Shown here: positions 1-64,000 of the stretch, one piece after another
How positions within the stretch are numbered: position 1 is the first letter of the stretch
Layout: each line of letters starts with the position of its first letter
IMG/VR virus record: IMGVR_UViG_3300011442_000001
Coordinates: 28,948-92,947 of that record
DNA length: 64,000 bases
From: a virus
Taxonomy: Duplodnaviria > Caudoviricetes
Reading direction: 5' to 3' (one strand)
Notes under the pieces: model-generated
Database searches by the model: none
What the model saw: only the letters and a program-made list of their open reading frames with translations
What the model was told of the DNA's origin: nothing
Made by a program: the position numbers and the translations under genes

Positions 1-716
1 GCATCACTTACATCTGCCCAGTTGTTACCGGCTGGATTTGAGTGATAGACTGCAAGAACCTGTGCTGTTCTAGTGTCGCCAGTTGTTAGTGTTGTACCAA
101 CGATTCTGTACTGACCTGTAGCAGGTACGCCTGAAGTTTCTGTTAGGTAGCTACCGTCCAGAGTTACAGACAGACCGTAATTTCCATTCTTTAGCTGAAT
201 AGGTGTTTGTGTAAGCGTGAAAGATGTCGTTCCAGTTGTGAACTTATCTACGACTACATCATACTTAAGGTATCTGCGTTCAGAACCAATAGCTGTGTAG
301 TCTTCTGTGGAATCTCCATCAACTTGATAGTTGAAGGTAAAGTCTCTGATTTGTAGTCTGTGTCCGTGAATGGACTTTACATAATCTGAAACCGTTGCAT
401 CTTTTACGTACAAGATTGTATCAACTTCACTTAGTTCGGAAACATCTACGCCTAGTGCTGGATATGCTGTTGCATCTGTACCAGTCAAGGCGGCAAATAT
501 TTTGATTCCGACATCGAAAGCTGAGAAAGTTACCGTGACGTTAGGAGTGTCCTTTACTGTACCAACGTGTTGCGGATTGCCAAGTTCATCCTTGTCTTCG
601 GCAGGAATTTCAGTTGTGAAACTTACCCGCTGAACTCTGGATGCCTTGAATTTGTCCCTTGGCCCTACAACGTGAAGTTGTAGTTCCTTTGATGGGACTG
701 CTAATCTTTGAGCCAT
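1..716 (-). CDS. Major tail (tube) protein, partial (runs off window start)
   Basis: Not in the ORF track. ATG at 716 with GGAGG RBS; MAQRLAVPSKELQLHVVGPRDKFKASRVQRVSF... is open to position 1; Thr/Val-rich; follows the tail-completion gene. Confidence 0.7.
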   Translation of the reverse strand, partial: MAQRLAVPSKELQLHVVGPRDKFKASRVQRVSFTTEIPAEDKDELGNPQHVGTVKDTPNVTVTFSAFDVGIKIFAALTGTDATAYPALGVDVSELSEVDTILYVKDATVSDYVKSIHGHRLQIRDFTFNYQVDGDSTEDYTAIGSERRYLKYDVVVDKFTTGTTSFTLTQTPIQLKNGNYGLSVTLDGSYLTETSGVPATGQYRIVGTTLTTGDTRTAQVLAVYHSNPAGNNWADVSD

Positions 717-727
717 TTGTCATCCTC

Positions 728-1189
728 CTAAACTTTATCATTTTTAGTGATAAGAATTAATTGTCCTCTATAATAGAGTTTTTCGTTGAGGTTTCGAAGT
801 ATAGGTATTGGTTCGAATGTTCTACTAACCACACTCAGGTGATTGATTAGGCTCGGAGAAGCAGAAGGAGGAAATCCTTCATTATAATCGTAGACATTAA
901 TACCATTCTTAGCCTCGCTCAGTACTTTGTAACCAAAGTCTTTTCTTTGAGATTTAGTAAGAGCAAAGACATCTATAAACCATCTTCTTACTCTAATACC
1001 ATCTCTGTTACCTAGTTCAAACTCTTCCTCGGTTATTTTGCCTTCCACTACTGAAACAGTGGGAAGAACAAGAACTTCCCTAGGAAATTCATCAACTATG
1101 TTTATTTGCCCGAAGACTTGGAATATTCCTCTTACCCAGTAGTTAATACTCAGGTCTTCCAATCTGTAAATATCCATTAGCTCTGCCAT
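728..1189 (-). CDS. Putative tail terminator/completion protein
   Basis: 153 aa, directly upstream of the tail tube gene; call rests on synteny. Confidence 0.5.
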   Translation of the reverse strand: MAELMDIYRLEDLSINYWVRGIFQVFGQINIVDEFPREVLVLPTVSVVEGKITEEEFELGNRDGIRVRRWFIDVFALTKSQRKDFGYKVLSEAKNGINVYDYNEGFPPSASPSLINHLSVVSRTFEPIPILRNLNEKLYYRGQLILITKNDKV

Positions 1190-1190
1190 A

Positions 1191-2219
1191 TTATATCTCT
1201 ATTGTTCCTTCTAGTTTTTTGAGAGTAATGAATATATTAACTCCAGAGCCGGACTTAGCAATATTTACTTTTCTGGTTTTGAACAGTTCATCATTCTCCA
1301 TTAGCCGTATAGCTTTTGCAAGAACATCCTTATCAATAAAAGCTTTCTTATCTCCAAAGCTTTTGAATATCTTCTCGTTTAGACGCATGTCCGTTTTTAT
1401 CTTCTCTACTTCAGAAGAATACTCATCTCTCTTAGCCTGATGCTCGTCAACTATTTCCTGTATTTCCTTGCTTTCTTGAAACCTTTTTTCCTGTGCTTCT
1501 CTCATAAATTTAAGGAAATCTTTTTCTATTGTTCTTTCAGCAGTACCAATAAAGTCTGTGGGGCTTGCTGGAACAGGGTTGTAACCTCCGGGTCTGTCGG
1601 AAGCCAGTTCTACACTTCCACTGTTTAGAATTCTCCAGAATGGGGCTTTGCCATGTGGCGTTACTGATAATCTTCCAGATATTGTTTTTCCTTCTAGGTC
1701 AAAGCCGTAGACATTATCGTACCACCAGTCAGTAGCTTTTTCACCCTTAGTATCGTCGTCTAGTCCCTTAGTTTTCAGGACTGCTTCACGATAGTTGCTG
1801 ATGCCTTCTGCCCAATCATCCAAATCTCCAGCTACTTCCTCGTACACAATTTGCAGGTCAAGGTTTGTTCCCCATCCCGCTCCAGTAACTAGATACTTAT
1901 AAATATCCTTGTTGTTCGCTACAGCGTATAAGTGGATTTTATAAGTTCTGTCACTAAACTCTATATTAGTTTCTATAGCACTATCTATAGCCTGAATTAG
2001 AGTAGTCTCTGGAATGTTCCCAGATTTAAGGGACGTTATGTATCCTGTAGCTATTTGATTTGGATAGTCGTCATTCTTTCTTCTAGCCAGCCTAGCTCTG
2101 GCATTTTTTAGAAGACGGCTATATTGGTCTCTTGTATTCTTAGCGGACTCCAATTCTTCCTGAAGCCTGCTAAAATCAACCTGTGTTTCTTCAAGTAATT
2201 GTTTAGTCCGTTTTGCCAT
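1191..2219 (-). CDS. Putative neck/virion morphogenesis protein
   Basis: 342 aa with coiled-coil ends, in the connector cluster. Confidence 0.35.
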   Translation of the reverse strand: MAKRTKQLLEETQVDFSRLQEELESAKNTRDQYSRLLKNARARLARRKNDDYPNQIATGYITSLKSGNIPETTLIQAIDSAIETNIEFSDRTYKIHLYAVANNKDIYKYLVTGAGWGTNLDLQIVYEEVAGDLDDWAEGISNYREAVLKTKGLDDDTKGEKATDWWYDNVYGFDLEGKTISGRLSVTPHGKAPFWRILNSGSVELASDRPGGYNPVPASPTDFIGTAERTIEKDFLKFMREAQEKRFQESKEIQEIVDEHQAKRDEYSSEVEKIKTDMRLNEKIFKSFGDKKAFIDKDVLAKAIRLMENDELFKTRKVNIAKSGSGVNIFITLKKLEGTIEI

Positions 2220-2223
2220 AGGT

Positions 2224-2454
2224 TTACTTTATTAGGAATTCGATGTTACCAAAAGTAGCTTTTACATAAGCTCTTGTCAGATTGTTTAGCTCGTCCAAGA
2301 TAAACTTTCTTACTTCCGCATATTCTTGCGGGTCAGTAATAACTGTTTCCAGTTTTTGTAAAATCTTAGCCTGTGCCACTTTGTTCTTTGTTCCTATTGT
2401 TCTTATCAGTTCCAATACATCTACTTCCTGAAATACTCCTTCTCCTTTTGCCAT
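2224..2454 (-). CDS. Hypothetical protein
   Basis: 76-aa ORF tightly packed in the operon. Confidence 0.6.
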   Translation of the reverse strand: MAKGEGVFQEVDVLELIRTIGTKNKVAQAKILQKLETVITDPQEYAEVRKFILDELNNLTRAYVKATFGNIEFLIK

Positions 2455-2456
2455 TT

Positions 2457-2894
2457 TTATCTACCTTTCTCTTTTAGCCTTACCAGTATCCTGTTCACTG
2501 TAGGGACACCCCTGACATCCACATCAACCACGTCGAACTCTCTATCATCCACAATTACGTACTCAGCTTCATTGATAAGTTCTGGAATTCCTCCACTGTA
2601 CATCACCTTTACGGTAACTGTACCATCATCAATAATACCGCCCGTCTGCCAAGATTTGTTGTCTACCTTACCATAGGTAATATGGGCTTGCAATTCCACA
2701 CCGCTGAGGGTATATATCCAGTAAACTCCTGAACATTGTGGGCAGAATGAATTTGTGGAAGTATCTGCAATTGGGTCTAGAGAGCAGAGGTCACAACCAG
2801 AAACAGAGATGACTTCGTAAAAGTATACGGGTCTCCCTATCTGGTCAATCATTTCTTGGACGAAATCCCTTTCATTAGCAGGAAAAAGAGGCAA
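2457..2894 (-). CDS. Putative head-closure/head-tail joining protein with Zn-finger insert
   Basis: CxxC...CxxC insert in a beta-rich small protein; synteny; likely start MLPLF. Confidence 0.5.
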   Translation of the reverse strand: MPLFPANERDFVQEMIDQIGRPVYFYEVISVSGCDLCSLDPIADTSTNSFCPQCSGVYWIYTLSGVELQAHITYGKVDNKSWQTGGIIDDGTVTVKVMYSGGIPELINEAEYVIVDDREFDVVDVDVRGVPTVNRILVRLKEKGR

Positions 2895-2896
2895 CA

Positions 2897-4096
2897 TTAT
2901 GTACAAACTTCCTCGAAGATGTCACCCCAACGCTGGGCAATCGTCTTCCATTGATAATCAGGTCTTGAGAACTTATCCTTCCCCTTTTCAGAAAAGTACT
3001 TCAATATATCCCTGTCTTTATAGTAAATCTCCAAGCATCTTGCTACTTCTTCGGGAGTTGTTACTCTACCTACTGTTTGACTGTTGTCGAAAGTCCAGTC
3101 ATAGAAGGTCTCCAGTAATAGACCGCTATCTATGAACATCTCCTGACATGAGCTGTGTCTCGGAACAAGTTGAGCCGCTCCAGTTACAGCATGTTCTACA
3201 TTAGTCAATCCCCATCCTTCTCCCATAGAAGTATTGATTCCAACATCACAAGCGTTGTAGATAAGGTTTAGTCTTTCCTTTGAAACTCTTTGAATTCCGT
3301 TGGCAAGGCTGGTGAAGATAAGTCTATTATCCATCTTCCAGCGTTTTGCTTCCTTAACTACGTCAATATGAGCGTCTCTTATTCCACAATGCATATAAAG
3401 CTTTACATTGTCTGGTTTGTCCTCTGCGAATTGGGCAAATCCCTGCATCGTAATATCCAGCTTTTTTCTGGGTTGGTTACGATTGGCATTAAGAACAATG
3501 AAAGTTTCTTCTACATGCTTTAGACCCTTTAACTTGCTTCCAAAAAGTTCCACTTTTGACTGCTTTCTATCTTCACTAATCTGATAGAAGTCTTCTAGGT
3601 CTACTCCGTGAGGCATAACTCCCAGTATCATTTCTGGCATACAACTAGGCTGTGTTACCACGGACTTACCAAACTCAGTATAGGTGTATGCTTCACTGAC
3701 TATATCGAAGTCTCTATACCATTCCGAGTCATGCCATTTAGAATCTACCGGAAAGTAGACTACAATAGGAGGTAACTTTTTGGTTACATTCTTTTTGATG
3801 GCGTCTAGGTAATATGAGATTACCCAAGAGTCATTCAGAATAAATACCAAATCGAAGTCTATTTGGTTCATCAGGCTACACATTCTGTCCAAGCCGTAGA
3901 TATTTCCCATTCCTCTGACCATTGCTGGATAGATTGGGAAGTCATAACTATGTGGGTCTCCACTGTAGTTTACTCCCAAGCCTGTAAAATCGAACCTGTC
4001 TTTGTTGTACTTTATTATGTTATGTGCTACGGTAGAAAATCCAGTTTCTACCACCAAATCGCTTGCAAAAAGAACCTTTAGTTTTTCCTTATCCAT
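2897..4096 (-). CDS. GT-B glycosyltransferase (GT4 family)
   Basis: TGFSTVA N-terminal motif, NRNQPRK, YNACDVGINTSMGEGWGLTNVE (E-x7-E). Confidence 0.9.
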   Translation of the reverse strand: MDKEKLKVLFASDLVVETGFSTVAHNIIKYNKDRFDFTGLGVNYSGDPHSYDFPIYPAMVRGMGNIYGLDRMCSLMNQIDFDLVFILNDSWVISYYLDAIKKNVTKKLPPIVVYFPVDSKWHDSEWYRDFDIVSEAYTYTEFGKSVVTQPSCMPEMILGVMPHGVDLEDFYQISEDRKQSKVELFGSKLKGLKHVEETFIVLNANRNQPRKKLDITMQGFAQFAEDKPDNVKLYMHCGIRDAHIDVVKEAKRWKMDNRLIFTSLANGIQRVSKERLNLIYNACDVGINTSMGEGWGLTNVEHAVTGAAQLVPRHSSCQEMFIDSGLLLETFYDWTFDNSQTVGRVTTPEEVARCLEIYYKDRDILKYFSEKGKDKFSRPDYQWKTIAQRWGDIFEEVCT

Positions 4097-4109
4097 GTCC
4101 TAATCCTTT

Positions 4110-4634
4110 CTATGCTGATGTAGTACCACTACCACCAGAATCATCGTACTCTTCTGCTCCGGGGATTGATGTTCTCACAACTCCTGTAAGTCTTCTAGTA
4201 GGAGGAAGTAAATACATTTCCAATTCTGCCCAATCCCTAGCGAGAGATGAATCTTTCATTCTTCCGCTTTCGATATTGGACACCGCTATTTCTGCATCTC
4301 TCCAGCTACCAACTGTCCAAGAAGAATTCTGTAGAACTCCACTTTTTGTCAGTATGGATGCCATAATTACAATAGGTATTTCGTCCTGTTGCTGTATGGT
4401 AGGAGGTGCATCCATAAGGAAAGTACTTCCTGCATATCTAGAGACCACGTAAGTAGTCTCGTCAATTGTGTAACGAATTCTCCACCAGCGTTGCAGAGAC
4501 TTAAGAGAAGATACTAACGACACCCTTAGCCATTCGTCCAGATAGCGATAAGCTGTAGCATCCGTGTCTCCGAGTCTGGCTCTTAGTTCTGGTATCAGAT
4601 AATCTAAATCGGTTGTCGTAGTTATTCCTGCCAT
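4110..4634 (-). CDS. Putative head-tail adaptor
   Basis: 'LIPELRARLGD' N-terminus typical of adaptors; synteny. Confidence 0.55.
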   Translation of the reverse strand: MAGITTTTDLDYLIPELRARLGDTDATAYRYLDEWLRVSLVSSLKSLQRWWRIRYTIDETTYVVSRYAGSTFLMDAPPTIQQQDEIPIVIMASILTKSGVLQNSSWTVGSWRDAEIAVSNIESGRMKDSSLARDWAELEMYLLPPTRRLTGVVRTSIPGAEEYDDSGGSGTTSA

Positions 4635-5155
4635 TATGCCTCTTGATTGTTAGGAGTAATATACTCCGCTGTCTGAAGTTCTGAAATTCTTTTTTCTATT
4701 GCAGATGTAACCTTTTCAGATTTTTCTAGTTCTTCAGCGATACCTCTCATTCTGAAAAGTACCGGAATAGACTCAATCTTGTTAATTCTGTTCACGAAAG
4801 CAATCCACTTTGAATTTACAATCACAGTTAGTTCTTCATCACTTGCCTGTTCGATTGTCACTGGTGGTTCATAGTTTTCAGGTAACTTGTAGCTAACAAG
4901 AACACCCTTTTTGAAGTGACCTCTATTAACTCTTTTCAAGAAACCATCTTCCTGTTGTGACCAGACTTTTACATACGAGTCTTCGTCTTTCTTCTTCGGG
5001 TCTCCGTGCAGAATTACATCTACAGGTTTCTTTTGAACGTTATCCCAAACTGTTACTGCTACCTGTGCTAGGATAGTCTTTATGTAACAAGCAAACGGCT
5101 TCTCGTTCTCCATTGAAGAATACATATCATTTTGTGCTAAAACATCTTGGTTCAT
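4634..5155 (-). CDS. Hypothetical protein
   Basis: 173-aa ORF with AAGGA RBS, coupled to the adaptor gene. Confidence 0.6.
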   Translation of the reverse strand: MNQDVLAQNDMYSSMENEKPFACYIKTILAQVAVTVWDNVQKKPVDVILHGDPKKKDEDSYVKVWSQQEDGFLKRVNRGHFKKGVLVSYKLPENYEPPVTIEQASDEELTVIVNSKWIAFVNRINKIESIPVLFRMRGIAEELEKSEKVTSAIEKRISELQTAEYITPNNQEA

Positions 5156-5290
5156 TTATTAAAATCCTTTCCTTCATTTTATATACAGCAATCTGCTGTT
5201 AATATCCTTATTTACCTACCAGTTGAGTACTGATAGTTTTTACTGCCCAATTTCCTCTTGCGGCCTTCCATGCGTCCACCACGGCTCGCA

Positions 5291-6157
5291 TCATAGCGCC
5301 AGCCTGTAAGCGGTGGTTGCATTATTTAAGCCGCCCGCGATATAGACGTAACTGCCAATAGCACATGCCCCGGTTTGCAGGCTGGCATAAGGCAGGGACA
5401 CGGCATGAGTAGTCCATGAGTCCGTCAGTGTGTCATAAACATAAATCGCCGTTGTTCCGGCAAAGGTCGCATCTGCTCCGCCGATCACATAGAGCTTGTT
5501 ACCGATGACCTCCACTTCCTTGTAGCAGGTTCCTGCAGGCAGCGCCGCAACGGTACTCCATGAGTCACCCGCCGGATCATACTTATAGACCGTTGTTACC
5601 GGGTGGAGGGATGTCGGGTAATCGGTCATATCATTTGTTGCACCGATGGCATAAATATATCCATTGCAAGCCGCGCCAAAATCACCAAGAGCCTTTGCAA
5701 CAGGTAGAGCCGCCTTTGTGCTGTCCCATGTGTCGTTGCTCGTGTCATACACGTACATCTGTGTTCGTGGAACATTACTGCCTGACAATCCTCCAAAGAC
5801 GTAAATCTTCGTCCCAATGACGGCGCTCCCCATATCCTCCAACCCAACAGGACAAGCGGTCTTTTCCGTCCATGTGTCCGCAGAAGGGTCATACTCGTAC
5901 ACGTTGCCATAATATGCCGGGACGTTCTGGTTATAGCCGCCGATGTAGTAAAGTTTGCTTCCTACAGCTCGCATGATGGCAGATTGCCGGAACGCCTGTG
6001 CATAAGGCAAATCTGTCAACACTCTCCACTGGTCAACGGATGGGTTGTATTCATACATCTTTTTTCCACTGGCTCCACCGGCGCAATATATCTTGCCGTT
6101 ACATACTTCCATTCCGTGTTGAGACATAGAAGCCGGGATTGTGGCAAGCTGTACCAC
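5291..6157 (-). CDS. Kelch-repeat beta-propeller (probably C-terminal part of a -1 frameshift fusion)
   Basis: Six repeats of kiYviGG...YdP..dtW; no SD before the GTG. Confidence 0.9.
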   Translation of the reverse strand: MVQLATIPASMSQHGMEVCNGKIYCAGGASGKKMYEYNPSVDQWRVLTDLPYAQAFRQSAIMRAVGSKLYYIGGYNQNVPAYYGNVYEYDPSADTWTEKTACPVGLEDMGSAVIGTKIYVFGGLSGSNVPRTQMYVYDTSNDTWDSTKAALPVAKALGDFGAACNGYIYAIGATNDMTDYPTSLHPVTTVYKYDPAGDSWSTVAALPAGTCYKEVEVIGNKLYVIGGADATFAGTTAIYVYDTLTDSWTTHAVSLPYASLQTGACAIGSYVYIAGGLNNATTAYRLAL

Positions 6158-6161
6158 GTTC

Positions 6162-6193
6162 GGCGTATTCGGCTCGCCAGCCTCTAAAAACCC
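6162..6193 (-). promoter_or_regulatory. Putative programmed -1 ribosomal frameshift signal
   Basis: G GGT TTT heptamer (6193-6187) just before TAG, then GGC-T-GGCG-A-GCC-GAATA-CGCC pseudoknot; the -1 frame is continuous with the Kelch ORF. Confidence 0.7.
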
Positions 6194-7593
6194 TGCAACA
6201 CGGCAAGCGCCGCCGCCGGGATGGTGTAGGGATAGGACACGAAGAAAGCGCCGGTTGTAAAGCCTGTCACTTTTGCCGTGGTCAAGAGCGCACCGGATGA
6301 GGCGGACGAATAGGTCAGGACGGTTCCCGCTGCATTGGCAGGGTTGATAGGTCGCGCCTGTACTCCGATGTGATTGGCCGCCAGAACATTATTGAAGATC
6401 CAAATCTGGTAGACCGTCGCGTTTGTCCACGTCCGCGCCTGGGATGCGCGCTCGGTGGCTGTTCCACTAACTACCTCAAATATTTTCATGGTGCTGTTGG
6501 CCTGGTCGCATTGGATATACCAGCGATCATTATCTGATGTGTAACGGAGATTGATTATCAATACTTCATTCGTGGCACACGTCCACTTGAAATAAATGTA
6601 CCCGTTCGCATCGTGCGTGATTGAGTCGCCGCTGGCCGGTGTCTGGTTATTCCCGGTTGCGATCCCCGTCAGGCTGTTCCAGGGACTAGGCAGGATTGCG
6701 ACCTTCATTGCGTCAACTGTGAAATTTAAAGCATTGGCGCGGACACCTACGCCCGGATACCAGTTACCCGTCCCGGTCAAATCGGCCCAAATAAATTTAT
6801 CTCCAATCACTTCTAGTGCGCCGGTGGTTTGCAGGATGGAATAGCGCACATGCGGGAAGGAGAGAGTGACAATCAGATTACCTGATGTGAAACCATCGCT
6901 GGCAGCGGAGATTATGTTATTTCCCGCCGCCACGATGTTTGTAGTTGCCCTGGCGTTCCCTGCCGCAGTGTTCCCCCATCCCGCGATAACGTTTGTGTTG
7001 CCTGTGGTCACGGCGGCAAGCGTGATTGCAGCACATAGCCCAGCGGCCCGCGTGGTCTGTGGCCCTGAGTATCCTTCATTGTTTACGCCCGTCCCATTGA
7101 CCACCAGTTTCCCACCGGCAAGGCTCATAATGCTATTCGCGTCCGTAATTGTCGCGGTTCCTGGCCCCGGCTCCGCTGTGCGCGGCGTGGCAATTGGCGC
7201 GGCGTCGTCCGTGGTAAACGTATCGTTGAACAACATCAAAATGGTGACAATGCTAAATTGAGTTGCGGCAACGTTGCCATTCCCGGCCCCGTCTACACAG
7301 ACACCCGCGCCAATATCCACGGTCATTGTCCCGGCTACGGACGGCGCAAGGTCGAACGTGTAAACCGCTCCCGATCCGGCGAAGTTTGACAATGTAACCG
7401 TCCCGCCCGAAATAGCTGCGGTCACATCGCCCGAAGTAAACCCGGTCACGGTCTCCGAGAATGTAGCCGTGAAATTCAGCGGCGTGGTTGCCGTTGGCCC
7501 GGTCTGCGTGCAGGTGATCGCCACAGTCGGCGCGATGTTGTCAGCCGCTCCCCCACTCGCCAGGTACATCAATAACGCCGCGCGCCTATTCAT
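6184..7593 (-). CDS. Virion-associated Ig-like (Big) plus beta-sandwich protein
   Basis: D.IAPTV.I...TATFSE.VTGF...D.AGN Big-like motif; Thr/Ala/Gly-rich; GGAGG RBS. Confidence 0.75.
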   Translation of the reverse strand: MNRRAALLMYLASGGAADNIAPTVAITCTQTGPTATTPLNFTATFSETVTGFTSGDVTAAISGGTVTLSNFAGSGAVYTFDLAPSVAGTMTVDIGAGVCVDGAGNGNVAATQFSIVTILMLFNDTFTTDDAAPIATPRTAEPGPGTATITDANSIMSLAGGKLVVNGTGVNNEGYSGPQTTRAAGLCAAITLAAVTTGNTNVIAGWGNTAAGNARATTNIVAAGNNIISAASDGFTSGNLIVTLSFPHVRYSILQTTGALEVIGDKFIWADLTGTGNWYPGVGVRANALNFTVDAMKVAILPSPWNSLTGIATGNNQTPASGDSITHDANGYIYFKWTCATNEVLIINLRYTSDNDRWYIQCDQANSTMKIFEVVSGTATERASQARTWTNATVYQIWIFNNVLAANHIGVQARPINPANAAGTVLTYSSASSGALLTTAKVTGFTTGAFFVSYPYTIPAAALAVLQGF

Positions 7594-7638
7594 TGCCGCC
7601 TCCCGAACTCAGAAACTTTATTTTATTCATGCTATTTA

Positions 7639-8133
7639 TTAAGATTCGTAGACTAAATGGGCGTAAACGCCACTAGCGGCATAAACTCCCAAAGAAGTAA
7701 TTCCACCATAAGGCCCAGCTATTCTTACATTACCGTCAGGAACATAAATTCCAGCCGCCGTAGGAGAAGCTGTAGTATTGACAGCCCCATAAACTTTTCC
7801 GCCCTCTGCCATAATCCAGATAGTTTTTGTTCCATTGGGAATGGTGGCATTTTGGTTTGCAGCACTAAGAAAAGAAAGAACCTGCTGTCCCAAATAAGTT
7901 CCGGGAAGCAATGAAGCTACGCCACTAATTGTAACTATTTCATTGTCTAAAGAAACCTTGACATCTGATGCACGTAATTGGGTATCAGTAAGTGGGCCAG
8001 ACACAGGGACTGGGGTAGCCCTAAGCTGGGCGTCAGTCAGTCCACCAGAAATGGTAACAGTTCCTCCTCCACCAGAGTCATCAATATCTACAAAATTTCC
8101 AGTATCAGCATCTATAACAGTATGAGTTGTCAT
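7639..8133 (-). CDS. Putative capsid decoration/fibre protein
   Basis: Tandem LTDAQLRA/LTDTQLRA repeats; lies downstream of the capsid gene. Confidence 0.45.
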   Translation of the reverse strand: MTTHTVIDADTGNFVDIDDSGGGGTVTISGGLTDAQLRATPVPVSGPLTDTQLRASDVKVSLDNEIVTISGVASLLPGTYLGQQVLSFLSAANQNATIPNGTKTIWIMAEGGKVYGAVNTTASPTAAGIYVPDGNVRIAGPYGGITSLGVYAASGVYAHLVYES

Positions 8134-8155
8134 TTAATAATTCCTTATATAAGTA

Positions 8156-8190
8156 GGGGAGGAGTATTTCATCCTCCCCCTTTTATTTGT
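8156..8190. terminator. Intrinsic terminator-like hairpin
   Basis: GGGGAGGA-gtatttca-TCCTCCCC with T-rich flank. Confidence 0.5.
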
Positions 8191-8191
8191 T

Positions 8192-8629
8192 TTAGCTTAC
8201 GTTTCTAGAAACGTTTTTTAGAGCCATAAGCTCTCCAATGCATAAGTAGTCCTGCTCAGTATAGTGTGAATTATTTCCTCTTTCTATTCTACTTAAACAA
8301 TAATTTATCATTATGTCTAATTCTTCTCTCTTGCAAAAAGAATAATTCACAACCATTTCACAAAATTTCAGTATTTCCTTTAGTCCAGTTATAACTAATC
8401 TATAAATAGTACCGTTCTTAGCAGAACGAAGGTGACAACCTATGTTATTAGATTCCAGGAATACTTCAATTTGGTTCAGTATTTTTCTATCTCTCTGTGT
8501 TATAACTATTTGTGGAAGAATTAGTTCTGTCTTTATTTCTTTGTTTCTTCCATATCTAAAATGAGAATATAGTCCAACACTCCCTTCCCCATCAAAAAAT
8601 CCTGCTAAATATTCAATTGTAATTTTCAT
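8192..8629 (-). CDS. Free-standing LAGLIDADG homing endonuclease
   Basis: YLAGFFDGEG motif; probable start MKITIEY at 8629 with GGAGG RBS. Confidence 0.9.
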   Translation of the reverse strand: MKITIEYLAGFFDGEGSVGLYSHFRYGRNKEIKTELILPQIVITQRDRKILNQIEVFLESNNIGCHLRSAKNGTIYRLVITGLKEILKFCEMVVNYSFCKREELDIMINYCLSRIERGNNSHYTEQDYLCIGELMALKNVSRNVS

Positions 8630-8729
8630 TCTACCTCCGATAGTAGAATGAGGGGAGAGTGACATCTTCGGACGGATGCCATTCGCTTTTCCGAAAGCTA
8701 TCTCCCCTCAATATTATTTTATTTACAGG

Positions 8730-9331
8730 CTATGAAACATCCAAAACGAATATTCCATCTGCACGGTCAATAATCATACCGAACTGCTGGTAAAGTTCCA
8801 AATACCACTGTGGAGGAGTTGGCTCCATGTTTGTCCACTGCTTATCCTTTACGTCTCCATAAGTAATGAATTCACCTACGCCCTCGCCGATAACAAGAAT
8901 CTTGTCTTCAGGTAGTAGAGCATTGTAGTCAGCAGGGTTGTCGTAAATCTGGTCTAGGGCTACTAGAGGTACACCGTAGTAACGTCCAAGAATACCATTC
9001 TGCATGATTTCTAGGATTGTCTCAGGTGCAAAACCTACGTTTGTACCGTCTGACCAGAATGCACCAAACTTGGTGATAGGAGTCATTGCGGCACGTGTTC
9101 CAATAACAACCTTTGCACCAGAAGTGTGAAGATTAACATAGTTAATCGCATTCTCTAGTGCTGTGGCTGTAATAGGCCCACCAACTGCTGTGAAGTTATT
9201 TGGAGTATTTACAGATGTCCAGACTGTTGAAAGGGCAGTAAATACTTTGTTTAGATAGTAATCAGCAAGCTTGGCTGACATTTCCTTACGGATGTCCTCC
9301 ACGCTACCAATTTCTCCAGAAGCTAGTTCCC
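8730..9331 (-). CDS. Major capsid protein, exon 2
   Basis: Joins exon 1 in frame (..TYNE-W-ELASGEIGSVEDIRKEM..); HK97-like features (G.LGRYYGVPLV); spliced product 299 aa. Confidence 0.85.
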
Positions 9332-10021
9332 CGAATTGTTACTACTTTTATTTTTAAAAGCGGTTATACATTTCTGTATAACTCTTTATGTCTCCATAAA
9401 GACCGGACTATATCTTCGCTAAAAAGCGTTTGGCATATAGTCTCTGAGGATTTTGAGAGATTTTTCTACTTTATCTTGATGTCCATGCAATAACTTAATT
9501 CTTCTCATTATATCTACATCCCATTCGTCATAATAAACGTTCTTACTTCCAATCATAGAGTATCTCTTACTACACCACTCTTGAAGTAAAATAGCTTCTT
9601 CTTTTTTACCTACTAGATTTTCAATTAGTATAGGAAGAAACTTCATAACTCTTCTTATACCAGATACTTCTATTCTGTATCTCTTTTTCCACTTTTCTGT
9701 AGCTTCCTTTTCGTTTACCCAGAAAGGAATTTCTAGTAGCTTTAGTATTTCTATTATTTTATTTATTATTTGAATATCTGTATTTATAATTGTTATTACT
9801 GGTCTTATCAATGGTTGCTTGCCTTTTCTTGCGTGAAAGGTCATTGTTACTGTCCCTTCACCATCAATTATTCCGCATAACCAACCAATATCTCTCAATC
9901 TTTCCTGCTGATTTTCCATTTTTATTATCCTTTCTCTTGTCACTTAGTTAGTAAGAAGGCTTTAGGAGGTTCCAGCATTTAGCCAAATTTTACATGAGCA
10001 GGGCTGTAGGGGATAATCCTA
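9332..10021 (-). mobile_element. Group I intron (690 nt) in the major capsid gene
   Basis: P1 ATGAGT/GCTCAT with U.G at the 5' splice site; P AAATGCTGGAA, Q AATCAGCAGG, R TCAGAGACTATATG, S AAGATATAGTCC; terminal G at 9332. Confidence 0.93.
9419..9919 (-). CDS. Intron-encoded LAGLIDADG homing endonuclease
   Basis: WLCGIIDGEG motif; start MENQQ with AAGGA RBS; overlaps the intron Q and R core elements. Confidence 0.9.
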   Translation of the reverse strand: MENQQERLRDIGWLCGIIDGEGTVTMTFHARKGKQPLIRPVITIINTDIQIINKIIEILKLLEIPFWVNEKEATEKWKKRYRIEVSGIRRVMKFLPILIENLVGKKEEAILLQEWCSKRYSMIGSKNVYYDEWDVDIMRRIKLLHGHQDKVEKSLKILRDYMPNAF

Positions 10022-10319
10022 ACTCATTGTAAGTAACCTTCACATCTGCTCCGTCCAACACATAGTTGATACGGTCACGAACTGTGATTTCACTTGCTAG
10101 ATGAATGGAACCGGGAACTAGAGTACGAACCTTGATTCCCTTGCGTACTTTCTTTACGAGAGCATCGCCGGGGTTCAAAGAACGAGTCGTCAATAGCATA
10201 CTTACAAAATCATTTGTAAGATGATTGGGTTGCACATACTCAATAATAAGCTGTGCTAGAGCCTCGCGGTCGCCAGCCTTAAGCAACTCAGCGATGGCTT
10301 CCTTATAATTCTTTTCCAT
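10022..10319 (-). CDS. Major capsid protein, exon 1
   Basis: GGAGG RBS; follows the scaffold and decoration genes; frame restored by intron removal. Confidence 0.85.
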
Positions 10320-10340
10320 GTTATTAAAATCCTCCGATTT

Positions 10341-10910
10341 TTATCTGTTGATTTGTACAGTCAAAGCACCTGTTTCAGTGTCATAGTCCTGTACGAATCC
10401 GATAACGCCAACAGCATTTGTTGCTGTGTACTTAGGCTTACCTCTGTCAGCACCGGCAGTGTGTTCTACGATAAGAGCCGCACCGGGAGTCTGCAAAGCT
10501 GAGTTGTAAATATACTGCCCAGAAGGTAGTGTGAAATACCCGTCAGTGAAAGCAAGGGCCTTGTATCCTGATGGAATAGCCTGACTTTCCTGATTGCCGG
10601 GATGTGTCAACCACATCTTTAGCCCCGTTAGAGGGCCAGCAGTCGCATTAACCCATCCACCTCTGAAGTCAAAGGTAGTCTGAGGCCAGTCAACAATAGG
10701 TGTTGGTCTGTTGTCTACTGCAAAAGTGACACAATACTTAGCACGAGTAGCCTCTTCCTCTGTAGTAGGAAGCTTGGCTCCGGGCAAATCTGTGTCGGTA
10801 TTCATGAAAGACCCGCCTAGTGCGTTGGCTGTAAGAACTACGAAACGTCCTTCCGTAATTTCTTCCTGAACAACAACACCAATCACGTCTTCAAAACGAT
10901 TGATTTCCAT
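10341..10910 (-). CDS. Putative capsid cement/decoration protein
   Basis: 189 aa between the scaffold and capsid genes; beta-rich. Confidence 0.5.
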   Translation of the reverse strand: MEINRFEDVIGVVVQEEITEGRFVVLTANALGGSFMNTDTDLPGAKLPTTEEEATRAKYCVTFAVDNRPTPIVDWPQTTFDFRGGWVNATAGPLTGLKMWLTHPGNQESQAIPSGYKALAFTDGYFTLPSGQYIYNSALQTPGAALIVEHTAGADRGKPKYTATNAVGVIGFVQDYDTETGALTVQINR

Positions 10911-12263
10911 TTAATTATCCTCCGAGATTTTCTTCTTATTCCGTTGCTCACGCAAGTATTCCGCTATATCCGAAACGCTAGGCTTCTCGGCATCTTCGTT
11001 ACCTGTAAGTGCAGGAATTTCTATTTTCTTTTTTGAAGCATCTGAGCTTTTCTTACCTGCTTCTGCGACATTTGCGGCAACTTCCTGAACAAAGAAAGCC
11101 AAAGCTTCCTCGTCCATCTTTAGAAGTTTCTCTGCATGGTCAGCAAAATACTGGTCATCTTTCTCTAGTCCAGCTTCAACAAACTGTTTCTTGATTGACT
11201 CTATCTTCTCAAGTTTCTCAGTCTCAGCATCAATGCTTGCCTTGTATTCCTTGAGAGTAGTTAGTTCTGGTTCGATAGCATTTATTTTTTCTGTTAAGGT
11301 TGCAATGGCTTGCTCTTTGTCAGCGATAAGTTTATCCTTGTCTGCCAACTGAGCAAGTGCGTCCGTCAACTTAGGCTCCATTTCTGCTATCTGAGCCTGT
11401 AGTTCCTCAATTGTTTTCAACTCTTCCTCCGTAATTTTTGGGTTAGACAAAAACAAGGATGTTACTTCTTCATTACTTGCTCCAGCTTCAAACTTACCAA
11501 TCAGAGTTTCTACAACCTTTACGGTTTTATCTTTCTCTGGAACTGATGATGATTGAAGTTCCGCAATTGCATCCTTTAATCTTGTTCTATCTATCTTTCC
11601 TTCGTTGTCCATTATAGGAAAGAGTCTTTCCTCACCTTTAACGTAGAGGAAAGAGGAGTCTGGTAGCTCACTGATGTAAGCCTTACTCCATTTTTTAGCC
11701 GCTACAGATAGTACTCTAGTACGTCCCTCGTAGGCGGGTTCTCCCACCACAGTTGCCGCCCTTAGAACAGTTCCGGTTAAGTCTATACTATTCTGGTCAA
11801 CATTATATTGAGCATCTTCGTACAAAATTTCCCAAGAAATATCCACCGGCTTTTTACTGGCAAACTGTTGTTTTATATATTCAACGTCAGCAGGTCTTTC
11901 TTCTCCCCACAAAGCCGCCAATGCTACGATAGCCATTGAGCCATCAGGCATTGGAACTTCTTTCAGGTGGGTAATGGAACCCAAAGGCTCTGTTCCTTGA
12001 TGTCCCCTGCTGATTTCTCCCTTCGCCATCTTCACTGGCATGTGAATTCCACTTCGAATCAGGTTTGCAAATTCTTCTTTGGGAATTCTCTGCCCATTTC
12101 CGTTTCTCATATCGTCAGTTAGAACGAATTTTGTCCAAACGACTGTGGGATTAACCATTATAGAAGAGAAAGCTTCCCCCATTTCCGCCCTAGCTTCATT
12201 TTCACTTAACAATTCTACCATATCTACCAGATTTGTGGCGAATTTTGACGTGTTTTTTGTCAT
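10911..12263 (-). CDS. Prohead protease/scaffold fusion
   Basis: N-terminal NGNGQRIP..H..ISWE..PAY protease-like region; C-terminal long coiled coil. Confidence 0.75.
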   Translation of the reverse strand: MTKNTSKFATNLVDMVELLSENEARAEMGEAFSSIMVNPTVVWTKFVLTDDMRNGNGQRIPKEEFANLIRSGIHMPVKMAKGEISRGHQGTEPLGSITHLKEVPMPDGSMAIVALAALWGEERPADVEYIKQQFASKKPVDISWEILYEDAQYNVDQNSIDLTGTVLRAATVVGEPAYEGRTRVLSVAAKKWSKAYISELPDSSFLYVKGEERLFPIMDNEGKIDRTRLKDAIAELQSSSVPEKDKTVKVVETLIGKFEAGASNEEVTSLFLSNPKITEEELKTIEELQAQIAEMEPKLTDALAQLADKDKLIADKEQAIATLTEKINAIEPELTTLKEYKASIDAETEKLEKIESIKKQFVEAGLEKDDQYFADHAEKLLKMDEEALAFFVQEVAANVAEAGKKSSDASKKKIEIPALTGNEDAEKPSVSDIAEYLREQRNKKKISEDN

Positions 12264-12265
12264 TT

Positions 12266-13801
12266 TCATTCTCCAGAACCAGTTTTAGCCGGTGTTTTCG
12301 GTTTTATAGCTGGCTTTTTATCCCCATTAGGTTGCTGTCCTTCTAGAAGAATTGAGTTTTTACTATTAGGAGTAGGCCCGAACTCAGACAAGCCTCTGTC
12401 TTTGAGTTCTTTTGTCTCCTCTTCTAGTAAAGCTACTTCTTTGCTAAACTCGAAACCAAGTTCCTTGTCTACGGAAGTTCTACTTAGACCACCACTCTCG
12501 TAAGAGAAACGTAGGCCGTCTAGGAAGTTTTGGAATTTGTGGAGGTTCATTGCTTTGAATGAAACCGTTGGAACGCTATTGAATTTGTTGCGTTTTGATA
12601 TTTCCAAACAAATGTCCCTAAGAACTTCTATGATTTTTCTTCTAAATCCTTCAGCAGTTTTTATAGGAGATAGTGTAGCTATTTCGGAATCGGATGTTCC
12701 AGATTTCTGTGCTTCTCCGGTAATCAGAACTCTAGGAAACCCTAGTCCGAACAAAATTTCCTCGTTGATGTCATTATACTTTCCGACATTCAGTAATGTT
12801 TCTGTTTCAGGAAAGACCCAGTTTATCTCTACCGTGTGATTTGTGATTAGCTGGAAAATTCTTTCCAAAGTATTTGCATCCCGCCCTCTCATTCTTAGCT
12901 GAGATGCAATGCTCTCTACGTACTCTGCGTCTTCTTCAGATTGTGTAATAGGGAAATCCTTATCACCAATCTTAACGTGCATGATGGCACTGATAACCTT
13001 ATCCATAATCGAGTAGTCCATTCTACGCATCTTTCTCTTGTGGTGCAAAGCTTCCAGAGCAGATTGAACATATGGAATTGGATAAGGATTGTCAGACGTG
13101 TATTGTCTACGGATAACATAATCGTTTTCCAATAGAAATACTGTCTGACCTTCAATGATTGCCTTTACAAACTCAGGAAACTGAGTTACTAAAGTTTCAT
13201 AGAGTACGGGGTCTTTCGTTCCATCTGGATAAACTCCCTTTGATTTTATGAAGGAGATTACGTCTGTTGGAACCTTTACAAAGTAGGAGGGCTTGTCACC
13301 CAGAACTACTTTCTTAATTTGAATTGTTTGTGGGTCTCTTACCCACATGGAATCTGGAAGTTCCAAGGAGCTATATTTCTTCACTCCAAGAGAGAAGATA
13401 AAGTCCTTGTCTACTTTTCCATATCCTACTTCTGGAACAACAAGTCCAGACAATAAATACTCGGTAGCCATCTGCTCTGCAAAGCAAACCATCTTTGGTG
13501 CTATTGCTTCGAAGACTCTGAATTCATTGTCAGAGAGTTTGTTCTTGGAGAAAACCAAATCGGTAATTCCAATCTCCACCAGTTTATCTATCACTGTGGA
13601 AACGAGAGGCTCTGTTTTGTAGAAGAATCTACTATGCTGAATCGAAAGCAGAAAGTCAGTCTGCTGATTCACTGTTGTTGTAAACTTGGGTACGACAGTC
13701 CAAGGGTTATCAGTCTGTTGAAGCAGTTCTGCCTTTCCCTTAGATAGTTGCTTATCCTTTGGTGCTACTGCTATTGCAGTTTTCTTTTTAGTTGTTGTCA
13801 T
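12266..13801 (-). CDS. Portal protein
   Basis: 511 aa between TerL and protease; helical portal-like pattern. Confidence 0.8.
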   Translation of the reverse strand: MTTTKKKTAIAVAPKDKQLSKGKAELLQQTDNPWTVVPKFTTTVNQQTDFLLSIQHSRFFYKTEPLVSTVIDKLVEIGITDLVFSKNKLSDNEFRVFEAIAPKMVCFAEQMATEYLLSGLVVPEVGYGKVDKDFIFSLGVKKYSSLELPDSMWVRDPQTIQIKKVVLGDKPSYFVKVPTDVISFIKSKGVYPDGTKDPVLYETLVTQFPEFVKAIIEGQTVFLLENDYVIRRQYTSDNPYPIPYVQSALEALHHKRKMRRMDYSIMDKVISAIMHVKIGDKDFPITQSEEDAEYVESIASQLRMRGRDANTLERIFQLITNHTVEINWVFPETETLLNVGKYNDINEEILFGLGFPRVLITGEAQKSGTSDSEIATLSPIKTAEGFRRKIIEVLRDICLEISKRNKFNSVPTVSFKAMNLHKFQNFLDGLRFSYESGGLSRTSVDKELGFEFSKEVALLEEETKELKDRGLSEFGPTPNSKNSILLEGQQPNGDKKPAIKPKTPAKTGSGE

Positions 13802-13802
13802 A

Positions 13803-15347
13803 TTATATCCATAACGCCTTGAGTAATTTTACCTTGCGAGTGGCTTGTGAGAATTCCATTGTCATATGGAATGCTCCTACTCCACACAGCATCGCAGAAG
13901 TAAAGTGGTCTTCTCCACGTTTGCCTCCTCTTTCTGTCAGAGTCTTGTAAGAAATATCCCCATTTGGATTTTTAGTATAGGTCATTCTTTCCAGTTCAGT
14001 AACCAAGTCCAAGTCAGTTGAGGAGTAAACAACTCTGTGATTGTTTGTCATCTCTTGCAGAATGGAAACGAAGAATGGTTTTAGCTTTACTTTGTTTTCT
14101 TCCCCGTCAGAGTTTATTCCCAATGAAAGCCATGATGAAAAGTTTACGGGGTATATTCTTTTCTTGTAATTCTTATGAACATAGTCTGTATGTTCCTGCC
14201 AAGTCTGAATGGAATTGAGACCGGCATTACCGGCATCCACGGCAATCAGCATTGGGCCGTACTTTGTATCCAAGAAATCAATTAACTTCTCCTGAACCGG
14301 ATAGGCAACCTTGGTTAGCTTAACTCTACAGTGTATTTTCAGTCTATCCTTTTCGTCTAGATAGAAAACTACAATAGCCGTAGGTTCCGTGTACCCCATG
14401 TCTATTCCAAACAATATACCATAGTTTTGTGGAGGAAGCGGAAGTAAGTCCAGCTTGGTAATCATTTCTGTAATACCTTCTGCACGAATACCATCAATTT
14501 CTACTTTGTAAACTGGATAGCTGTCTATCTTCATCAGGTTTCTATCGAACAGTGCGAAGACAGGTCTTCCGTGCTGGCCCAGAACATAGTGGGTATAGTC
14601 TTCTGAATCTTCTCCACCGTACTGTGCTTTGGCATCTTCTATATCCTGCTCTGTAATTCTAGGATTATCAAAGGCAGAAACTCTGTGCTTGCTGTAGGCA
14701 TCATTTTCCATGTCTACTGTGTAGAGAACATTATGCTCTCTCATTCCAGTAGGTACTCCTGATACCAGTTCTCTGTGTCCGGGTGTCCACACATTTAGAG
14801 ATGGTTGCATTTCGTTGAAGGCATTGTTAGGAAAATATCCACCTTCGTCTACCTCAATCCAAGGAGTGTGCAAAGCAATTAGGTTCGCCCCTGTTCCAGA
14901 TTGTCCAGCAATGCGGCATAGCAATACAGCACCGTTCTTCAGTGTAATCTTAAACTCAGAACTATTTACTCCGCTCTTTGTGTCAATGAAATTCTTTAGG
15001 AAGGAGTTTGTCTTGAACAGTCTAACCAGATTGGTAAATACAGGTTCAAGGTGAACTTTGCTAGGAACCGTAAATAAAACATAGTCGTCAGGAAAGATGT
15101 TGTAGACTAAAATCCAGAGAAGTAATGAATACTGACTAACTGTTTTTCCTGTGGCACGAGCAGTACAAATGGAAACCTTTGGATGAAAGTCTGCCATTAT
15201 CTCTACCTGATACCAAGAGAATCCGAAAGGTTCGTCAAGTCCTTCGTCGTTATCTATGTTGTAGATAAATTCGGGGGCTAGGACTGGGTTCTTTAGTATT
15301 TCATAAAGTATTAAGTCTTCTTGTGTTACTTTCTCGATAATCGCCAT
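13803..15347 (-). CDS. terL: Terminase large subunit
   Basis: Walker A ARATGKT, Walker B VDE, RNase H-like GIDMG and DH. Confidence 0.9.
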   Translation of the reverse strand: MAIIEKVTQEDLILYEILKNPVLAPEFIYNIDNDEGLDEPFGFSWYQVEIMADFHPKVSICTARATGKTVSQYSLLLWILVYNIFPDDYVLFTVPSKVHLEPVFTNLVRLFKTNSFLKNFIDTKSGVNSSEFKITLKNGAVLLCRIAGQSGTGANLIALHTPWIEVDEGGYFPNNAFNEMQPSLNVWTPGHRELVSGVPTGMREHNVLYTVDMENDAYSKHRVSAFDNPRITEQDIEDAKAQYGGEDSEDYTHYVLGQHGRPVFALFDRNLMKIDSYPVYKVEIDGIRAEGITEMITKLDLLPLPPQNYGILFGIDMGYTEPTAIVVFYLDEKDRLKIHCRVKLTKVAYPVQEKLIDFLDTKYGPMLIAVDAGNAGLNSIQTWQEHTDYVHKNYKKRIYPVNFSSWLSLGINSDGEENKVKLKPFFVSILQEMTNNHRVVYSSTDLDLVTELERMTYTKNPNGDISYKTLTERGGKRGEDHFTSAMLCGVGAFHMTMEFSQATRKVKLLKALWI

Positions 15348-15980
15348 CTATAATTCCTGTGGAGTTGTACGAGTCTCAGACCCTGGCTCTCCGCCCCATT
15401 TCTTGATATAGTTCTTCTTTGCCATATTGAACTTGGTGTGATGTTTTCTTTCTTGGTCTGGGGTCATGTGTTTCATGGTAGAACTACCTAGATGCTGAAC
15501 TTTTGCCTGACTGAACTTTACTCCAAATCCTGCAAGCGTCAGTCTTCTAAAGTAGTCGTTGTCTTCGAAGTACCCGTAATTAGGGGAAATTTTTTCATCG
15601 AATAATCCAACTTCCTGTATAATCTTTTCAGGGATTAGAAAACAAGAAAAGACGTTCATATATCCCAGACCTGCGGGGGAGATTATATTGTTATCATCAT
15701 AATCATCTACCATTTGTTTAACTGAGTCCTGCTCAAATAGAACATCGTCGTTACAAATAATCCTTATACCTGCGGTCAAGCCTATCATTAAGTTCCAGGA
15801 TTTAGCTACTCCATAATTGTAAGGTGACTTTATATAGCGTAGATTTGGAAGTGATGCCGGTACATGTCCTAATCCATTGTCTAAAACAACTATCTTATCT
15901 ACCGTGTTACTTCTTAGTGAATGTATGCATCTATCTAGTTCTTCGTAAGAGTTTAATGTTGGTATACAAACATTAACCAT
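15348..15980 (-). CDS. GT2-family glycosyltransferase
   Basis: IPTLN, VLDNG, N.GVAKSWN, NDD, GLFDE..YFEDND. Confidence 0.9.
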   Translation of the reverse strand: MVNVCIPTLNSYEELDRCIHSLRSNTVDKIVVLDNGLGHVPASLPNLRYIKSPYNYGVAKSWNLMIGLTAGIRIICNDDVLFEQDSVKQMVDDYDDNNIISPAGLGYMNVFSCFLIPEKIIQEVGLFDEKISPNYGYFEDNDYFRRLTLAGFGVKFSQAKVQHLGSSTMKHMTPDQERKHHTKFNMAKKNYIKKWGGEPGSETRTTPQEL

Positions 15981-15995
15981 TTCGCAATCCTTTCT

Positions 15996-16919
15996 CTATA
16001 CACTAGGAAGTCCATAGCAATTTCTATATGCACTATAGGCTTCTATTGTTTGCTTGGGTAAATAGTCTCTCCAGTTGTCCATGTCTTTTAGCATAGCCGC
16101 TGTGGTTGTGTATCCCAGAACTTCATCTTCCAGATTCTTTTTTATAGACTGTATGTTTCTGTCTTGAGTTACTGTAGCAGGGCCAAATACAGGTCTTGTG
16201 TTTAGAAGATACTGGCAAATGTATCCTCCCCAAATATCATCCATTCTACCTACTCCGGGGAGAACCATATAGTAAGGTAATGCCTCTCTGGAGATAAAAG
16301 TATTTTGGCTATTGAAGGGAGCGTAATCTGAAGATGTAACAAAGGTTTCCAAATTCAAAGTAAGGTCGTGTGGATTATAGAGTTTTCTGCACACAGCATC
16401 TATATCGGGGTCTCCGTCCCACAAATCTGCCTGTAGATGGACGGTCATTTTCTTTTTATCTTGGTGCAGTATAGTGCTACTGGTTTTGGCATATTCCAAT
16501 GGATAACCCCTGTGCCAGAGTTCCTTGTGATTAGTAGCCTGCAAAATATCAAACACACCGCTAGAGTTCGAATAACAATCTACTTCTACATCTTTGCCTA
16601 CTAAAATTTTCTCTCCCCAATTGTGGTAAGGAATATTATCGTCATCTATGCTGGCTACTATATCAGCACCCAACTCGTAGGCAAAAACAAAACCAAGGTT
16701 CCTTCTCATTACACAATTCCAACCTATTGTATCGCTTAGTTTCTTGTATCTTTCTTCCTGAAACTTAGGGTCTAGGTAGATAACATCAATGTTTTTGTAT
16801 TGTGCATGGGGAGTCTTTATGTCGCCCACTACTATCATTTTCCAATCCTTCATCTGAACAAACTTTAGAGTAGCCTCGGAAGGAGGGTAAATACTGGTGG
16901 TCACTATAAATTTCTTCAT
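15996..16919 (-). CDS. STELLO/RGP (GT75)-like GT-A protein
   Basis: VVGDIKTP, RRNLGF, IDDDN, WHRGYP, DPDIDA, FNSQNT, RMDDIW. Confidence 0.75.
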   Translation of the reverse strand: MKKFIVTTSIYPPSEATLKFVQMKDWKMIVVGDIKTPHAQYKNIDVIYLDPKFQEERYKKLSDTIGWNCVMRRNLGFVFAYELGADIVASIDDDNIPYHNWGEKILVGKDVEVDCYSNSSGVFDILQATNHKELWHRGYPLEYAKTSSTILHQDKKKMTVHLQADLWDGDPDIDAVCRKLYNPHDLTLNLETFVTSSDYAPFNSQNTFISREALPYYMVLPGVGRMDDIWGGYICQYLLNTRPVFGPATVTQDRNIQSIKKNLEDEVLGYTTTAAMLKDMDNWRDYLPKQTIEAYSAYRNCYGLPSV

Positions 16920-17761
16920 ACTTTGTGCATCTCCAATCCAGCTTCAAGATGTCCCCAGTTTATTGTATTGGTTGTTTCTTGCATGAATACTGCAAGTTGT
17001 GCATCGTTCATTCCGCCAGTTCCTCCCATACCTCCAGCATGTCCAATATGCCAGATAGGGATTGTCCAGTCCACGTCTATCCCAAATCCAAACAGGCTAG
17101 CTTTTCTTTGTACGTTACTATCAGTGTATCCTCTTCCTACAAGACGTTCCTCATATCCTCTTATGGTGTACCAGATGTCTCTATGAGCTATCTGCAAGTC
17201 TCCACAATTACTTACTAGAGAATACTTATCGTCAGGGAATACTTGAATTCTAGGATGTTGGGAGTGTGATGGTTCCAGTAATTCCATGCGTGGCATAAAA
17301 GTTCCGGGTTCGCTTCTTCCTCCCAAAGGTCTCAAATCAAACAGGGAGATGTCTCTTCTGCCTACAGTGAAGAATGTATTCTTGTCTTTTATCTTCTCAA
17401 TGTGTCTTCTTTGTGGAGCCAGAATGTCTATGTTGGAAGATGCCAAGAAATCAGTTCCTAGTCTTCTAAGACCTATGTTCCTTGCCATAACTTCACAAAC
17501 TCCCTGTGCATCTGGATTATCTCCAATCCATTCTTTCGCCTGTTTCTGAGTAACCTTAATCCAGTAAATGTTATCATACTTTAGCAGGTCTTTTTCTATC
17601 TCTTCCACTACAGTAGGCTTGCCTTCTTCTGTCGCCCAATCCACGTATATAACTTGGTCGAAATAGGCTGACATTGTGTTCAAACAATAAGTAGCTCTCT
17701 CTAAAAGGTTTCCGCCATAGTCGTCATTTCTTCCAATAATTGTAACACCGTAAGTACTCAT
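16916..17761 (-). CDS. GT-A glycosyltransferase
   Basis: GRNDDYGG, VDW, ARNIGLR, NID, GYEE..GRGYTDS. Confidence 0.75.
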   Translation of the reverse strand: MSTYGVTIIGRNDDYGGNLLERATYCLNTMSAYFDQVIYVDWATEEGKPTVVEEIEKDLLKYDNIYWIKVTQKQAKEWIGDNPDAQGVCEVMARNIGLRRLGTDFLASSNIDILAPQRRHIEKIKDKNTFFTVGRRDISLFDLRPLGGRSEPGTFMPRMELLEPSHSQHPRIQVFPDDKYSLVSNCGDLQIAHRDIWYTIRGYEERLVGRGYTDSNVQRKASLFGFGIDVDWTIPIWHIGHAGGMGGTGGMNDAQLAVFMQETTNTINWGHLEAGLEMHKV

Positions 17762-18498
17762 AGTCCTAGTATATTTATAATTTCCTTTGCTGTGGGATTT
17801 ACGGGATAAAAATTCTTGTCGCTATAGATAACATGTCTCATATCCCAATGGATACCATCATGAGGAGATACCCTTTTGACATCACATCCGTTGGCAAGCA
17901 CCAATTGGGAAGACATCAAACCAATGAAACCCTTTGACTTGGCTATCCAAGGAAGCGTCTCTACTAGGTCGAGACCACACTTGTTGAGTGCCGTCCCATC
18001 TCCTATCAAGTCTCCCAAGCCGCCGATGATAACCGTCTTTATTGGACTGCTCTTTATCAAATCAAGAAACATGTTCTTATATGATGTCTCGCCTCGTGGG
18101 GCTAGTACTATATAAGGTTCGTCAAGTGTTTCTACATCGTCGTATTCATATTCTATTTTACCGTTCCATGTTGAACCTACAGAACGTGCTATAAAATCAG
18201 GTAGTGCAGAATCAGGAACAGACCTAAATCCTAGGTGGTAAGTTGTCTCATACAGGGAAACATCTACAGGAACTTTGGAAGGCCTTACTCCCATGTCCAT
18301 TCCTTCTATAACATAAGTTGGAGAAAGGATACATCTACGGATGTAACTCTGTCTTTCCAAAAGTCTTCTGACTATTGGATAACAATATTCGCTCGTCCAG
18401 AAGTCGCCTTGTTGTCCTTTTGCCTCACAGATATATTTCACAGTAGGAAGAGAATAAAGAAGGTCTCCAACTTTGCCGGGGTGGGTAAATGCTAACAT
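17758..18498 (-). CDS. GT9 (heptosyltransferase)-like glycosyltransferase
   Basis: GKVGDLL N-terminal motif; IAKSKGFIGLMSS resembles the GT9 C-terminal motif. Confidence 0.65.
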   Translation of the reverse strand: MLAFTHPGKVGDLLYSLPTVKYICEAKGQQGDFWTSEYCYPIVRRLLERQSYIRRCILSPTYVIEGMDMGVRPSKVPVDVSLYETTYHLGFRSVPDSALPDFIARSVGSTWNGKIEYEYDDVETLDEPYIVLAPRGETSYKNMFLDLIKSSPIKTVIIGGLGDLIGDGTALNKCGLDLVETLPWIAKSKGFIGLMSSQLVLANGCDVKRVSPHDGIHWDMRHVIYSDKNFYPVNPTAKEIINILGL

Positions 18499-18743
18499 TA
18501 CTTATCCTTAAAATAAGTGTAGGTTTTGGTGGCTGTGAATCCGGTCTCGTTGAAGTAATTATTGATTGCACCTATCAACTGGCTTCTCTTGGCGTTCTGG
18601 TCTTGGGCTTTTATAGCCGCACTTAGTCTCTCTTCCTGCGAAAGCTTTTCGTTCATTATGTCTTCTTGAGCCATCCAGCATCTCAAGTTTGTAGTAATTA
18701 GAGCATCTATCAATTCCCCTATAGTCTTATTTTCTATTCCCAT
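18498..18743 (-). CDS. Small helical hypothetical protein (DUF4254-like)
   Basis: TIGELID.L...N..W..QE...N.KRS.LI pattern. Confidence 0.45.
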   Translation of the reverse strand: MGIENKTIGELIDALITTNLRCWMAQEDIMNEKLSQEERLSAAIKAQDQNAKRSQLIGAINNYFNETGFTATKTYTYFKDK

Positions 18744-18745
18744 GT

Positions 18746-19999
18746 CTATTCCTTTCCTACAATCTCAAATTTTGGTAGAGGAAAAACCAATTTCCCTCCC
18801 TCTTCCATATACTTTTTTATATGCTTTCTGGCTAGAAGATTATCTCTAAAGTGCCAAGGAAGTACCAATAGGTAATCTGGCTTCAATGCCAATGCTTCTG
18901 TTTCTGGAATGATAAAGATGTTTGAACCTATGGTCTTCAATCCCCACTTGTCTTTGTTTATTTCTGCGGCATAAGGAACAAGGTCTCTAGTAACTCCGCA
19001 TACTTGTAGTAAAGTATTTCCCTTTGTACTTGCTCCCAAAACTGTAACAGTTTTACCTAAAGATTTCATGGAAGAAAGAAAGCTATGTAAATTGAATATT
19101 GTTTCCTTTACACATTCACTGAGCTTTTCAAAGGAGTTCCTGTCTAGATATTCCCCTTCTCTTAGAAAGGAATTGAATACCGACTCTCTAATTCTATATC
19201 TACCTTCGTGGGATGCGGTTACTCTTACGCTTCCGCCATTCACATCATTGTAGGAGACATCAATAACATCCAGCCTGTGTGCTTTGAATAACTTGATAAC
19301 ATCAAATAACTTGTAGTACTCCAAATGCTCGTGGCAGATATTGTCAAATGCATTAATTTTTATCATGGATAAAAAGTCTGTGAACTGTATCACGAAAACT
19401 CCATCTTCATGAAGAATAGATACTACATCTCTGACAAACTTGTTAGGGTCTGGCAGGTCATAAAACATTGCTATTGCAGTGACTACTTTAGCTTTTGCAT
19501 TGGCCCATTCAGGGTGGTTGGGATGTTTATGATAAGTGTCCCACTGCTCTTTGGAGAAGTATTCTGGTATCCAAGTGGTTACGTTATTATCTTTTGGTCT
19601 TATATTCAGAGCAGGTTCAAATCCTACTTTATTAGCTACTTCTCTTGTATATAATCCCAACAGAGTTCCATCGTTGCATCCAATGTCTACGATAGTATCT
19701 TCTCGTTGTATAGGAACTCTTCTCTCTATCTCATCCACAATGTCCTTAAGGGATGAAACCATACTGGCATTTAGGGAAGAAGAGTACCAGTATTGTCTGT
19801 ACATCTGGTCTAGTTCCACTGTGTACTTCAGTTGTACAAGTCCACAATGTTGACATTCCACCAGAGTTAGTGGAACCTTTTCCTGTAATGAGATACTGGT
19901 TAGATTGTCAATAAAAGCAGAAGGGAATATATTACCCAGTGCTAAAACTTCCTTCAGAGTTGTGCCTCTGCAAATCCTACATTCTTTTAATTCTTCCAT
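18746..19999 (-). CDS. NDP-sugar C-methyltransferase
   Basis: CxxC..CxxC Zn domain, DIGCNDG, FDNICHEH.EY, GASTKG, LPWHF. Confidence 0.9.
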   Translation of the reverse strand: MEELKECRICRGTTLKEVLALGNIFPSAFIDNLTSISLQEKVPLTLVECQHCGLVQLKYTVELDQMYRQYWYSSSLNASMVSSLKDIVDEIERRVPIQREDTIVDIGCNDGTLLGLYTREVANKVGFEPALNIRPKDNNVTTWIPEYFSKEQWDTYHKHPNHPEWANAKAKVVTAIAMFYDLPDPNKFVRDVVSILHEDGVFVIQFTDFLSMIKINAFDNICHEHLEYYKLFDVIKLFKAHRLDVIDVSYNDVNGGSVRVTASHEGRYRIRESVFNSFLREGEYLDRNSFEKLSECVKETIFNLHSFLSSMKSLGKTVTVLGASTKGNTLLQVCGVTRDLVPYAAEINKDKWGLKTIGSNIFIIPETEALALKPDYLLVLPWHFRDNLLARKHIKKYMEEGGKLVFPLPKFEIVGKE

Positions 20000-20014
20000 T
20001 TTCCTGTACCTTTC

Positions 20015-20743
20015 TTAAAGCATCGATTCCGGTGTAACAGTTTTACTATTGGTTCCTCTGTTCTTCAGAAGTTCCTTTGTTCCCACGATAACCTTTTCCC
20101 CACATTTTGAACCATCAGGCATTGTTCTTCCACAGATAAGATGAATTTTGTTTCTGTCTTCCTGTGGGAAAGTTGTCCAGAAAGTTCCTAGTAGCATGTC
20201 ACATTTAGGGCAGAATATATAGGACATCTTGGATTCGTAGAACTTCTTGCCCTTAGCTTGTAGGTCAGCTAGATATGCTATTGTAGATGCTTCTCTATCA
20301 GACTTTCTAACCTTACGAGTAATGTTCAAATCCTGTTGGAACTTACTTATGTCTGCTCTAAGGTCTGACATTACCTTGTGTATTTTTTCCACAGAGAAGA
20401 TTGAAGATTCTGTAATACCCTCTGCTCTTTTTCTGAAGATATACTGTTCGTAGTCTTCCAGAGTAATCTGAGCCTGTATCAAGGCTCTTAGAGTATCCAT
20501 GTCATTTATTTTCATATCTGACAGGTCGTAGTCATTCTCAAACTCGTCGAGCTTCTTACTAATTCTGCTCTCAAAGGCTGTAGACTGCTCAATACCTAAA
20601 TTCTTTTTATCTAAAATTTCCTCAAACTCTCGGTCAGAAAGGTTTTTATATTGAGCAAGGTTACGCATTCTGCTCTGCTTCCCAGTACGTTTCTTCTGCC
20701 TTGTCTGCCCGTCGTCTAGAATTATTTCATCATTTTCATCCAT
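20015..20743 (-). CDS. Possible terminase small subunit / coiled-coil Zn-ribbon protein
   Basis: Helical region plus CPKC..C..C; first gene of the packaging operon; likely start MDEND. Confidence 0.4.
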   Translation of the reverse strand: MDENDEIILDDGQTRQKKRTGKQSRMRNLAQYKNLSDREFEEILDKKNLGIEQSTAFESRISKKLDEFENDYDLSDMKINDMDTLRALIQAQITLEDYEQYIFRKRAEGITESSIFSVEKIHKVMSDLRADISKFQQDLNITRKVRKSDREASTIAYLADLQAKGKKFYESKMSYIFCPKCDMLLGTFWTTFPQEDRNKIHLICGRTMPDGSKCGEKVIVGTKELLKNRGTNSKTVTPESML

Positions 20744-20819
20744 AAATTCTCTTCCTTTCCTAGTTTCTAAGGATAATTGTACCATATTTCCCCATTTTGA
20801 GGTGTAAATTAAAATAAAA

Positions 20820-20846
20820 AAGGACAGAAATCAAATTTCTGTCCTA
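20820..20846 (-). terminator. Intrinsic terminator
   Basis: AGGACAGAAAT-caa-ATTTCTGTCCT followed by a T-run on the minus strand. Confidence 0.7.
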
Positions 20847-20873
20847 ATTTGTTGCTTAGAATCTATTTAGTTA

Positions 20874-21185
20874 TTACTTGCTGGCATAATACTTTTGCGA
20901 AAATGCCTTGAAAGACTTGTACCCTATTACATAAAGTCCCGAAGATACTAATGCTCCAAGGATTGCTACAAGTAGTGCCTTTGCCCAAGAAATCCAGTCT
21001 GTAGGAAGGTTATACCCATCTACTCCTAGTATAGCCAAGAGCAAAACTGCAACAGCATTCGCTAATACTAGCAAAGCCGCCAAGACTTTTGGTGGAAACT
21101 CAAAGTTAGGATTGCCTGTTGCTTTGGCAACCAACTGCTTCAAGCCCTCTACCAAAAATACTGAGAGTGCCGCTGACGTAATCAT
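20874..21185 (-). CDS. Holin-like membrane protein
   Basis: 103 aa, three hydrophobic segments, basic C-terminus. Confidence 0.5.
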   Translation of the reverse strand: MITSAALSVFLVEGLKQLVAKATGNPNFEFPPKVLAALLVLANAVAVLLLAILGVDGYNLPTDWISWAKALLVAILGALVSSGLYVIGYKSFKAFSQKYYASK

Positions 21186-21198
21186 TTGTTATTTCTCC

Positions 21199-21795
21199 TT
21201 ATTCTAGAATAAATTGTTTAGCGATTGCATCTAGAACTGTATCTAACTTGCTCGCTAATAAGTCGTTTTCAGATTCTCTGTTACGGACGGAGAAGTGGTA
21301 CATTCCTATCTCTTCCAAGTCCAACTTTTCAATCATTGTTTCAGGAAGACTATTCTCTGAAACATCTTTAGCAAGGCTACCGCCTAAGCCTCCCCTGTCT
21401 ATCATTCTAATCGTTACAACTTCTAGTAAAGGGTTGGATGTGAGATATTTTGATTCGTTCTCAAATCTCCAGTCATCTACTACCACAAAGTTGAAGGGCA
21501 GTAATCCTGCTTGTTTATCCATCTGTTGAAGCAAGTGCCTTACCCAAATATTAATGTCATACTCTCTTCCCACTTTTCCGACATCCTGCAAAAGCTTCCT
21601 ACCTCTATCATCCTTTTCTCCGTCCCATCCAAAGTAGGCTTTAGCCATAAACTTTATAGGGCTAGCTAGAGAATACCTAAAGGTAGTAATCCCCTCAAAA
21701 CCGTCCAATCTTGTTTTTAGCATATTAGCGACAGTGGTTTTCCCGCTACCTGCTTTCCCGCTAATCAGTATTACTACTGTTTTTCTCGTTCTCAT
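21199..21795 (-). CDS. dNMP kinase
   Basis: SGKAGSGKTT, R.LLQ.VG..GR, DDWRFENE, SEN. Confidence 0.85.
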   Translation of the reverse strand: MRTRKTVVILISGKAGSGKTTVANMLKTRLDGFEGITTFRYSLASPIKFMAKAYFGWDGEKDDRGRKLLQDVGKVGREYDINIWVRHLLQQMDKQAGLLPFNFVVVDDWRFENESKYLTSNPLLEVVTIRMIDRGGLGGSLAKDVSENSLPETMIEKLDLEEIGMYHFSVRNRESENDLLASKLDTVLDAIAKQFILE

Positions 21796-21956
21796 TTCCT
21801 AATCCTATTCTGGCTGATATAGCTGATATATCTTCCGCCTGTAAAAATCCTATTTCCAACAATTTGTAAAGCAAGGAAAGATAGCCTTGTTTGTCTATGA
21901 TAAAAGAGTCTGGAGCGGCTATAAACAAATGCCCGTCCCGTTGCTTTATCACGACA

Positions 21957-22262
21957 CTATTGAGTAAGGGTATTTGTGTTATCAGCACCGTTGTCATTCT
22001 TAGCCTTTCGAGCGACAATCAGACTACGGAAACCCTTGTCATACGCTTCCTCTCTTAGCTGAGTAAGAGCAGAAACCATAGCTGTCTCATGGGCATTATC
22101 AAAATCAGAACTAATGCTCTTGGTTTCAATGGTCTCCTCTTCCGTAGTCCCATCATCGAAGTAGTTAGTTTCTATCATAAGAACAGTTACAGTCCAAAAA
22201 CCACCTTCGTCCACTGTCCCTTTATTATCGTTTACAAATCCTTTGCCAATCAATTTAGCCAT
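21957..22262 (-). CDS. Hypothetical protein
   Basis: 101-aa ORF with AGGAG RBS. Confidence 0.55.
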   Translation of the reverse strand: MAKLIGKGFVNDNKGTVDEGGFWTVTVLMIETNYFDDGTTEEETIETKSISSDFDNAHETAMVSALTQLREEAYDKGFRSLIVARKAKNDNGADNTNTLTQ

Positions 22263-22272
22263 TCTTACTCCT

Positions 22273-23170
22273 TTATTTTACAGGCAAACTTACTACCAGA
22301 TTTGGGTTGGTTTTCTTTGTGATGATAGAAGTTCTGCCTCTACCATAAGCACCGCACTGACACACAAATAATGGAAACTTACTTACTCCCGTATAGTGGA
22401 ATTTATTATCCAACCAAGTAATATTTGAACTACCACAATTTGGACAAACAGTTTCATTAGAGTCAATGTATAGTCCAATATTAGGATGATTTCTAATCCA
22501 AGGTCTAAGTTTTAAATAAACATTTTCCAAAAGAATAGTATCACCAATATTGTATTCTTGCATGTAGGTTAATGCTTTTTCTTCTCCTCTGACGCAACGT
22601 TTCCATAATTCTATATCAGTATCCTTCTTAGCTTCAAATCCAAAAATTCTTGCTAGGGCGTTTAGATTATTGTGTGTAAATCCAAACTGTTGTCTAGCTA
22701 CAAGAAGAGTATCAATAGTTTTATATGGACTTGGGGGTGGAAGATTATTCACAATAAATCTTGTGTTCATGTTTGGAATATCAAATCCATCTCCGTTGTG
22801 GGCAATAGCTATGTCACATTCATCCAGTAACTTCCAGAAATCTTTTGTAATTCTGGAGTCGTCTTCTTGAATGGCTTCCTTTCCGGTAAGCCTGGCTGTC
22901 ATGACATTTCCATCGTACAGCCATTTGGCACTCCAAGTTAGCATGAACCATTCTGAAATAACTTGTTCTTCTGTAATGTTAGCTCTCCAAATACTCTTCT
23001 GAAATACATAAGCACTTAATGGGGCTGTTTCAATATCAAAGAGCAAAACCTTTGGGAACTTTCTCAGAACGGCGTCATCCCCTTGCAGAAACTTCAAGTA
23101 ACATGAAGGATGTGACAATGCTGTGTGCCTGTGCTTGCACCTAAAGTTGATAATATTGGTCTTGGTCATT
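22273..23170 (-). CDS. DnaQ/RNase H-like 3'-5' exonuclease with Zn ribbon
   Basis: DIET, HNG..FD, YN..D motifs; CPNC..CQC; likely start MTKTN. Confidence 0.85.
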
Positions 23171-23611
23171 AATGGTTTCCTTATCTTTAGTAGTAGGTAG
23201 GTAATGGTTCTTCGGGACTTTCTTAGCAAGCTTGTGTCTAAATCTGCTCTTTATATAGTTTAGCAAAATATCTACCTGCTCATCGTTTAGTTTATATTTG
23301 GTTTTCATATAGTCTAGATAGCCGTCATCTGTAAAATAGTCGCCCATGTAAAAGGCAACCCTATCACATATAGCTGTAAACTTTTTGTACAATGCTTTCC
23401 TTTGATTTACTGGGCGCTCGTCAAATCTTCCTATGTCTCCTGCCATCTCACTAATTACTTCCAAGTCTTTATCTGATAGAAATCCCCTTTCTCTTAGCTC
23501 CTTTATAGCTTTTTCCACCAGAATAAGGTCATTGTATTCATCGCTATCTATATCCAGTGTTTCCCTGATATAGTTCTTTTTATTCAGCAAGGATTGAATT
23601 ATCCAAGACAT
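23141..23611 (-). CDS. Hypothetical protein
   Basis: 156-aa ORF coupled to its neighbours. Confidence 0.55.
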   Translation of the reverse strand: MSWIIQSLLNKKNYIRETLDIDSDEYNDLILVEKAIKELRERGFLSDKDLEVISEMAGDIGRFDERPVNQRKALYKKFTAICDRVAFYMGDYFTDDGYLDYMKTKYKLNDEQVDILLNYIKSRFRHKLAKKVPKNHYLPTTKDKETINDQDQYYQL

Positions 23612-24299
23612 TTCTCTCTTCTCCTCTGCTTCCCTGCAAACATCCAGTCTTCCAAGGACATCTAAAACATGAGTGATTGAACATTCCTAATCTTTCATAT
23701 TCATCATGCCTTACTGCTTTTATCATTCTGGGTATTATCTTCTCGAACACTTCCCTTACGTAGAAGTCGTTTCTAACGAACGGGATAAGCTGACCTGTGG
23801 AAAGTCCTGCCACACAAAGACTTGCTGGATGGTTTCCAAAAATCCTTTTAAATGCCCAGTCATAAATAATACACTGAATATCATTATCCAATCTTGAAGG
23901 AAGCTTTGCAGAGGATTTCCAATCAAGTACATTGCCTCTGTAAATTCTATCTATCTTTCCGACAATAAAAACATCGTCATACAAGGGTATCTTGAAATTG
24001 TACTCAATCAGGTCTTTCTCTCCAAGCAGTCCTGCAAAGTTCAGGAAGAATATATCAAGCATAAAGGATAAGTTGGTAGCGTCTGCTTTTCTCAAATCCC
24101 TAACCTTGACCTCATTGTCCAGAATGCTCTTTGCCTTTTCCCTGTTGTTCCATCCCTTCTCAATAACATAATGTATAACTTCCCCCGCAACCATATCCTT
24201 AGATACTTCTGCGGGAACAGTTTTCTTGAAGCGATATAATACCTTTTGTGGACAACGAACAAAATCATTTATTGAACTGGCCGATAAATAAATAGGCAT
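23580..24299 (-). CDS. PD-(D/E)XK Cas4/RecB-like exonuclease
   Basis: LS.SS..F..CP, G..IH, GKIDR..DWK, Q..Y, C..CPW..C. Confidence 0.85.
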   Translation of the reverse strand: MPIYLSASSINDFVRCPQKVLYRFKKTVPAEVSKDMVAGEVIHYVIEKGWNNREKAKSILDNEVKVRDLRKADATNLSFMLDIFFLNFAGLLGEKDLIEYNFKIPLYDDVFIVGKIDRIYRGNVLDWKSSAKLPSRLDNDIQCIIYDWAFKRIFGNHPASLCVAGLSTGQLIPFVRNDFYVREVFEKIIPRMIKAVRHDEYERLGMFNHSCFRCPWKTGCLQGSRGEERNVLDNSILAE

Positions 24300-24670
24300 T
24301 ATGCCAACACTCTTTCCTGATATACCAAAGTCTTGAACATGTCGTGCATCTGCTTATAGACTTCGAACTGATTTCTTTTCAGTTCTAGGGAAGCCTGTAT
24401 CTCCGCCAGTTCGTCCCTTACTAATACTAGTCTTCCGTCCAATCCTCCAAACTTGAAAGCATTCTCATAATAGGAGACCGCTACAGGTTTTCCGTTTACA
24501 AAGAAATGCTCATCGGTCATAACCTGCCGAAAAGATTCACCCTCTTTTGCTTTTATACTATTCTCCAGCTTCATCTTTGCAACTGAGAGTTTCTTTATTT
24601 CCTCTGCCAAGTTCATGAAGTCTTCAAAGGAAGGCATGGCTTCCATTATTCTTTGAGAATTAGTCTGCAT
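24299..24670 (-). CDS. Coiled-coil protein, possibly a UvsY-like recombination mediator
   Basis: 123 aa all-helical; recombination context. Confidence 0.35.
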   Translation of the reverse strand: MQTNSQRIMEAMPSFEDFMNLAEEIKKLSVAKMKLENSIKAKEGESFRQVMTDEHFFVNGKPVAVSYYENAFKFGGLDGRLVLVRDELAEIQASLELKRNQFEVYKQMHDMFKTLVYQERVLA

Positions 24671-25049
24671 AATCTACTCCTCCATGAATGACAATATATA
24701 TTCTATCTTCGTAGCGAACCTTGGTTCCGGTAAAACCTCCAAACAAACTGACATATTTATCAGACCATACTTTTTCATTAGCTTCAAGTACAATCACTCC
24801 TCCTGTGGAAAGAACAGAAAAAGCATAAAGAAAGTTCTCCCAATTATACCCACTAGGAATAACTACATAATCATATTGTAGCACGAGCTTTGTTCTTTTG
24901 TTTGTTACAAGAAATTTTCTTTCTTTCAGTTCTTGGAACAGTTCTTCTGCTAGGGTGCTGGTCTCTGTCATTACGAATCCCACCGACTCCTTTTGCAGAA
25001 TAGAGTTATGTCTCAAGATGGAAATTACATCATCTTTAAATCCACTCAT
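24660..25049 (-). CDS. Hypothetical protein
   Basis: Overlapping start/stop within the operon. Confidence 0.55.
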   Translation of the reverse strand: MSGFKDDVISILRHNSILQKESVGFVMTETSTLAEELFQELKERKFLVTNKRTKLVLQYDYVVIPSGYNWENFLYAFSVLSTGGVIVLEANEKVWSDKYVSLFGGFTGTKVRYEDRIYIVIHGGVDYAD

Positions 25050-25437
25050 TTTGTATCCTTTCTTCTATATCACTATAGGTGTCACATATTTTGAAAAGCT
25101 TTTCAGGCTTTAGTATACTTCCCAACTCAACAGATGTATCCGATAAAAAGCTGGTAAGATGTTCTACTGAAGACCTGATTCCGTTGTAGGAATTGTAAAC
25201 TCTATAAGGGTTTATAGGCAGGTCATTAACAAATCCGTCGAATTCAAATACATCATTTATAACTCTAACTACTTCTTCCGAGGGAAGTTCCAAGAACTTT
25301 ACGATGTTGTCATTACACGCTCCGGCAACACACAAGGATAGAATATCCAGATTGGCATACATCTCCACCAGCCAACCATCAATTCCAAACCGCTCCTTAT
25401 AAAAGTCTTTGATTATTTCCCAATCGGTATTAGTCAT
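25036..25437 (-). CDS. Hypothetical protein
   Basis: Overlapping start/stop within the operon. Confidence 0.55.
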   Translation of the reverse strand: MTNTDWEIIKDFYKERFGIDGWLVEMYANLDILSLCVAGACNDNIVKFLELPSEEVVRVINDVFEFDGFVNDLPINPYRVYNSYNGIRSSVEHLTSFLSDTSVELGSILKPEKLFKICDTYSDIEERIQNEWI

Positions 25438-25853
25438 TTTGTCTTATCCAATTCTTTCTGTAAATCGGTTATATGGTTTATAATTGTCGAGAATGTTTCT
25501 ACGTCCAAGGCTACGAATATCTTCACACCTTCTCTAGAACCTGAGAACTTTCCCATCAACATAGGTATGGAGAATGTTCCTTCTGCTTCCATCTTTACCT
25601 TATCCAGCCATTCCTTTTTTAGGGCAAATTGTGTAGCTCCTCCATATCCTACCTTACATTCTACTTTGAATTTTCTAGGAATAGACTTAACCACTCCAAC
25701 AATATCAGAAGTCAACATAGGCTCACCTAAAGTTGTTCCTATCGCACCACTGCCCGGAATCCTTTTCCATAGGCTATTTTCGATTAAAAGGTTAAGGGTT
25801 TCTGTGGCTAGTCTTTCAAAATCATCCCCTTTACGTTTTTGCGGATTACTCAT
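25434..25853 (-). CDS. Holliday junction resolvase (Hjc-like PD-(D/E)XK)
   Basis: KRKG..FER, R.PGSGA, D, ECK. Confidence 0.8.
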   Translation of the reverse strand: MSNPQKRKGDDFERLATETLNLLIENSLWKRIPGSGAIGTTLGEPMLTSDIVGVVKSIPRKFKVECKVGYGGATQFALKKEWLDKVKMEAEGTFSIPMLMGKFSGSREGVKIFVALDVETFSTIINHITDLQKELDKTK

Positions 25854-26073
25854 TTATTATTTCACCTTTTATCTTTTCCATAGCCTTTTGTATTTTCATA
25901 GAGTCTTCATGTCTCTTTCTATCCTGTATAATGATAAACAGAGTATAGGCACAGGCTACCCCCAATCCTCTCCACAAGTCTCCTATGAATAGTATTGCTC
26001 CGCAAGCTACACAGGAAAAGAGTACTATGAAGTACATCCAGTTAATTAGTTCCTCAATAAAATGTTTTATCAT
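25846..26073 (-). CDS. Small membrane protein
   Basis: Two hydrophobic segments. Confidence 0.55.
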   Translation of the reverse strand: MIKHFIEELINWMYFIVLFSCVACGAILFIGDLWRGLGVACAYTLFIIIQDRKRHEDSMKIQKAMEKIKGEIINE

Positions 26074-27362
26074 GCCTCTCCTATCCTGTAGCTTGGGCCA
26101 TCAAAACTCAATGGTACTGTTCCTGATGGGCCGTTTCTATGCTTAAGAACTATGAACTCCATCTTGTTCTTGTGCTTTGTTTCCTTGTTATAATGCTCGT
26201 CTCTGTAGAGTCCTACAGCAAAATCTGGGTCTTCTTCCAGTGCGCCTGACATCTTGAAGTCTGACATCAAAGGTCTTTTATCTTCTCTGGATTCCAGATT
26301 TCTATTTAGCTGAGAAAGAAGTACAAAACAAATTCCAAGATTATTTGACATCAGTTTTGCCAGTCTGCTCAGTCTACCAATAGCCTGTGTCTGTTGTTCG
26401 TCTCTATCTGTAGCTATCTGAATGTAATCCAGATAAACTATTTCTATTCCATGCTTTGTTCTAAACTTATTGATTGTACCCTCTATATAGGAAGGGTCAT
26501 TGCACATGAAGTTTGTATCCAGATATATGGGTAGCTTGCTTATCTTCTGGAATGAATCATAAATCTGTTTAGTCTGTCTGTTATCCAGAACTCCCAAACG
26601 TATGTCTGTATTAGGAATTCCTGTATCTATGGAAACAAGTCTTTCCAGAAGTTCCTGATTTCTCATTTCACGCTCTATCAAGAGCGAAGGAACTCCAGCC
26701 AGTCCATCCTGTAAAACCGAGTTACAAACCAGAGCAGTCTTTCCCATTCCCGGTCTTCCACCGATTACCCACAAATCTCCAGAGCATTTTCCTCCTGTTG
26801 CTTTATCGAGAATAGGAATGCCCCACGTTGTTCCTCTAATTCCTGGGTTGTTCTTTCTTTCTAGAATTGTTTGATAGGCATCCTTTACTAAGTCTCCAAC
26901 ATGGAATACGTTCTCCAAGTTACGGGCTTCCAGCAAGGAGTCCAAACTCTTTCTGGTTGACATTATCATTTCATCAATATTGGATGCATTAATCTTGTCT
27001 TTTTCTACCCCAGAAGTCAAAGATATATAACTTCTAGCTTTATAAGATGTTACTACTATGCTGACAAATTCTGTGAAAGACTCCACGGCCACGTTCTTCG
27101 AAAGAAGGAATTCTATCTGCCTTTCTCCTCCGATGTCGTCCAGAATATTTTTTGATTTCATGCTCTGTACTACTAGAGTTGGGTCTGGTACTAGGTTCTT
27201 TTCCTTTAGTTCTACCATCTCCTTGAAGAGGATTTGATTGGGCTTGGAAGAAAACATCCACTCCTGTAGTCCATTAATTGAGTCTATCATAGCAGGATGT
27301 TGTAAAAGTGTAGACAGCACCACCAGTTCGGCGTCCATAGAAAATAGCTTGTTATCAGACAT
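26070..27362 (-). CDS. dnaB: Replicative DNA helicase
   Basis: GGRPGMGKT, DYIQ, LSQLNR, SGALEED.D, KHRNG. Confidence 0.95.
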   Translation of the reverse strand: MSDNKLFSMDAELVVLSTLLQHPAMIDSINGLQEWMFSSKPNQILFKEMVELKEKNLVPDPTLVVQSMKSKNILDDIGGERQIEFLLSKNVAVESFTEFVSIVVTSYKARSYISLTSGVEKDKINASNIDEMIMSTRKSLDSLLEARNLENVFHVGDLVKDAYQTILERKNNPGIRGTTWGIPILDKATGGKCSGDLWVIGGRPGMGKTALVCNSVLQDGLAGVPSLLIEREMRNQELLERLVSIDTGIPNTDIRLGVLDNRQTKQIYDSFQKISKLPIYLDTNFMCNDPSYIEGTINKFRTKHGIEIVYLDYIQIATDRDEQQTQAIGRLSRLAKLMSNNLGICFVLLSQLNRNLESREDKRPLMSDFKMSGALEEDPDFAVGLYRDEHYNKETKHKNKMEFIVLKHRNGPSGTVPLSFDGPSYRIGEA

Positions 27363-27750
27363 TTTTATCTAATCCTTCCGGTGACGGTGCATCTTTATGT
27401 TTTTCTTTTTTTACTCTCTCTATATCCCTGTCTATGCCGTTCACATAAGATAGAAGAGATTCTCTTGCTTGCATTACAGAGTCATCGTACTCTTTTTCAA
27501 ACCTTCCAAGACAAATTGCGTAGAGAAGCGGTGAAGGTTCCTCCACCTTTTCAGGATAAGTTCCTGACATTTTCAGGATGGAGTAGAATACGTTGAACCT
27601 TCCGAAAGCTTTTACAAGCCTATTGCACATCATTGTTTCAGATTTGGTAGGAATTATGTTATATAATGAACAATAGAACTCTGCCAGAATCTTACCCGGA
27701 GTTTCAGTTTCCTTTAGCTTTATTAGGTAGTATTCTGAATTATTTTCCAT
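27355..27750 (-). CDS. Hypothetical protein (possible helicase loader)
   Basis: Directly upstream of dnaB. Confidence 0.4.
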   Translation of the reverse strand: MENNSEYYLIKLKETETPGKILAEFYCSLYNIIPTKSETMMCNRLVKAFGRFNVFYSILKMSGTYPEKVEEPSPLLYAICLGRFEKEYDDSVMQARESLLSYVNGIDRDIERVKKEKHKDAPSPEGLDKNV

Positions 27751-27785
27751 AAGTATAGGGGAGGATTTCTCCTCCCCTCCTTTCC

Positions 27786-28601
27786 TTAGAAGTTGAATAG
27801 TGATTGTGCGGCGTCGTCAATATCCTGAGCGGGGTTGTCTGTCAACTCCATATCAGAATTGAAGATAGCAGTCTTAGCATCGGTCTTGGCCTTTCTAATT
27901 GCGAAGACATCCTTCAAAGAATGCCCATTGAATACCTCAAGCATCTCTTCCGGTTCCAGCTTGATTGTAGCCTTTTCAAGGTCATACAATTCCTGCCCTT
28001 CCTTCAATTCAATCAAACCAGCCTTATTAGGAAAGTATCTTGGAGTAGGAGTAGTAACCTTATCACGCTTGACTCCACGAACCAAAATCATCCAATCGTA
28101 AGAACGGATGTCTACTCTTTTGTCGTCTTCGTCACGAACGCTGTTTGAAATAACCTTCAAATCTGTGAATAATCTCTCGCTTCCAGATAGAACTTTAACT
28201 TCATCCAGTGGACGAACAGTTCCCAAAGCAGTTCCGCAACCTGAGCAAACTTCTCCCTGTGCTTTGTTTACTGTCTGGCACTTCTCGCAAACCTTTACAG
28301 GAGTGCGGTCTAGGACGTTGATGTAGTATCTGTCTCTGCGTGGATACCAGCCCTTTACATCACGGAAATCCTCTGGATGTTCGTACATAATTTTCTTGTT
28401 GTTCTGACATAGTGGGCATTCATCACCCAAACATGCTAGATACATGAAGTTGATGTAGTGGATATAGTGCTTCACTTCATGGCCGTCCAGAATGCGAACA
28501 ACATGCTCTCCTTCGTCCAGTGTTAGAAATTCTGTCTTTCTAAACTTTGAGGACTGACGTTCTTTCTTATCTTCAATAAAATTGCCAAATTCGTCGGACA
28601 T
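27786..28601 (-). CDS. Single-stranded DNA-binding protein (gp32-like)
   Basis: VRIL, C..CPLC, YYINVLDR, acidic C-terminal tail. Confidence 0.7.
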   Translation of the reverse strand: MSDEFGNFIEDKKERQSSKFRKTEFLTLDEGEHVVRILDGHEVKHYIHYINFMYLACLGDECPLCQNNKKIMYEHPEDFRDVKGWYPRRDRYYINVLDRTPVKVCEKCQTVNKAQGEVCSGCGTALGTVRPLDEVKVLSGSERLFTDLKVISNSVRDEDDKRVDIRSYDWMILVRGVKRDKVTTPTPRYFPNKAGLIELKEGQELYDLEKATIKLEPEEMLEVFNGHSLKDVFAIRKAKTDAKTAIFNSDMELTDNPAQDIDDAAQSLFNF

Positions 28602-28602
28602 G

Positions 28603-28944
28603 TTATATGGTCTCCTTTTCTGTGGGTTCTACTTCTATGGCAGGTTTCTTAGATGGAGTGTAGATTGCTTCCATCTCTGCCTTTAGTTCCTGCATGGTCT
28701 GAGTTCTTTCTAGTTCCAAATGTTCGATAACATCCTTTACCTTACTTGTTATCATGGAATCAATCAGTTCATAATAGTGACGATAAGAAATCTCGATTGA
28801 TAAATACATGTTCATGTACATCAATCCAATTACCTTTTCGTTCCTAGCGACCTCTTCAGGGATGTCTGTAATTGCGCTACTGAACTTTATGTTTTTGAAA
28901 TCCCCCAATGAGTACAGTCTTTCGGCATATAGTGTTCTCTGCAT
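28603..28944 (-). CDS. Hypothetical protein
   Basis: 113-aa ORF with GGAGG RBS. Confidence 0.55.
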   Translation of the reverse strand: MQRTLYAERLYSLGDFKNIKFSSAITDIPEEVARNEKVIGLMYMNMYLSIEISYRHYYELIDSMITSKVKDVIEHLELERTQTMQELKAEMEAIYTPSKKPAIEVEPTEKETI

Positions 28945-29978
28945 TAATCCTCCAATACTTCGTCTGTTATTTCGTCTTCCAAATCGTTTAGCAAATCGGC
29001 AATGTTTGTTTGGTAATTCACTATATTATACACCCTCTCTGTTATCCTGTCAAGGGTTTCCTTAGAATTCATTAATTTCTCTCTGGTCTCTGCCTTTCCC
29101 TTTCCTAGGTTTATATCCTCAAACTTGTAGTAAGGGCCGTTCATTGTCATGACACCCAACAGCTTTGCGAAGTCTAGAAGGTCTGACATATAATCAATGC
29201 CCTGCCCAAAGATGATAGGAATGGTGAAACTTCTCAAAGGTGGGGCTAACTTGTTCTTCTTAACTGTGAACTTGGTTAGGATACCAACAATCTCTTTGCC
29301 TCTTGTAAGCTTGTCACCCTTTCTAAGGGCTACAATTACCGCTGACTCGTGTTGAAGCTGGTGACCTCCCGGCATCTTGTAGTCTTTGACATATGAACCT
29401 ACGTTATCACGAACTTGATTTACGACAAGAACAGCTACGCCCGTTGTTCTAATAGCGTATACGTTGCGCTTGATAAACCTTCCAACCAATTTAGGAAGCT
29501 GGCCCATTGTATCTTTATCAAATTCAACTTCTTTTTCTTTTTTGGACGCCATAGCACCTATAGAATCTATTACAACCAGTTCAAATTCTTGAGATTCTAT
29601 TCCCTTCTCTGCCATCATAAAAGCATCCTCTGCCGAGTCAGGAGAAAGGATTGTGATGTTTTCTGTTTTAGTATCTTCCCCAAGAACAGCTTTTAGAAGA
29701 GATGTATTCAGCAGATTCTCCACGTCAATGTAAAGAACTTTACCGTCTGCATTTGCTACTTGCTTGGCAGTATTCAAAGCCACAGTAGTTTTTCCACTAC
29801 CTTCAGGGCCATATACTGTAGTAATCATTCCTCTAGGAATTCCTCCTACCCCTATGGAAGTATCCAAAGATAGACAGCCAGTGGAAATTGCCTCAATCTT
29901 TTTTGTATGATTATCTAGAACCTGCTCACCAAATTTTTCCAGAATATATTCATTGAAACTCTTTCCTTTTTTAGTCAA
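28944..29978 (-). CDS. recA: RecA/UvsX recombinase
   Basis: ISTG..LD..G.GGIPRG, GPEGSGKTT, DSI, NQVR, PGG, KNK.APP; likely TTG start near 29978. Confidence 0.95.
   Translation of the reverse strand: MTKKGKSFNEYILEKFGEQVLDNHTKKIEAISTGCLSLDTSIGVGGIPRGMITTVYGPEGSGKTTVALNTAKQVANADGKVLYIDVENLLNTSLLKAVLGEDTKTENITILSPDSAEDAFMMAEKGIESQEFELVVIDSIGAMASKKEKEVEFDKDTMGQLPKLVGRFIKRNVYAIRTTGVAVLVVNQVRDNVGSYVKDYKMPGGHQLQHESAVIVALRKGDKLTRGKEIVGILTKFTVKKNKLAPPLRSFTIPIIFGQGIDYMSDLLDFAKLLGVMTMNGPYYKFEDINLGKGKAETREKLMNSKETLDRITERVYNIVNYQTNIADLLNDLEDEITDEVLED
29025..29053 (-). promoter_or_regulatory. Sigma70-type promoter inside the 3' end of recA
   Basis: TTGACA-17 nt-TATAAT. Confidence 0.75.
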
Positions 29979-30143
29979 CTTTCTCTTCCTTTCTGTATAA
30001 GAATGCTTGTACTTGAGGCACTGTAGAATAGAAATCATGTAAAATCTTTATGGCGTCTCCGGTCTTTATAACGGTATCTTCCACAAATACGAGGGAAACA
30101 GTAAATGTCTCCATGCCGTCCTGCTGGTAATATATTTTTACTT

Positions 30144-30401
30144 TTAACTCTTCTTGCATTCTACCTCTGCTGTAATCAAAATTGTCAGGGCTGTATACCG
30201 AGAACCCTTGATGGGAAGGGTAATATCTCTTTGATATTTTATCATATCAATAGCCAATCCCGTTTCTTTCTCATAGTCTGTTATCATGTCGGCTATGGTT
30301 TTTTCTAGTTCTCTCTTTTTATCGAAAGCCTTTCTTATTCTTTCTACCTCTTGCCCCACACTCCTTGTAGTTACTAACTCAAATTGGTTCATATGTTCCA
30401 T
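30144..30401 (-). CDS. Hypothetical protein
   Basis: 85-aa ORF after the polymerase. Confidence 0.5.
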   Translation of the reverse strand: MEHMNQFELVTTRSVGQEVERIRKAFDKKRELEKTIADMITDYEKETGLAIDMIKYQRDITLPIKGSRYTALTILITAEVECKKS

Positions 30402-30403
30402 TT

Positions 30404-32275
30404 TTACTTACTCCATCTTGTCTTTAGTACATCGTCTGCCTTTGCAGGTATCGAGCCTAAGAACCTTTGTTCTACTTCCTCCATTGTTTCCTTCATGAAC
30501 TTTATTGCTTCATGTTTTACACTATCATGAACCATTGCAACTAGTTCATCATGGATTTGCAATAGCAGTCTAAAGTTTCTTCCAAAAGGGTTTCTCTTGG
30601 AAATTTCTATCATGGCTAACTTTATAACGTCAGCGCCACCTCCCTGAATAATACAATTCTTTCCTTCACGAAGAACTCTCGCTTGCCACTTATCAAATTG
30701 TTTCATTGACATATAAGTAGGTTTTGGAAGATTATATCTTCTTCTTCCAATTGGAGTTATGGAATATCCCTTTTCCAAAATCAGTCTTCCGGCACTCTCC
30801 ATAAACTTCTGTAATTGTGGATAACCGTTCCAGAAGTTATCTATAATCTCTTTAGCTTCTGGAATGGAAATCTTTAGATTATGATGTAGACCGAACTCCG
30901 TGCTACCATACAGAATGGCAAAATTAACTGTCTTGCCTCTACTACGTTCGTCTTTTGTTACTTCCTGCTTTCCGTAAAGAATCTGAGCAGTAGCAGTATG
31001 CATGTCGGAACCATTTTGATATGCCTCTATAATTCTAGGTTCTTTGCTTATAGCTCCGGCAAGTCTATATTCTTCCTGAGAATAATCAACTGCCGCAAAT
31101 ACAAATTCTTCGTCAGGAATAAAACATTCTCTGTATCCTCCATGAGTAGGTACGTTCTGCATGTTTGGATTCTTGGAAGAGAAGCGCCCTGTTCTGGTTC
31201 CTGTTGTGAAATACTCCGTATGTATCTTTCCAGTAACCGGATGGATTAGTTCCACAACATTTTTACCGTAAGCATCTATCTGCTTGTTGACACCACGAAT
31301 TAACAATAGCTGGTCAATGACAGGCTCTCCTGCATATTCCTGTATGGTTTTCTCGTTGGTATTCTTGGCAGGTATTCCCATAAGATTAATAACGGAAAGC
31401 ATTTGTTGCCAAGATTTAGGATTGAAGTTTTCCACAAACCATTGTCTCATAAAGGATGTATCTGTTACTTCCTCCAGAGACTTTCTTCTGGCCTTACCAG
31501 TTACAGGAATGGATAATTTTTCTGCCAGCCTTAGACCGTTCTCTGCCTTCAAAGTCATGGCAAAATCAGCTATCATTTCCTTTAGCTCCCCGGTCATTCT
31601 ATCTCTTAGCTGTACAGCACTGCGTTCTACTTCCAGCCAAGCAGGAGCATCCAACCTAATCCCGTCTATCTCCATTTGAGCAACTACAGGAGTTAGTTCA
31701 TTTTCTACGTTGATAACATAAGTCTGATGAGTCTCTTCCAACTGCTTCATCTGCTCTTGGTAAATCAAAGGAAGAACTATAACATCCAAAGCAGAGTACT
31801 GCAACATTCTCTCAGTGAAAGGTTTATCGTCTGGGAAGTTTATGAAATCATTTCTGGATTCTTTATCCATAAAATAATCTGTGTATTTTTCCACCAGAGT
31901 AACAAGACTATAGAACGACTCTCCCTTTCCGGCATTCAAAACTACTTCTGCTGTCTGTGTATCGTAAATATGGGTAAGAAGAATTCCAGTGGCAAACTGG
32001 ATAAACTTCATGTCGAATTTGGCATTGTGGAAGATAAGAGTATTCTTTCCTACTTCCAAGTATCTGATAATTCTTTCCAGTATACTGTACCCAACCTTAC
32101 GTACATCAACTATATAAGTCTGCTCTCCCAAATGCAATTGCAGAAGAAGAATCTTATCAAGCATCCAGTCAAGTCCTGTGGTTTCTGTATCTGCACCAAT
32201 TACCCCTTGATGCTTTATAATTTCTAGAATAAGTTCATCTACTTCTTCTTCTGTATCCAGAACTTTATATAGCAT
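30404..32275 (-). CDS. polA: Family A DNA polymerase (3'-5' exonuclease plus polymerase)
   Basis: DTET, HNAKFD, TGRFSS..PN.QN.P, DYSQ.E.R, R..K..NF..LYG, QIHDE. Confidence 0.95.
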   Translation of the reverse strand: MLYKVLDTEEEVDELILEIIKHQGVIGADTETTGLDWMLDKILLLQLHLGEQTYIVDVRKVGYSILERIIRYLEVGKNTLIFHNAKFDMKFIQFATGILLTHIYDTQTAEVVLNAGKGESFYSLVTLVEKYTDYFMDKESRNDFINFPDDKPFTERMLQYSALDVIVLPLIYQEQMKQLEETHQTYVINVENELTPVVAQMEIDGIRLDAPAWLEVERSAVQLRDRMTGELKEMIADFAMTLKAENGLRLAEKLSIPVTGKARRKSLEEVTDTSFMRQWFVENFNPKSWQQMLSVINLMGIPAKNTNEKTIQEYAGEPVIDQLLLIRGVNKQIDAYGKNVVELIHPVTGKIHTEYFTTGTRTGRFSSKNPNMQNVPTHGGYRECFIPDEEFVFAAVDYSQEEYRLAGAISKEPRIIEAYQNGSDMHTATAQILYGKQEVTKDERSRGKTVNFAILYGSTEFGLHHNLKISIPEAKEIIDNFWNGYPQLQKFMESAGRLILEKGYSITPIGRRRYNLPKPTYMSMKQFDKWQARVLREGKNCIIQGGGADVIKLAMIEISKRNPFGRNFRLLLQIHDELVAMVHDSVKHEAIKFMKETMEEVEQRFLGSIPAKADDVLKTRWSK

Positions 32276-32614
32276 TTATCTTCCTTTCTTTTTGTAATAT
32301 CTCCAGAATTTTCTAACCAGTTCGTCCAGAATAGTTGCATACTTTTCTTCATTGTTTTTAGTGATGGCATCCCTACCAGACCATATTATTTCGCAAAGAA
32401 CGTGAAACATTTCGTGTACTACAGTATCTTCCCTGATACCTGACTTCACGAAATGCAATTCCCCAAACAACCCATTTCTAGGACTTTCTCTGGTAGGTTC
32501 AAAATAGGCCCATCTACCCCCTCCCCAATTATTGAAAGTTTCTGGATGAACATCCCAGACAGTTACATCAATCCATTGCCTTTTCTTGTTGAAGTAGATA
32601 AGGAACTTATCCAT
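32276..32614 (-). CDS. Hypothetical protein with HExxH motif
   Basis: VVHEMFH zincin-like motif. Confidence 0.5.
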   Translation of the reverse strand: MDKFLIYFNKKRQWIDVTVWDVHPETFNNWGGGRWAYFEPTRESPRNGLFGELHFVKSGIREDTVVHEMFHVLCEIIWSGRDAITKNNEEKYATILDELVRKFWRYYKKKGR

Positions 32615-33098
32615 TGAATTCTAAATCTATGCCTTTTAGTTTTTCTTCCAACAACTTTGTACACTCTTCGTCCAAAAGAAACCAATCCATTTTCTTTAAA
32701 GTCCATTGAAGATAAAGGGGATTTTCGTTGATAACATATTCCACAGTTTTACCTTTATACTTTCCGTAGGTGAATTCCCAATTTTTCTTGAAATGATATA
32801 CTTTCTTTTCAGGAATAGGGATGTATATTTCTTTTGGGAATTCTATGTTCCAGTCTCTAGTATAGTGCTTGGATTCCTCCTCCAAAGAAAATATCATTGC
32901 TAGCATATTCAAGCAATTAGATTTACCATATTCTTTGCAATACTCGTCAATGTAAGCACCACCATCCCCATATACACAGGTTCTAGAATCCATGTAGATT
33001 CCAAAATCATCCTGCCTTCTAGCCGCTGTAAACTTCACAAAGTAAGCTACAAGGGAATCAATCTCATCCTCAGACATAGACCTCAAGTTCTTTTTCAT
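32607..33098 (-). CDS. Hypothetical protein with ExoX-C-terminal-like motif
   Basis: FTYGKYKGK......P.YL.W. Confidence 0.55.
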   Translation of the reverse strand: MKKNLRSMSEDEIDSLVAYFVKFTAARRQDDFGIYMDSRTCVYGDGGAYIDEYCKEYGKSNCLNMLAMIFSLEEESKHYTRDWNIEFPKEIYIPIPEKKVYHFKKNWEFTYGKYKGKTVEYVINENPLYLQWTLKKMDWFLLDEECTKLLEEKLKGIDLEFNG

Positions 33099-33499
33099 CC
33101 AAAATCCTTTCTACTTTACTCCCGTAGAGCAACTAGAACACGCCCACCAGATTCCTCTACAACATTCACAAATCTTGAGGAATTTAATCTTACCATCATT
33201 GTATTCTTCACTGTATGTTGTGAAACCAAAAGAACAATTTTTGCAAATAGAAATTCCCATAATCAGAACCTTTCATGAAAAGAACTAAAGTCTTCTGCCA
33301 ATAAATACAGACAGGCTATTACTTCCTTCGGATTATTAATATTAATATCAAAACCATAAAGCTTTGCGTCTCTTACAACTTCCAATCCCCTTCTATATAA
33401 GTCTTCTATTCTCTGTCTGTGTTCCATTTTCTCCAGAGTACTAGAAGACCAATGTAAATGGTCGTTCATTATAAACTCCTGACTAACACATTAGTAATA

Positions 33500-33528
33500 A
33501 GTATACCACTTAAACATTAATTTGTCAA
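33500..33528 (-). promoter_or_regulatory. Sigma70-type promoter for the replication operon
   Basis: TTGACA-17 nt-TATACT with extended -10 TG. Confidence 0.75.
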
Positions 33529-33822
33529 GTGGTATTTATTAGAAACAGGTTAGAGATTTAGCGTTGTAGTATCTGAGCTATTATAAGAAAAAGCCCAGAC
33601 AGCATCAAAAGCACACCCTCTAGCACAGTATTACTTCCCCATATCCCTGCTATTCTGGCCCCCGCACATATCAAGTATAACCCTATAAGTACGTAAAACA
33701 CGGTCATCATTCTATCTTCTCCTTAAATAAAACTAGGAAGTAGGCAGGTTTTTGACTTTCTATTTCCCGTTTAGCCGCTGACTTATACCACGTGAGTCTG
33801 GTCGGACACTACTTCCTAAAAT

Positions 33823-34101
33823 CTATTCTTCTATCTTATCTTCAAAATATATCCTATATTCAGGATACTTCTTCAAAAGTCTTTCCATAAATTCTGCGTC
33901 AGACTTTCGCTCATCTTCTTCCCTAGTATCAATCTCTGCTTTTCCTTTTTTTCTCCATTGAGAAAAGCAAATTGCTACCATTTGTTCGTTAGACCATTTT
34001 GCATCATCTTGTTTTTTGTCGTTCTCTGTGTGCATAAACCTGACGCATCTCCCCATAAAGCTGTTCTGTTTTTCGTCTTTCGCTGGTCTTGGAATTGGCA
34101 T
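33823..34101 (-). CDS. Small phage hypothetical protein
   Basis: MP.P.P...E...F..RC..Q..AIC..W; AGGAGG RBS. Confidence 0.65.
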   Translation of the reverse strand: MPIPRPAKDEKQNSFMGRCVRFMHTENDKKQDDAKWSNEQMVAICFSQWRKKGKAEIDTREEDERKSDAEFMERLLKKYPEYRIYFEDKIEE

Positions 34102-34288
34102 ATCTACCTCCTAGTTAAACAAAGAGAAGACTATTAACCCAGATATACCGATAGCAAGTAATATAATAATTACTATTGTTACTGCTAACCATCTAGGCAA
34201 TGTCTTCTCTTTCTTAGGGGTATGCTGTTTTTCTGCTTTATCTCTAGTTTCTGTCGTAGGCATATCAGACTCCTTTCTCTAGAACTTA

Positions 34289-34365
34289 TGGTATGGGAGA
34301 GAGGCTTCGAACCTCCACGCACTCGCTTCCAAAGCGAGCCATCTGCCAGTTGAACGTACTCCCAT
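34289..34365 (-). tRNA. tRNA-Pro(UGG)
   Basis: Cloverleaf; CTCGC-TTTGGAA-GCGAG; encoded CCA. Confidence 0.9.
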
Positions 34366-34415
34366 ATATGCATCCGAGTTTTTTACAGAAACCCGGAAGG
34401 GAAAACTGGCAATAG

Positions 34416-34488
34416 AGCCTCCACTCAGGAGTTGAACCGAGTTCTGCCGTTTACAGGACGGCGGTTTTACCGCATAAACTACAGAGGC
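34416..34488 (-). tRNA. tRNA-Thr(UGU)
   Basis: GCCGT-CCTGTAA-ACGGC; C33. Confidence 0.8.
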
Positions 34489-34493
34489 ATTTG

Positions 34494-34576
34494 TTTGGCG
34501 GAAAGTATTTGGGAGGCTGTGACGGCGGGGTTCTCACCCGCTCGTCACAAAATTTAAAGGAACTTTCTGTGCCAAA
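34494..34576 (-). ncRNA. Y-RNA-like motif, copy 1, with internal tRNA minihelix
   Basis: GGC-ACAG-AAAGT-TCCTTTA...ACTTT-CC-GCC; loop holds a 7+5 bp minihelix. Confidence 0.75.
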
Positions 34577-34577
34577 G

Positions 34578-34649
34578 TATGTCCCAAAGGTATCGAGCCT
34601 TCCTACTCCGCTTTTCAGGCAGAAGCTAATCCATCTCAGCTAGGGACAT
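34578..34649 (-). tRNA. tRNA-Phe(GAA)
   Basis: TCTGC-CTGAAAA-GCGGA. Confidence 0.85.
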
Positions 34650-34654
34650 ATAAA

Positions 34655-34879
34655 CTATTTAATTTTTCTGGTACTACGTTTGGTAATCTTCATTTCTCCT
34701 TTATCTACAGGAGGGACATTCTTCTTGAATATTCTAATTACTCCAGCAACTTCAAAAACTAGTTCCAAAGTTCCAAGACCAATAACATAATTGAAGCTTG
34801 ACATGGAAACTGCATTGCATCCTGCCGCAGTACACATAATAACCATGCTGTGAAACAAAAGCCAAATATAGAATACCAT
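34655..34879 (-). CDS. Small membrane protein, C-x4-C family paralog
   Basis: Hydrophobic-CTAAGC-...GTLELVFE-basic tail. Confidence 0.65.
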   Translation of the reverse strand: MVFYIWLLFHSMVIMCTAAGCNAVSMSSFNYVIGLGTLELVFEVAGVIRIFKKNVPPVDKGEMKITKRSTRKIK

Positions 34880-34882
34880 TAT

Positions 34883-35050
34883 CTATTTTCCTCTTTTGTA
34901 AATTCCTATAACACCTTTTATTTCAACTACCATTTCTACCCCTCCGACCACAGCTATTGTAGCAAGGGCTTCAGGAGAACTTGGAGTACAGCCCGCCTCA
35001 TTACAGGCAATTACAATTCTCCACAGCATAAAGAATAAATATATAGTCAT
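34883..35050 (-). CDS. Small membrane protein, C-x4-C family paralog (55 aa, not in track)
   Basis: MTIYLFFMLWRIVIACNEAGC...GGVEMVVEIKGVIGIYKRGK; AAGGA RBS. Confidence 0.65.
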   Translation of the reverse strand: MTIYLFFMLWRIVIACNEAGCTPSSPEALATIAVVGGVEMVVEIKGVIGIYKRGK

Positions 35051-35067
35051 GTTAAAATTCCTTTCTA

Positions 35068-35141
35068 GGTAGCGGACACGGCAATCGAAACCGTTTTTTC
35101 AAGTTTATGAGACTTGTCAGATGCCTTACCTGCCGTCCGCA
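35068..35141 (-). tRNA. tRNA-Met(CAU), initiator-like
   Basis: CAAGT-CTCATAA-ACTTG; 1:72 mismatch. Confidence 0.8.
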
Positions 35142-35146
35142 TCGTA

Positions 35147-35311
35147 TTATTCTTTCTTTCTATAAATCCTAATTATGTTAGGGATTTCGTAAATCATTTC
35201 CAGAAGACCCAATCCTAGCATGGCTTCAAAACTACCTACGCTTATTGAATAGCAACTAGAACCTACACACTCTATGACATATATCCCCAAAGATATTATT
35301 AAAGTAATCAT
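35147..35311 (-). CDS. Small membrane protein, C-x4-C family paralog (54 aa, not in track)
   Basis: MITLIISLGIYVIECVGSSC...GLLEMIYEIPNIIRIYRKKE. Confidence 0.65.
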   Translation of the reverse strand: MITLIISLGIYVIECVGSSCYSISVGSFEAMLGLGLLEMIYEIPNIIRIYRKKE

Positions 35312-35499
35312 TTTTCTTTATCCTTATCCTTCTTCTTGGTAAGTTTTTTATAGAAACGATAGCCACCAATTTCTATAAGCAATTCCAAAAATCCAAATTG
35401 CACCATATTAGCTACAGCTTCGTAGGGAACTTGCACACATTTTCCTGTATAAGTCAGGCATTGCCATGCTAAACCAATATGCAGAATAAATACTAACAT
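35308..35499 (-). CDS. Small membrane protein, C-x6-C family paralog
   Basis: Hydrophobic-CLTYTGKC-...GFLELLIE-basic tail. Confidence 0.65.
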   Translation of the reverse strand: MLVFILHIGLAWQCLTYTGKCVQVPYEAVANMVQFGFLELLIEIGGYRFYKKLTKKKDKDKEK

Positions 35500-35596
35500 T
35501 TTAGTTTCCTATACCACACATACACCTAATCTTCTTTATGTTAGGTTTGTGGATTAGAGATATTCTTACAAGGATTAAAATTAATATTTTCATAAG

Positions 35597-35670
35597 CGGT
35601 CTGTAAGGGTCTCGAACCCTCAACCTTTGCCTTGACAGGGCAACGCTCTGACCAATTGAGCTAACAAACC
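35597..35670 (-). tRNA. tRNA-Asp(GUC)
   Basis: TTGCC-CTGTCAA-GGCAA. Confidence 0.92.
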
Positions 35671-35672
35671 AT

Positions 35673-36002
35673 TTAAAAGTCTTTCCCTAGTTGCTTTATC
35701 ATATTACAGTTGGCACATAAAGTCTGGTATCCTTCTGGATAATTATTATCTACTATCCATTTATAGAAGTTCCATCCAGAGAATTTCTTACTTCCACCCA
35801 CAGCCATTCTTTCTTCTGCTCCATTGTTGTTTATATGGTCTAGTTGTAAGGCTCTTATGTCGGAGAACCCACATTTAGCACAGATATTTCCGTAATAATT
35901 CAATACAAGAGTTTTATATCTTCTTCTATTATTTTTATTGCGAATTCTAGTTTCTTCTTTATGTTCTCCCCTGTACAGTTTAAAATAGTCCGTGCTAATC
36001 AT
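35673..36002 (-). CDS. HNH endonuclease
   Basis: CAKC..LQLDHI..LCANCN. Confidence 0.8.
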   Translation of the reverse strand: MISTDYFKLYRGEHKEETRIRNKNNRRRYKTLVLNYYGNICAKCGFSDIRALQLDHINNNGAEERMAVGGSKKFSGWNFYKWIVDNNYPEGYQTLCANCNMIKQLGKDF

Positions 36003-36041
36003 AACAAACCTCTATATCAATGAACCATTAAAAATCTTCAG

Positions 36042-36114
36042 TGTTCTCGACGGGACTCGAACCCGTATGAAGTGATTGAGAGTCACCTATGCTAGTCCTT
36101 TGCATTACAAGAAC
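36042..36114 (-). tRNA. tRNA-Glu(CUC)
   Basis: GGTGA-CTCTCAA-TCACT. Confidence 0.88.
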
Positions 36115-36118
36115 ATAT

Positions 36119-36212
36119 TTGAGAAGGTAGGTCTTTCTCCTACTAACGGTTTTCACGTTTCCAGATTGACTAGTCGCATAGACTGAGCATGTCCACTCCA
36201 TGCCGCTTCTCT
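36119..36212 (-). ncRNA. tRNA-like RNA without a canonical anticodon arm
   Basis: GAGAAG/CTTCTC acceptor-like stem; GCATG-GAGTGGA-CATGC D-like arm; GTAGG-AGAAAGA-CCTAC T-like arm. Confidence 0.55.
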
Positions 36213-36214
36213 AG

Positions 36215-36285
36215 AGAGTCCAGTCAGAATTGAACTGACCATTACGGTTTTGCAGACCGCTCCCTAACCGATTGGGTTTAGACTC
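36215..36285 (-). tRNA. tRNA-Cys(GCA)
   Basis: GCGGT-CTGCAAA-ACCGT; U73. Confidence 0.88.
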
Positions 36286-36759
36286 ATTTATTCATTATCA
36301 ATAAAACAATCAAAAGAAATACCAGTACTACAATTCTTATTACCAAGCTTTCGGGTCTTTTTCTTTCTGGAATAGGCCCGTAGCTTTTTGCTATCTTCCT
36401 TGAAGGGGGCTTAATATATTTCATTATTAAAACACCATTAGTACTAAGGGTACTGTAGTTATACAATCAAAGAATAAACATAGAGGCCAATACCACCAAG
36501 GGAACTTATATTTTCTAAATAAAACGCCTCTAGCCAGAAAAAATAAAAACATTCTTCCTCCTAACTATGACAGGTCATGCAGACCCATTGTTCTTTTCTC
36601 ACAATAAACACAATAGAGCGGAGCAAAGATGAATTGAGGTTTCATTTGTAATAAACTTTTCTAAGGAGGTCAGCAAGCTTATCTATCAGAAGTGAATTTC
36701 TATTGTCCAAAAATCTAATAAATCTTTTCATGCAATTTCCTTTATTGGGCATCTAGCAG

Positions 36760-36831
36760 TATCTCACTAGCGACTCGAACGCCAATTGCGAAGTTCGTAG
36801 CTTCGTATCCTATCCTTTGAATGAGTGAGAC
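36760..36831 (-). tRNA. tRNA-Arg(ACG)
   Basis: CGAAG-CTACGAA-CTTCG; overlaps the HNH 3' end. Confidence 0.88.
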
Positions 36832-37178
36832 ATTTTGTATTTTCTAAAATTTCCACGTTTAGCAGTTATTCTTTTATGACAATTAGCACAACGAACTTCA
36901 CACTTTCCTATCTCTTTTTGTAATCGTTCTAAACTACAATTGTATAGACTGGCAATGTTAGCTTCTTTAGTTCCCGTAACGTGGTCAAATTCTAAAACGA
37001 TTGGGTCAGTTTCTCCACAATCAACACACGGATGTTCAGATAGATATTTGTCTATGTGTTCAAAGTTTCTTTTAGTTACAGTTTCTTTATTTCTTCTAGC
37101 CTTATCCAAATAGTATTGTTTATTTTCTTTATAATGCTTTTTTCTATTTTGTAACTGTTTCTCTCTGTCTTTGTACAT
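36810..37178 (-). CDS. HNH endonuclease
   Basis: CVDCG..LEFDHV..KCEVRCANCH. Confidence 0.88.
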   Translation of the reverse strand: MYKDREKQLQNRKKHYKENKQYYLDKARRNKETVTKRNFEHIDKYLSEHPCVDCGETDPIVLEFDHVTGTKEANIASLYNCSLERLQKEIGKCEVRCANCHKRITAKRGNFRKYKMSHSFKG

Positions 37179-37180
37179 AC

Positions 37181-37204
37181 TCTTATCCGTTGAACGATAG
37201 ATGC
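37181..37204 (-). pseudogene. 5' remnant of an earlier tRNA-Arg
   Basis: GCATCTA-TC-GTTCAACGGATAAGA; the complementary 3' remnant TAGATGC-CCA is at 36746-36755. Confidence 0.7.
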
Positions 37205-37321
37205 ATTTTACTTAGTATTTTTTCTTTTGCTTTCAGCTTTGGCAAAAGCAACTCCCAATAAGAATGATGTAAGCATGTAGAAAATGATTTCGCTTATTGG
37301 CATAATTTATTCCTTTCTAGG

Positions 37322-37407
37322 CGGAAGATGAGGGATTCGAACCCCCACCCCGAAATGACGGGGGAAAGTTTAGCAAACTTTTGTGATAACCGTTACACCA
37401 ATCTTCC
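37322..37407 (-). tRNA. tRNA-Ser(GCU)
   Basis: AAAGT-TTGCTAA-ACTTT; long variable arm; G73. Confidence 0.9.
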
Positions 37408-37493
37408 AAGGGGAGGCGTCCTGCCATTATATTAGACGACGAAGGCCAGTTTATGTCACTTCGGGGAGACTCGAACTCCCATTTACTCCAAGG
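37408..37493 (-). other. tRNA halves in permuted order (3' half then 5' half), Glu-like
   Basis: 3' half GGAGT-AAAT-GGGAG-TTCGAGT-CTCCC-CGAAGTG-A, then 5' half GCCTTCG-TC-GTCT..GGC-AGGAC-G-CCTCC-CCTT. Confidence 0.6.
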
Positions 37494-37569
37494 CACACCC
37501 GACAGGATTCGAACCTGCATGTATCCGTTAACCTTTCTGAATGTTAGAAGCATTAGGGTATACGGGTGT
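37494..37569 (-). tRNA. Topologically rearranged tRNA-Arg(UCU)
   Basis: 7-bp acceptor and canonical T-arm; AATG-CTTCTAA-CATT directly after nt 8-14; D-loop-like TAACGGATA lies 3' of the anticodon arm. Confidence 0.7.
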
Positions 37570-37575
37570 ATGGTG

Positions 37576-37647
37576 GGTAACTAACTGGGATTGAACCAGT
37601 TTCCTTCGCTTCACAGGCGAATGTAATACCATTATACCATAGTCACC
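37576..37647 (-). tRNA. tRNA-His(GUG)
   Basis: TTCGC-CTGTGAA-GCGAA; G-1:C73. Confidence 0.9.
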
Positions 37648-37659
37648 ATGATTTGTCAA
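37631..37659 (-). promoter_or_regulatory. Sigma70-type promoter overlapping tRNA-His
   Basis: TTGACA-17 nt-TATAAT with TG; the -10 lies in the His D-arm. Confidence 0.6.
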
Positions 37660-37820
37660 GTACTTTCAGATTCTTTTTCTTTCTCTGATACCTCTACAGC
37701 TTCGTTGTATTGTTCTTCTGTTAGCTCTATCCAGTTGCTAGGAGCCATAGGAACATCAACCTTTATAAGCCTTCCTGTTTCACCATGTTGCCAGTATCTC
37801 ATTTTAACTTCCTTTCTAGG

Positions 37821-37893
37821 TGGATGTAGATGGATTCGAACCACCGAATGTCACCTTATCAGAGTGATGAATTAACCACTTTTCTATACATCC
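37821..37893 (-). tRNA. tRNA-Ile(GAU)
   Basis: TCACT-CTGATAA-GGTGA. Confidence 0.9.
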
Positions 37894-37973
37894 AAACTGC
37901 CAATTTTTTTCTATGCTCTCATACTCAATCAAAGTCTATGAAAATAGTTGACATCTAAAACAGTCCCTCTAGG

Positions 37974-38045
37974 CTCACAAGGAAGGATTTGAACCTTCAT
38001 AGTCCCGATTAACAGTCGGACTCATTACCATTATGATACCTGTGA
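37974..38045 (-). tRNA. tRNA-Asn(GUU)
   Basis: TCCGA-CTGTTAA-TCGGG; G73. Confidence 0.9.
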
Positions 38046-38051
38046 ATATGA

Positions 38052-38177
38052 CCGCTATTTACAGGTCGCTCAGTTTAGTAATGCGACACCGTTTGTTTCT
38101 TTACTTGAAACTTAGCACGGTCAACACTAGCCTTACTATACGTCCGAAGTTGACGAACTGCCCTCTATGAATAGCGG
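38052..38177 (-). ncRNA. Second repeated ncRNA motif, copy 1
   Basis: Closing stem CCGCTATT/AATAGCGG; core GAGGGCAGT...AAGAAACAAAC...CTAAACTGAGCGACCTG. Confidence 0.7.
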
Positions 38178-38179
38178 AG

Positions 38180-38252
38180 TGGACATGAAAGGAGTCGAAC
38201 CTTTACAACACGGCTTATAAGACCGTTACGCTCACCATTACGTTACACGTCC
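38180..38252 (-). tRNA. tRNA-Ile(UAU)
   Basis: ACGGT-CTTATAA-GCCGT. Confidence 0.85.
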
Positions 38253-38258
38253 AAAAGG

Positions 38259-38343
38259 CGGAGAATAAAGGAATCGAACCCTTGTCATTTTACTGACAGC
38301 CACGTTTTCAAGACGTGTTTAACACCACTTGATGCTACTCTCC
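38259..38343 (-). tRNA. tRNA-Ser(UGA)
   Basis: CACGT-CTTGAAA-ACGTG; long variable arm; G73. Confidence 0.88.
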
Positions 38344-38435
38344 GTAATAGTCGGCTTATGAGAAAGACTCTTTATCTACTGTCATTGTCTAGAGTTTTAT
38401 TCCGCTGACAAAAGCGGTGTAGAACTTTCCCATAG

Positions 38436-38517
38436 TGGAAGCGGCGGGACTCGAACCCACGAAGCATTTCTGCGTCTGCTTAAAAGGCAGTTACCATTGC
38501 CACTAGGTAACGCTTCC
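38436..38517 (-). tRNA. tRNA with Lys(UUU) anticodon and long variable arm
   Basis: CTGC-CTTTTAA-GCAG; variable arm GCA-GAAA-TGC. Confidence 0.8.
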
Positions 38518-38672
38518 ATGCAAGGACATTTCGTCGTCCCATGAACGCTGACATTTTAAGTCGTTCAGTGACTCATTGTGCTGATACACAAAATAATTGC
38601 GCCGGTGTTTATCTAACTAGTATAACCTACTTCCACCCACACCAGAAAGTCTAAATAGTAGGTTTGAATTTG

Positions 38673-38746
38673 TGGTCTCTAGAGGACTCAAACCTCTAAC
38701 TTCCTTCGTGTAAAAAAGGCTGTCTAATCAATTGGCATAAGAGACC
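38673..38746 (-). tRNA. tRNA-Val(UAC)
   Basis: CCTTT-TTTACAC-GAAGG. Confidence 0.8.
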
Positions 38747-38806
38747 ATGTATTTAACTTTCGTCTTCGCTCTTTTCTTTCAATCTGTAAATCTTTAATCC
38801 AATCTG

Positions 38807-38879
38807 TGCCACCGGAGAGAATCGAACTCCCACTACTTCTTTAAGAGAGAAGTACACTAAACCGTTATGTTACGGAGGC
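38807..38879 (-). tRNA. tRNA-Lys(CUU)
   Basis: CTTCT-CTCTTAA-AGAAG. Confidence 0.85.
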
Positions 38880-39221
38880 ATTGTAAACAAAAACTTTTAG
38901 TCCTAAACCTTCTGCACATTCTATCATGTGTTTAGTACCCACACTCTGTCCATCCCATATAGCAATCAGGGCATTTGCGTAATGGGCCATCATTCTATTT
39001 CTTCGAATACCTGCACTCTTTCCATACTTAGCCCAGTTAGCAGGAAAGATAACCAAGTCTATCCGGTTCTGTTGAGCATAAAGTTCTCCCCAATGGTCTA
39101 CACCTTTAGCATTTCCGCTAACGACTACATCAATCTCAAAACCGCTTGCTTCTATAGCTTTTTTTACCAAGGTGTAACTTTCTACAGAACGAGAACCTGC
39201 AATAATAACTTTCACAGACAT
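38865..39221 (-). CDS. SLOG/YspA-like (DUF2493) protein
   Basis: IIAGSR, VVSG.AKGVD, W.KYGK.AG.RN, WDG.S.GT.HMI. Confidence 0.85.
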   Translation of the reverse strand: MSVKVIIAGSRSVESYTLVKKAIEASGFEIDVVVSGNAKGVDHWGELYAQQNRIDLVIFPANWAKYGKSAGIRRNRMMAHYANALIAIWDGQSVGTKHMIECAEGLGLKVFVYNASVT

Positions 39222-39232
39222 TCCTTTCTTTG

Positions 39233-39323
39233 TGGGCGTGGGAGGAGTCGAACCTCCATGCTTTCTTTCAAGCTATACTGTTTTACAGACAGCCCCGACT
39301 CAGCCACTATTCGGCTCACGCTC
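39233..39323 (-). tRNA. tRNA-Tyr(GUA)
   Basis: GCTGT-CTGTAAA-ACAGT; long variable arm. Confidence 0.85.
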
Positions 39324-39329
39324 ATACGT

Positions 39330-39382
39330 AGGCGGGAAGTAAAGTTTTCTCCAAATGAAATTTAAAGGAACTTCCTGTGCCT
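39330..39382 (-). ncRNA. Y-RNA-like motif, copy 2
   Basis: GGC-ACAG-GAAGT-TCCTTTA...ACTTC-CC-GCC. Confidence 0.75.
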
Positions 39383-39398
39383 TATTTATTATTTAATT

Positions 39399-39452
39399 GG
39401 CGGAGAGTATTTGTCATATGTAATTGAGTTTTTTAGAGGAACTCTCTATGCC
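39399..39452 (-). ncRNA. Y-RNA-like motif, copy 3
   Basis: GGC-ATAG-AGAGT-TCCTCTA...ACTCT-CC-GCC. Confidence 0.75.
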
Positions 39453-39455
39453 TAG

Positions 39456-39540
39456 TGCGGTTGAGAGGACTCGAACCTCCACGCTTTTAAGGGCAGTACA
39501 TTTTGAGTGTACCGTGTTTGCCAATTACAACCACAACCGC
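39456..39540 (-). tRNA. tRNA-Leu(CAA)
   Basis: GTACA-CTCAAAA-TGTAC; long variable arm. Confidence 0.9.
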
Positions 39541-39566
39541 ATTTTTCTTTATTTGATTGTACCCCT

Positions 39567-39595
39567 ATTATATACCCTTTCTTTTGATTTGTCAA
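39567..39595 (-). promoter_or_regulatory. Sigma70-type promoter within the tRNA array
   Basis: TTGACA-17 nt-TATAAT. Confidence 0.85.
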
Positions 39596-39611
39596 GGGCC
39601 GATTTTTCATG

Positions 39612-39701
39612 TACCTCTCAGTTCAGGTCGCTCAGTTTAGGATGTTTGTTTCTTACCCTGCATAGCTCACTTTGTTTTACTGCCCTCAATGCTGAGAGGT
39701 A
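39612..39701 (-). ncRNA. Second repeated ncRNA motif, copy 2
   Basis: Closing stem TACCTCTCAG/CTGAGAGGTA; same core as 38052-38177. Confidence 0.7.
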
Positions 39702-39702
39702 G

Positions 39703-39776
39703 TGCTTCCGAGTGGAGTCGAACCACCAGATTTCACGGTCTAAACGTGTTGCCTATGCCAATTCGGCTACGGAAGC
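39703..39776 (-). tRNA. tRNA-Leu(UAG), short variable loop
   Basis: CACG-TTTAGAC-CGTG; the HNH stop codon lies in nt 8-10. Confidence 0.8.
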
Positions 39777-40210
39777 TTGCTATTGTAAAGAGCATGACAA
39801 TTTGGGCAGACTATTTTTATATTGCTAAAAAAATTATTATTGTGATTCTTATCTATGTGATGCAGTTCTAGTGGAATAGGCTTTCCCATCCACTCTGCCA
39901 AACCACAATCTTCACAAACATGTTCTTTTAGTTTCTCTTTTAGAAGTCTCTTCTTTAGATAGTCTGAGCCAACTGGAAAATTTTCTTTTAGAAACCAAGA
40001 AACATCTCTTCTATTTACAGAAATTCCGCCTTTGTTCCAGCCCATACCAGTAAAATGAGAAAAATCTATTACAAACTTTACTGCTCTAGATTTTATATGA
40101 GATTGAGAACCAGAATTAGGTTTTATTCCAATCTTTCTACAAACTTCTGCCCAACTTTTACTACTCAAGACAATAGGTTCTAAATATTCTTTTGTATATT
40201 TCGTATTCAT
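39767..40210 (-). CDS. HNH endonuclease
   Basis: CEDCG..W.GKPIPLELHHID..NN...N...VCPNCH; likely start MNTKY at 40210. Confidence 0.9.
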   Translation of the reverse strand: MNTKYTKEYLEPIVLSSKSWAEVCRKIGIKPNSGSQSHIKSRAVKFVIDFSHFTGMGWNKGGISVNRRDVSWFLKENFPVGSDYLKKRLLKEKLKEHVCEDCGLAEWMGKPIPLELHHIDKNHNNNFFSNIKIVCPNCHALYNSKLP

Positions 40211-40272
40211 TTTACACATCACCGTGTAGATTTTAGAGAAGCTAGGATGGGTGAGCATCTTCGCTTCTCTAG

Positions 40273-40343
40273 TGGACATCGGCAGAATTGAACTGCCATC
40301 TTCTCATTGCAGGTGAGAAATAATCCCTTTATACGAGACGCCC
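40273..40343 (-). tRNA. tRNA-Ala(UGC)
   Basis: TCTCA-CCTGCAA-TGAGA; G3.U70 identity pair; C33. Confidence 0.85.
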
Positions 40344-40810
40344 ATATTTAAAAATTGATACCAAAAGCTATTCCAAGAACAAATCCACCAATAAGAACTG
40401 CCACTAAAATAATCCAGAACAACTTTGCATGAAACTGTGTAGTCTCCCCGCTGGCAATCTTACTGGGTAATGAATTTTTATGGCCCATAGTTCTCCTTTA
40501 GGTATACATTGTTATTAGAAACATTCCTACAATACAGGATAGAACAAAAATAATTGGTATAATAATACAGACGAAGAATCTTAGACGAATATTGTTTTTC
40601 TTCATGTCTTAAACTGTCTCTTTCTTTTGGAAACTTTCTTCCAACTTCTTTGATATTTATGTTTTAGGTTTTCCCCTAAATGGTATCCACAGAAGGTACA
40701 GGAAATCCCTCTCCCTTGGAGGTAACGCTTACGTGCCTTCTTGTAGATACCGGAGTGTTCAGTTGTGTTCATAATGTTATAACATTTGTTAACAGGCATG
40801 TTACTCCTAG

Positions 40811-40881
40811 AGAGGGTAAAGGAAATCGAATCCTTATCATCCGTTTGGAAGACAGAGGCACAGCCTTTATACCATACCCTC
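40811..40881 (-). tRNA. tRNA-Gly(UCC)
   Basis: TCTGT-CTTCCAA-ACGGA; U73. Confidence 0.85.
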
Positions 40882-41063
40882 ATACAGGGTTAATCTGATT
40901 TTTTTTGTATCCTAGGTGCTTGATAGCCCTGTAAAGATTTCACCTAGCTAGTTTTTGGAGCGGTACTAATCTGGTTTATTAGACTAACTGAGAGTTCCCG
41001 CATGTTGCCAGTTGGACAAGTTATCTACTAATAATTAGTTGGGAAAATTAGTCACTGACTAGG

Positions 41064-41137
41064 CAGGAAATGATGGACTTGAACCACCATGACGAAGGTC
41101 AGAGCTTCGCATCCTAGTCCGTTTGGATGAATTTCCT
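41064..41137 (-). tRNA. tRNA-Gln(CUG)
   Basis: CGAAG-CTCTGAC-CTTCG; G73. Confidence 0.88.
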
Positions 41138-41248
41138 GTATGTACGGTTTTAGTTTTAATTTACGTTAGGAGATAAACCGAAAAACTCCCACGGAATCCA
41201 CATCTTTTTGTAGTGGTGAGCCTTTCAAGACATTTCCACTTTTTTAGG

Positions 41249-41320
41249 CGGTGCAGTAGAGGAGTCGAATCTCTATCGTTCGTTTTGGAGACGAACATAA
41301 TTCCGTTATACCAACTGCCC
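41249..41320 (-). tRNA. tRNA-Trp(CCA)
   Basis: TTCGT-CTCCAAA-ACGAA. Confidence 0.82.
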
Positions 41321-41324
41321 ATAT

Positions 41325-41609
41325 TTATGTAATCAATTCAATGACTGGTCTCAGAATATAAGTATTTAAAGGCTCTTTAGTCCACTTATAGTCACAGCTA
41401 TGTACATTGCAAACATAACCGTTTTCCACTCTGGTAACTTCCATGCTCATAGTACCTCCCTGTTTTACTCCAAAAGGTACTTTATCATCTATCCAAAGAT
41501 TACCACTTAATTCCGCTACCATTGCCCAAGGGGTCACATATACAGTAACCCCCACAGGTACATCTTTTAGTGTCTTCTGCTCTAATTGCTTGGGAAGTTT
41601 GGCATTCAT
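41325..41609 (-). CDS. Hypothetical protein
   Basis: 94-aa ORF with AAGGA RBS, downstream of a promoter. Confidence 0.6.
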   Translation of the reverse strand: MNAKLPKQLEQKTLKDVPVGVTVYVTPWAMVAELSGNLWIDDKVPFGVKQGGTMSMEVTRVENGYVCNVHSCDYKWTKEPLNTYILRPVIELIT

Positions 41610-41649
41610 GCTGAATTCCTTTCTAATCTAGTGCTTCTTGATTTTCACA

Positions 41650-41678
41650 ATTATAGCTGATTTGTATCTGTTTGTCAA
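41650..41678 (-). promoter_or_regulatory. Sigma70-type promoter heading the tRNA array
   Basis: TTGACA-17 nt-TATAAT. Confidence 0.85.
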
Positions 41679-42154
41679 GGGCTTTTCTGCTCTCTAATCA
41701 AACTCTCATATACTTCATCTATTGACAAATCAGGATGCTCAATTGCTTTGATGGAAAGGAAATCACATCTTTCATTTTCTACGTTACCGTCGTGTCCTCT
41801 AATCCAGATAAACTCTACTTCGTGCAAAGTAATCAATGGAATAAGTATCTTCCAAAGGTCTACATTCTTAGCCTTTCTCCATCTCTTATTTTCCCAATTC
41901 CATATCCACTTTCTTTGTATGGAATTCACAAGGTATTGTGAGTCGCTGTAGATAGTTACTTTTGAAGGTTGCTCAAGAGATTCCAGTGCTTTGATTGCAG
42001 CACTAATCTCCATTCTATTATTAGTAGTAAGTCTAAATCCTTCTTTGATTTTATTTCTGGAATCTCCAGATAGTATGACAGCACCATAACCCCCTGTACC
42101 GGGATTAGGCTCGCAAGCACCATCTGTGTAGATTATTACTTCCGGTTTTTCCAT
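41675..42154 (-). CDS. rnhA: Ribonuclease HI
   Basis: IYTDGAC..NPG.GG, TTNNRME, DSQY, N.DLW, W.RGH.G..NERCD. Confidence 0.95.
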   Translation of the reverse strand: MEKPEVIIYTDGACEPNPGTGGYGAVILSGDSRNKIKEGFRLTTNNRMEISAAIKALESLEQPSKVTIYSDSQYLVNSIQRKWIWNWENKRWRKAKNVDLWKILIPLITLHEVEFIWIRGHDGNVENERCDFLSIKAIEHPDLSIDEVYESLIREQKSP

Positions 42155-42536
42155 GAGATTATTCTTTCTTTTTTTACTTGCTTTAATTAAACTTTTAATT
42201 AAGAAGTTAACTACTTCAAGGTAGTCGGAGTTCCCTGTACAATTAGCTATAAAACTAATTTCAGTAACTCCTACATAAATATTTACTTCAAGGGTATGCT
42301 TTTCGCATACGGACTACTTCGCGCTAGTGGTCAATCCTACGTTTTTATTCATAGGCTCACAGTCCCAGATACTAGTTTACACACGCTTTTCGCCGAACTC
42401 CATCCTTCTTAAGGACGTAGTTATGGGTCGAAGAACCTCATCCTTAGCCACTCTCTACAACAAGTGTAGCAGTTTGCAGAAGTACTTGAGTAACTCCTTC
42501 TTCGATTTCTGGGTTTTATTTAATTGTATTAATCAC

Positions 42537-42565
42537 ATTATACCATACATTGCCCATCTTGTCAA
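42537..42565 (-). promoter_or_regulatory. Sigma70-type promoter
   Basis: TTGACA-17 nt-TATAAT with TG. Confidence 0.8.
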
Positions 42566-42568
42566 GGG

Positions 42569-42811
42569 CTAATCAATAAGAACATATTTTCCAGCTTTAT
42601 AGTCTAGGAACTTGTAATAGTCCACTAAGAATACCGCATCCTGAATTTCCCGATTACCTTTCCCCTCTGCCTGAATTAGCGGTTGAAGTTTCCCCTTTAT
42701 CCATTGGGCCAGTTCGAGTTGCTCGTACTGTTCCGGCAGGTCGCTGATGCGGATATATACATAATGTACTGATTTGTAGACTGGAATATCAATAACGGGT
42801 GCTTCGTCCAT
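42569..42811 (-). CDS. Hypothetical protein
   Basis: 80-aa ORF with AGGT RBS. Confidence 0.5.
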   Translation of the reverse strand: MDEAPVIDIPVYKSVHYVYIRISDLPEQYEQLELAQWIKGKLQPLIQAEGKGNREIQDAVFLVDYYKFLDYKAGKYVLID

Positions 42812-42851
42812 AATAATACCTACTTTCTAATCTTTCTCTAATGTAAAACAC

Positions 42852-42880
42852 TTGCTTAATTAATGATTTTGTGTTATAAT
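42852..42880 (+). promoter_or_regulatory. Divergent sigma70-type promoter for the plus-strand operon
   Basis: TTGCTT-17 nt-TATAAT with TG. Confidence 0.6.
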
Positions 42881-42971
42881 AGTAGTATGAATTGGATACA
42901 AAAAGGAATTTTCAACCGTCTAGGATATATTATACCACACTTTTCAAATTTGTGGAACAGGAGAAGACAAA

Positions 42972-43622
42972 TTGAGTGAAGAAACTGACCAAACATTAAA
43001 AGAATTAGGTTATGAACCAGCAAAAAGCAAGGTTCCACAGCCTAGAACATCCTACGTACCGCAGGGAAGGGACGCTTTCCAGACCCCCAATTATGCAGTA
43101 GACCTCCTAATTCCCTTTATTCCAAAGAACATCAACATGGCATGGGAACCTGCCGCCGGAGGTTTGAAAATAGTACACAGGCTCTTGGATAAGACTAACT
43201 TAGACGTAATTGCTTCTGATGTCTATCCCTTTGACGGAGTAAGGGAACATAACTTTATTGACAGTTCCAGTAATGATTATCCGGGGGAGTTAGAAATGGA
43301 CGCTGTAAGTTTAGCAATAATTACCAATCCACCATTCTCTTTGAAGATAGACTTTTATGAGAAGTGCCTAGAATATAATATTCCTTTTGCACTACTTATA
43401 CCTGCTGATTATGCAGGATGGAATATCAACGCCTGTAAGAGTTTGGGTTGCGAAAAGATAATTCCCACTAGAAGAATAGATTATATCACACCTTCGGGAT
43501 TGTCTGGAGCCAGTGGACATACAGCAGATTTTCATTCAATGTGGCTGACTTGGGGATTCGGTTTGGGAAAGACAGAGACGTTCGTGGAATTGTCTCTTGA
43601 GGATAAAAAACTAAATATCTAA
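42972..43622 (+). CDS. DNA adenine methyltransferase (phage type)
   Basis: D.FQTP, WEPAAG, ITNPPFS. Confidence 0.85.
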   Translation: MSEETDQTLKELGYEPAKSKVPQPRTSYVPQGRDAFQTPNYAVDLLIPFIPKNINMAWEPAAGGLKIVHRLLDKTNLDVIASDVYPFDGVREHNFIDSSSNDYPGELEMDAVSLAIITNPPFSLKIDFYEKCLEYNIPFALLIPADYAGWNINACKSLGCEKIIPTRRIDYITPSGLSGASGHTADFHSMWLTWGFGLGKTETFVELSLEDKKLNI

Positions 43623-43636
43623 AAAAGGAGAGTAAC

Positions 43637-43765
43637 ATGGGACAGCATATTTGGGAAGATGATAACGAAACGCCAGAAACCGAACCAGCTCCTGTAGAGG
43701 ATGTAAGTTCTGGTGATGCAGGAAACGATGATGAAGAACCTGTTTACGCACCTACGGAGGGATAA
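43637..43765 (+). CDS. Tiny acidic protein (42 aa, not in track)
   Basis: AGGAG RBS; MGQHIWEDDNETPETEPAPVED... Confidence 0.6.
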   Translation: MGQHIWEDDNETPETEPAPVEDVSSGDAGNDDEEPVYAPTEG

Positions 43766-43766
43766 C

Positions 43767-43898
43767 ATGAACATACCTGACGATGACGATGGCAAAGAGG
43801 AAGTTCCTTTTTATATTGGTGGCCTAGAACCTGCTCCTGAACCCCCTGTAGATGATGCTCCCTGGGGAGACGGAACTCCATATGAGGAAGAAGATTAA
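43767..43898 (+). CDS. Tiny acidic protein (43 aa)
   Basis: GGAGG RBS; MNIPDDDDGKEE...EPAPEPPVDD...YEEED. Confidence 0.6.
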   Translation: MNIPDDDDGKEEVPFYIGGLEPAPEPPVDDAPWGDGTPYEEED

Positions 43899-44273
43899 AT
43901 GTCATGGAAAAAAGTAACATATGTTCTACCAGCTTTTCTCTTGTCCGCATGTACCGTAACACAGCACACACCGGGAGCCTTCAATGATGTATGTGTTGGA
44001 ATTCCTATTGTAGCTGTAAATTGTGTTCTAATTTGGCTCGGAATTTCAGCATTTTTTGGATTAGTATTGAATAATTTTTCAGCTAATTTGTGGGCGTTAT
44101 TATTTAAACTTGACGATGATTGGGATATGAATGTCAGGTTATGGAAAAGTGCCGCCCGCTTTGGAGGCATCCTAGCCATAGGTGCTTTAGTATGTTATTT
44201 TGTTTTTATGTATCCAGATTCACAGGCAATTGCTAGTGGAGCATCAGCTTGTGGCTCTGTAATTAATCAGTAG
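43899..44273 (+). CDS. Putative lipoprotein/membrane protein
   Basis: LLSA-C lipobox plus two hydrophobic segments. Confidence 0.55.
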   Translation: MSWKKVTYVLPAFLLSACTVTQHTPGAFNDVCVGIPIVAVNCVLIWLGISAFFGLVLNNFSANLWALLFKLDDDWDMNVRLWKSAARFGGILAIGALVCYFVFMYPDSQAIASGASACGSVINQ

Positions 44274-44285
44274 AAAGGATAACCA

Positions 44286-45032
44286 ATGCCTAGAGTAAGC
44301 GTAATAACCCCTGTTTACAATCCTAAAGAATCTTTTTGGGAAATAAGCAGGGAAAGTATTTTGAACCAGACCAGCAATGATTTTGAATGGATTGTAGTAG
44401 ACGACGGCTCAACAGAAGAAAAAAGATTCGAGTATGATATTCTTTTGGAAAGAAACTATGGGCCTTCTGTTGCACGTAATGCAGGTTTCAATATATCCAG
44501 GGGAGATATTATTACCTATCTTGACTTGGGAGATGAATTAGCTTCCGACCGTATAGAGAATATCATTAAACTATTCGATGAATTCAAAATTGAACTTTTG
44601 TTTTCTGCTTACAATATTATCCAGAATGGACAGCCCTTTAGATTTGACCATTTCGATTATATTGGAAAGCATCCGAACTTCCCTACCGCTTTTGAATACA
44701 TTAGAATTTTACAAACGCAGAACATTTCTATCCCTTTAGGAGTGGCCCATAAAAGAACTCCCTTTATATTAGCAGGAGGTTTCCAGAGAGGAATAGTCTG
44801 TGGAGAAGATGGAATTCTATGGAGAAGAATGGTGGATAGAATAGCATCATACCAGATAATGTTCTCAGATGACTTGGCTGGAGATTACTATATAACAGAA
44901 AATGGACAATCCAGAACACAACGAAGATTTGAAATGGGCGGTTTTGCTTTTGATGGAAGCAGAAACGATAATGGAAAATACCTTGATGAGGGTTGGTTCA
45001 AGACATTTTCAAGTGAAGGATTATATGACTGA
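44286..45032 (+). CDS. GT2 glycosyltransferase
   Basis: VSVITPVYN, VVDDGS, N.GPS.ARN, GED. Confidence 0.9.
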   Translation: MPRVSVITPVYNPKESFWEISRESILNQTSNDFEWIVVDDGSTEEKRFEYDILLERNYGPSVARNAGFNISRGDIITYLDLGDELASDRIENIIKLFDEFKIELLFSAYNIIQNGQPFRFDHFDYIGKHPNFPTAFEYIRILQTQNISIPLGVAHKRTPFILAGGFQRGIVCGEDGILWRRMVDRIASYQIMFSDDLAGDYYITENGQSRTQRRFEMGGFAFDGSRNDNGKYLDEGWFKTFSSEGLYD

Positions 45033-45459
45033 TGAATGGAAAGATAAAGTAATAGACGGAGTAAAGTGGGTGCATAATTTCATGGACTTTGTAGTAGCGG
45101 AGAGAAGCCAGATTTACGGTACATTGATTCATCTATTTCTCTTATTGCAGACAGAATCAATTATCCTTCCAGATAGAGAAACTCTCATAGAGTACGGAGA
45201 AAAGTATTATGTTCTGTTCGCCCCTAATGAAGAAGGTATCTGGGAAGCTTCCATAAAAGAAAGAGAGAGCAATGAAAGCAAAAACGATTTATTGGATTAA
45301 TACTTTAGGGACTCAGAGAGTTAACTTTGTTGTGAATAACTTTGACTTTATTCCTCCAGCAGGGTTAGTGGCTATGTATGGAGTGAAGAAGTGCAACTGG
45401 ATAACTTACTATCTATTTATAAAAACAAAAGTAAATTTACTTGCGGAGGATAAATTCAA

Positions 45460-45720
45460 ATGGCTAAGAAACTCAGAAACGGGAAGTTTGCCTGTAGTGT
45501 ATGCGGTTTTGAATACTCTTCTGCGCCTCACGCAGACGGTTGTAGGGACAGTCATCAGCTTTTATACATTCCTGTCTCGAAAACAGAACTAAACCGATTA
45601 CTAAATGCTATCGTTCTGGGGGATTTGGATTTGATACCAGAGCATTTGATTCTTACCTTACAGAAGTACGCAAGATTTCAGGTGACAGATGGCTCACAGA
45701 GTAAAGTGCAAGACTTGTAA
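45460..45720 (+). CDS. Small Zn-finger protein
   Basis: CSVC...C...H. Confidence 0.5.
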   Translation: MAKKLRNGKFACSVCGFEYSSAPHADGCRDSHQLLYIPVSKTELNRLLNAIVLGDLDLIPEHLILTLQKYARFQVTDGSQSKVQDL

Positions 45721-46135
45721 TTCATGCATGTCAGCAGTATGGCCTAATGGGATAACCAGACTTTATTATTGTGGTTTCTGTGAAGTATGGTATGGTGGAA
45801 CTGTAGATGAGTTAGTGGTAGTTCCAAATCCCAATGAGGAGAAAATAGATGAATATAAAAACAGGATTGAAGACCCTATTCGAGATGATGAAGGAGAGAA
45901 TGATGGATAATTACCAGTATCAGCCTTTGGTAAAAAATCCTGAGTTTGGATTTGAAAGAGGGTATTCAAGCAAGTTCAAAGCAAAAGATACTGTAGAGAC
46001 TCTGGAAGGATTGTTAACAGAACTACATGCTTTAAAGATGGAGGGCTTTGAAGTTGTTGATATTAGAATCGAGAACAGATACAATGGAGATTATCATTTA
46101 ATAGCTATAGTTCGAAATAATGATATGTATATAAA

Positions 46136-46507
46136 ATGAATATAAACTTTCCCATCAACTTTAGATTTGCAATAGCACAAAGTAAAAAGTCTCTTATGCG
46201 TGAGAAGGTAGGTGCTTGCTTGGTTGTGGGAAAGAGCATTTTAAAAGGGGTGAATAAGGATAAGACCCATACTCGCTATGCTAATCCACATCTACATAGC
46301 AGACTTTCTGTACATGCGGAGTTGGACTGCTTGAACAAGGCTCCAGTTACAGATGGGGGAGTTATTTACGTATACAGGGAGGTTCATGGTGTTCCGGCTA
46401 TGGCTAGACCTTGTGAGCATTGCTTGACTTTTTTGAAGAAAGCAGGTATAATCGAGCTATATTATAGCATACCTGATTATCCTTATTGGAAAAGAGAGAC
46501 GATATGA
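46136..46507 (+). CDS. CMP/dCMP-type deaminase
   Basis: HAE and PCxxC motifs. Confidence 0.85.
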   Translation: MNINFPINFRFAIAQSKKSLMREKVGACLVVGKSILKGVNKDKTHTRYANPHLHSRLSVHAELDCLNKAPVTDGGVIYVYREVHGVPAMARPCEHCLTFLKKAGIIELYYSIPDYPYWKRETI

Positions 46508-46737
46508 TTTATTCTTTTTATTGCAGAACTTGCCAAGCCAGCTTTGAAGTTGAGATGTCAAGAGAGAAATATGCGTCTCATTCAGCACACTATGCCGGTA
46601 CGGGTAGGTGGGTTGCGGAGTATTTCCAATGCACTTTATGTGGCTCCAGAGATACCCAAAGAAGCTACAATGTTGCCATACCTGTTCATTTTGTAGGGAG
46701 TGGTTTTACCAAAACAGTAAAGAAGCAGGAAGAATGA
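46504..46737 (+). CDS. FmdB-like Zn-ribbon protein
   Basis: Y...C..C...FE...C..CGS...F.GSGF. Confidence 0.65.
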   Translation: MIYSFYCRTCQASFEVEMSREKYASHSAHYAGTGRWVAEYFQCTLCGSRDTQRSYNVAIPVHFVGSGFTKTVKKQEE

Positions 46738-46860
46738 TTACCCTTATAGTTCTATTTCTAAGTGAAGGTAGGTCTACAGAAAGAATGCTTCTTGCGGCTC
46801 TAGCCCTAGATGCAATAGTAGAATCCATATTACTCATTTTTGCGGTAACGGAGTTGGTAA

Positions 46861-47823
46861 ATGCCTGAGTCAATTATTAGAAATTTAGTCGAAGAAGATT
46901 TTGGTTATAAGAGAGAAGGCTCAAACTGGGGCAGGTCTGAAAAGCATAGCTCTCTGATTGTAAACGAGTCTTCTGAAAAGTGGTACTGGAACTCTGAGCA
47001 TATTGGTGGTACTGCTTTGGACTATTTGATTCTAATCAGACATTATACAAAAGATAAAGCCAAGGAACTTCTAGGTATCAGGGAGAAGTTCAATATAGGA
47101 CAGTACATAGAGACCCCTGAAAAGGTTTACTACAATCCTTTTGAGAAGATGGTTGACATCATGTGGGAGTTGGGAAAAGGAAACAGGGGTTATTGGTACA
47201 AGCGTAAGCTAACCGATAAAACAATTGACCGCTATCGCTTGGGCTTTTACGATGGGTGGAGCATGTTTCCACTTTACATAGGTGACACGTTCGTCAACTT
47301 CCAATGTAGAAGAGACGAACCGGAAAAGAAGATTAGGCTGTGGTATACAGAAGAGAAATGGAAGCCAGTTCTTATCAATGCCGAGATACTAAACATAGTT
47401 GATAAAGTATTCATCACTGAGGGGACGGTAGACGCACTTCTGTTGACACAGGAAGGCATCCCTGCCGTGGCTCAAACAAGCGGGGCGGTGTATTGGAGTC
47501 CATTCTGGTATTCTTCGTTCAATCGTATAAAGAGCATCTATTATATCACAGACAACGACGAAGCGGGTCGCATAGCGGCTGGCAGAGTGTCAAAGGCACT
47601 AGGTCAGGACAGAGTAAAGGTCTATCAGTTCAAAGACAAGGCAGAGAAGTATGATACGGTTGACTTCTTTAGGGACGGGGGCAATGCCAAGGAGTTTAAA
47701 GAACTGGTGGAAAAGGATTCAAAATACTTATTTGAGATAGGAGAACTAAATGCCAGCAGACCCAAAAATAAACGCAGTGAAAGAAGATTCCTTCGTACTA
47801 AAGGAACTCAAAGACCTTATTAG
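46861..47823 (+). CDS. DNA primase (TOPRIM)
   Basis: ITEG.VDAL, DND.AG. Confidence 0.85.
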   Translation: MPESIIRNLVEEDFGYKREGSNWGRSEKHSSLIVNESSEKWYWNSEHIGGTALDYLILIRHYTKDKAKELLGIREKFNIGQYIETPEKVYYNPFEKMVDIMWELGKGNRGYWYKRKLTDKTIDRYRLGFYDGWSMFPLYIGDTFVNFQCRRDEPEKKIRLWYTEEKWKPVLINAEILNIVDKVFITEGTVDALLLTQEGIPAVAQTSGAVYWSPFWYSSFNRIKSIYYITDNDEAGRIAAGRVSKALGQDRVKVYQFKDKAEKYDTVDFFRDGGNAKEFKELVEKDSKYLFEIGELNASRPKNKRSERRFLRTKGTQRPY

Positions 47824-47940
47824 TAAGCTGGAGCAGGGGAAGATACAGGCTCTAAGCGTCCAATCAGAAGCCAAACTGGTAGACGTAGCAGGTTCAATGT
47901 ACGAAAAGCGCACTACAGTTTCATTTTCGGAGATTGTAAA

Positions 47941-48477
47941 ATGAACATAGGAATTGACATTGATGGAGTAGTTTACCCTTGGCACGATAGCATCTATAGA
48001 TACTTCAAAGAAGAGAAGAGGTTTACTGGTACTGCCAGAGAGTTTTGGAAGTACTTTATGTCTCTACCTGTAGACGTGCAGATGTACTATGTAAGCATTC
48101 CAATACACTATCTAGATGCGTCTCCAACTGATGATGTACTTACTTATTTGCCATTGATTGCTGAACTCGGAACCGTTTACTATGTAACTAACCGAACCCC
48201 GGACTTGATGCCAGTAACCCGGAAATTTTTCAATAACTTTTCATTGCCATTTAAGGAAAATGTGATTTTTACAGACACCAAGGCTAATTACATACGCCTA
48301 CTCAATATAGAAATGTATCTGGATGATAGGGGTAAGAATGTAGACGAGGTTGTGGGCCTTACTGATGCCTACCTTTTCAAGGCTGTTCATAATTGGGAGT
48401 ATAGGGACAAATATAAACTCATTAATTCCATGAAAGAATTCTATGAAAAGATTAAAGGAGAAAGAAAAAGTGGATAA
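47941..48477 (+). CDS. HAD 5'(3')-deoxyribonucleotidase-like protein
   Basis: IGIDIDGV, VT.R, K, LDD. Confidence 0.8.
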   Translation: MNIGIDIDGVVYPWHDSIYRYFKEEKRFTGTAREFWKYFMSLPVDVQMYYVSIPIHYLDASPTDDVLTYLPLIAELGTVYYVTNRTPDLMPVTRKFFNNFSLPFKENVIFTDTKANYIRLLNIEMYLDDRGKNVDEVVGLTDAYLFKAVHNWEYRDKYKLINSMKEFYEKIKGERKSG

Positions 48478-48824
48478 GTTTCAAGGTAAATGGATACAAG
48501 AACTTAAAAGTTTGATAGACAACGAAGATGTGTGGGAGTTTGTAGAACCTAAATTAGATAGAATAGATGTGTTCCTACAACTAGCCGCATCGGAAACAGA
48601 CAATGAATTTCTGCACGATGATATAATGAGATTGCTAAATGGAGATAAACAATGAATGAAGATGATGATAGAAGTTTGGGAAGAAGATTGAGACAGGTTG
48701 CACAGCTAGATAATATGGTAACTGGTGAGAAAAGAAACACATCTAGAGTAGTTGCTATGTTTGTTGTACTTGCTGTACTAATTATGTGTTCTGGAGTTTT
48801 AGCATACACGTTAGGCTTATTCCA

Positions 48825-49205
48825 ATGAACCTAACAGAGCAGGTAATAGAATATTACAAAATTAGAAGTCTAAATAAGCCTAACATTTGGGAATCTTTAG
48901 GATGGGCTATATCAGAATTGGGGGAAGTATATGAAGTCTTAATGTCATGGAATTCAAGGTGGGTGAGAAACAACCCACAAGACCACCCAGTAAAAACTAA
49001 AGAAGACTTGGCTGAAGAGTTGGGTGATGTAATTATGATGATAATAGCAGCAGGACTGTCTGAAGGGGTAGACCCTATAGCTGCCATGCGTAATAAAATG
49101 AAAAGAAAATTGGAAGAAGACAAGCAAAAAAATAGGCAATCATCTTCTTACATAAAAGCAGAAATTCCAGTTCAGATGGAATTTCTTGATAAGGGAATAG
49201 AATGA
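48825..49205 (+). CDS. MazG-like NTP pyrophosphatase
   Basis: ELGEVYE...EELGD; likely start MNLTE. Confidence 0.8.
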   Translation: MNLTEQVIEYYKIRSLNKPNIWESLGWAISELGEVYEVLMSWNSRWVRNNPQDHPVKTKEDLAEELGDVIMMIIAAGLSEGVDPIAAMRNKMKRKLEEDKQKNRQSSSYIKAEIPVQMEFLDKGIE

Positions 49206-49615
49206 CTATAAATACAGATATAAAACATAACGTGTTTGGAGATGGAGAATTTCCTGTAGACGAATCTATTTTAGATAATATTACAGAAGAACAACGACAA
49301 CTGGTTAGAGGTATGATGAAGTCTGGATATTACAGGGACGGAATCCATCTTTCCAGTTTCCTGAGAGAAGACCTTACCATTAATCTTGAGTTATTGGAAC
49401 TGGCTGTTACACTGTCTATTATCGCATCGGAAGCTAATTCAGATTTAGATGTAACATTAAAGCTTAGAGGTTTGGAAGAGTACTATCAAAAAAGGGGAGT
49501 TCTTGGAAACCCTAAGCAGGAGAATGAAGAGAGAATTTTCATGCTTGGTTTTGTTACAGCGATAGCGGCAGAAGCTTCCAAGAACGATACATTAGAAGTA
49601 AAGTATGTGAAATGA
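49202..49615 (+). CDS. Hypothetical protein
   Basis: 137-aa coupled ORF. Confidence 0.55.
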   Translation: MTINTDIKHNVFGDGEFPVDESILDNITEEQRQLVRGMMKSGYYRDGIHLSSFLREDLTINLELLELAVTLSIIASEANSDLDVTLKLRGLEEYYQKRGVLGNPKQENEERIFMLGFVTAIAAEASKNDTLEVKYVK

Positions 49616-50316
49616 TAGATTTAACTAAATATCTGGATTACAGGATAGATGCAGTTTGTGGAGACCAAAAAATCCTGATTAATTCTGTAGCCGGTTCTAT
49701 AAATTTGGCTTATTGTGATGTCATCTACGAAGACGAAGACATAGAATGGGTAGCAGGTATCTATGATAAAGTTCCAAGGGGAGGAATTATAATAATTCAG
49801 ACGGACTGGCATACAGATTATTTGTACAGGGCTTTTTTACAGAACTATCTGGGAGCTAATTTCATCAATCATCTGGTATGGAAGAATGAATGGGGAAATC
49901 ATCCAAAGAATAAGTTCCACCAGTGCTACGATGATATTCTAATTTTTTCCAAGGGAAAGGATTATAAGTTTTACCCCGATAGAATTCAAGTCCCCAAAGC
50001 TACAGCAAATACCAAACTAAACCCCTCTGGAAGAGTCACCAAAACTGCTACTGCATGGATTGATGATATTTGTTTGACTACTACTTCCAAGGAGAGAGTT
50101 AAGGATGAAACAGGCCACAATGTACGCTGGCAGAAACCATTGAAATTATATGATAGAATTATCCTGCCTTTCACAGATTTTTTCGATATGATTTTTGACC
50201 CGTTCATGGGAGTAGCATCCTTGGGAAAGTGGTCTCAGCAAAATAAACGTAACTACTTTGGAACAGAAATACAGAAGAAAGTCTACGAACTTGCCCTGAA
50301 AAATCTAGGAATTTAA
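49612..50316 (+). CDS. Beta-class N4/N6 DNA methyltransferase (variant catalytic motif)
   Basis: DVIY at the DPPY position; QKP; DPFMG; G.EI. Confidence 0.8.
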   Translation: MIDLTKYLDYRIDAVCGDQKILINSVAGSINLAYCDVIYEDEDIEWVAGIYDKVPRGGIIIIQTDWHTDYLYRAFLQNYLGANFINHLVWKNEWGNHPKNKFHQCYDDILIFSKGKDYKFYPDRIQVPKATANTKLNPSGRVTKTATAWIDDICLTTTSKERVKDETGHNVRWQKPLKLYDRIILPFTDFFDMIFDPFMGVASLGKWSQQNKRNYFGTEIQKKVYELALKNLGI

Positions 50317-50326
50317 AAGTAGACAA

Positions 50327-50360
50327 CAAAAAACCCCGACTTTCGCCGGGGTTTCTTTTC
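50327..50360. terminator. Bidirectional intrinsic terminator
   Basis: AAAAAA-CCCCG-actttcgc-CGGGG-TTTCTTTT between convergent operons. Confidence 0.85.
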
Positions 50361-50534
50361 TATTAAATTGGCAGAGTGTTTAGGATTTACCCATAAAGAT
50401 AATTGGCGGGAAGAAGAAAGCCACAACAGCCAAGAGGTTCGCACCACCGGTAAGTTTCACATAGGTTGCCGCCATAAATCCAAGCACAAACCACAGTAGA
50501 ATCAGTCCACCACAAGCGTTCAGAATCAGGTTCA

Positions 50535-50963
50535 TTATTTGCCTCCAATCTTAGTTACAGAATATTCTTTACCATCTTCGTCAACAAATATAACCCAGGT
50601 TTTCTGGAGAGATGCACTAATATCGTTGTAGGTAACATCATTGGGCCACCAATCCAGAACTCCATCCCATAAATCATCCTCACGAAATTCTTCCCCAGCC
50701 TGGGCATAGAAATCCTTCTCTTTTTTATCATAATCAGAACTTGTACGGTAATCAATTTCTACATTATGACTCATGGAATCCCTCCAAACTAGATACTTAA
50801 GAATTCCCTCCAACTCTTCAATAGTTTCCAAGGAAATACACTCCTTGGTATAGGCGTCAGCATCCCCATGCATAAATTCTCCCCATAAATACATGCCAGG
50901 TTTTCTCTTCTCATTCACTGAAGTAAGAGCATACCCAGATTCTAGAAGCAAGTTTTTTTCCAT
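50535..50963 (-). CDS. Acidic hypothetical protein
   Basis: 142-aa ORF with AAGGA RBS. Confidence 0.55.
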   Translation of the reverse strand: MEKNLLLESGYALTSVNEKRKPGMYLWGEFMHGDADAYTKECISLETIEELEGILKYLVWRDSMSHNVEIDYRTSSDYDKKEKDFYAQAGEEFREDDLWDGVLDWWPNDVTYNDISASLQKTWVIFVDEDGKEYSVTKIGGK

Positions 50964-51190
50964 ATTATCCTTTCAAGATATAATACCCCTCCCATTTCTG
51001 AGAGGGGTACTTCTATTTATTTACTGGTTTTTACCCACCCATGAGCGGGTAACCAATTCTGAGTAAAATTGTTCAGGACTTCCCACATCAGAGTCTTTAG
51101 AGCATAGCCTCCGCCAATTCCAAACAAAATATGACCAGTCGCCCATGTAGTAAACTCGTCAAAACTCATGTCTTTTATTTCCATGACGAT

Positions 51191-51490
51191 TTACTTCCTA
51201 TGGTTCTTGAAGTATTCATCCCAAATCTTTGTCTTGTCTTCCTTGGACAAACCTTCAGGAATAACTCCCTCGTCATCAGGTCTTTCCACCTGCCACAGCA
51301 AATCTGCCAGAGCAACCTTCCTACCTTTACTCTTCTCAAATCTGTCTGTGTGATACAGTGTGGCAGTTCCCTGAATTCCTGTTTCCACAAGAGTTCCATT
51401 TTCTTTGACCACAGAAAGACTAGCCAAAGTTGTGGTATTCAGGCGGGAAAAACGAACAGAGTAGGTCTTACCGTTCAAATCAAAAAACAT
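51191..51490 (-). CDS. Hypothetical protein
   Basis: D.FEKSKGRK.AL motif; AGGAG RBS. Confidence 0.6.
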   Translation of the reverse strand: MFFDLNGKTYSVRFSRLNTTTLASLSVVKENGTLVETGIQGTATLYHTDRFEKSKGRKVALADLLWQVERPDDEGVIPEGLSKEDKTKIWDEYFKNHRK

Positions 51491-51501
51491 TTTTTTCTCC
51501 T

Positions 51502-52152
51502 TTACTTTACTAAAGATTTAGGTGATTCATCGTTCTCGATGGATTTCTTGAAGAAATATCCACCAGCAGTGTGGTAAATAACAACCCCCTTCGGCTTCAT
51601 AAAACCCGGAGCAGCTTTGCTACCTCCTACTTTCAAGTCTACCATGAGAACTTTCCAGATTTTCTCTGTATCAAATTCTCCGGTATAAAGAACAGGAACA
51701 ACATAACAGGATGGAATTTCCAGACATCTTGTATCCGAATCCATAGTATTTCCATCGTTGAACTTGGAAGTCCATCTGGCTGTATTAAACAGAGAAAATC
51801 TCTTCTCTTTTAGTCCATAGTTTTTCTGAATTCCCTGCCCCCACCACTCACCAAAATGTCTTCCATCACCAAGAGCTAGTAATTCTTCACCATGTTCCGA
51901 TACCCAGCGAGCAAACCCAGAATTGTCTGTCTGTTTACCGGGAGTAATCCAGCGGGTTCTGCTTCCAGCAAACATACACAAAGTACCACCCTCAACTTCC
52001 TTAGCAAAAGCCACAGGCCAGTCTCTTAAACATTCATCTATTCCCCTGCCATAAACTTCCATAGCAATCTGGGCATTTGTTCCATCAATCTTCTCAGTAA
52101 TAACCATTTCCTTACTAAGCCTTGAAATTTTTGAAAAACTCTCGAAATCCAT
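51502..52152 (-). CDS. ATP-dependent RNA ligase (Rnl2-like)
   Basis: TEKIDGTNA (motif I), SR.R, GEW.G.GIQ, F.LFN, G.V; motif IV E is replaced by K. Confidence 0.8.
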   Translation of the reverse strand: MDFESFSKISRLSKEMVITEKIDGTNAQIAMEVYGRGIDECLRDWPVAFAKEVEGGTLCMFAGSRTRWITPGKQTDNSGFARWVSEHGEELLALGDGRHFGEWWGQGIQKNYGLKEKRFSLFNTARWTSKFNDGNTMDSDTRCLEIPSCYVVPVLYTGEFDTEKIWKVLMVDLKVGGSKAAPGFMKPKGVVIYHTAGGYFFKKSIENDESPKSLVK

Positions 52153-52225
52153 AGAAAACCTCCTTCCAATTCCTAATTAATTTTGGGGCGAACTTTCTAA
52201 ATTTGACCTTACAAAAATGCAAGGT

Positions 52226-52936
52226 CTATTCCACAGGAGCAGATGGAAATTGTTTGAACCCAACTATTCCTGTATTATGTACTCTGCTCATATTGTTAAA
52301 GGAATTCCAGTCATGTTTTGGACGCAATCCCTTCAAAAGAGCGGAGAATCTATTCAGGGAAGTTCCAAGATTTCCGACATCTGGTGTAATATACCGGGGA
52401 TATTTATTCGGAGGAGTTTGTTCCCAGCTAGAATACTTGGAAAGCTCCTTTAAATACTCCATAGGACTTTCTTTACCAGCATATCCTCCAGAAATCCTGA
52501 TAAGAGTTGTGTAGGCACTCAGGAGTGGGCCATTTACAGTCCACTCCTTGTTGAATTCCACCACAATAATCTTGGGGTCATCCGTTCCATAGACCTTGCT
52601 CTCAGGAATTCCAAGAGCCTCTTCAAAGGTATTCAGGAATTTCTGCAAGTGGGGAGCTTTCTCTTCCAGTTCCAGAGAACCTCCGTGTAAAGCCAGCTTG
52701 AAGTATTCCACATCCATATCCAGCATTCCTTGCTTCCACAGCATTCCCCAGATTTCTCCAGAATGTCCAGTATATTCCGTGTAGAAAATATCCTGAATAT
52801 AGTCTTTGCATTCAAAGGGGCTATGAAGCGCACGATAATTCTTATCTACCAGAAGATACTGGAATTTATGATTGGAAATCTGGCAATACCGGAACTCCTT
52901 AATTGGAGTCATATCAACATGAACTTTTTCTGACAT
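52226..52936 (-). CDS. Hypothetical protein, possibly amidoligase-cluster associated
   Basis: F.CKDYIQD motif; adjacent to the ligase cluster. Confidence 0.4.
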   Translation of the reverse strand: MSEKVHVDMTPIKEFRYCQISNHKFQYLLVDKNYRALHSPFECKDYIQDIFYTEYTGHSGEIWGMLWKQGMLDMDVEYFKLALHGGSLELEEKAPHLQKFLNTFEEALGIPESKVYGTDDPKIIVVEFNKEWTVNGPLLSAYTTLIRISGGYAGKESPMEYLKELSKYSSWEQTPPNKYPRYITPDVGNLGTSLNRFSALLKGLRPKHDWNSFNNMSRVHNTGIVGFKQFPSAPVE

Positions 52937-53390
52937 TTTTTTTTCTCCTTTTACTTTCTTCTAAAGATTAAGATGATACGCTTCCAGAAAGAAAATCTAC
53001 CATTCCATTCTCTAGCAAAATCCTCATTATCTGTTCTGGCAAACGATTTACTAAGCCAAAGCTTGTACAATTTCATGATAATGCTTCCTTTAGCAGTTCT
53101 TTGATTTCTCTGGAATCTTTTTCTGAAAAGTCTTCAGACATCTCTGCAATAGTTTCCTTATCTAATTTCAGCTTTAGACCTAGATATTTCATATAGAGAA
53201 AAGCCTCATTCAGGGCATCACTGAGAACTTTCAGAAAATCCTGTCCAGAACAATCACCTAACTCTTCCTTGGATTCCCAGAGGGGAACTTCTCTACTCGG
53301 AATTTCTAAATCCAAATAGAGAAAATCCCTTCCATCATCTTCGGGTGTCCCTACATATAACTTCAAGCATACATCTTGGGGCATTTATTG

Positions 53391-53831
53391 TCAAACTCCT
53401 TTCTCATAAACTGTTGTGTCCAAGGTAGAGTGATTATCACCCTTATTTATCGTGAACACAGTTACGATAGTTCCGTCTGACGAAATGACCAGAACCAAAT
53501 CCACAGGAAATTGTTCAAAGGTAAATCTGAAACAGGCTCTCTGGATTATTTGGTCTTTTGCTTTGAACTCAAAGACCAGAGAGTTTACTAGTGATGTTTT
53601 TCTTATGGATTTCAGCAGATATTTCAGCAGTTCACTTCCATAGCGGAAACTATACTTGACAACCTTCTCCACAGAATGCGGAGAAAACACGGTGGAACTA
53701 TTCTTCCGAATAGCTTCAATGAAAGAGTTCAGGGACTCTTCCGCCCAAGGGGGATAGTAAATATCCCTGTGAAAGCGTTTCAGACGCTTCTGTAGTTTTT
53801 TATTCGTCATTTGTGAAAGCGTCCTAGTCAA
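53391..53831 (-). CDS. Hypothetical protein
   Basis: 146 aa ending T.F..N..D.H.TLD...Y. Confidence 0.5.
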   Translation of the reverse strand: MTRTLSQMTNKKLQKRLKRFHRDIYYPPWAEESLNSFIEAIRKNSSTVFSPHSVEKVVKYSFRYGSELLKYLLKSIRKTSLVNSLVFEFKAKDQIIQRACFRFTFEQFPVDLVLVISSDGTIVTVFTINKGDNHSTLDTTVYEKGV

Positions 53832-54552
53832 GGATAGTGGTAGACGCTTCTTGTGAGACTTTAATACTAAGAGGTTTTAAGGTGGGCTTTTTTGAAGGAA
53901 TATTCTCGGTCAGAGAAAGTGGATTAACTTTTTCTTCAGTCCAACCCTCAATAAATTCCACGAACTTCCCGATGTTGGGATGTTTCAACATATATTCTGG
54001 ATGAAATTGTACACCCAGAAACTTATTATCCCATACAGCAACTTCTGGAATCTTGGTATAAGGCTCTCTAGCCAAAACTCTACCATAGCTTCCATCACCG
54101 AATCTATTCACACCCTGATGATGGACAGAATTTACTTCAGGAAATATGGTGGAAAGAGCAGAAGGAATTTCCCAAGTAAGCTTGTGAAAAGTAGGGTGTT
54201 CTCTTCCATAGGAAGATTTAATATCATACACCAGAGTTCCTCCAAAGGAAACATTGAGAAGTTGCATCCCCCGACAAACTCCCAGAACTTTCTTAGGTCT
54301 TCCTCTGTGTAGTAAGCGCACCTCTCTAATCAAGCTAAGTTCCCACTTATCTCTGGCAGTATCAAATTTGGCATGGTTTGGGGGAGTAAGTCCGTACATT
54401 TCTGGGAAAATATCTATTCCACCGGGTACTATGAGCAAATCACACTCCCAAATATCCCCATAAAGATTTTTGGGAAATACTGATACATCATGCTCGTGGA
54501 AAAGCTCCTTGAAATATCCAAAATCTTCGGCCACTGTTGTATAAATTTTCAT
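53824..54552 (-). CDS. Class I glutamine amidotransferase / peptidase C26 (PuuD-like)
   Basis: PGG.D, GVCRGMQLLNV..GG.L, NS.HHQ, GVQFHPE. Confidence 0.9.
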   Translation of the reverse strand: MKIYTTVAEDFGYFKELFHEHDVSVFPKNLYGDIWECDLLIVPGGIDIFPEMYGLTPPNHAKFDTARDKWELSLIREVRLLHRGRPKKVLGVCRGMQLLNVSFGGTLVYDIKSSYGREHPTFHKLTWEIPSALSTIFPEVNSVHHQGVNRFGDGSYGRVLAREPYTKIPEVAVWDNKFLGVQFHPEYMLKHPNIGKFVEFIEGWTEEKVNPLSLTENIPSKKPTLKPLSIKVSQEASTTILD

Positions 54553-54566
54553 AACACTCCTCTCAA

Positions 54567-55490
54567 CTAAAGTCTGGTCTCAATATAGGCCAGAATTTCT
54601 CTGGCTTTTCCTTGGTCTGCTGACAGAATTGTAGGACAGGCTTCTTCCACCAGTTCTTTTGTCAACTCTTCCCCCAAGGAAGTTTCCAGCAAACCATGTA
54701 TTCCAATTCCTGCCCAATGGAGAACTGGGCCAGCAATCTCCCAGCTACTCAGCCATCTTGCAGAGCAAGTTCTGTACTCAATTCCTACTCGGTAATCATC
54801 CCCAAAAGGATTATCACCATAATTCTGAACACGAAAACGACCGGGTTTCCCATAGTGAAAAGTCCGACGCTTCTCTAGGTCAGGAACATCTGAGAAAGCT
54901 ACCGCCGCTAATCCTGCGGTAATTACCATACAGCGAACTGCAAGGTGATGGTCTTCCATAATTCTCGAAGAACCACTTACATGCAAATGTCCGCCACAGT
55001 ATCTTTCTGGATGATTTTTCACATCTAGAATTTTGCACTTGGCTTCCAAATCAAATTCATCCTCATCCGGGTCACAGCCAAATGTTGTGGACATTTCAAA
55101 CAGTTCCTCATCCACAATTCCTAATGCAATTAACTCATTCCATTTTTCTACCTCCCATGCCACGGTAGGTAGAAATTGCAATTCTGGCAAACAGTAGTCA
55201 GGAAAATTTACCAGAATCTTACTCTCAACAACTTTCTTGGCATCCTGTACTGCGGCAAAAAGGTCGGCAGGATTGTGACTGGGTCTGATGGTAAACTCAA
55301 AGTTAGCACCATCCTCAATAATTTTCCAGCCATCTCCCTTCATGAACTCTGGATGCTTTTCATTACGATGTTCCACAGGAACTCCCAGAAGCTCTCTGAA
55401 CCCAAATGGAGGGTATGAGTATATCACCCCATTTTTCTCATAAACTGCCGCACATTCTGGGTCAGTTCCAAATAACAATTCTTTCTGCAT
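54567..55490 (-). CDS. phiEco32-like COOH-NH2 ligase type 2
   Basis: G.DPE, ED...E, FGCDPD, R.CGGH.H, RR..YGKPG.FR, G.EYR. Confidence 0.85.
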   Translation of the reverse strand: MQKELLFGTDPECAAVYEKNGVIYSYPPFGFRELLGVPVEHRNEKHPEFMKGDGWKIIEDGANFEFTIRPSHNPADLFAAVQDAKKVVESKILVNFPDYCLPELQFLPTVAWEVEKWNELIALGIVDEELFEMSTTFGCDPDEDEFDLEAKCKILDVKNHPERYCGGHLHVSGSSRIMEDHHLAVRCMVITAGLAAVAFSDVPDLEKRRTFHYGKPGRFRVQNYGDNPFGDDYRVGIEYRTCSARWLSSWEIAGPVLHWAGIGIHGLLETSLGEELTKELVEEACPTILSADQGKAREILAYIETRL

Positions 55491-55504
55491 TGAATTTCTC
55501 CTTT

Positions 55505-55951
55505 CTATTCAAACGAAATGATATTATCAATTACTTCAGTGACTTTCGTGAAAGTCACTGAACTTCTGTCTCCCAAGAAAAGAAACTGAAGAATTTTTGT
55601 CATCCTGCTGGTGGTAGGTTCTTTCTTTCCTGTGATAATATCCGTACAGGAAATGCAGACATGATTTATTTGAGTGCAGGTGTTCATTTCTTTGATGGAA
55701 AGAATCTCCTGACAAAGCTGACACTGCATTTCTAGTTCCTTCTTCGGATTCTCAATCAACTCCTTACATTTCAGGCAGACAAACTTCTGCCCTTCTGCTG
55801 AGAAATTCTTAGCACGAATTTCTGTAACACCTATTTCTATTCCCTTTGTTGTAAGACGAATACTGGGAGATTTCCACTGCAACATCCCTGTAATATCCAC
55901 AGAGATTTCTCCACCGCAGTTTTTGTGAATGAATACGCTGTCTATATTCAT
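55505..55951 (-). CDS. Zn-finger protein
   Basis: HxxC and several CxxC pairs. Confidence 0.55.
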   Translation of the reverse strand: MNIDSVFIHKNCGGEISVDITGMLQWKSPSIRLTTKGIEIGVTEIRAKNFSAEGQKFVCLKCKELIENPKKELEMQCQLCQEILSIKEMNTCTQINHVCISCTDIITGKKEPTTSRMTKILQFLFLGDRSSVTFTKVTEVIDNIISFE

Positions 55952-55963
55952 TGGGCCTCCTTT

Positions 55964-57043
55964 CTATTTCTTCTTGTTGGATTTCTTCGGATAATTTTCT
56001 TCAGTACACATGCTGAAAAGCTCAATAGGTTCTGCAAAGAATTCATCAGGCTCTAGCTGTGTATCAAAAGGAATCATGAAAACACTCCCCTGAAAAAGGC
56101 ACATTTTCTTGGCTACTTGAGGAACATCCATAAAAATTTCTATGGGTTCTTCTAGACTTCCCAGCAGTTGCAAAGTTTCAGTGATTCCATTCTCACACAG
56201 GTCGGACAAAGAGACTGTAGATTTGTCCAGAATATCCTTTACTATTTTATCCTCTAAATCTGTGATGTTACCCGGAGGGCCGACAAAGGATGCAGGATTT
56301 ACAGGAACAATGGCTGTAGTCTGCTCCTTGGGAGGAATTACAGTAACTTTCTCAAGACCCAGATTGTCAAGAACTTTCTGAAGTTTCTCTGTGTTCAAGG
56401 AGGTTGGAATTCTTATCTTACCACTTGTAGGAAATGGCACAGAATTTAGGTCTGGACTTCCGGGGGCAAATTTTCCCAAAATCTTAGATTGAGTAAGAAT
56501 GTACGTTAATTCTCTGCCAAAGGGTGTTTCCAAAGTTGCAGGTACATACAATTCATGGGAACAAAGTGCCATAACATCCAGAAGATTTATGTACAAGCCC
56601 TGTCTGGAAGATTTTGGCATACAGAAAATATCTGGAAATCCTCCCTCTTCTGCATTGCACTCAAAAATAAACAGTTCATCCTGCAACTGAAAATTAGGAT
56701 AAAACCGTTTGAAATCCGACTGCTGTAACATTTTCAGCATACCCGGCTCGAAAACAAACGTGGCAGACTTTCTGCCAGTTTCTTGAAACAAAGCTTTCAG
56801 GACAATTCTCAAATCTGCCTCGAACTTGGAGGCAAGAGGAGTTACGTGATTTTCATTGGTGAAATTATACGTACCAATCCTCAAATCATCTTTGTCCTCG
56901 AGGGAAACGTCAGCAATATTGTGAAGACTCCCGTCATAGAAAAACATGGGGAAATCCTTCTCCAATAATTGAGACCAAACTCCCACATACTCGATACACT
57001 CTTTTGACTGAGAGTATCCAGTATATTTTGCATGTGTAATCAT
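55964..57043 (-). CDS. Hypothetical protein
   Basis: 359-aa coupled ORF. Confidence 0.55.
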   Translation of the reverse strand: MITHAKYTGYSQSKECIEYVGVWSQLLEKDFPMFFYDGSLHNIADVSLEDKDDLRIGTYNFTNENHVTPLASKFEADLRIVLKALFQETGRKSATFVFEPGMLKMLQQSDFKRFYPNFQLQDELFIFECNAEEGGFPDIFCMPKSSRQGLYINLLDVMALCSHELYVPATLETPFGRELTYILTQSKILGKFAPGSPDLNSVPFPTSGKIRIPTSLNTEKLQKVLDNLGLEKVTVIPPKEQTTAIVPVNPASFVGPPGNITDLEDKIVKDILDKSTVSLSDLCENGITETLQLLGSLEEPIEIFMDVPQVAKKMCLFQGSVFMIPFDTQLEPDEFFAEPIELFSMCTEENYPKKSNKKK

Positions 57044-57816
57044 AGTAAAATCCTTCCTTTCGAAGAAATTTGTATCTTTCCGGTCTTCAAAAGCACCGGC
57101 TCAATTTGAGAACTTAGGGTTGCCTTATCTATTTGCAGAATATTTGACAGCAAAGTTAGGCTGGCTTTTCCTCCAACAGTTCCCAGCACTTCTAGGTATC
57201 TTCTGCACAGAGTATCTTGTCCATCAAAGATACCAAATATATCTGCTAGAATCTGGTCAAAGTTTGCCAGTGATGGAGAGATTGCTGGATTTTGCTTGAA
57301 ATACAATCCAAAATTATCCACCAAAGCTTTCAGAACTCTAGGATTCCTATTTGCCGCCCTTACTAGCTTAAGAAAATTTTCCTCAGATGTTCTGAAAGGA
57401 GAACCCTCCATAGCCATCAGAAGAAGTTCATCATCCAAATATTCTGTAAAAATAAACTCGTCACATCTATTTACTAATGCTTCCGGTAAACCTCCTGTCT
57501 GGTTTGTGGCTAAAACAAATACGTGTTCTTGCTTATCAAGAAAGGGAAACAGGATTTCATACTCTTTCATCCTGTGTATTTCATCAATAAAAATCACACG
57601 CTTTCTGAACAAGAATTCACGACGGTCATATAGATAATACTCGAAGTCTTTTCCTGCCAGAAAATCGCAAATTGCAAGTGCCAGAGTAGTTTTCCCATAA
57701 CCTGACGGGCCAACTAGCAGAATTCCTCTTCTAGCCCCTTTGTCAGGATTTGCATCTAACTCTACGAGAAGCATACTCACCAAATGCATGATGTGATGCT
57801 GGCCGATAAATTGCAT
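57040..57816 (-). CDS. RuvB-like AAA+ ATPase
   Basis: FIGQ, GPSGYGKTTLA, FIDEIH, ATN..G.LP..L..R, IEP.L....I..SSKGR. Confidence 0.8.
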   Translation of the reverse strand: MQFIGQHHIMHLVSMLLVELDANPDKGARRGILLVGPSGYGKTTLALAICDFLAGKDFEYYLYDRREFLFRKRVIFIDEIHRMKEYEILFPFLDKQEHVFVLATNQTGGLPEALVNRCDEFIFTEYLDDELLLMAMEGSPFRTSEENFLKLVRAANRNPRVLKALVDNFGLYFKQNPAISPSLANFDQILADIFGIFDGQDTLCRRYLEVLGTVGGKASLTLLSNILQIDKATLSSQIEPVLLKTGKIQISSKGRILL

Positions 57817-57824
57817 AGAAACCT

Positions 57825-59078
57825 CTACTTCTTTCCTTCAGATTCAATTTTTGCTACTAAAGCTTTCTGAGTTTCTTCATCATTGAAAAACCACGGATAT
57901 TGTATATCCTTATCGTATCTCCAAATTCCGAAGGTAAAATTGCAGAGAGCCTTTTTCATGGCTTTTCTCTGTTCTTTCGTGATAATACTCTTGGAAATGG
58001 CGGGGATAACTACTTCGCAGAAGTTTTTGATATAATGTTCCTGAACTTCTTTCATGGAAGCATCATAGCAAATCATCAGTAAAGTGTGTATATCCTTGAG
58101 AGTGAGAGAATATGCAATTTGAAACTGGTAAATCATTTCTGCATACTTTGCGGCAGCAGTTTTCTTACCTGTCGAAGTCATCCCACCATTTTTCTTCCCA
58201 CTCTCTTCCGTAAAATTTTTCGCACCAGCCCCCTGCCAAGAACTGTAGTAAGTTGCAGGAGCATAAGATTCCTTAATTTCCCCGATTTTTGTCAGACCAC
58301 TTTCTTCTGCAACAAATATTGTTTCTTCTGGTACGAGTTCTACCTTGGAGAACTTGAGAGTAGTTCCATCTTCCATCTGGATAAGGTTGGAGAGAAGATT
58401 TGTAGAGAAGTCTAGAACTTTAGAGCTAGTATTAACTGCCCAGCCCAAATTTTCATTCTTTTCTCCCAGAATATACGTGATATTCAACTCCTTGGTTTTT
58501 CCACGAACAACAAAGTAAACACCTTCAATCAGAAAAACCATAGCGAATGTTCCATAGAATAATTTCATGGTTTCTGTAAAGACGACCACGAATTTCTTCT
58601 GCAAATCTGGCTCTCCATTCTCCTTAAAATTCTTCATGAACTCTTCAAAGAAAATCAGACTATCAGACCGACTGATATATTTTGCGATGGTTGCCTTGGT
58701 CTTTTCATCATAGACTTCTTCTTTGATTTCCATGTCGAACTTTTTCTCATCAAATGGTGTGAGTTTTCCGTTGTGAACAAATGTCACACCATCCAAAGTG
58801 AAAGGATGTGAGTTTTCCACACACACTGGAACTTTGGGAGAAGCCTGACGAATATGTCCCAGAAAAATTCCATTATTTTCTGGAGTTTGTGTATCCCAAA
58901 GCATACTTCCTGCATTAAATGTGCTGTGAAGCGGGAGATGACTTTTTACCACAGCTTCTCCCGGTAAAATATACCCCCATCCATCGTCGTGTTCTAGGGA
59001 ACCCGTAGAACCGGCAAGCAAGAAGAAAAGTTTGTTATACCTTTCTCCGCCGAGATTTCCAATCGTTATCTGGCACAT
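57825..59078 (-). CDS. Class II (Ntn) glutamine amidotransferase
   Basis: N-terminal Cys2, DG.G, GH.R.AS, NSHPF, HNG, DS. Confidence 0.85.
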   Translation of the reverse strand: MCQITIGNLGGERYNKLFFLLAGSTGSLEHDDGWGYILPGEAVVKSHLPLHSTFNAGSMLWDTQTPENNGIFLGHIRQASPKVPVCVENSHPFTLDGVTFVHNGKLTPFDEKKFDMEIKEEVYDEKTKATIAKYISRSDSLIFFEEFMKNFKENGEPDLQKKFVVVFTETMKLFYGTFAMVFLIEGVYFVVRGKTKELNITYILGEKNENLGWAVNTSSKVLDFSTNLLSNLIQMEDGTTLKFSKVELVPEETIFVAEESGLTKIGEIKESYAPATYYSSWQGAGAKNFTEESGKKNGGMTSTGKKTAAAKYAEMIYQFQIAYSLTLKDIHTLLMICYDASMKEVQEHYIKNFCEVVIPAISKSIITKEQRKAMKKALCNFTFGIWRYDKDIQYPWFFNDEETQKALVAKIESEGKK

Positions 59079-60454
59079 TAATCTTCATCTCCTTCTGAGG
59101 ATTCTTCATCCTCAACTTCTGGCTCGGACTCTTCTTCAAAAGATTCATCATTTACTATCGTATCATTTTCTACAAAGAATCCATCATCGGACTCGGAACT
59201 ATTCTTTTTAGGAACATCTGGATAAGGCTCACAGTCATAAATTGAGCTTGGATTCTCCTTGATATTATGTATATCCAGATAATGAGGAGGAAGAACCTTG
59301 GAGAAAAATTCCAACTTTCCCATCTTAGCAATTTCTAAAGAGATTGTATTGGAATCATCCTTGACATGTGTAAGAACAGGAATAGCAGGAATTTCCACAA
59401 AATGAGACAGGGAAATTGCTTCCAGAATTACCGCAACCTCCTCTTCGTCTGGAAGATTCTCCAATTCATATCCATGACATAGTGATACAATTTTGTTCAC
59501 AATAGTCAAGGCATCTGACATAGAAACTTCCTTGTTAGATTCTACCACTTCCAGAGTGGAAAGGTCTCTCTTATTTATTACAGTGGAAAGTTCCACAATT
59601 CCTCTGAGAAACTTTGCTATTGCCATAATCAGGTACGCATCGTGGGACTGATTGAAATGACGAAATTCCATAGTTCCGTGCTGTGGAACACTGTAGAAAT
59701 TAGACCCGGAATATCTGCACGGAGCATATTTAGCAGAACCTCCGCCGGAACGATATGCAACACCAAAACCGGCCCAAAATTCTGTCAAAGTTTTGGCATC
59801 CATCGCCTGTATAGGATTGATAATTCTTGCGTACCTTTTTTCTGTATCTCTTGTGGAAACATTTACTGCAACAGAATTTAGCAAAGGTCTGGCATAGGCA
59901 CTTCTGTTAATTTGTCCCCTGAATGTCCTACCCATTCCCCCCAGCCTAAAAAGCACAGGGTCAATCTGCAAGCAAATCTTTAACAAGGATTGCAGAATTC
60001 TGAGATTGTTGCCAAATCCTATGTGATAATGTATGGCCGCTCTATTGGAAAGAAAATCTCCAGAAGCAACCAGATAATTCTCCAGAGGATAAATCAGAGA
60101 CTCAAGTTGGGGAATTTCCAAAGGAGTTGTCACCAGTTCATAGCCCATAATTTTGTTCTCATACTTAATGTCAGAAAATAGTGAAGACATCTCTGGTGTA
60201 TGATTTGACACCAAAATTAGTCCCACATTTGTTCTGATATAAGTGGCGTTGAATTCTGTACTGGCATCATGGGTGATAGCTATTTGCCCACCAGTGTACG
60301 GATAGGCTTTTTTCATATTATTTATCATAGTGGGTAGGTTATTTTCCTTATCCAGAGAAATTCCCTCCTGTTCCATGCCAACAGTATCGAACAATTGACC
60401 GAAAAAACCATTAGGCATTTTTAAGTACCTCCTTTCATGAGATTTTTGGAACAA
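59078..60454 (-). CDS. Putative amidoligase (COOH-NH2 ligase)
   Basis: G.E.E, D.S, E.VT.P, IH.HI, RY...N, GT.EFR. Confidence 0.8.
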   Translation of the reverse strand: MFQKSHERRYLKMPNGFFGQLFDTVGMEQEGISLDKENNLPTMINNMKKAYPYTGGQIAITHDASTEFNATYIRTNVGLILVSNHTPEMSSLFSDIKYENKIMGYELVTTPLEIPQLESLIYPLENYLVASGDFLSNRAAIHYHIGFGNNLRILQSLLKICLQIDPVLFRLGGMGRTFRGQINRSAYARPLLNSVAVNVSTRDTEKRYARIINPIQAMDAKTLTEFWAGFGVAYRSGGGSAKYAPCRYSGSNFYSVPQHGTMEFRHFNQSHDAYLIMAIAKFLRGIVELSTVINKRDLSTLEVVESNKEVSMSDALTIVNKIVSLCHGYELENLPDEEEVAVILEAISLSHFVEIPAIPVLTHVKDDSNTISLEIAKMGKLEFFSKVLPPHYLDIHNIKENPSSIYDCEPYPDVPKKNSSESDDGFFVENDTIVNDESFEEESEPEVEDEESSEGDED

Positions 60455-60484
60455 ACATTACATAGTTTCAATAGTAACTCCTTT

Positions 60485-61393
60485 CTATGAACGTTCCTTT
60501 AGAATTTCTGGATAAAACACAGAAGTACCACTGACAGGAAAATGGGATGGAAAATCGTTACCAATAGCCCAGTCAAAATACTTTGCATATTTTCCTGACA
60601 CGTAGGGAGTTCCGACATCTGGGTCAGTGTTAAGCTCACAAATTGCCATAGAATTGTCGTGAGCATTCCACATAATATCCACGGCGGCATAGTCCAGTCC
60701 AAGAACCTCAGAAGCCTTGATAGATTCTATACACAAAGCTGGATTGAATTCGCTCCAATCTAACACACGCCAAAATCCTGAATTTACTTCTGAAGTTTCC
60801 ATGATATTTCCCTTGGCAAAGGATTTCTGGTGAACCAGCAAAACTTTCCCATGAGCAACGTGAATGCGAAATTCATGTGTTTTGTTGAAAACTTCTGACA
60901 CATACCAGTCTTCAACATTTTTCCCCCACAGAAAGACCATCAGTTCTTCAACAGTATTCAGGACATGGAAATCCCTACCCTTAAGGTGGCGGAAAGGTCT
61001 GGCGATTACCGGGAAAATTACATCCTGATAATATGCTGTAGACATATTTGGTTCAGGAAAGACGGTGTAAGGAACACTTACCTTGGCTTCCTGCAAGAGT
61101 CTTCTGGCAGTTCTCTTGTTGGATGTCTTTGAAATAGCCGATGGAACATTCAGGCGAAAATAATCGTCATTTGCAAAGATACGATTTCCCCAATTTATGA
61201 CGTTATTCTTTCCGTTCCACAGAATTGATTTGATACTGCCCAGATGTTTCCATGTTTTTTCGTGCTGAGTTCTTTCATACCAATTGTTCTCCCCTCTTTT
61301 GGCAACAAGATTACAGGGAGCTTCCATAGAATCCTGTATCATTTCTGTGTACTTGTCTCCAGAATATTCATGATGGTACAAAATATAATTCAT
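60485..61393 (-). CDS. ATP-grasp peptide ligase (RimK-like)
   Basis: INWG, NK, EFR.H, LGLDYAAVD, ELN. Confidence 0.8.
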   Translation of the reverse strand: MNYILYHHEYSGDKYTEMIQDSMEAPCNLVAKRGENNWYERTQHEKTWKHLGSIKSILWNGKNNVINWGNRIFANDDYFRLNVPSAISKTSNKRTARRLLQEAKVSVPYTVFPEPNMSTAYYQDVIFPVIARPFRHLKGRDFHVLNTVEELMVFLWGKNVEDWYVSEVFNKTHEFRIHVAHGKVLLVHQKSFAKGNIMETSEVNSGFWRVLDWSEFNPALCIESIKASEVLGLDYAAVDIMWNAHDNSMAICELNTDPDVGTPYVSGKYAKYFDWAIGNDFPSHFPVSGTSVFYPEILKERS

Positions 61394-61764
61394 TTCTTTT
61401 TCCTTTCTGAGAGATATTGTTTCCAGCTTCCACTTTGGATTTTTTCATAAAGTTCTTCGTTCCGTTTCTCCTTGGGCATGAAATATATCCACGCCTTTCC
61501 TGCAAAAGTATCTACTTCTTTTCTGTCATAAAAGTGTGGATAGCCCTCCAGACGGTCTAATCTCTGGAAAGTTTCAGTATCAATTTTCCAGACCTCTCCT
61601 AGGACGGAAGTGGTGGATGTTTCATCAGAAATACAGGCAGGATATGCACCAAGACTTACCATAGTAAATCCTGATACGATTTCTGTACCCATTCTTTCCG
61701 ATGTTTTGAGCAGGCGATTATTTGCTTCGCCTTTCATCAAAGTTCCATACACAAAAACTAACAT
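61390..61764 (-). CDS. Gamma-glutamylcyclotransferase (AIG2-like)
   Basis: VFVYGTL..G..N, GEV, LD.LEGYP..Y.R. Confidence 0.9.
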   Translation of the reverse strand: MLVFVYGTLMKGEANNRLLKTSERMGTEIVSGFTMVSLGAYPACISDETSTTSVLGEVWKIDTETFQRLDRLEGYPHFYDRKEVDTFAGKAWIYFMPKEKRNEELYEKIQSGSWKQYLSERKKK

Positions 61765-61777
61765 AGTTTTTTTCCTT

Positions 61778-62026
61778 TTATTTTAACTTGATAATCCACT
61801 CATTGTCTGTCATGGTAATACTTTTCACCAGAGATGCGGAAAATACTGTTCCACAGTTTACTCCAATTTCAAAGACATAACATCTGTGTGGATTCTTTTC
61901 CCAGAATGCTCTATCAGTATCTAGGAGAGGCTGATATCTAAAAATACCAGCAGTTCCGCTTGCGTTTTCCACCCTGCAAATTGCTGCTTTATCTGCCAAC
62001 AAATTCAACTGCTCTTGAAAGTTCAT
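61778..62026 (-). CDS. Hypothetical protein
   Basis: 82-aa ORF with AGGAGG RBS. Confidence 0.55.
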   Translation of the reverse strand: MNFQEQLNLLADKAAICRVENASGTAGIFRYQPLLDTDRAFWEKNPHRCYVFEIGVNCGTVFSASLVKSITMTDNEWIIKLK

Positions 62027-62061
62027 AGCTTCCTCCTTTCTTTTAGAATGAAAAAACTTAC

Positions 62062-62099
62062 TAACCAGAAACTACCAATTTCTTGATAATTTCTGGTTA
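62062..62099 (-). terminator. Terminator-like hairpin
   Basis: TAACCAGAAA...TTTCTGGTTA followed by a T-run on the minus strand. Confidence 0.55.
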
Positions 62100-62119
62100 A
62101 TAAATCCCCCTAGATTTTC

Positions 62120-62172
62120 GGGCGGTGAGTAATAAAATTAAAAGTTTTTTGTAAAGGAACTCAACTATGCCC
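62120..62172 (-). ncRNA. Y-RNA-like motif, copy 4
   Basis: GGGC-ATAG-T-TGAGT-TCCTTTA...ACTCA-CC-GCCC. Confidence 0.75.
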
Positions 62173-62180
62173 TGAAATTT

Positions 62181-62915
62181 TTACCAGCCAGCAAACAAAT
62201 GGATTAGTTTGTAAGAAATCTCCCCCACAAGATTCTTAAGAAACTTTCTACACTGAGCATTGTCAGAAAAAAGGTCGAACAAATCACCCTTACTCAGTTT
62301 TAAAAAATCAACTCCATTTTCCAGAAGCCAGATAAGCACAAATTGTTCAGAGTAATCATCAAGGCAATACCCCTTATTGTAGGTTTTAAGAACAATTTGT
62401 ACAAGTTCCTGATTGCCAGTATTGTTCTTGAGAAATTCTCTACCAATACTAGTACTTTGTTCTGCATAATATTTCCATTGAGATTCCAGGCTAAGGTTCT
62501 CAATTATTTCCTTGGGAACCCGAAGGTGAAATTCATCATACATTAACACAAGTTCTTCTGCATTAGTTCCGTCGTAGATAAGTGGTAGAGCTTCTTTGAA
62601 AGAAAGCATCTGCGTAATTTCTATGCCTTTAGCCTTCCACTTATCCCCTTCAGAATCTCTCTTGACGTATCCTATAGGCTTTACCCACGCAATTTTTGAA
62701 CCGTGTGAGATAAATCTATACAGATATTCTGCTTTGGTAAAGTAAATAGCACCCGGCTGGCAGGAACCTACCCTAGAAAGTGGAGTAATGTCTGGGTCAA
62801 AATTTTTACCGAGATGATAAACCAAACCATTGTGTCCACGGGTATTAATGATTTTATAGTACTGGACTTTGGTGGCAGATTTTTTCTTGGCTTTTTTAGA
62901 ACTTTTTGCGTCCAT
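62181..62915 (-). CDS. Hypothetical protein (YYK..H.G..Y..G.N..SC.PG.IYF domain)
   Basis: 244 aa; AAGGA RBS. Confidence 0.55.
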   Translation of the reverse strand: MDAKSSKKAKKKSATKVQYYKIINTRGHNGLVYHLGKNFDPDITPLSRVGSCQPGAIYFTKAEYLYRFISHGSKIAWVKPIGYVKRDSEGDKWKAKGIEITQMLSFKEALPLIYDGTNAEELVLMYDEFHLRVPKEIIENLSLESQWKYYAEQSTSIGREFLKNNTGNQELVQIVLKTYNKGYCLDDYSEQFVLIWLLENGVDFLKLSKGDLFDLFSDNAQCRKFLKNLVGEISYKLIHLFAGW

Positions 62916-62931
62916 CGTTTATTCCTTTCTT

Positions 62932-64000
62932 TTATTTGAACAAGTTCAAGATGGTATCTTTCTCTAGACTTTCCAGAGAAAGGTCAATATCAGCTTCTTT
63001 AGCTGTTTCGACAAGAATAGCACCTGCATATTCCAGAACAGAATTCAGAGTAATCATCGTTTCAAAATAATCCACAAGATATTGGATGGAATTCTCCGTA
63101 TACTTGTTGTTACTGGATGTGATGGAATTTCCCTGAGTTCCTTCCGTGAAATGAAAAACCAGACTTCCGTTAGAATTCTTACGCACAAATCCAAAGACAG
63201 TCTGCTTTTCCTTTATTTCAAAATCCATGCTGACAACAATCTTGGAATGGTCTACCATGTAATTCTTGGGTAAGCTTTCAACACCTTCCCGTGCCAGAAA
63301 AAATTTGGCAGGAACGGGGTCTGAGTCACTAAAGTTGTAGTAATTTACCATAGACATTGCGGCAGAATTGAACTGCGGTTTCAGATAGAAAAGTTCGCTG
63401 GAACCTTTGCCGGAAGCATCTGTCATATCTCCAGAGAACAGAACTGAACCAGAAGAATTTCTGTAAGCACTATCCCAGCCAAACTTTCCACCTAGAGTAT
63501 TCAGGGAGAAATCAAGGTCAATTCTTCTTTGGGTATTGTGCCACCAGATTCCGATAATCAAATACTTGTCCACAGTGACAGATGTTCCTGATGGAATATT
63601 TCCCACAAACTGCTTCTCAGAAGTAGGCAGACCATAATTCACACCAGCAGGAATGTAGATTTTCTTACCGTGAACTTTGGAGAAAATGTCATCCCCCAGA
63701 GAAAGCATAGTAAGTCTGAGAAAAGTTTCCACATCTTTTGGATTGTTTTGCTTGAATTCTGTGGAGAAGAGTTTTCCATTACGAATTCTGTAAACAATTG
63801 ACTCTCCGCCGGAAATCCGGTAGTTCAATGCCTGAATAATTCTCATCTTTCTCCAGACAGTAACCTTGGAAAGAAACTCCTTGGCAATTTCTAAATTCTG
63901 TTTCGTGGCTCTTTTTGAGGAGAGAACATCCAAGAACTGTGGCTCGGAGGGAACCTTGAGAGTTACAGCCAGCTTTCTTATCCTATTAATAATGTGGGCA
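62932..64000 (-). CDS. Helical protein with C-terminal TerD-like domain (divergent Ro/TROVE-TerD family), partial
   Basis: Frame is open to the window end; LPTSEKQF.GN.PSG, W.N..R.DLDFS, SGD.TDA..SE.F TerD-like motifs. Confidence 0.6.
   Translation of the reverse strand, partial: AHIINRIRKLAVTLKVPSEPQFLDVLSSKRATKQNLEIAKEFLSKVTVWRKMRIIQALNYRISGGESIVYRIRNGKLFSTEFKQNNPKDVETFLRLTMLSLGDDIFSKVHGKKIYIPAGVNYGLPTSEKQFVGNIPSGTSVTVDKYLIIGIWWHNTQRRIDLDFSLNTLGGKFGWDSAYRNSSGSVLFSGDMTDASGKGSSELFYLKPQFNSAAMSMVNYYNFSDSDPVPAKFFLAREGVESLPKNYMVDHSKIVVSMDFEIKEKQTVFGFVRKNSNGSLVFHFTEGTQGNSITSSNNKYTENSIQYLVDYFETMITLNSVLEYAGAILVETAKEADIDLSLESLEKDTILNLFK

What the first reader, a model, noticed from the sequence alone, without database searches (positions are those of the whole stretch)
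6155..6195. Programmed -1 frameshift fusing an Ig-like virion protein to a Kelch propeller
Seen (minus strand): the Ig ORF ends CAG GGT TTT TAG, which is an X XXY YYZ slippery heptamer (G GGU UUU) directly before the stop. After a 4-nt spacer comes a compact H-type pseudoknot (S1 GGC/GCC, S2 GGCG/CGCC, loop GAATA). The -1 frame reads L-E-A-G-E-P-N-T-P-N-V straight into the Kelch ORF, whose GTG has no Shine-Dalgarno. Established: phages use -1 frameshifts to append domains to a fraction of structural subunits. Inference: two isoforms (469 aa and about 766 aa), the longer displaying a six-bladed Kelch propeller, an unusual frameshift cargo.
Basis: partly seen in the sequence, partly recalled or inferred. 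Interest (0 to 1): 0.75.

Follow-up and report, generated by a model that had tools for sequence, protein, structure and literature searches.

The report
Conserved phage frameshift cassette adding Kelch
A phage gene for a sugar-binding, Ig-anchored protein ends in a conserved ribosome-slipping signal, so a fraction of ribosomes probably read on to add a Kelch propeller; the same short signal joins other bodies to other sugar-active domains in unrelated phage contigs.

Summary
On the minus strand the 469-aa ORF (7593..6184) ends with the heptamer G_GGT_TTT (6193..6187) directly before TAG. The Kelch ORF lies in the -1 frame, with no start codon before a GTG (6157) that has no Shine-Dalgarno.

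- The same 25-nt element (TAG, one base, a small H-type pseudoknot) follows a slip-prone Y_YYT site in five other independent metagenomic phage contigs. The downstream reading frame is always -1.
- Pairwise identity is 0.80 within the element against 0.20-0.24 in its flanks.
- One stem pair covaries. Third-codon positions are fixed inside stems and free in loops.
- The downstream domains differ: Kelch here, GDSL/SGNH esterase twice, a BNR propeller once, and two short tails.
- A relative (P0161) carries body and Kelch in one frame, so the fused protein is a natural architecture.
- An assembly error in the T5 run is very unlikely.

Independent initiation at the GTG is not excluded. No reads or proteomics could be examined.

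It is a new variant of a known kind: C-terminal extension of phage structural proteins by frameshifting. Confidence in a programmed -1 frameshift is about 0.8. Interest is moderate to high.

The parts
6184..7593 (-). ORF1 (469 aa): N-terminal Big_12 Ig-like domain followed by a tandem ConA/galectin-like beta-sandwich body. This is the zero-frame product, ending at TAG.
   Evidence: Big_12, 2.8e-11; family of about 470-aa homologues ending at the same position. AlphaFold model, pLDDT 78, matching tandem galectins, laminin LG4-5 and CBM66.
6187..6193 (-). Slippery heptamer G_GGT_TTT in X_XXY_YYZ register; these are the last two sense codons of ORF1.
   Evidence: Equivalent position in relatives: A_AAC_CCT (L086, L148, L174), G_GAT_TTT (L147), C_CGC_CCT (L004).
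6184..6186 (-). Zero-frame stop TAG directly after the heptamer. It is invariant in all six cassette copies. After a -1 slip the next codon is always TTA (Leu).
   Evidence: alignment A4, columns 13-15 invariant. TAG is a normal stop in 9 of 40 late ORFs; no suppressor tRNA.
6162..6182 (-). Predicted compact H-type pseudoknot. S1 is 6182..6179 with 6174..6171, S2 is 6178..6175 with 6165..6162, and loop 3 is 6170..6166. It starts 4 nt after the heptamer.
   Evidence: 95.8% of cells paired across six sequences, against 29-46% when partners are slid; one compensatory C-G to G-C pair in S1. RNAalifold finds S1; identity 0.80 here against 0.20-0.24 in the flanks; third-codon positions are fixed in stems and free in loops.
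6158..6187 (-). Linker read only in the -1 frame (L-E-A-G-E-P-N-T-P-N). It has no start codon. GC is about 60%, like coding sequence.
   Evidence: Homologous -1-frame linkers in L086, L148, L147, L004, L174 and in protein P0229.
5291..6157 (-). Six-bladed Kelch beta-propeller in the -1 frame; the coordinates include the stop. The first possible start is GTG 6157, which has no SD.
   Evidence: in the closest relatives the propeller is the C-terminal domain of a longer protein.

Best explanation
The junction is a programmed -1 ribosomal frameshift site. Most ribosomes terminate at TAG and release the 469-aa Ig-plus-lectin protein, which is the form that most relatives make as a stand-alone protein.

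A fraction of ribosomes slip back one base. This happens on G_GGT_TTT with tRNA-Gly and tRNA-Phe, or at least on T_TTT with tRNA-Phe. Two things probably promote the slip: the slowly decoded TAG next to the site, and a compact pseudoknot that begins 4 nt downstream. These ribosomes then read TTA, translate a short Pro/Thr-rich linker and the six-bladed Kelch propeller, and give a 767-aa protein.

The stop-plus-pseudoknot element is a conserved, portable cassette. In other phages it joins different lectin-like bodies to different sugar-active C-terminal domains: GDSL/SGNH esterase and a BNR propeller.

Shown:
- the sequence anatomy;
- conservation of the cassette;
- the fixed frame relation;
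- the natural occurrence of the fused architecture.

Inferred:
- that slipping actually occurs;
- its efficiency;
- the roles of TAG and the pseudoknot;
- that the protein sits on the virion (its gene lies in the head-gene block) and binds glycans.
For: 1. Anatomy as described.

2. Conservation. Five further independent contigs were found (L086, L148, L147, L004/L149, L174). In each, a long ORF ends in a slip-prone Y_YYT followed by TAG and the same pseudoknot. Seventeen nucleotide columns are invariant. Pairwise identity is 0.80 in the element and 0.20-0.24 in its flanks.

3. The downstream sequence is in the -1 frame in all six copies. It encodes a homologous linker, L-x-[A/G]-G-[E/D]-P-x-T. 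The first possible start codon in that frame is not at a conserved place (+27, +35, +2, -10, +2, late) and none has an SD.

4. RNA-level constraint. One compensatory pair in S1, and 95.8% of cells paired. Third-codon positions inside stems are invariant or covarying, while those in loops vary. In-frame fusions in relatives do not carry this linker.

5. The fused architecture is natural. In P0161, residues 21-359 match ORF1 residues 118-466 (E 7e-30). A 12-aa linker and a Kelch domain 48% identical to this one follow in frame. Eight of the nine closest IMG/VR relatives of the Kelch domain have it as the C-terminal domain of an ORF of 550 aa or more. P0022, P0024 and P0034 fuse an SGNH domain in frame at the same point of the family.

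6. The zero-frame stop falls exactly at the conserved C-terminus of the stand-alone family.

7. Protein footprint. 23 of 73 homologues end in Pro (mostly N-P or F-P) and 4 end in G-F. The tail of P0010 and the N-terminus of P0229 overlap in the -1 frame. That overlap fixes A_AAC_CCY TAG plus the linker, followed by an SGNH domain.

8. ORF1 and Kelch form one GC-rich island, 56% and 51% against 40% for the genome, so they were probably acquired as one unit.

9. Literature (PMC5009743): G_GGU_UUU is a highly shift-prone heptamer. G_GAU_UUU with a nearby stop is the PEMV site. Pseudoknots as close as 2 nt to the shift site are known.
Against: - There is no direct evidence of the trans-frame protein. 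No reads, ribosome profiling or proteomics could be examined.
- The pseudoknot stems are only 4 bp each. One compensatory pair in six related sequences is weak statistics (30 of 500 shuffles reach it).
- The MFE fold of the 87 nt downstream is not exceptional (z -1.1).
- A 4-nt spacer is short for classical A/P-site slippage.
- Two copies (L147, L004) lack a canonical X_XXY half.
- Two copies (L004, L174) have only 17-21 codons open in the -1 frame.
- A GTG-initiated Kelch protein would still contain the whole propeller. Stand-alone relatives exist: P0157, P0192, P0154, and the split locus L010.
- The cassette is rare: four contigs in IMG/VR.
Confidence: 0.8

Rival explanations
1. Two separate genes. 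The Kelch protein starts at GTG 6157, for instance by re-initiation of ribosomes that terminated at TAG 26 nt upstream. The conserved element would then be a module boundary kept by recombination, or a coupling signal, not a frameshift signal.
For: - The GTG lies 3 residues before the first conserved strand, so the propeller would be complete.
- Stand-alone Kelch relatives of 285-320 aa exist.
- L010 is a split locus with TAA-c-GTG and no slip site.
- L148 and L004 have a GTG overlapping the TAG, and L147 has an ATG 10 nt upstream.
- 11 of 40 late ORFs lack an SD-like motif.
Against: - The start-codon position is not conserved among cassette copies, whereas the slip site, the TAG and the -1 relation are.
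- The linker upstream of the GTG is conserved as a -1-frame peptide in the window and in L086, although neither has a start codon before it.
- There is no SD before the GTG.
- Every relative above 47% identity has the propeller fused to a preceding domain.
Confidence: 0.1
2. A genuine frameshift mutation: a once in-frame body-Kelch fusion was broken by loss of one T, and the Kelch part is now silent or decaying.
For: In-frame fusions exist in relatives (P0161). A T6-to-T5 deletion would give exactly this sequence. In L004 and L174 the -1 frame is open for only 17-21 codons, which could be decay.
Against: - The Kelch ORF is intact over 288 codons, with all six blades and the invariant family residues.
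- The same frame relation, with the stop at the same nucleotide of a conserved element, recurs in contigs with other slip sequences and other downstream domains. Independent mutations would not produce that.
- In-frame relatives lack this linker.
Confidence: 0.05
3. Assembly or sequencing error: a homopolymer undercall in the T5 run, so that the real gene is one continuous 767-codon ORF.
For: The break lies in a five-T run, which is a classic site for indel errors.
Against: - L147 has the same five-T run followed by AG with the same frame break.
- L086, L148 and L174 break at AAACCCT, which is not a long homopolymer.
- All come from different metagenomes and assemblies.
- The stop coincides with the conserved C-terminus of the stand-alone family.
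Confidence: 0.03

Closest known systems
-1 frameshift extensions of phage major capsid proteins: T3/T7 gene 10A/10B, Lactobacillus phage A2 gp5A/5B, Listeria phages A118 and A500 Cps (as summarised in PMC5009743)
   Same: The slip site lies at the very 3' end of a structural-module gene. There are two products with a common N-terminal part. The longer one carries an extra C-terminal folded domain. A downstream RNA structure acts as stimulator.
   Different: The extended protein here is not the capsid protein but an Ig-plus-lectin accessory protein. The added domain is a 288-aa Kelch propeller rather than a small Ig-like or short extension. The stop-plus-pseudoknot element is conserved at the nucleotide level across different bodies and different added domains, which is not described for those cases. 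No protein evidence exists here.
'Shifty stop' +1 frameshifts in phage tail genes: CCC_UGA in Listeria phages PSA, A118 and A500 tsh; CCC.UAG joining MTP to TpeX in lactococcal 936-group phages; SPP1 (PMC5009743, PMC4759559)
   Same: A Pro (or Phe) codon lies directly before a stop codon. The stop probably acts as a slow-to-decode stimulator. In 936 phages the extension is a carbohydrate-binding domain displayed on the virion.
   Different: The direction is -1 here, with the downstream domain always in the -1 frame: C_CCT or T_TTT before TAG, rather than CCC before the stop. A full X_XXY_YYZ heptamer is present in four of six copies, and a conserved pseudoknot follows.
Ig-like domains added to phage structural proteins by frameshifting (Fraser et al. 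2006, cited in PMC5009743; known to me from that review, the paper itself was not read)
   Same: Accessory, probably glycan-contacting, domains are appended to a fraction of subunits. In some relatives the same domain is fused in frame.
   Different: The review attributes those cases to chance out-of-frame landings of mobile domains. Here one conserved junction element accompanies several different added domains, which points to a reusable signal.
Lambda G/GT tail assembly chaperone frameshift
   Same: -1 slippage on a G_GGN_NNN-type heptamer near the end of the upstream ORF, giving a fixed ratio of two products.
   Different: G/GT products are assembly chaperones that are absent from virions. 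No stop lies directly after the heptamer and no pseudoknot is needed. There is no homology.

Membership tests
Programmed -1 ribosomal frameshift site | Slippery X_XXY_YYZ heptamer in the zero-frame register | tested here: met
   G_GGT_TTT at 6193..6187. Three relatives have A_AAC_CCT. Two (L147, L004) have only the Y_YYT half.
Programmed -1 ribosomal frameshift site | Downstream stimulatory RNA structure at a short distance | tested here: inconclusive
   A pseudoknot with two 4-bp stems starts 4 nt downstream. It is conserved (95.8% of cells paired) and has one compensatory pair. No thermodynamic or chemical test of a pseudoknot was possible, and the MFE z-score is -1.1.
Programmed -1 ribosomal frameshift site | A long -1 ORF overlaps the end of ORF1 and has no initiation signal of its own | tested here: met
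   The -1 frame is open for 78 codons upstream of the first start. That start is a GTG without an SD.
Programmed -1 ribosomal frameshift site | Conservation of the site and of the frame relation in homologues | tested here: met
   Six DNA copies (A4) plus the protein pair P0010/P0229.
Programmed -1 ribosomal frameshift site | Detection of the trans-frame polypeptide | not testable with these tools
Frameshift-extended phage structural proteins (T3/T7 gp10B, A2 gp5B, 936 TpeX type) | The gene encodes a virion component, and both forms are incorporated | tested here: inconclusive
   The gene lies on the late strand, downstream of terL (13803..15347) and portal (12266..13801). Kelch relatives are annotated as virion structural proteins. 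There is no direct evidence.
Kelch beta-propeller (Pfam Kelch_1 / Kelch_6) | Six Kelch blades forming a closed propeller | tested here: met
   Kelch_1 at 9.7e-35. Six Y-x-x-G-G/A strands. Matches to six-bladed Keap1, KLHL and SAKe chains over residues 7-281.
Big_12 bacterial Ig-like domain | Match above the Pfam gathering score | tested here: met
   44 bits against a cut-off of 27, residues 18-112.

The most novel reading that the evidence does not exclude
The 25-nt element (TAG plus mini-pseudoknot, with a Y_YYT slip site in front) is a portable recoding adaptor. It travels between phage genes. Any lectin-like body upstream can then display any downstream module (Kelch, SGNH esterase, BNR propeller) on a set fraction of subunits. 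Its short conserved sequence may also serve as the microhomology at which these modules are exchanged. The widespread N-P, F-P and G-F C-termini of this protein family would then be footprints of the slip site rather than of protein function.
Probability: 0.45. Interest if true: 0.75.

Novelty: new variant of a known kind. Interest (0 to 1): 0.62.

Why it matters
Frameshift-made C-terminal extensions of phage structural proteins are known. They are usually treated as isolated accidents of domain shuffling.

Here one short signal is conserved at the nucleotide level across different upstream bodies and different downstream enzymatic or lectin domains. That would make it a reusable genetic device for displaying glycan-binding or glycan-modifying modules in sub-stoichiometric amounts.

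It gives recoding research a compact, testable bacterial -1 signal: a stop-adjacent slip site and a pseudoknot with two 4-bp stems.

It would improve annotation, because the downstream ORFs are now called as separate genes from arbitrary GTG or TTG starts.

It also hints at how phages tune adhesion to, or degradation of, surface polysaccharides.

Tried and rejected
DNA for P0009 (which also ends L-Q-G-F) and for the many N-P and F-P enders could not be fetched.
- blastn and tblastn of the locus and of ORF1 against GenBank phages found nothing.
- A single-protein scan of IMG/VR with the Kelch ORF and with P0014 found nothing.
- An apparent excess of long -1 ORFs after family members in 29 metagenome loci was rejected as evidence. 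Nearly all are ordinary TAATG or ATGA start/stop overlaps, which automatically place the next gene in the -1 frame.
- L001 (a GH29-like ORF in the -1 frame with no start for 68 nt) and L002 (C_CCT_TTT two codons before TGA, then a CBM+GDSL ORF) lack the cassette. L002 also has an ATG upstream. They are not counted as support.
- L146 was a chance in-frame match.
- The loose 14-base patterns gave about 90-120 hits per collection. Nearly all failed the ORF-context filter.
- The larger 8-bp hairpin in the window's MFE fold is not conserved in the other copies and was set aside.
- Stop-codon reassignment was rejected: no suppressor tRNA, TAG ends 9 of 40 late ORFs, and the zero frame closes again after TAG.
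- A DGR-type target was rejected: the element occurs only once in the 92,947-bp genome.
Full report
**Setting**

The window is part of a 92,947-bp contig with a 123-bp terminal repeat and 40% GC. The late genes run on the minus strand:
- large terminase, 15347..13803;
- portal, 13801..12266;
- further head-region ORFs, including two LAGLIDADG endonuclease ORFs;
- then the two ORFs in question.

The two ORFs form a GC-rich island, 56% and 51% GC.

**Observation**

- ORF1 (7593..6184, 469 aa, P0001) ends CAG GGT TTT TAG.
- The heptamer G_GGT_TTT is in the correct register at 6193..6187, directly before the stop.
- The Kelch ORF (to 5291) is in the -1 frame. That frame is open for 78 codons upstream of its first possible start, GTG 6157.
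- An SD-like motif precedes 29 of 40 late ORFs (ORF1 has GGGAGG). None precedes this GTG.
- Slipping gives a 767-aa product whose junction reads from the L-Q-G-F end into L-E-A-G-E-P-N-T-P-N-V.

- S1 is 4 bp, GGCU/AGCC.
- S2 is GGCG/CGCC.
- Loop 3 is 5 nt.
- The spacer is 4 nt.

On its own, the downstream 87 nt do not fold unusually well (z -1.1).

**What the two proteins are**

ORF1 has a Big_12 Ig-like domain at residues 18-112. The rest is an all-beta body. An AlphaFold model (pLDDT 78) matches tandem galectins, laminin LG4-5 and CBM66, so the body is a tandem ConA-like lectin fold.

Its family has about 70 database members. Most are about 470 aa and end at exactly the position where ORF1 ends. 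Three members (P0022, P0024, P0034) continue in frame at that point into an SGNH hydrolase.

The second ORF is a six-bladed Kelch propeller.

**The fused architecture is natural**

An all-against-library search with the Kelch ORF shows that every relative above 47% identity carries the propeller as the C-terminal domain of a 516-748-aa protein.

P0161 (667 aa) is the key case:
- Its residues 21-359 match ORF1 residues 118-466 (30% identity, E 7e-30).
- A 12-residue linker follows.
- Then comes a Kelch domain 48% identical to ours, all in one frame.

P0036 joins an ORF1-like Ig domain, a different middle part and a Kelch domain 44% identical to ours. Eight of the nine closest IMG/VR loci are in-frame fusions. 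One, L010, is split in the +1 direction with TAA-c-GTG and no slip site.

**The decisive comparison**

L086 (JGI contig Ga0209342_10127159) encodes the closest full-length relative whose DNA could be fetched, 39% identical.
- It ends with A_AAC_CCT directly before TAG.
- The next 22 nt are nearly the same as in the window.
- The -1 frame reads a homologous linker and then a complete GDSL/SGNH hydrolase, Pfam positions 1-175 of 178.
- The first start codon in that frame lies 35 nt after the stop and has no SD.

Pattern scans then found the same element in four more contigs:
- L148: A_AAC_CCT, SGNH domain.
- L147: G_GAT_TTT, a LamG body joined to a 358-aa BNR propeller.
- L004 (also fetched as L149): C_CGC_CCT, a Big_12 plus Disaggr_repeat body.
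- L174: A_AAC_CCT.

In L004 and L174 only 17-21 codons are open in the -1 frame.

The six copies align without gaps (A4).
- Seventeen columns are invariant: the T before the stop, the TAG, and most of both stems.
- Pairwise identity is 0.80 over the stop plus pseudoknot, against 0.20-0.24 in the flanks.
- 95.8% of pseudoknot cells pair, against 29-46% when partners are slid.
- One S1 pair changes from C-G to G-C in two sequences.
- Read in the -1 frame, third-codon positions within the stems are invariant or covarying. Those in the loops vary. This is the pattern expected when an RNA structure constrains a coding sequence.
- The in-frame fusions lack this linker, so the peptide itself is not what is conserved.

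At the protein level, the tail of P0010 and the N-terminus of P0229 overlap in the -1 frame. That overlap fixes the same slip site, stop and linker in front of another SGNH domain.

23 of 73 family members end in Pro (mostly N-P or F-P) and 4 end in G-F. This fits C_CCT-TAG and T_TTT-TAG as the common slip motif.

**Mechanism proposed**

With GGT in the P site and TTT in the A site, the pseudoknot sits at the mRNA entrance. Both tRNAs can re-pair in the -1 frame.

Alternatively, after translocation, peptidyl-tRNA-Phe (or -Pro in relatives) slips on T_TTT (or C_CCT) while the TAG waits for release factor. This second route would explain why the first half of the heptamer is dispensable in L147 and L004.

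The next codon is TTA in every copy.

Literature support comes from the review PMC5009743:
- G_GGU_UUU is among the most shift-prone heptamers.
- G_GAU_UUU with a nearby, functionally important stop is the PEMV site.
- Pseudoknots as close as 2 nt to the shift site are known.

All of these mechanistic steps are inferred.

**Rivals**

- Assembly error is very unlikely. Independent assemblies break at the same nucleotide, three of them at a sequence that is not a long homopolymer.
- A decaying mutant gene does not fit the intact propeller or the conserved element.
- Independent initiation at the GTG remains possible (about 0.1). The propeller would be complete and stand-alone relatives exist. 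It does not explain a conserved -1-frame linker that has no start codon.
- Stop reassignment and a DGR target were excluded.

**Comparison with known systems**

This is the same kind of device as two known groups:
- the -1 extensions of capsid proteins in T3/T7, A2, A118 and A500;
- the +1 'shifty stop' extensions of tail proteins in PSA, SPP1 and 936-group phages. In the last of these the extension adds a carbohydrate-binding domain at CCC.UAG (PMC5009743, PMC4759559).

What differs:
- the direction combined with a stop-adjacent site;
- the mini-pseudoknot;
- above all, one conserved junction that serves several bodies and several added domains.

Kelch domains in phage virion proteins are themselves known.

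**Limits**

- No reads, expression data or proteomics were available.
- The cassette is rare in IMG/VR (four contigs).
- The covariation rests on a single pair.

An earlier first-stage note on this same stretch (e1-5959316) gave the same reading.

Noticed in passing
window 5291-7593: ORF1 and Kelch form a sharp GC-rich island, 51-59% GC in 500-nt windows against about 40% for the genome. This suggests the pair was acquired together from a higher-GC source.
   Followed up: partly
L004 3271-3330 and L174 7654-7722 (minus): In the two cassette copies with only 17-21 codons open in the -1 frame, the stop of that short extension overlaps the ATG of the next gene (ATGA). The next gene may be translationally coupled to the frameshifted ribosomes rather than to the zero-frame stop.
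   Followed up: no
L001 5344-6267: A family member (P0019) is followed by a GH29 alpha-L-fucosidase-like ORF in the -1 frame. Its first start codon (GTG) lies 68 nt after the stop. There is no canonical heptamer and no cassette. The Pfam match begins only at profile position 86.
   Followed up: partly
L002 4980-6066: An Ig-anchored ORF has C_CCT_TTT two codons before TGA. A 356-aa CBM-like plus GDSL ORF follows in the -1 frame, with an ATG 40 nt upstream of the stop. This could be a second, different frameshift junction or an ordinary gene overlap.
   Followed up: partly
proteins P0004-P0062: Many Big_12-anchored phage proteins, including ones with unrelated bodies, end in N-P, F-P, T-P or G-F. 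This may be a footprint of a slip site in front of the stop. Their DNA could not be fetched.
   Followed up: partly
L010 2980-3000: A Kelch relative is split from its upstream ORF by TAA-c-GTG, in the +1 direction and with no slip site. A separate Kelch gene with a GTG start therefore does occur.
   Followed up: partly
window 34289-41320: A cluster of 22 tRNA genes lies on the minus strand. It includes tRNA-Phe(GAA) and tRNA-Pro(UGG), the tRNAs that would slip at this kind of site. There is no suppressor tRNA and no tRNA-Leu(UAA).
   Followed up: no
window 8192-8665 and 9419-9943: Two LAGLIDADG-type homing endonuclease ORFs lie in the head-gene region just upstream of the locus. Earlier first-stage notes propose an intron-split capsid gene here; I did not test this.
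   Followed up: no
L432 8273 and L429 (minus) 577: Two IMG/VR contigs have CAC CCT TAG followed by a G-rich variant of the element and a 26-codon Gly/Ser-rich -1 extension after a roughly 200-aa ORF. This may be a distant variant or chance.
   Followed up: no
window 2897-4096: A GT4-type glycosyltransferase (phrog_2170, 2e-32) lies a few genes downstream of the Kelch ORF, within the structural gene block.
   Followed up: no

What the first reader, a model, noticed from the sequence alone, without database searches (positions are those of the whole stretch)
34494..62172. Candidate RNP system: four covarying Y-RNA-like RNAs, a Ro/TROVE-TerD-like protein and an RNA ligase
Seen (minus strand): four dispersed copies (34494-34576, 39330-39382, 39399-39452, 62120-62172) of GGC-AYAG-[stem]-TCCTYTA-variable loop-[stem']-CC-GCC. 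The inner stem is fully compensatory: AAAGT/ACTTT, GAAGT/ACTTC, AGAGT/ACTCT, TGAGT/ACTCA. The asymmetric bulge and TCCT tract are invariant. Three copies are wedged between tRNA genes, so tRNA processing would release them. The fourth ends the operon encoding a helical protein with a TerD-like C-terminus (62932-64000). Established: Ro60/TROVE proteins bind a bulged helix formed by the ends of Y RNAs and associate with RNA-repair ligases. From memory, unverified: divergent TROVE-TerD fusions have been proposed. Inference: a phage Ro-like protein with a modular RNA family (constant handle, swappable loop) works with the Rnl2-like ligase (51502) in tRNA repair or anti-defence decoying.
Basis: partly seen in the sequence, partly recalled or inferred. 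Interest (0 to 1): 0.9.

Follow-up and report, generated by a model that had tools for sequence, protein, structure and literature searches.

The report
Phage handle RNAs with TerD-fold partner protein
This phage carries eight copies of a small folded RNA with one conserved "handle", plus a 627-residue protein gene that accompanies this RNA family in about 120 other phage and bacterial loci; together they look like an undescribed RNA-protein particle organised like Ro60 with its Y RNAs.

Summary
The genome (92,947 bp, 123-bp end repeat) holds eight copies of the motif, not four, all on the transcribed minus strand. The fold is P1 GGC/GCC, an internal loop 5'-AYA/3'-C, a covarying 6-bp P2, then an invariant GUUCCU opening a variable loop.

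A covariance model finds the motif 190 times in 75 of 79 viral loci that encode a homologue of the 627-aa protein, nearly always just upstream and always on the same strand. It finds none in 864 kb of control viral DNA. Eleven of 11 testable records retrieved by RNA pattern alone encode the protein.

In other phages the loop holds a permuted tRNA-like domain that matches Rfam YrlA below its threshold. In others the handle replaces the anticodon loop of a tRNA.

The protein has no Pfam, PHROG or NCBIfam family. Its model (pLDDT 93) shows a helical N-domain and a TerD-like beta-sandwich. Resemblance to Ro60 is weak (Z about 6; hhalign 0.5%), so TROVE membership is unproven. Canonical Ro60 was absent from all 11 phage genomes checked.

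The RNA ligase link is not general (4 of 10 genomes).

This scan's notes mention the same system 125 times, in at least 82 genomes. I found it in no paper or catalogue.

The parts
34497..34573 (-). Handle RNA c1 (77 nt). P2 is AAAGT/ACTTT. The loop carries its own 12-bp GC-rich hairpin. It lies between tRNA-Phe and tRNA-Thr.
   Evidence: (50.4 bits, E 1.8e-12); tRNAs.
39399..39452 (-). Handle RNA c2 (54 nt). P2 is AGAGT/ACTCT. It starts 2 nt after tRNA-Leu(CAA).
   Evidence: 62.5 bits. A syntenic copy in a related contig (L131) has a G-C to A-U change in the sixth pair.
39331..39381 (-). Handle RNA c3 (51 nt). P2 is GAAGT/ACTTC. It ends 7 nt before tRNA-Tyr.
   Evidence: 66.7 bits; near-identical copy in L131.
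62121..62171 (-). Handle RNA c4 (51 nt). P2 is TGAGT/ACTCA with one extra U. It is the last element of the transcription unit.
   Evidence: 53.9 bits.
62057..62104 (-). Terminator-like hairpin with a T run, directly after c4.
   Evidence: consensus scan only.
62932..64000 (-). C-terminal 355 codons of the 627-aa partner protein: the end of the helical domain plus the TerD-like beta-sandwich, with motifs RIDLDFSL and LFSGDMTDA..GSSELFY. The N-terminal 271 codons lie at genome 938..124, outside the window across the record's ends.
   Evidence: The two halves of the own protein are 46% and 42% identical to P0001. Fold of P0001.
62181..62915 (-). 244-aa ORF between the partner gene and c4. It has no family and no homologue in 127 other loci, so it is probably not part of the conserved module.
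34289..41320 (-). tRNA gene cluster (22 genes by ARAGORN, one more by Rfam) that hosts c1-c3.
51502..52152 (-). It is real, but not shown to belong to the module.
   Evidence: PF09414 E 1.1e-10; phrog_548 E 6e-29; co-occurrence 4 of 10.

Best explanation
The eight elements are genes for small stable RNAs. They share a protein-binding handle: P1, a 5'-AYA/3'-C internal loop, a 6-bp P2 and an invariant GUUCCU. Each presents a variable loop, the 'cargo'.

The 627-aa protein is their dedicated partner. It has a helical N-domain plus a TerD-like, probably metal-binding, beta-sandwich. Protein and RNAs would form a particle organised like Ro60 with its Y RNAs.

In this phage the RNAs are made in two ways. 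Five flank the protein gene in one transcription unit: c5, two ORFs, c6-c8, orf188, orf627, orf244, c4, terminator. Three lie inside the tRNA precursor, where RNase P and 3' trimming of the neighbouring tRNAs would release them.

The likely role is in tRNA/RNA surveillance, repair or protection during infection, with the cargo loop recruiting or decoying tRNA-recognising factors.

Shown: the RNA fold, the family, and its near-obligate genomic coupling to the protein. Inferred: physical binding, RNA processing and the cellular role.
For: Protein predicts RNA:
- Model R1 gives 190 hits in 75 of 79 viral loci that carry the protein. All are on the gene's strand. Of the 150 best, 142 lie upstream, and the last copy ends a median of about 24 nt before the start codon.
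- It hits 39 of 45 prokaryote-genome loci.
- Nearly all misses lack upstream DNA. L220 has weaker hits with filters off, and L249 has a permuted form.
- Control: 0 hits in 864 kb of other viral loci.

RNA predicts protein:
- 4 of 4 and 7 of 7 testable records found by RNA pattern alone encode the protein.

No other conserved neighbour exists.

The structure acts as RNA:
- 99.9% of cells are paired, with 203 cells changed on both sides, 10 G-U cells and only 1 non-pair.

Kinship with Y RNAs:
- Long loops hold a T arm, a closed acceptor stem and a D arm, and match YrlA RF02553 at 35-49.5 bits.
- Six loci graft the handle onto the anticodon stem of a normally ordered tRNA.
- The handle's 5' strand, GGCAYAG, resembles the proposed Rsr site GNCGAAN0-1G (PMC4201824).

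Canonical Ro60 is absent from all 11 phage genomes tested.

Context:
- The gene lies inside tRNA clusters in Synechococcus phages S-CRM01 and S-CBWM1 and in many contigs.
- One Desulfobacterales locus reads rtcB, handle RNA, handle RNAs, protein.
Against: - There is no experimental evidence of transcripts, processing or binding.
- The protein's helical domain has no significant structural or sequence match, so RNA binding is inferred only from genomic coupling.
- The last handle usually abuts the ribosome-binding site, so part of the signal could be cis-regulation.
- The eight copies in this phage lack the tRNA-like cargo. Only c1 has a hairpin, so the Y-RNA/tRNA-mimic argument rests on relatives.
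- High protein conservation (57-65% identity across many phages), with invariant H, K, S, T, D and E clusters at the domain interface, would also fit an enzyme.
- RNA-repair genes are not consistently linked.
Confidence: 0.62

Rival explanations
1. The motif is only a cis-acting leader or operator. The protein, or another factor, binds the 5' UTR of its own mRNA to control translation. The tandem copies are repeated operators, not separate RNAs.
For: Of the 150 best copies, 142 lie upstream of the gene. The last copy ends 8-44 nt before the start codon in about two thirds of loci. In G005 and G002 the handle ends 5-15 nt before an ATG with no Shine-Dalgarno sequence.
Against: Three copies in this phage lie 23-28 kb away, inside the tRNA cluster. 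S-CBWM1 has a copy among tRNAs 2.5 kb upstream, and Phass-1 has six copies 1.3 kb downstream. c4 and other copies lie downstream of the gene. Loops carry whole tRNA-like domains that match YrlA. Autoregulation may well coexist with a trans role.
Confidence: 0.13
2. The pair is an enzyme and its RNA substrate or cofactor. The protein would modify, cleave, ligate or otherwise act on the handle or its cargo, for instance maturing or editing tRNA-like RNAs, rather than serving as a scaffold.
For: Sequence conservation is unusually high, with near-invariant polar residues: N68, H72, K73, S74, Q90, H93, Y94 and T96-G99 in the N-domain, and D435, D437, S463-D465 and E477 in the TerD-like domain. The 64-124 segment is confidently modelled only when the TerD-like domain is present, which suggests an interdomain pocket. 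The handle sits where a tRNA anticodon loop would be.
Against: No catalytic fold or motif was recognised. TerD domains are known as Ca-binding modules, not enzymes. Handle sequences are conserved like a binding site.
Confidence: 0.12
3. The protein is a true, highly diverged Ro60 orthologue: a TROVE ring with the vWA domain replaced by TerD. The RNAs are then bona fide Y RNAs.
For: Ro60 chains are the only PDB targets that align over more than 200 residues of the helical domain: 1yvp_A Z 5.9-6.0 with 224-270 aligned, 2i91_A Z 5.5 with 233, and phage Ro60 9l5y_B Z 6.1 with 159-162. The cargo is YrlA-like. GGCAYAG resembles GNCGAAN0-1G. Ro60 is absent from these phages.
Against: Z of 4.7-6.1 at rmsd 5-6 A lies in the noise zone for helical repeats. 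hhalign against a Ro60 profile gives 0.5% probability, though that profile was shallow. None of 64 members hits Pfam TROVE even at E 1. In Bythopirellula a canonical Ro60 gene lies 1.8 kb from the TerD-fold gene, so the two coexist.
Confidence: 0.2
4. The elements act on DNA, not RNA: iterons, origin hairpins, or recombination or mobile-element ends recognised by the adjacent protein.
For: They form tandem arrays next to a large conserved gene. Two copies or arrays bracket a gene cassette in this phage.
Against: All of about 260 copies lie on the gene's coding strand. G-U pairs are tolerated while A-C is not. The loops contain tRNA-like domains. Copies abut tRNA genes at processing distance.
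Confidence: 0.03

Closest known systems
Ro60 (Rsr; TROVE + vWA) with Y RNAs, especially YrlA/YrlB of bacteria and phages (Rfam RF02553; Chen et al. 2014, PMC4201824)
   Same: - One protein gene of about 550-650 aa is flanked by one to several small RNA genes.
- The RNAs have a conserved bulged stem formed by their ends and a modular distal part.
- In relatives that distal part is a circularly permuted tRNA-like domain (T arm, closed acceptor stem, D arm) that scores on the YrlA model.
- The protein has a helical body followed by a putative metal-binding domain.
- There is occasional linkage to rtcB, as in the Salmonella rsr-yrlBA-rtcBA operon.
   Different: - The protein has no detectable TROVE or vWA_Ro60 domain.
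- Its C-terminal domain is a TerD-like beta-sandwich.
- The handle is a different sequence and structure: GGC, AYA/C, 6-bp P2, GUUCCU.
- No copy reaches the YrlA gathering score.
- Many members, including all eight here, have short unstructured loops instead of a tRNA mimic.
- Arrays reach 6-8 copies and are often embedded in phage tRNA clusters.
TerD-family proteins (TerD/TerE/TerZ; PDB 2kxt, 3ibz, 2qz7)
   Same: The C-terminal domain (about residues 415-580 of P0001) superposes on TerD with Foldseek probability 1.00. VIA gives Z 11.4 (146 aligned, rmsd 3.1) and Z 10.7 (145 aligned, rmsd 2.9). DLD and SGD.TDA motifs recall the TerD Ca-binding loops.
   Different: Pfam TerD (PF02342) is not hit. 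The domain is fused to a 385-aa helical domain. It has no ter-operon context and no known link of TerD to RNA.
MXAN_6230/SCO0854 family RING domain-containing proteins (NCBIfam NF041916)
   Same: The Atlas structure search gives TM 0.71 over 584 aligned residues. hhalign of the family profile against a myxobacterial member gives 95% probability, E 3e-8, over the TerD-like core. These are the nearest cellular relatives.
   Different: The cellular proteins are 850-1000 aa with a RING finger. No handle RNA was found beside the two loci examined. Their function is also unknown.
T4 species 1 and 2 RNAs (rnaC, rnaD): small stable RNAs of unknown function encoded in the phage tRNA cluster (from my own knowledge, not checked here)
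   Same: Small structured RNAs are co-transcribed and co-processed with phage tRNAs.
   Different: There is no known dedicated protein partner, no shared handle and no sequence relation.

Membership tests
Ro60 / TROVE proteins | Sequence match to the TROVE domain (PF05731) and the Ro60 vWA domain (PF25045) | tested here: not met
   There are no Pfam hits for the own halves, P0001 or any of 64 members, even at E 1. hhalign of the family profile against a Ro60 profile gives 0.5% probability (the Ro60 profile was shallow, Neff 1.7). A true Ro60 from L255 hits both models readily.
Ro60 / TROVE proteins | Closed HEAT-repeat ring fold | tested here: inconclusive
   VIA-align gives 1yvp_A Z 5.9-6.0 (224-270 aligned, rmsd 5.2-6.2), 2i91_A Z 5.5 (233 aligned) and 9l5y_B Z 6.1 (159-162 aligned). 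These give the longest coverage of any target but lie in the noise zone for helical proteins. Model coordinates could not be inspected for ring closure.
Ro60 / TROVE proteins | Binds Y RNA on the outer ring surface and misfolded RNA ends in the central hole | not testable with these tools
   This needs EMSA, CLIP or a structure.
Y RNA / YrlA (Rfam RF02553) | Score at or above the family's gathering threshold (69 bits) | tested here: not met
   The eight copies here give no hit, even at E 5. Long-loop relatives score 35-49.5 bits, E 3e-10 to 1e-4.
Y RNA / YrlA (Rfam RF02553) | tRNA-like domain (T arm, D arm, closed acceptor stem) carried on a stem formed by the RNA's ends | tested here: met
   Met for relatives L209, L183, L211, L215, L201, L175 and L218. 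Not met for the eight copies of this phage: c1 has only a GC hairpin and the others have loops of 20-25 nt.
Y RNA / YrlA (Rfam RF02553) | Encoded next to, and bound by, Ro60/Rsr | tested here: not met
   No TROVE gene was found in this genome or in 10 other phage genomes with the RNAs. The adjacent conserved gene is the TerD-fold protein instead.
TerD domain | TerD beta-sandwich fold | tested here: met
   Foldseek matches 2kxt, 3ibz, 2qng and 2qz7 with probability 1.00 and TM (by target) 0.57-0.59. VIA gives Z 11.4 and 10.7. The test used P0001, which is 42-46% identical to the window's protein. The window's protein keeps the motifs.
TerD domain | Ca2+ binding through acidic loops | not testable with these tools
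   D435, D437, D465 and E477 are 90% or more conserved. Metal binding was not modelled.
Rnl2-type RNA ligase (the gene at 51502) | Match to the RNA ligase nucleotidyltransferase domain | tested here: met
   PF09414 E 1.1e-10 and phrog_548 E 6e-29. The specific Rnl2 equivalog reaches only E 0.015, and DRB0094-type E 4e-4. It is therefore an RNA-ligase-family protein, with subtype unresolved.

The most novel reading that the evidence does not exclude
The helical+TerD protein and its handle RNAs form a second, evolutionarily separate (or extremely diverged) class of Y-RNA-type ribonucleoprotein. It is widespread in tailed phages and scattered bacteria and archaeal MAGs. A constant RNA handle docks on the protein, and interchangeable cargo (tRNA mimics, whole tRNAs, minihelices, open loops) recruits or decoys tRNA-recognising enzymes. 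This would give phages a programmable tool to protect, repair or police their tRNA pool against host anticodon nucleases.
Probability: 0.4. Interest if true: 0.9.

Novelty: new variant of a known kind. Interest (0 to 1): 0.8.

Why it matters
Ro60 with Y RNAs is the only well-known particle in which a modular tRNA-like RNA tethers or gates an RNA-surveillance protein, and its bacterial role is still poorly understood.

This finding is a parallel system. It has a different protein (at least 1,439 clusters at 50% identity, in no Pfam, PHROG or NCBIfam family) and a different RNA handle (not in Rfam). It is concentrated in phages and often lies inside their tRNA gene clusters.

If the pair is a particle, it would:
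- explain a large family of "hypothetical" phage proteins and many unannotated intergenic arrays;
- give a function to non-tRNA spacers in phage tRNA clusters;
- provide a natural series of cargo swaps for asking what Y-type RNAs recruit.

Two cultured cyanophages (S-CRM01 g174, S-CBWM1 gp22) and gut phage Phass-1 carry the pair. The two cyanophages have named Synechococcus hosts, so they are the place to test it.

Tried and rejected
- Known RNA families: Rfam at gathering threshold and at E 5 gives nothing on the eight copies. From my own reading of the sequence I rejected a K-turn (no tandem G-A), an intrinsic terminator (no T run after the copies), a sigma-54 promoter (TGGCAC appears only in some copies, and the stems covary), a CRISPR-like array (the stems pair across the variable part and differ between units) and an integron attC site (no GTTRRRY).
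- Megablast and tblastn against GenBank phages with window DNA and with the amidoligase gave no match.
- The first loose pattern scan of viral contigs returned mostly chance hits; 1 of about 119 passed my stem filter.
- PDB sequence searches with P0001 and with the family profile found nothing.
- Foldseek with the N-domain alone gave no match at E 0.001 or better.
- The search for related loci with the 64-sequence alignment failed on genome contigs; a 13-sequence alignment worked.
- Own neighbours orf188, orf244, orf124, orf73 and orf82 have no homologues in 127 other loci. No neighbour family occurs in more than 7 loci, and those are DNA methylase, PD-(D/E)XK nuclease, PolA and endonuclease I.
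- No handle RNA lies beside RING_SCO0854 genes.
- Paper searches for TROVE+TerD, YrlA+phage, SCO0854/Prok-RING and Y RNA+bacteriophage found no description of this pair.
- Complex prediction was not used: it takes no RNA, and two copies of the protein exceed its size limit.

Full report
**Observation**

The 5' half of the motif alone (GGCAYAG-N2-8-GTTCCTYTA) matches four times in the window, against none in 100 shuffles. The 3' halves were not part of that pattern, yet each is the exact complement of its 5' stem, so the complementarity is an independent observation.

The window is bases 28948-92947 of a 92,947-bp IMG/VR virus record whose ends repeat 123 bp. I built a covariance model (R1) from 11 copies. 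It finds eight copies in the genome, all on the minus strand: the four reported and four more at genome 2369-2321, 1700-1644, 1644-1589 and 1579-1525.

RNAfold and the wider alignment refine the fold:
- P1 is GGC/GCC and is sometimes longer.
- The internal loop is 5'-AYA / 3'-C.
- P2 has six pairs, R-NNN-G-U / A-C-NNN-Y.
- The loop always opens with UCCU(N)UA and closes with U.
- One copy (c7) has a C-C mismatch in P2.

**Gene layout**

Reading the minus strand across the record's ends, the order is: c5, a 73-aa ORF, a 124-aa ORF, c6-c7-c8, a 188-aa ORF, a 627-aa ORF (genome 938 through the end repeat to window 62932), a 244-aa ORF (window 62915-62181), c4, and a terminator-like hairpin.

The other three copies sit in the tRNA cluster, 2-8 nt from the ends of tRNA-Phe, tRNA-Thr, tRNA-Leu(CAA) and tRNA-Tyr. 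Ordinary tRNA end-processing would free them; this is an inference.

**The RNA family is real and widespread**

An RNA-only pattern scan of IMG/VR, followed by my stem filter, found complete motifs in five other contigs. One is a fragment of a close relative with the same tRNA order. It has copies at the same place between tRNA-Leu and tRNA-Tyr, with a G-C to A-U change in the sixth P2 pair.

On 150 copies from about 70 phage loci:
- 99.9% of cells pair;
- six of eight pairs show changes on both sides (203 cells);
- no shuffle of 500 reaches the observed covariation score;
- sliding the partners destroys the signal.

That alignment was fitted to the model, which inflates pairing somewhat. The covariation at the three central P2 pairs (for example A-U 54, G-C 34, C-G 27, U-A 20) is nonetheless unambiguous. 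Ten G-U cells against one non-pair, and the strict co-orientation with the neighbouring gene, point to RNA rather than DNA.

**Coupling to the protein**

All four testable contigs found through the RNA alone encode a homologue of the 627-aa protein directly downstream of the RNAs.

Starting from the protein, I fetched 80 viral loci.
- R1 hits 190 times in 75 of the 79 loci searched, always on the gene's strand.
- Three of the four misses have no upstream DNA, and the fourth (L220) has weaker hits with filters off.
- Among the 150 best hits, 142 are upstream, the last one ends a median of about 24 nt before the start codon, and spacers between copies are mostly 1-30 nt.

In 45 loci from prokaryote genome records, 39 have hits. 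Five of the six misses lack upstream DNA, and the sixth (L249) has a permuted form.

A control of 864 kb of unrelated viral loci, chosen because they match the 5' half of the motif by chance, gives no hit. A second RNA-only pattern found seven records, and all seven encode the protein.

No other gene is conserved nearby. The own neighbours have no homologues in 127 loci, and the commonest neighbour families occur in at most 7 loci and are ordinary phage DNA-metabolism genes.

The conserved module is therefore the protein plus its RNAs.

**Cargo**

In this phage the loops are 20-25 nt and A/U-rich, except c1, which holds a 12-bp GC hairpin.

In other phages some loops are 90-110 nt and fold into a T arm, an acceptor stem closed by a loop, and a D arm. 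This is a circularly permuted tRNA joined to the handle through its anticodon stem. These copies match Rfam YrlA (Y RNA-like) at 35-49.5 bits, with E from 3e-10 to 1e-4, below the 69-bit gathering score. The score comes mainly from the tRNA-like part.

In six loci the connectivity is reversed. A normally ordered tRNA body carries, in place of its anticodon loop, the 3' half of the handle, a small loop closing P1, and the 5' half. Two connectivities giving the same architecture argue that handle plus tRNA body is one folded unit.

The handle's 5' strand, GGCAYAG, recalls the motif GNCGAAN0-1G proposed as the Rsr site of YrlA (PMC4201824). I treat this as a lead, not a test.

**The protein**

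The family is large: 1,439 clusters at 50% identity with E 0.001 or better, with hits mostly 600-660 aa long. Almost all are unnamed, with no Pfam, PHROG or NCBIfam assignment.

AlphaFold2, run on a 64-sequence alignment headed by P0001 (42-46% identical to this phage's protein), gives pLDDT 93 and pTM 0.92.

Residues about 415-580 are a TerD-like beta-sandwich:
- Foldseek probability 1.00 to 2kxt, 3ibz and 2qz7;
- VIA Z 11.4 and 10.7.

The window's own sequence keeps the RIDLDFSL and LFSGDMTDA..GSSELFY motifs.

The helical domain (1-385) has no clear match.
- Ro60 chains are the only targets that align over more than 200 residues: 1yvp_A Z 5.9-6.0, 2i91_A Z 5.5, and phage Ro60 9l5y_B Z 6.1 with about 160 aligned.
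- These Z values are in the noise zone for helical proteins.
- hhalign against a Ro60 profile, built from a real Ro60 found in L255, gives 0.5% probability.

I therefore call TROVE membership unproven and, by sequence, not met.

The nearest cellular relatives are the MXAN_6230/SCO0854 RING proteins (Atlas TM 0.71; hhalign 95% over the TerD-like core). No handle RNA lies beside the two loci I examined.

**Context and the ligase**

Canonical Ro60 is absent from this genome and from ten other phage genomes with the module. The YrlA-like RNAs there have no Ro60 to bind.

The gene lies inside tRNA clusters in cultured Synechococcus phages S-CRM01 (g174) and S-CBWM1 (gp22), beside a tRNA in gut phage Phass-1, and in about a quarter of the metagenomic loci.

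The RNA ligase gene at 51502 is real. However, PF09414 occurs in only 4 of 10 other genomes with the module, so a dedicated partnership is not supported.

Links to RNA repair exist but are sporadic:
- a Desulfobacterales chromosome has rtcB, handle RNA, handle RNAs, protein;
- a Bythopirellula chromosome has a canonical Ro60 gene 1.8 kb away on the other strand.

Other bacterial copies sit among housekeeping genes.

**Interpretation**

The best-supported reading is a two-component ribonucleoprotein: a dedicated protein, and small RNAs that share its binding handle and display variable cargo. It is organised like Ro60 with Y RNAs but has a different protein and a different handle.

Binding, processing and function are inferred. 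The strongest rivals are pure cis-regulation, which likely coexists because the last handle abuts the start codon, and an enzyme-substrate relation.

**Novelty**

The pair is absent from Rfam 15, Pfam, PHROGs and NCBIfam, and I found no paper describing it.

The notes of this scan mention the same system 125 times, in at least 82 genomes, and once at the other end of this genome. My tests were made independently and agree with their main claim. They do not confirm the stronger wording 'Ro60-shaped'.

Noticed in passing
window 36215-36285 (-): Rfam calls a tRNA here (48.5 bits) that ARAGORN does not list, so the cluster may hold 23 tRNA genes. Earlier notes of the scan flag odd or rearranged tRNAs at 37408-37569.
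   Followed up: no
window 33468-33548 (+): There is a sub-threshold match to cyanobacterial sRNA Yfr10 (RF02362: 38.8 bits against gathering 43, E 0.014), on the strand opposite to the local genes.
   Followed up: no
window 57825-61764 (-): A run of genes has GATase-like (weak), Amidoligase_2 (E 4e-7) and gamma-glutamyl cyclotransferase GGACT (E 2e-27) domains. It looks like a small-molecule or peptide-modification cassette, directly downstream of c4.
   Followed up: no
L154:960-1526 (-) (genome 1526..960, just outside the window): The start codon of the 188-aa ORF between the c6-c8 array and the 627-aa gene overlaps the 3' end of c8. It has a weak hit to a vWA domain family (ivWA PF19997, E 0.016). 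No homologue occurs in the other loci. This is curious because Ro60 carries a vWA domain.
   Followed up: partly
L151:480-590 (+), and L249, L252, L253, L168, L179: Complete tRNA bodies have their anticodon loop replaced by a circularly permuted handle (P2 3' strand, C, P1 hairpin, AYA, P2 5' strand, UCCU). ARAGORN does not call them.
   Followed up: yes
L251:1454-5854 (+) (Desulfobacterales MAG, 220-kb contig): rtcB (PF01139, E 5e-113) is followed by a handle RNA, two more handles, the TerD-fold gene and a HEAT-repeat protein. This layout recalls the Salmonella rsr-yrlBA-rtcBA operon.
   Followed up: partly
L255:7681-9330 (-) (Bythopirellula chromosome): A canonical Ro60 gene (TROVE + vWA_Ro60) lies 1.8 kb from the TerD-fold gene, with a PcfJ-like gene between them.
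   Followed up: partly
L236:7014-7480 (+) (Phage Phass-1, OQ749652.1): Six tandem handle RNAs overlap a CDS annotated as a hypothetical protein (record 92744-93043). That CDS is probably not a gene.
   Followed up: no
window 63878-64000 and genome 1-123: The 123-bp terminal repeat lies inside the 627-aa ORF. The record is therefore probably a circular or permuted assembly cut within this gene, not a genome with fixed ends there.
   Followed up: partly

What the first reader, a model, noticed from the sequence alone, without database searches (positions are those of the whole stretch)
37494..37569. Rewired tRNA-Arg(UCU) with the D-loop moved 3' of the anticodon arm
Seen: ACACCCG-TATACC-CT-AATG-CTTCTAA-CATT-CAGAAA-GGT-TAACGG-ATA-CAT-GCAGG-TTCGAAT-CCTGT-CGGGTGT-G. 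The acceptor and T arms are canonical, but no D hairpin precedes the anticodon arm. Instead TAT-ACC can pair with GGT..ATA downstream of it, looping out TAACGG(A). This matches the AACGGATA D-loop of the neighbouring Arg remnant. Established: G18G19 docks on the T-loop and A20 is the main ArgRS identity element. Inference: an L-shaped tRNA with different strand connectivity that keeps the Arg determinants, decodes AGA (common in this phage), may evade tRNA-targeting defences and may be missed or mis-called by tRNA finders.
Basis: partly seen in the sequence, partly recalled or inferred. Interest (0 to 1): 0.85.

Follow-up and report, generated by a model that had tools for sequence, protein, structure and literature searches.

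The report
Rewired non-cloverleaf phage arginine tRNA
This 76-base phage gene is very probably a working arginine tRNA whose D-arm is built from strands on either side of the anticodon arm, a layout shared by more than 100 phage sequences, missed by tRNA finders, and absent from every paper I could search.

Summary
The 76-nt element lies on the minus strand at 37569..37494, inside a co-oriented array of 22 phage tRNA genes. It has a normal acceptor stem, T arm and UCU anticodon hairpin, but no D hairpin.

It is not a scrambled pseudogene. Pattern scans of IMG/VR gave 106 distinct relatives. In them the three bases after G-UAU (ACC here) covary with the three bases after GAAA (GGU here): 99.7% of cells are paired, with 18 different triplet combinations.

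103 of the 106 carry arginine anticodons (ACG, UCU, CCU, UCG, CCG, GCG). All 103 keep an A straight after the GG of the relocated D-loop motif, which is where the A20 ArgRS determinant sits.

Members lie in phage tRNA arrays on the same strand as their neighbours. None shares an anticodon with a cloverleaf tRNA-Arg in the same locus (0 of 37; shuffle P=0.0009). ARAGORN of 106, and Rfam tRNA scores are 22-32 bits against a 29-bit threshold.

Cultured carriers include about 45 Streptomyces phages, phages of Microbacterium, Rhodococcus and Vibrio, a crAss-like phage, and Felix O1.

I found no published description. This scan has already noted the same family on other DNA in more than 200 genomes. 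Charging and decoding remain untested.

The parts
37563..37569 (-). Acceptor stem, 5' strand (ACACCCG)
   Evidence: Pairs with 37495-37501. The 7 pairs are 98.8% paired across 107 sequences and all 7 show compensatory changes.
37560..37562 (-). Connector U8-A9-U10. U8 and A9 are invariant. U10 lies opposite U at 37530 and is mapped to positions 22 and 13.
   Evidence: Column counts. The mapping to canonical numbering is inference.
37557..37559 (-). D-stem-like helix, 5' strand (ACC). It takes the place of canonical strand 23-25.
   Evidence: Pairs with GGU at 37531-37533. 99.7% paired, with both-side changes in 51, 26 and 14 sequences. RNAalifold predicts it de novo. These pairs are among the top mutual-information pairs.
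37540..37556 (-). Anticodon arm with its lead-in: C-U, the 4-bp stem AAUG/CAUU, and the 7-nt loop CUUCUAA. The anticodon UCU is at 37546-37548.
   Evidence: The stem covaries in all 4 pairs. Loop positions U33, C35 and A37 are conserved. Family anticodons are 103/106 Arg.
37534..37539 (-). Linker C-A-G-A-A-A (family consensus U-N-G-A-A-A). The first base lies opposite U15 as a 27-43-like non-Watson-Crick pair.
   Evidence: GAAA was present in all 19 true members of the first scan, where only its last two A's were required. Two of the three scan patterns required GAAA. Model-found variants such as Trina and Felix O1 differ here. Its tertiary role is inferred.
37531..37533 (-). D-stem-like helix, 3' strand (GGU). 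It takes the place of canonical strand 10-12.
   Evidence: Same evidence as for 37557-37559.
37519..37530 (-). Relocated D-loop motif and return strand, UAACGGAUACAU. Mapped equivalents: A14 at 37529, G18-G19 at 37525-37526, and A20 at 37524.
   Evidence: TAA, GG and A are invariant or nearly so, though partly required by the scan patterns. A follows GG in 103/103 Arg members. It is T in three of the five non-Arg members.
37502..37518 (-). T arm: GCAGG, loop UUCGAAU, CCUGU
   Evidence: 98.9% paired, and 4 of 5 pairs show compensatory changes. The loop consensus is TTCRANY.
37494..37501 (-). Acceptor stem 3' strand (CGGGUGU) plus discriminator G at 37494. No CCA is encoded here; CCU follows.
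   Evidence: CCA is encoded in 66 of 106 family members.

Best explanation
The element is a gene for a working elongator tRNA-Arg(UCU) that reads AGA, the phage's commonest arginine codon. It belongs to a large family carried almost only by phages, whose core is threaded differently from the cloverleaf. After U8-A9 the chain runs straight into the strand that normally forms the 3' side of the D stem, then into the anticodon arm. After the anticodon arm a GAAA linker leads into the strand that normally forms the 5' side of the D stem. The D-loop motif (A14, G18-G19, A20) follows, and a short CAU return joins the T arm. In canonical numbering, block 10-21 has changed places with block 22-45. The secondary structure is therefore a three-way junction, not a four-way one.

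Shown here: the helices, their covariation, the restriction to Arg anticodons, and the genomic setting.

Inferred: the fold still makes an L shape in which GG docks on the T loop. RNase P, RNase Z and the CCA-adding enzyme process it through its unchanged acceptor/T limb. The host ArgRS charges it through A20, C35, U36 and G73. The permutation probably arose by an internal tandem duplication followed by loss of the outer copies.
For: 1. Homologues with the same layout were found by blastn in Streptomyces phages. They carry compensatory changes in all three classical stems and a different Arg anticodon, ACG.
2. Three IMG/VR scans gave 106 distinct members. Two of the scans left the helix triplets free.
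3. The 11-13/37-39 helix is 99.7% paired, with 18 triplet combinations. The overall covariation score is 0.877 against 0.219 in shuffles and at most 0.165 when the partners are slid.
4. RNAalifold finds the same structure unaided.
5. In the anticodon-free census, anticodons were ACG 51, TCT 34, CCT 9, TCG 7, CCG 1 and GCG 1, against 3 non-Arg.
6. A follows GG in 103/103 Arg members. The discriminator is G or A in 96/106. CCA is encoded in 66/106. The Arg identity set is A20, C35, position 36 and A/G73 (PMC9976931).
7. 75 members have a cloverleaf tRNA within 500 nt, and in all 75 it is on the same strand.
8. 37 members share a locus with a cloverleaf tRNA-Arg, and none has the same anticodon. 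The shuffle mean is 5.3 and P=0.0009.
9. In Streptomyces phage Mildred21 the only cloverleaf Arg is CCT. Family members supply ACG and TCG.
10. AGA makes up 63% of this phage's Arg codons.
11. The same pattern found only 3 true members in 596 Gb of cellular genomes, and each of them lies in a tRNA array on a MAG contig.
Against: There is no expression, end-mapping, aminoacylation or decoding data. The L-shaped tertiary fold is inferred by mapping onto canonical contacts and was not modelled. This phage also has a cloverleaf tRNA-Arg(UCU) at genome 3729-3802, so here the element is redundant rather than filling a gap. Part of the apparent invariance (GAAA, TAA, GGA, CATG) was imposed by the scan patterns. 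The anticodon stem has only 4 Watson-Crick pairs plus a U-C opposition in this copy.
Confidence: 0.75

Rival explanations
1. It is a conserved tRNA-like RNA of this fold that is not used for decoding. It could be a decoy or sponge for a tRNA-targeting nuclease or for ArgRS, or an arginine donor or primer in a process other than translation.
For: The fold is conserved but no functional data exist. This phage already has cloverleaf Arg(UCU) and Arg(ACG) genes. Phage tRNA clusters sit beside RNA-repair and RNA-binding genes in some carriers: Ro-like protein, RNA ligase and nucleotidyltransferase in Mildred21, and polynucleotide kinase plus an RNA-binding protein in Felix O1.
Against: A decoy has no need of six different Arg anticodons tuned to genome composition, a conserved U33/A37 loop, the discriminator, or an encoded CCA. 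It also has no reason to avoid duplicating the anticodons of cloverleaf Arg tRNAs nearby, yet 0 of 37 do. In Mildred21 the family members are the only carriers of the CGN-reading Arg anticodons ACG and UCG.
Confidence: 0.15
2. The gene is a permuted precursor that is cut and religated at the RNA level into an ordinary cloverleaf tRNA.
For: Permuted tRNA genes that mature through RNA rearrangement are known in a red alga (my own knowledge). Some carrier phages encode an RNA ligase or a polynucleotide kinase.
Against: The two acceptor strands already lie at the ends of the gene. Restoring cloverleaf order would need two cuts and two ligations inside a 76-nt RNA. The ACC/GGU helix covaries in the arrangement as encoded and gives a stable nested fold. 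I saw no conserved splice-like motif flanking the blocks, although I did not run a dedicated motif search.
Confidence: 0.03
3. It is a scrambled pseudogene left by rearrangement in a decaying tRNA cluster.
For: tRNA fragments lie right beside it at 37408-37493 and near 37191. tRNA finders reject it.
Against: More than 100 relatives occur in phages of unrelated hosts, with compensatory changes in every helix and with matching Arg determinants. The window copy scores 83 bits on the family model, against at most 32 bits for cloverleaf tRNAs.
Confidence: 0.02

Closest known systems
Canonical class I bacterial or phage tRNA-Arg (Rfam RF00005), for example this phage's own tRNA-Arg(UCU) at genome 3729-3802 and tRNA-Arg(ACG) at window 36759-36831
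   Same: 7-bp acceptor stem, 5-bp T arm with a TTCRANY loop, a 7-nt anticodon loop with U33 and A37, Arg anticodons, a D-loop motif A-A-Y-U-G-G-A-N-A with A after GG, discriminator G or A, similar length (76 nt), and a location in tRNA arrays.
   Different: There is no D hairpin. The 5' D-stem strand and D loop lie 3' of the anticodon arm, so the D-like helix encloses the anticodon arm and the junction is three-way. The anticodon stem has 4 pairs plus a U-U or U-C opposition. The variable loop is replaced by a GAAA linker and a CAU return.
D-armless mitochondrial tRNAs of metazoans (for example mt-tRNA-Ser(AGY); reviews PMC7609411 and PMC4013460)
   Same: No D hairpin between the acceptor and anticodon stems, yet they work in translation.
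   Different: The mitochondrial forms have lost the D-loop G18-G19 elbow contacts and rely on co-evolved organellar factors. This family keeps the D-loop motif and a D-like helix, has normal length, and would have to use ordinary bacterial machinery.
Circularly permuted tRNA genes of the red alga Cyanidioschyzon (my own knowledge)
   Same: The order of tRNA segments in the gene differs from the cloverleaf order.
   Different: There the whole gene is permuted, with the 3' half before the 5' half, and RNA processing restores a canonical tRNA. Here the permutation is internal, the acceptor ends are in place, and the encoded order itself forms the conserved fold.
allo-tRNAs with 8/4 or 9/3 acceptor/T branches (PMC5389517)
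   Same: A natural non-standard tRNA architecture found by mining metagenomes, including phage sequences.
   Different: allo-tRNAs keep the four-arm cloverleaf order and change stem lengths. This family keeps 7/5 stems and changes the connectivity.
[quoted passage not shown]
   Same: Both bear on whether bacterial translation can use a non-cloverleaf tRNA.
   Different: That tRNA is artificial. The paper states that all known bacterial tRNAs are cloverleaves and that no natural starting point was known.

Membership tests
Rewired phage tRNA family (covariance model R1 built here) | 3-bp helix between the bases after U8-A9-U10 and the bases after the post-anticodon GAAA linker | tested here: met
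   ACC at 37557-37559 pairs with GGU at 37531-37533. The family helix is 99.7% paired with compensatory changes at all 3 pairs.
Rewired phage tRNA family (covariance model R1 built here) | D-loop-like motif UAA..GGA located 3' of the anticodon arm, followed by a short return to the T arm | tested here: met
   UAACGGAUACAU at 37519-37530.
Rewired phage tRNA family (covariance model R1 built here) | Model score clearly above that of cloverleaf tRNAs | tested here: met
   83 bits. Other members score 44-98 bits and cloverleaf tRNAs at most 32 bits. The window sequence was part of the seed alignment, so its own score is partly by construction.
Canonical cloverleaf tRNA (Rfam RF00005) | D hairpin between the acceptor stem and the anticodon arm (four-way junction) | tested here: not met
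   Only 8 nt (UAUACCCU) separate the two stems. The consensus fold is a three-way junction.
Canonical cloverleaf tRNA (Rfam RF00005) | Score at or above the 29-bit gathering threshold, or a call by a tRNA finder | tested here: not met
   No RF00005 match on its strand at E<=10. ARAGORN gives no call here and 0/106 for the family. Other members score 22-32 bits.
Canonical cloverleaf tRNA (Rfam RF00005) | 7-bp acceptor stem, 5-bp T arm with a T-loop, and a 7-nt anticodon loop with U33 and a purine at 37 | tested here: met
Bacterial tRNA-Arg identity | A20 in the D loop, C35, U or G at 36, and discriminator A or G (PMC9976931) | tested here: met
   By sequence: A at 37524 directly after GG, C35 at 37547, U36 at 37546, G73 at 37494. 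Equating that A with A20 rests on the inferred mapping.
Bacterial tRNA-Arg identity | Arginylation by ArgRS | not testable with these tools
   This needs an in vitro charging assay or acid-gel or periodate tRNA sequencing.
D-armless mitochondrial-type tRNA | D arm replaced by a connector, with loss of the G18-G19 elbow motif | tested here: not met
   The GG-A motif and a D-like helix are retained and conserved.
Circularly permuted tRNA gene | 3' half encoded upstream of the 5' half, with the acceptor strands internal | tested here: not met
   The acceptor strands are the first and last 7 nt of the element.
allo-tRNA | 8/4 or 9/3 acceptor/T-stem composition | tested here: not met
   The stems are 7 bp and 5 bp.

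The most novel reading that the evidence does not exclude
These are fully working arginine tRNAs (and, in a few cases, isoleucine tRNAs) on bacterial ribosomes. Phages keep the rewired core because it removes the D-arm and variable-pocket surface read by tRNA-targeting nucleases, whether host defences or the phage's own host-tRNA shut-off. That would give the phage a private, nuclease-resistant decoding channel.
Probability: 0.2. Interest if true: 0.95.

Novelty: new variant of a known kind. Interest (0 to 1): 0.88.

Why it matters
The cloverleaf is regarded as universal outside mitochondria. A 2024 paper states that all known bacterial tRNAs are cloverleaves and that no natural non-canonical starting point was known (PMC11551756). 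A 2020 review of non-canonical tRNAs lists nothing like this family (PMC7609411).

A natural, widespread tRNA family with a permuted core would matter in four ways:
- It would show that ArgRS, EF-Tu, RNase P and the ribosome accept a different strand connectivity.
- It would explain apparent gaps in phage tRNA sets and correct mis-annotations.
- It would supply a ready-made scaffold for orthogonal tRNA engineering.
- It would give a test case for how RNA folds evolve by internal permutation.

Felix O1 and the Streptomyces phages make it directly testable in the laboratory.

Tried and rejected
1. Single-sequence MFE folding gave a different inner pairing that other members do not share. I rejected it in favour of the covariation-supported fold.
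2. A9 is invariant while the proposed partner column is T 49, C 40, A 17.
3. I looked for a C14-G33 pair. Both positions are nearly invariant, so there is no evidence either way.
4. Levitt-pair-like covariation between A42 and U53 rests on a single G/C case among three G42 sequences, which is too thin to claim.
6. Eight literature searches and five paper look-ups found no description of this layout.
7. The Bartonella hit of the genome scan is a chance match. 17 of the 36 hits of the first IMG/VR pattern were also chance matches.
8. I tried to learn which part of an earlier claim 'fell' in the scan's notes, and the look-ups returned nothing.
9. I made no attempt at RNA 3D modelling, because no tool for it was available.

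Full report
**Setting**

The window is part of a complete 92,947-bp virus record with direct terminal repeats and 40% G+C. It encodes portal, terminase, DnaB-like helicase, UvsX-like recombinase and a family A DNA polymerase. ARAGORN finds 22 tRNA genes between 34289 and 41320, all on the minus strand.

The flagged element lies between tRNA-His (37575-37646) and tRNA-Ser (37320-37407).

**Observation**

The element has a 7-bp acceptor stem, a 5-bp T arm with loop UUCGAAU, and an anticodon hairpin AAUG-CUUCUAA-CAUU. Only UAUACCCU lies between the acceptor and anticodon stems. Twenty-one nucleotides, including GGU and UAACGGAUA, lie between the anticodon stem and the T arm. ARAGORN does not call it, and the Rfam tRNA model gives nothing on that strand even at E<=10.

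**Homologues**

A blastn search of cultured phages with 401 bases around the element matched only the element itself, at 79% identity. The matches were in unannotated spacers of the Streptomyces phages Mildred21, Braelyn and Navo. The alignment shows compensatory changes in the acceptor stem, three in the anticodon stem and one in the T stem. The two connectors are conserved and the anticodon is ACG instead of UCU. Both are arginine anticodons.

I then ran three pattern scans of IMG/VR:
- one fixed the connectors;
- one fixed only the anticodon loop, GAAA and CATG..GTTC;
- one left the anticodon free.

After filtering for the three classical stems these gave 106 distinct members.

**The decisive result**

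In the two scans that left them free, the three bases after G-UAU and the three bases after GAAA always match. Examples are ACC/GGT, CTC/GAG, GCC/GGC, CCC/GGG, CGG/CCG, CCG/CGG, CGC/GCG, TCC/GGA, AAC/GTT, CCT/AGG, CGA/TCG, CTG/CAG, ACT/AGT, CCA/TGG, CAC/GTG, ACA/TGT and AGA/TCT.

On the 107-sequence alignment A2 this helix is 99.7% paired, with both-side changes in 51, 26 and 14 sequences. The whole structure has a covariation score of 0.877, against 0.219 in shuffles and at most 0.165 when the partners are slid. A mutual-information scan ranks exactly these pairs with the classical stems. RNAalifold predicts the same structure without being told.

Pairing of this helix was not a selection criterion. 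Pairing of the three classical stems was, so only their covariation counts as evidence, not their percentage paired.

**Anatomy and mapping (inference)**

The strand after U8-A9 runs 5'->3' into the anticodon stem, so it occupies the place of canonical 22-25. The strand after the linker runs away from the anticodon stem into U-A-A-Y-U-G-G-A-N-A, so it occupies the place of 10-13 followed by A14, R15, G18, G19, A20 and A21.

Under this mapping several canonical features recur:
- the most conserved D-stem pair G10-C25 (G-C in 93/107);
- U12-A23 (55/107);
- invariant U8 and A14;
- an A15/U48-like pair;
- a standard T loop able to receive G18-G19.

Block 10-21 has therefore changed places with block 22-45. 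The three new joins are 9 to 22, 45 to 10 and 21 to 47-48. As far as I recall the crystal structures, each connects residues that are neighbours in the canonical L. That is why an L shape is plausible, but I could not model it. An internal tandem duplication of 10-45, followed by loss of the first A block and the last B block, would produce this order.

**Identity**

In the census the anticodons are ACG 51, TCT 34, CCT 9, TCG 7, CCG 1 and GCG 1, against GAT 2 and TAT 1.

All 103 Arg members have A directly after GG. The discriminator is G or A in 96/106, and CCA is encoded in 66/106. The bacterial Arg identity set is A20, C35, position 36 and A/G73, with A20 the main determinant for E. coli ArgRS (PMC9976931).

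Of five non-Arg members seen, three have U in place of that A: L156, Mildred21 at 73703 and crAss-like cr130_1. Two keep A. The window copy has A at 37524, C35 and U36 at 37547-37546, and G73 at 37494. It has no encoded CCA.

**Genomic behaviour**

Of 105 members in 98 loci, 75 have a cloverleaf tRNA within 500 nt, and in all 75 it is on the same strand. Thirty-seven members share a locus with a cloverleaf tRNA-Arg, and none has the same anticodon. The shuffle mean is 5.3 and P=0.0009.

Mildred21 has tRNAs for essentially all amino acids, but its only cloverleaf Arg is CCT. Family members there carry TCG and ACG. A further member carries the Ile anticodon GAT, and a divergent UCU copy is annotated tRNA-OTHER.

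In the window's phage AGA is 27.6 per 1000 codons and 63% of Arg codons. However, a cloverleaf tRNA-Arg(UCU) also exists at genome 3729-3802, so here the element adds a second copy rather than filling a gap.

**Distribution and annotation**

The anticodon-free pattern found 92 stretches in IMG/VR but only 4 in 596 Gb of cellular genomes. Three of those four are real, and each lies in a tRNA array on a MAG contig.

Cultured carriers:
- about 45 Streptomyces phages;
- Microbacterium phages A3Wally and Zooman;
- Rhodococcus phage Trina, where it is annotated tRNA-OTHER;
- Vibrio phages, where it lies under 'hypothetical protein';
- crAss-like cr130_1;
- Salmonella phage Felix O1 at 25951-26029, a variant scoring 51 bits that is unannotated and overlapped by an ORF call.

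Mildred21's TCG member is annotated tRNA-Phe(gaa), which is a mis-registered anticodon. ARAGORN of 106. Rfam RF00005 scores for six members are 22-32 bits, against 40-68 bits for their cloverleaf neighbours. My model R1 separates members (44-98 bits) from cloverleaf tRNAs (32 bits or less). Subtypes with other linkers exist, for example Trina, Felix O1, L091, L062 and L159.

**Literature and earlier notes**

Eight full-text searches and five paper look-ups found no description. PMC11551756 (2024) says all known bacterial tRNAs are cloverleaves. The 2020 review PMC7609411 covers Sec, Pyl, allo- and mitochondrial tRNAs only.

This scan's own notebook shows that the same family was noted on other DNA in more than 200 genomes, with the same reading. 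One later check priced the bold reading at 55/100, and another said that part of a related claim fell, without detail. I used one of those notes as a lead (Felix O1) and verified it.

**Verdict**

The structure and the family are established by comparative evidence. Function as a charged, decoding tRNA-Arg is the best-supported explanation, at about 0.75, but it is untested. The defence-evasion motive is speculation.

Noticed in passing
window 37408-37493 (minus strand): The whole spacer between the rewired tRNA and tRNA-Ser looks like a tRNA 3' half (T arm GGGAG-TTCGAGT-CTCCC plus an acceptor 3' strand) followed by a tRNA 5' half (acceptor, D arm and the start of an anticodon stem).
   Followed up: no
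window 36759-37215 (minus strand): A 5' fragment of a tRNA-Arg-like gene with D-loop AACGGATA abuts the start codon of a 122-aa ORF (36810-37178). That ORF has a weak HNH match (16.5 bits, below the cut-off), and its 3' end overlaps the cloverleaf tRNA-Arg(ACG) at 36759-36831. It looks like a homing-endonuclease insertion next to or into a tRNA gene.
   Followed up: partly
window 36215-36285 (minus strand): Rfam calls a tRNA here (48.5 bits) that ARAGORN misses. By eye it is a tRNA-Cys(GCA) with a 3-bp D stem.
   Followed up: partly
window 38865-39221 (minus strand): An ORF inside the tRNA cluster matches the YspA/SLOG (YAcAr) family (Pfam PF10686, 47.5 bits).
   Followed up: no
L164 401-476 (Streptomyces phage Mildred21, record 91367-91442): This gene is annotated tRNA-Phe(gaa), but it is a rewired family member with anticodon loop CTTCGAA, that is Arg(UCG). 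It scores 90.5 bits on model R1.
   Followed up: yes
L168 25951-26029 (Salmonella phage Felix O1): An unannotated variant member with anticodon UCU, helix CUC/GAG and a longer linker. The annotated start of ORF45 ('HNH endonuclease', 26003) overlaps it.
   Followed up: partly
L166 3994-4071 (crAss-like phage cr130_1), L167 7704-7780 (Mildred21) and L156 4482-4558: These are rewired members with isoleucine anticodons (UAU, GAU). The A after GG is replaced by U, as expected if that A is the arginine determinant. Two other non-Arg members (L140, L155) keep the A.
   Followed up: partly
L167 14770-16422 and 33530 onward (Mildred21); L168 4108-4803 and 22118-23533 (Felix O1): Carrier phages encode RNA-handling proteins in the same genome as their tRNA arrays, several of them beside the array. 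Mildred21 has a Ro-like RNA-binding protein, a tRNA nucleotidyltransferase and an RNA ligase. Felix O1 has a polynucleotide kinase and an RNA-binding protein. No co-occurrence test was done.
   Followed up: no
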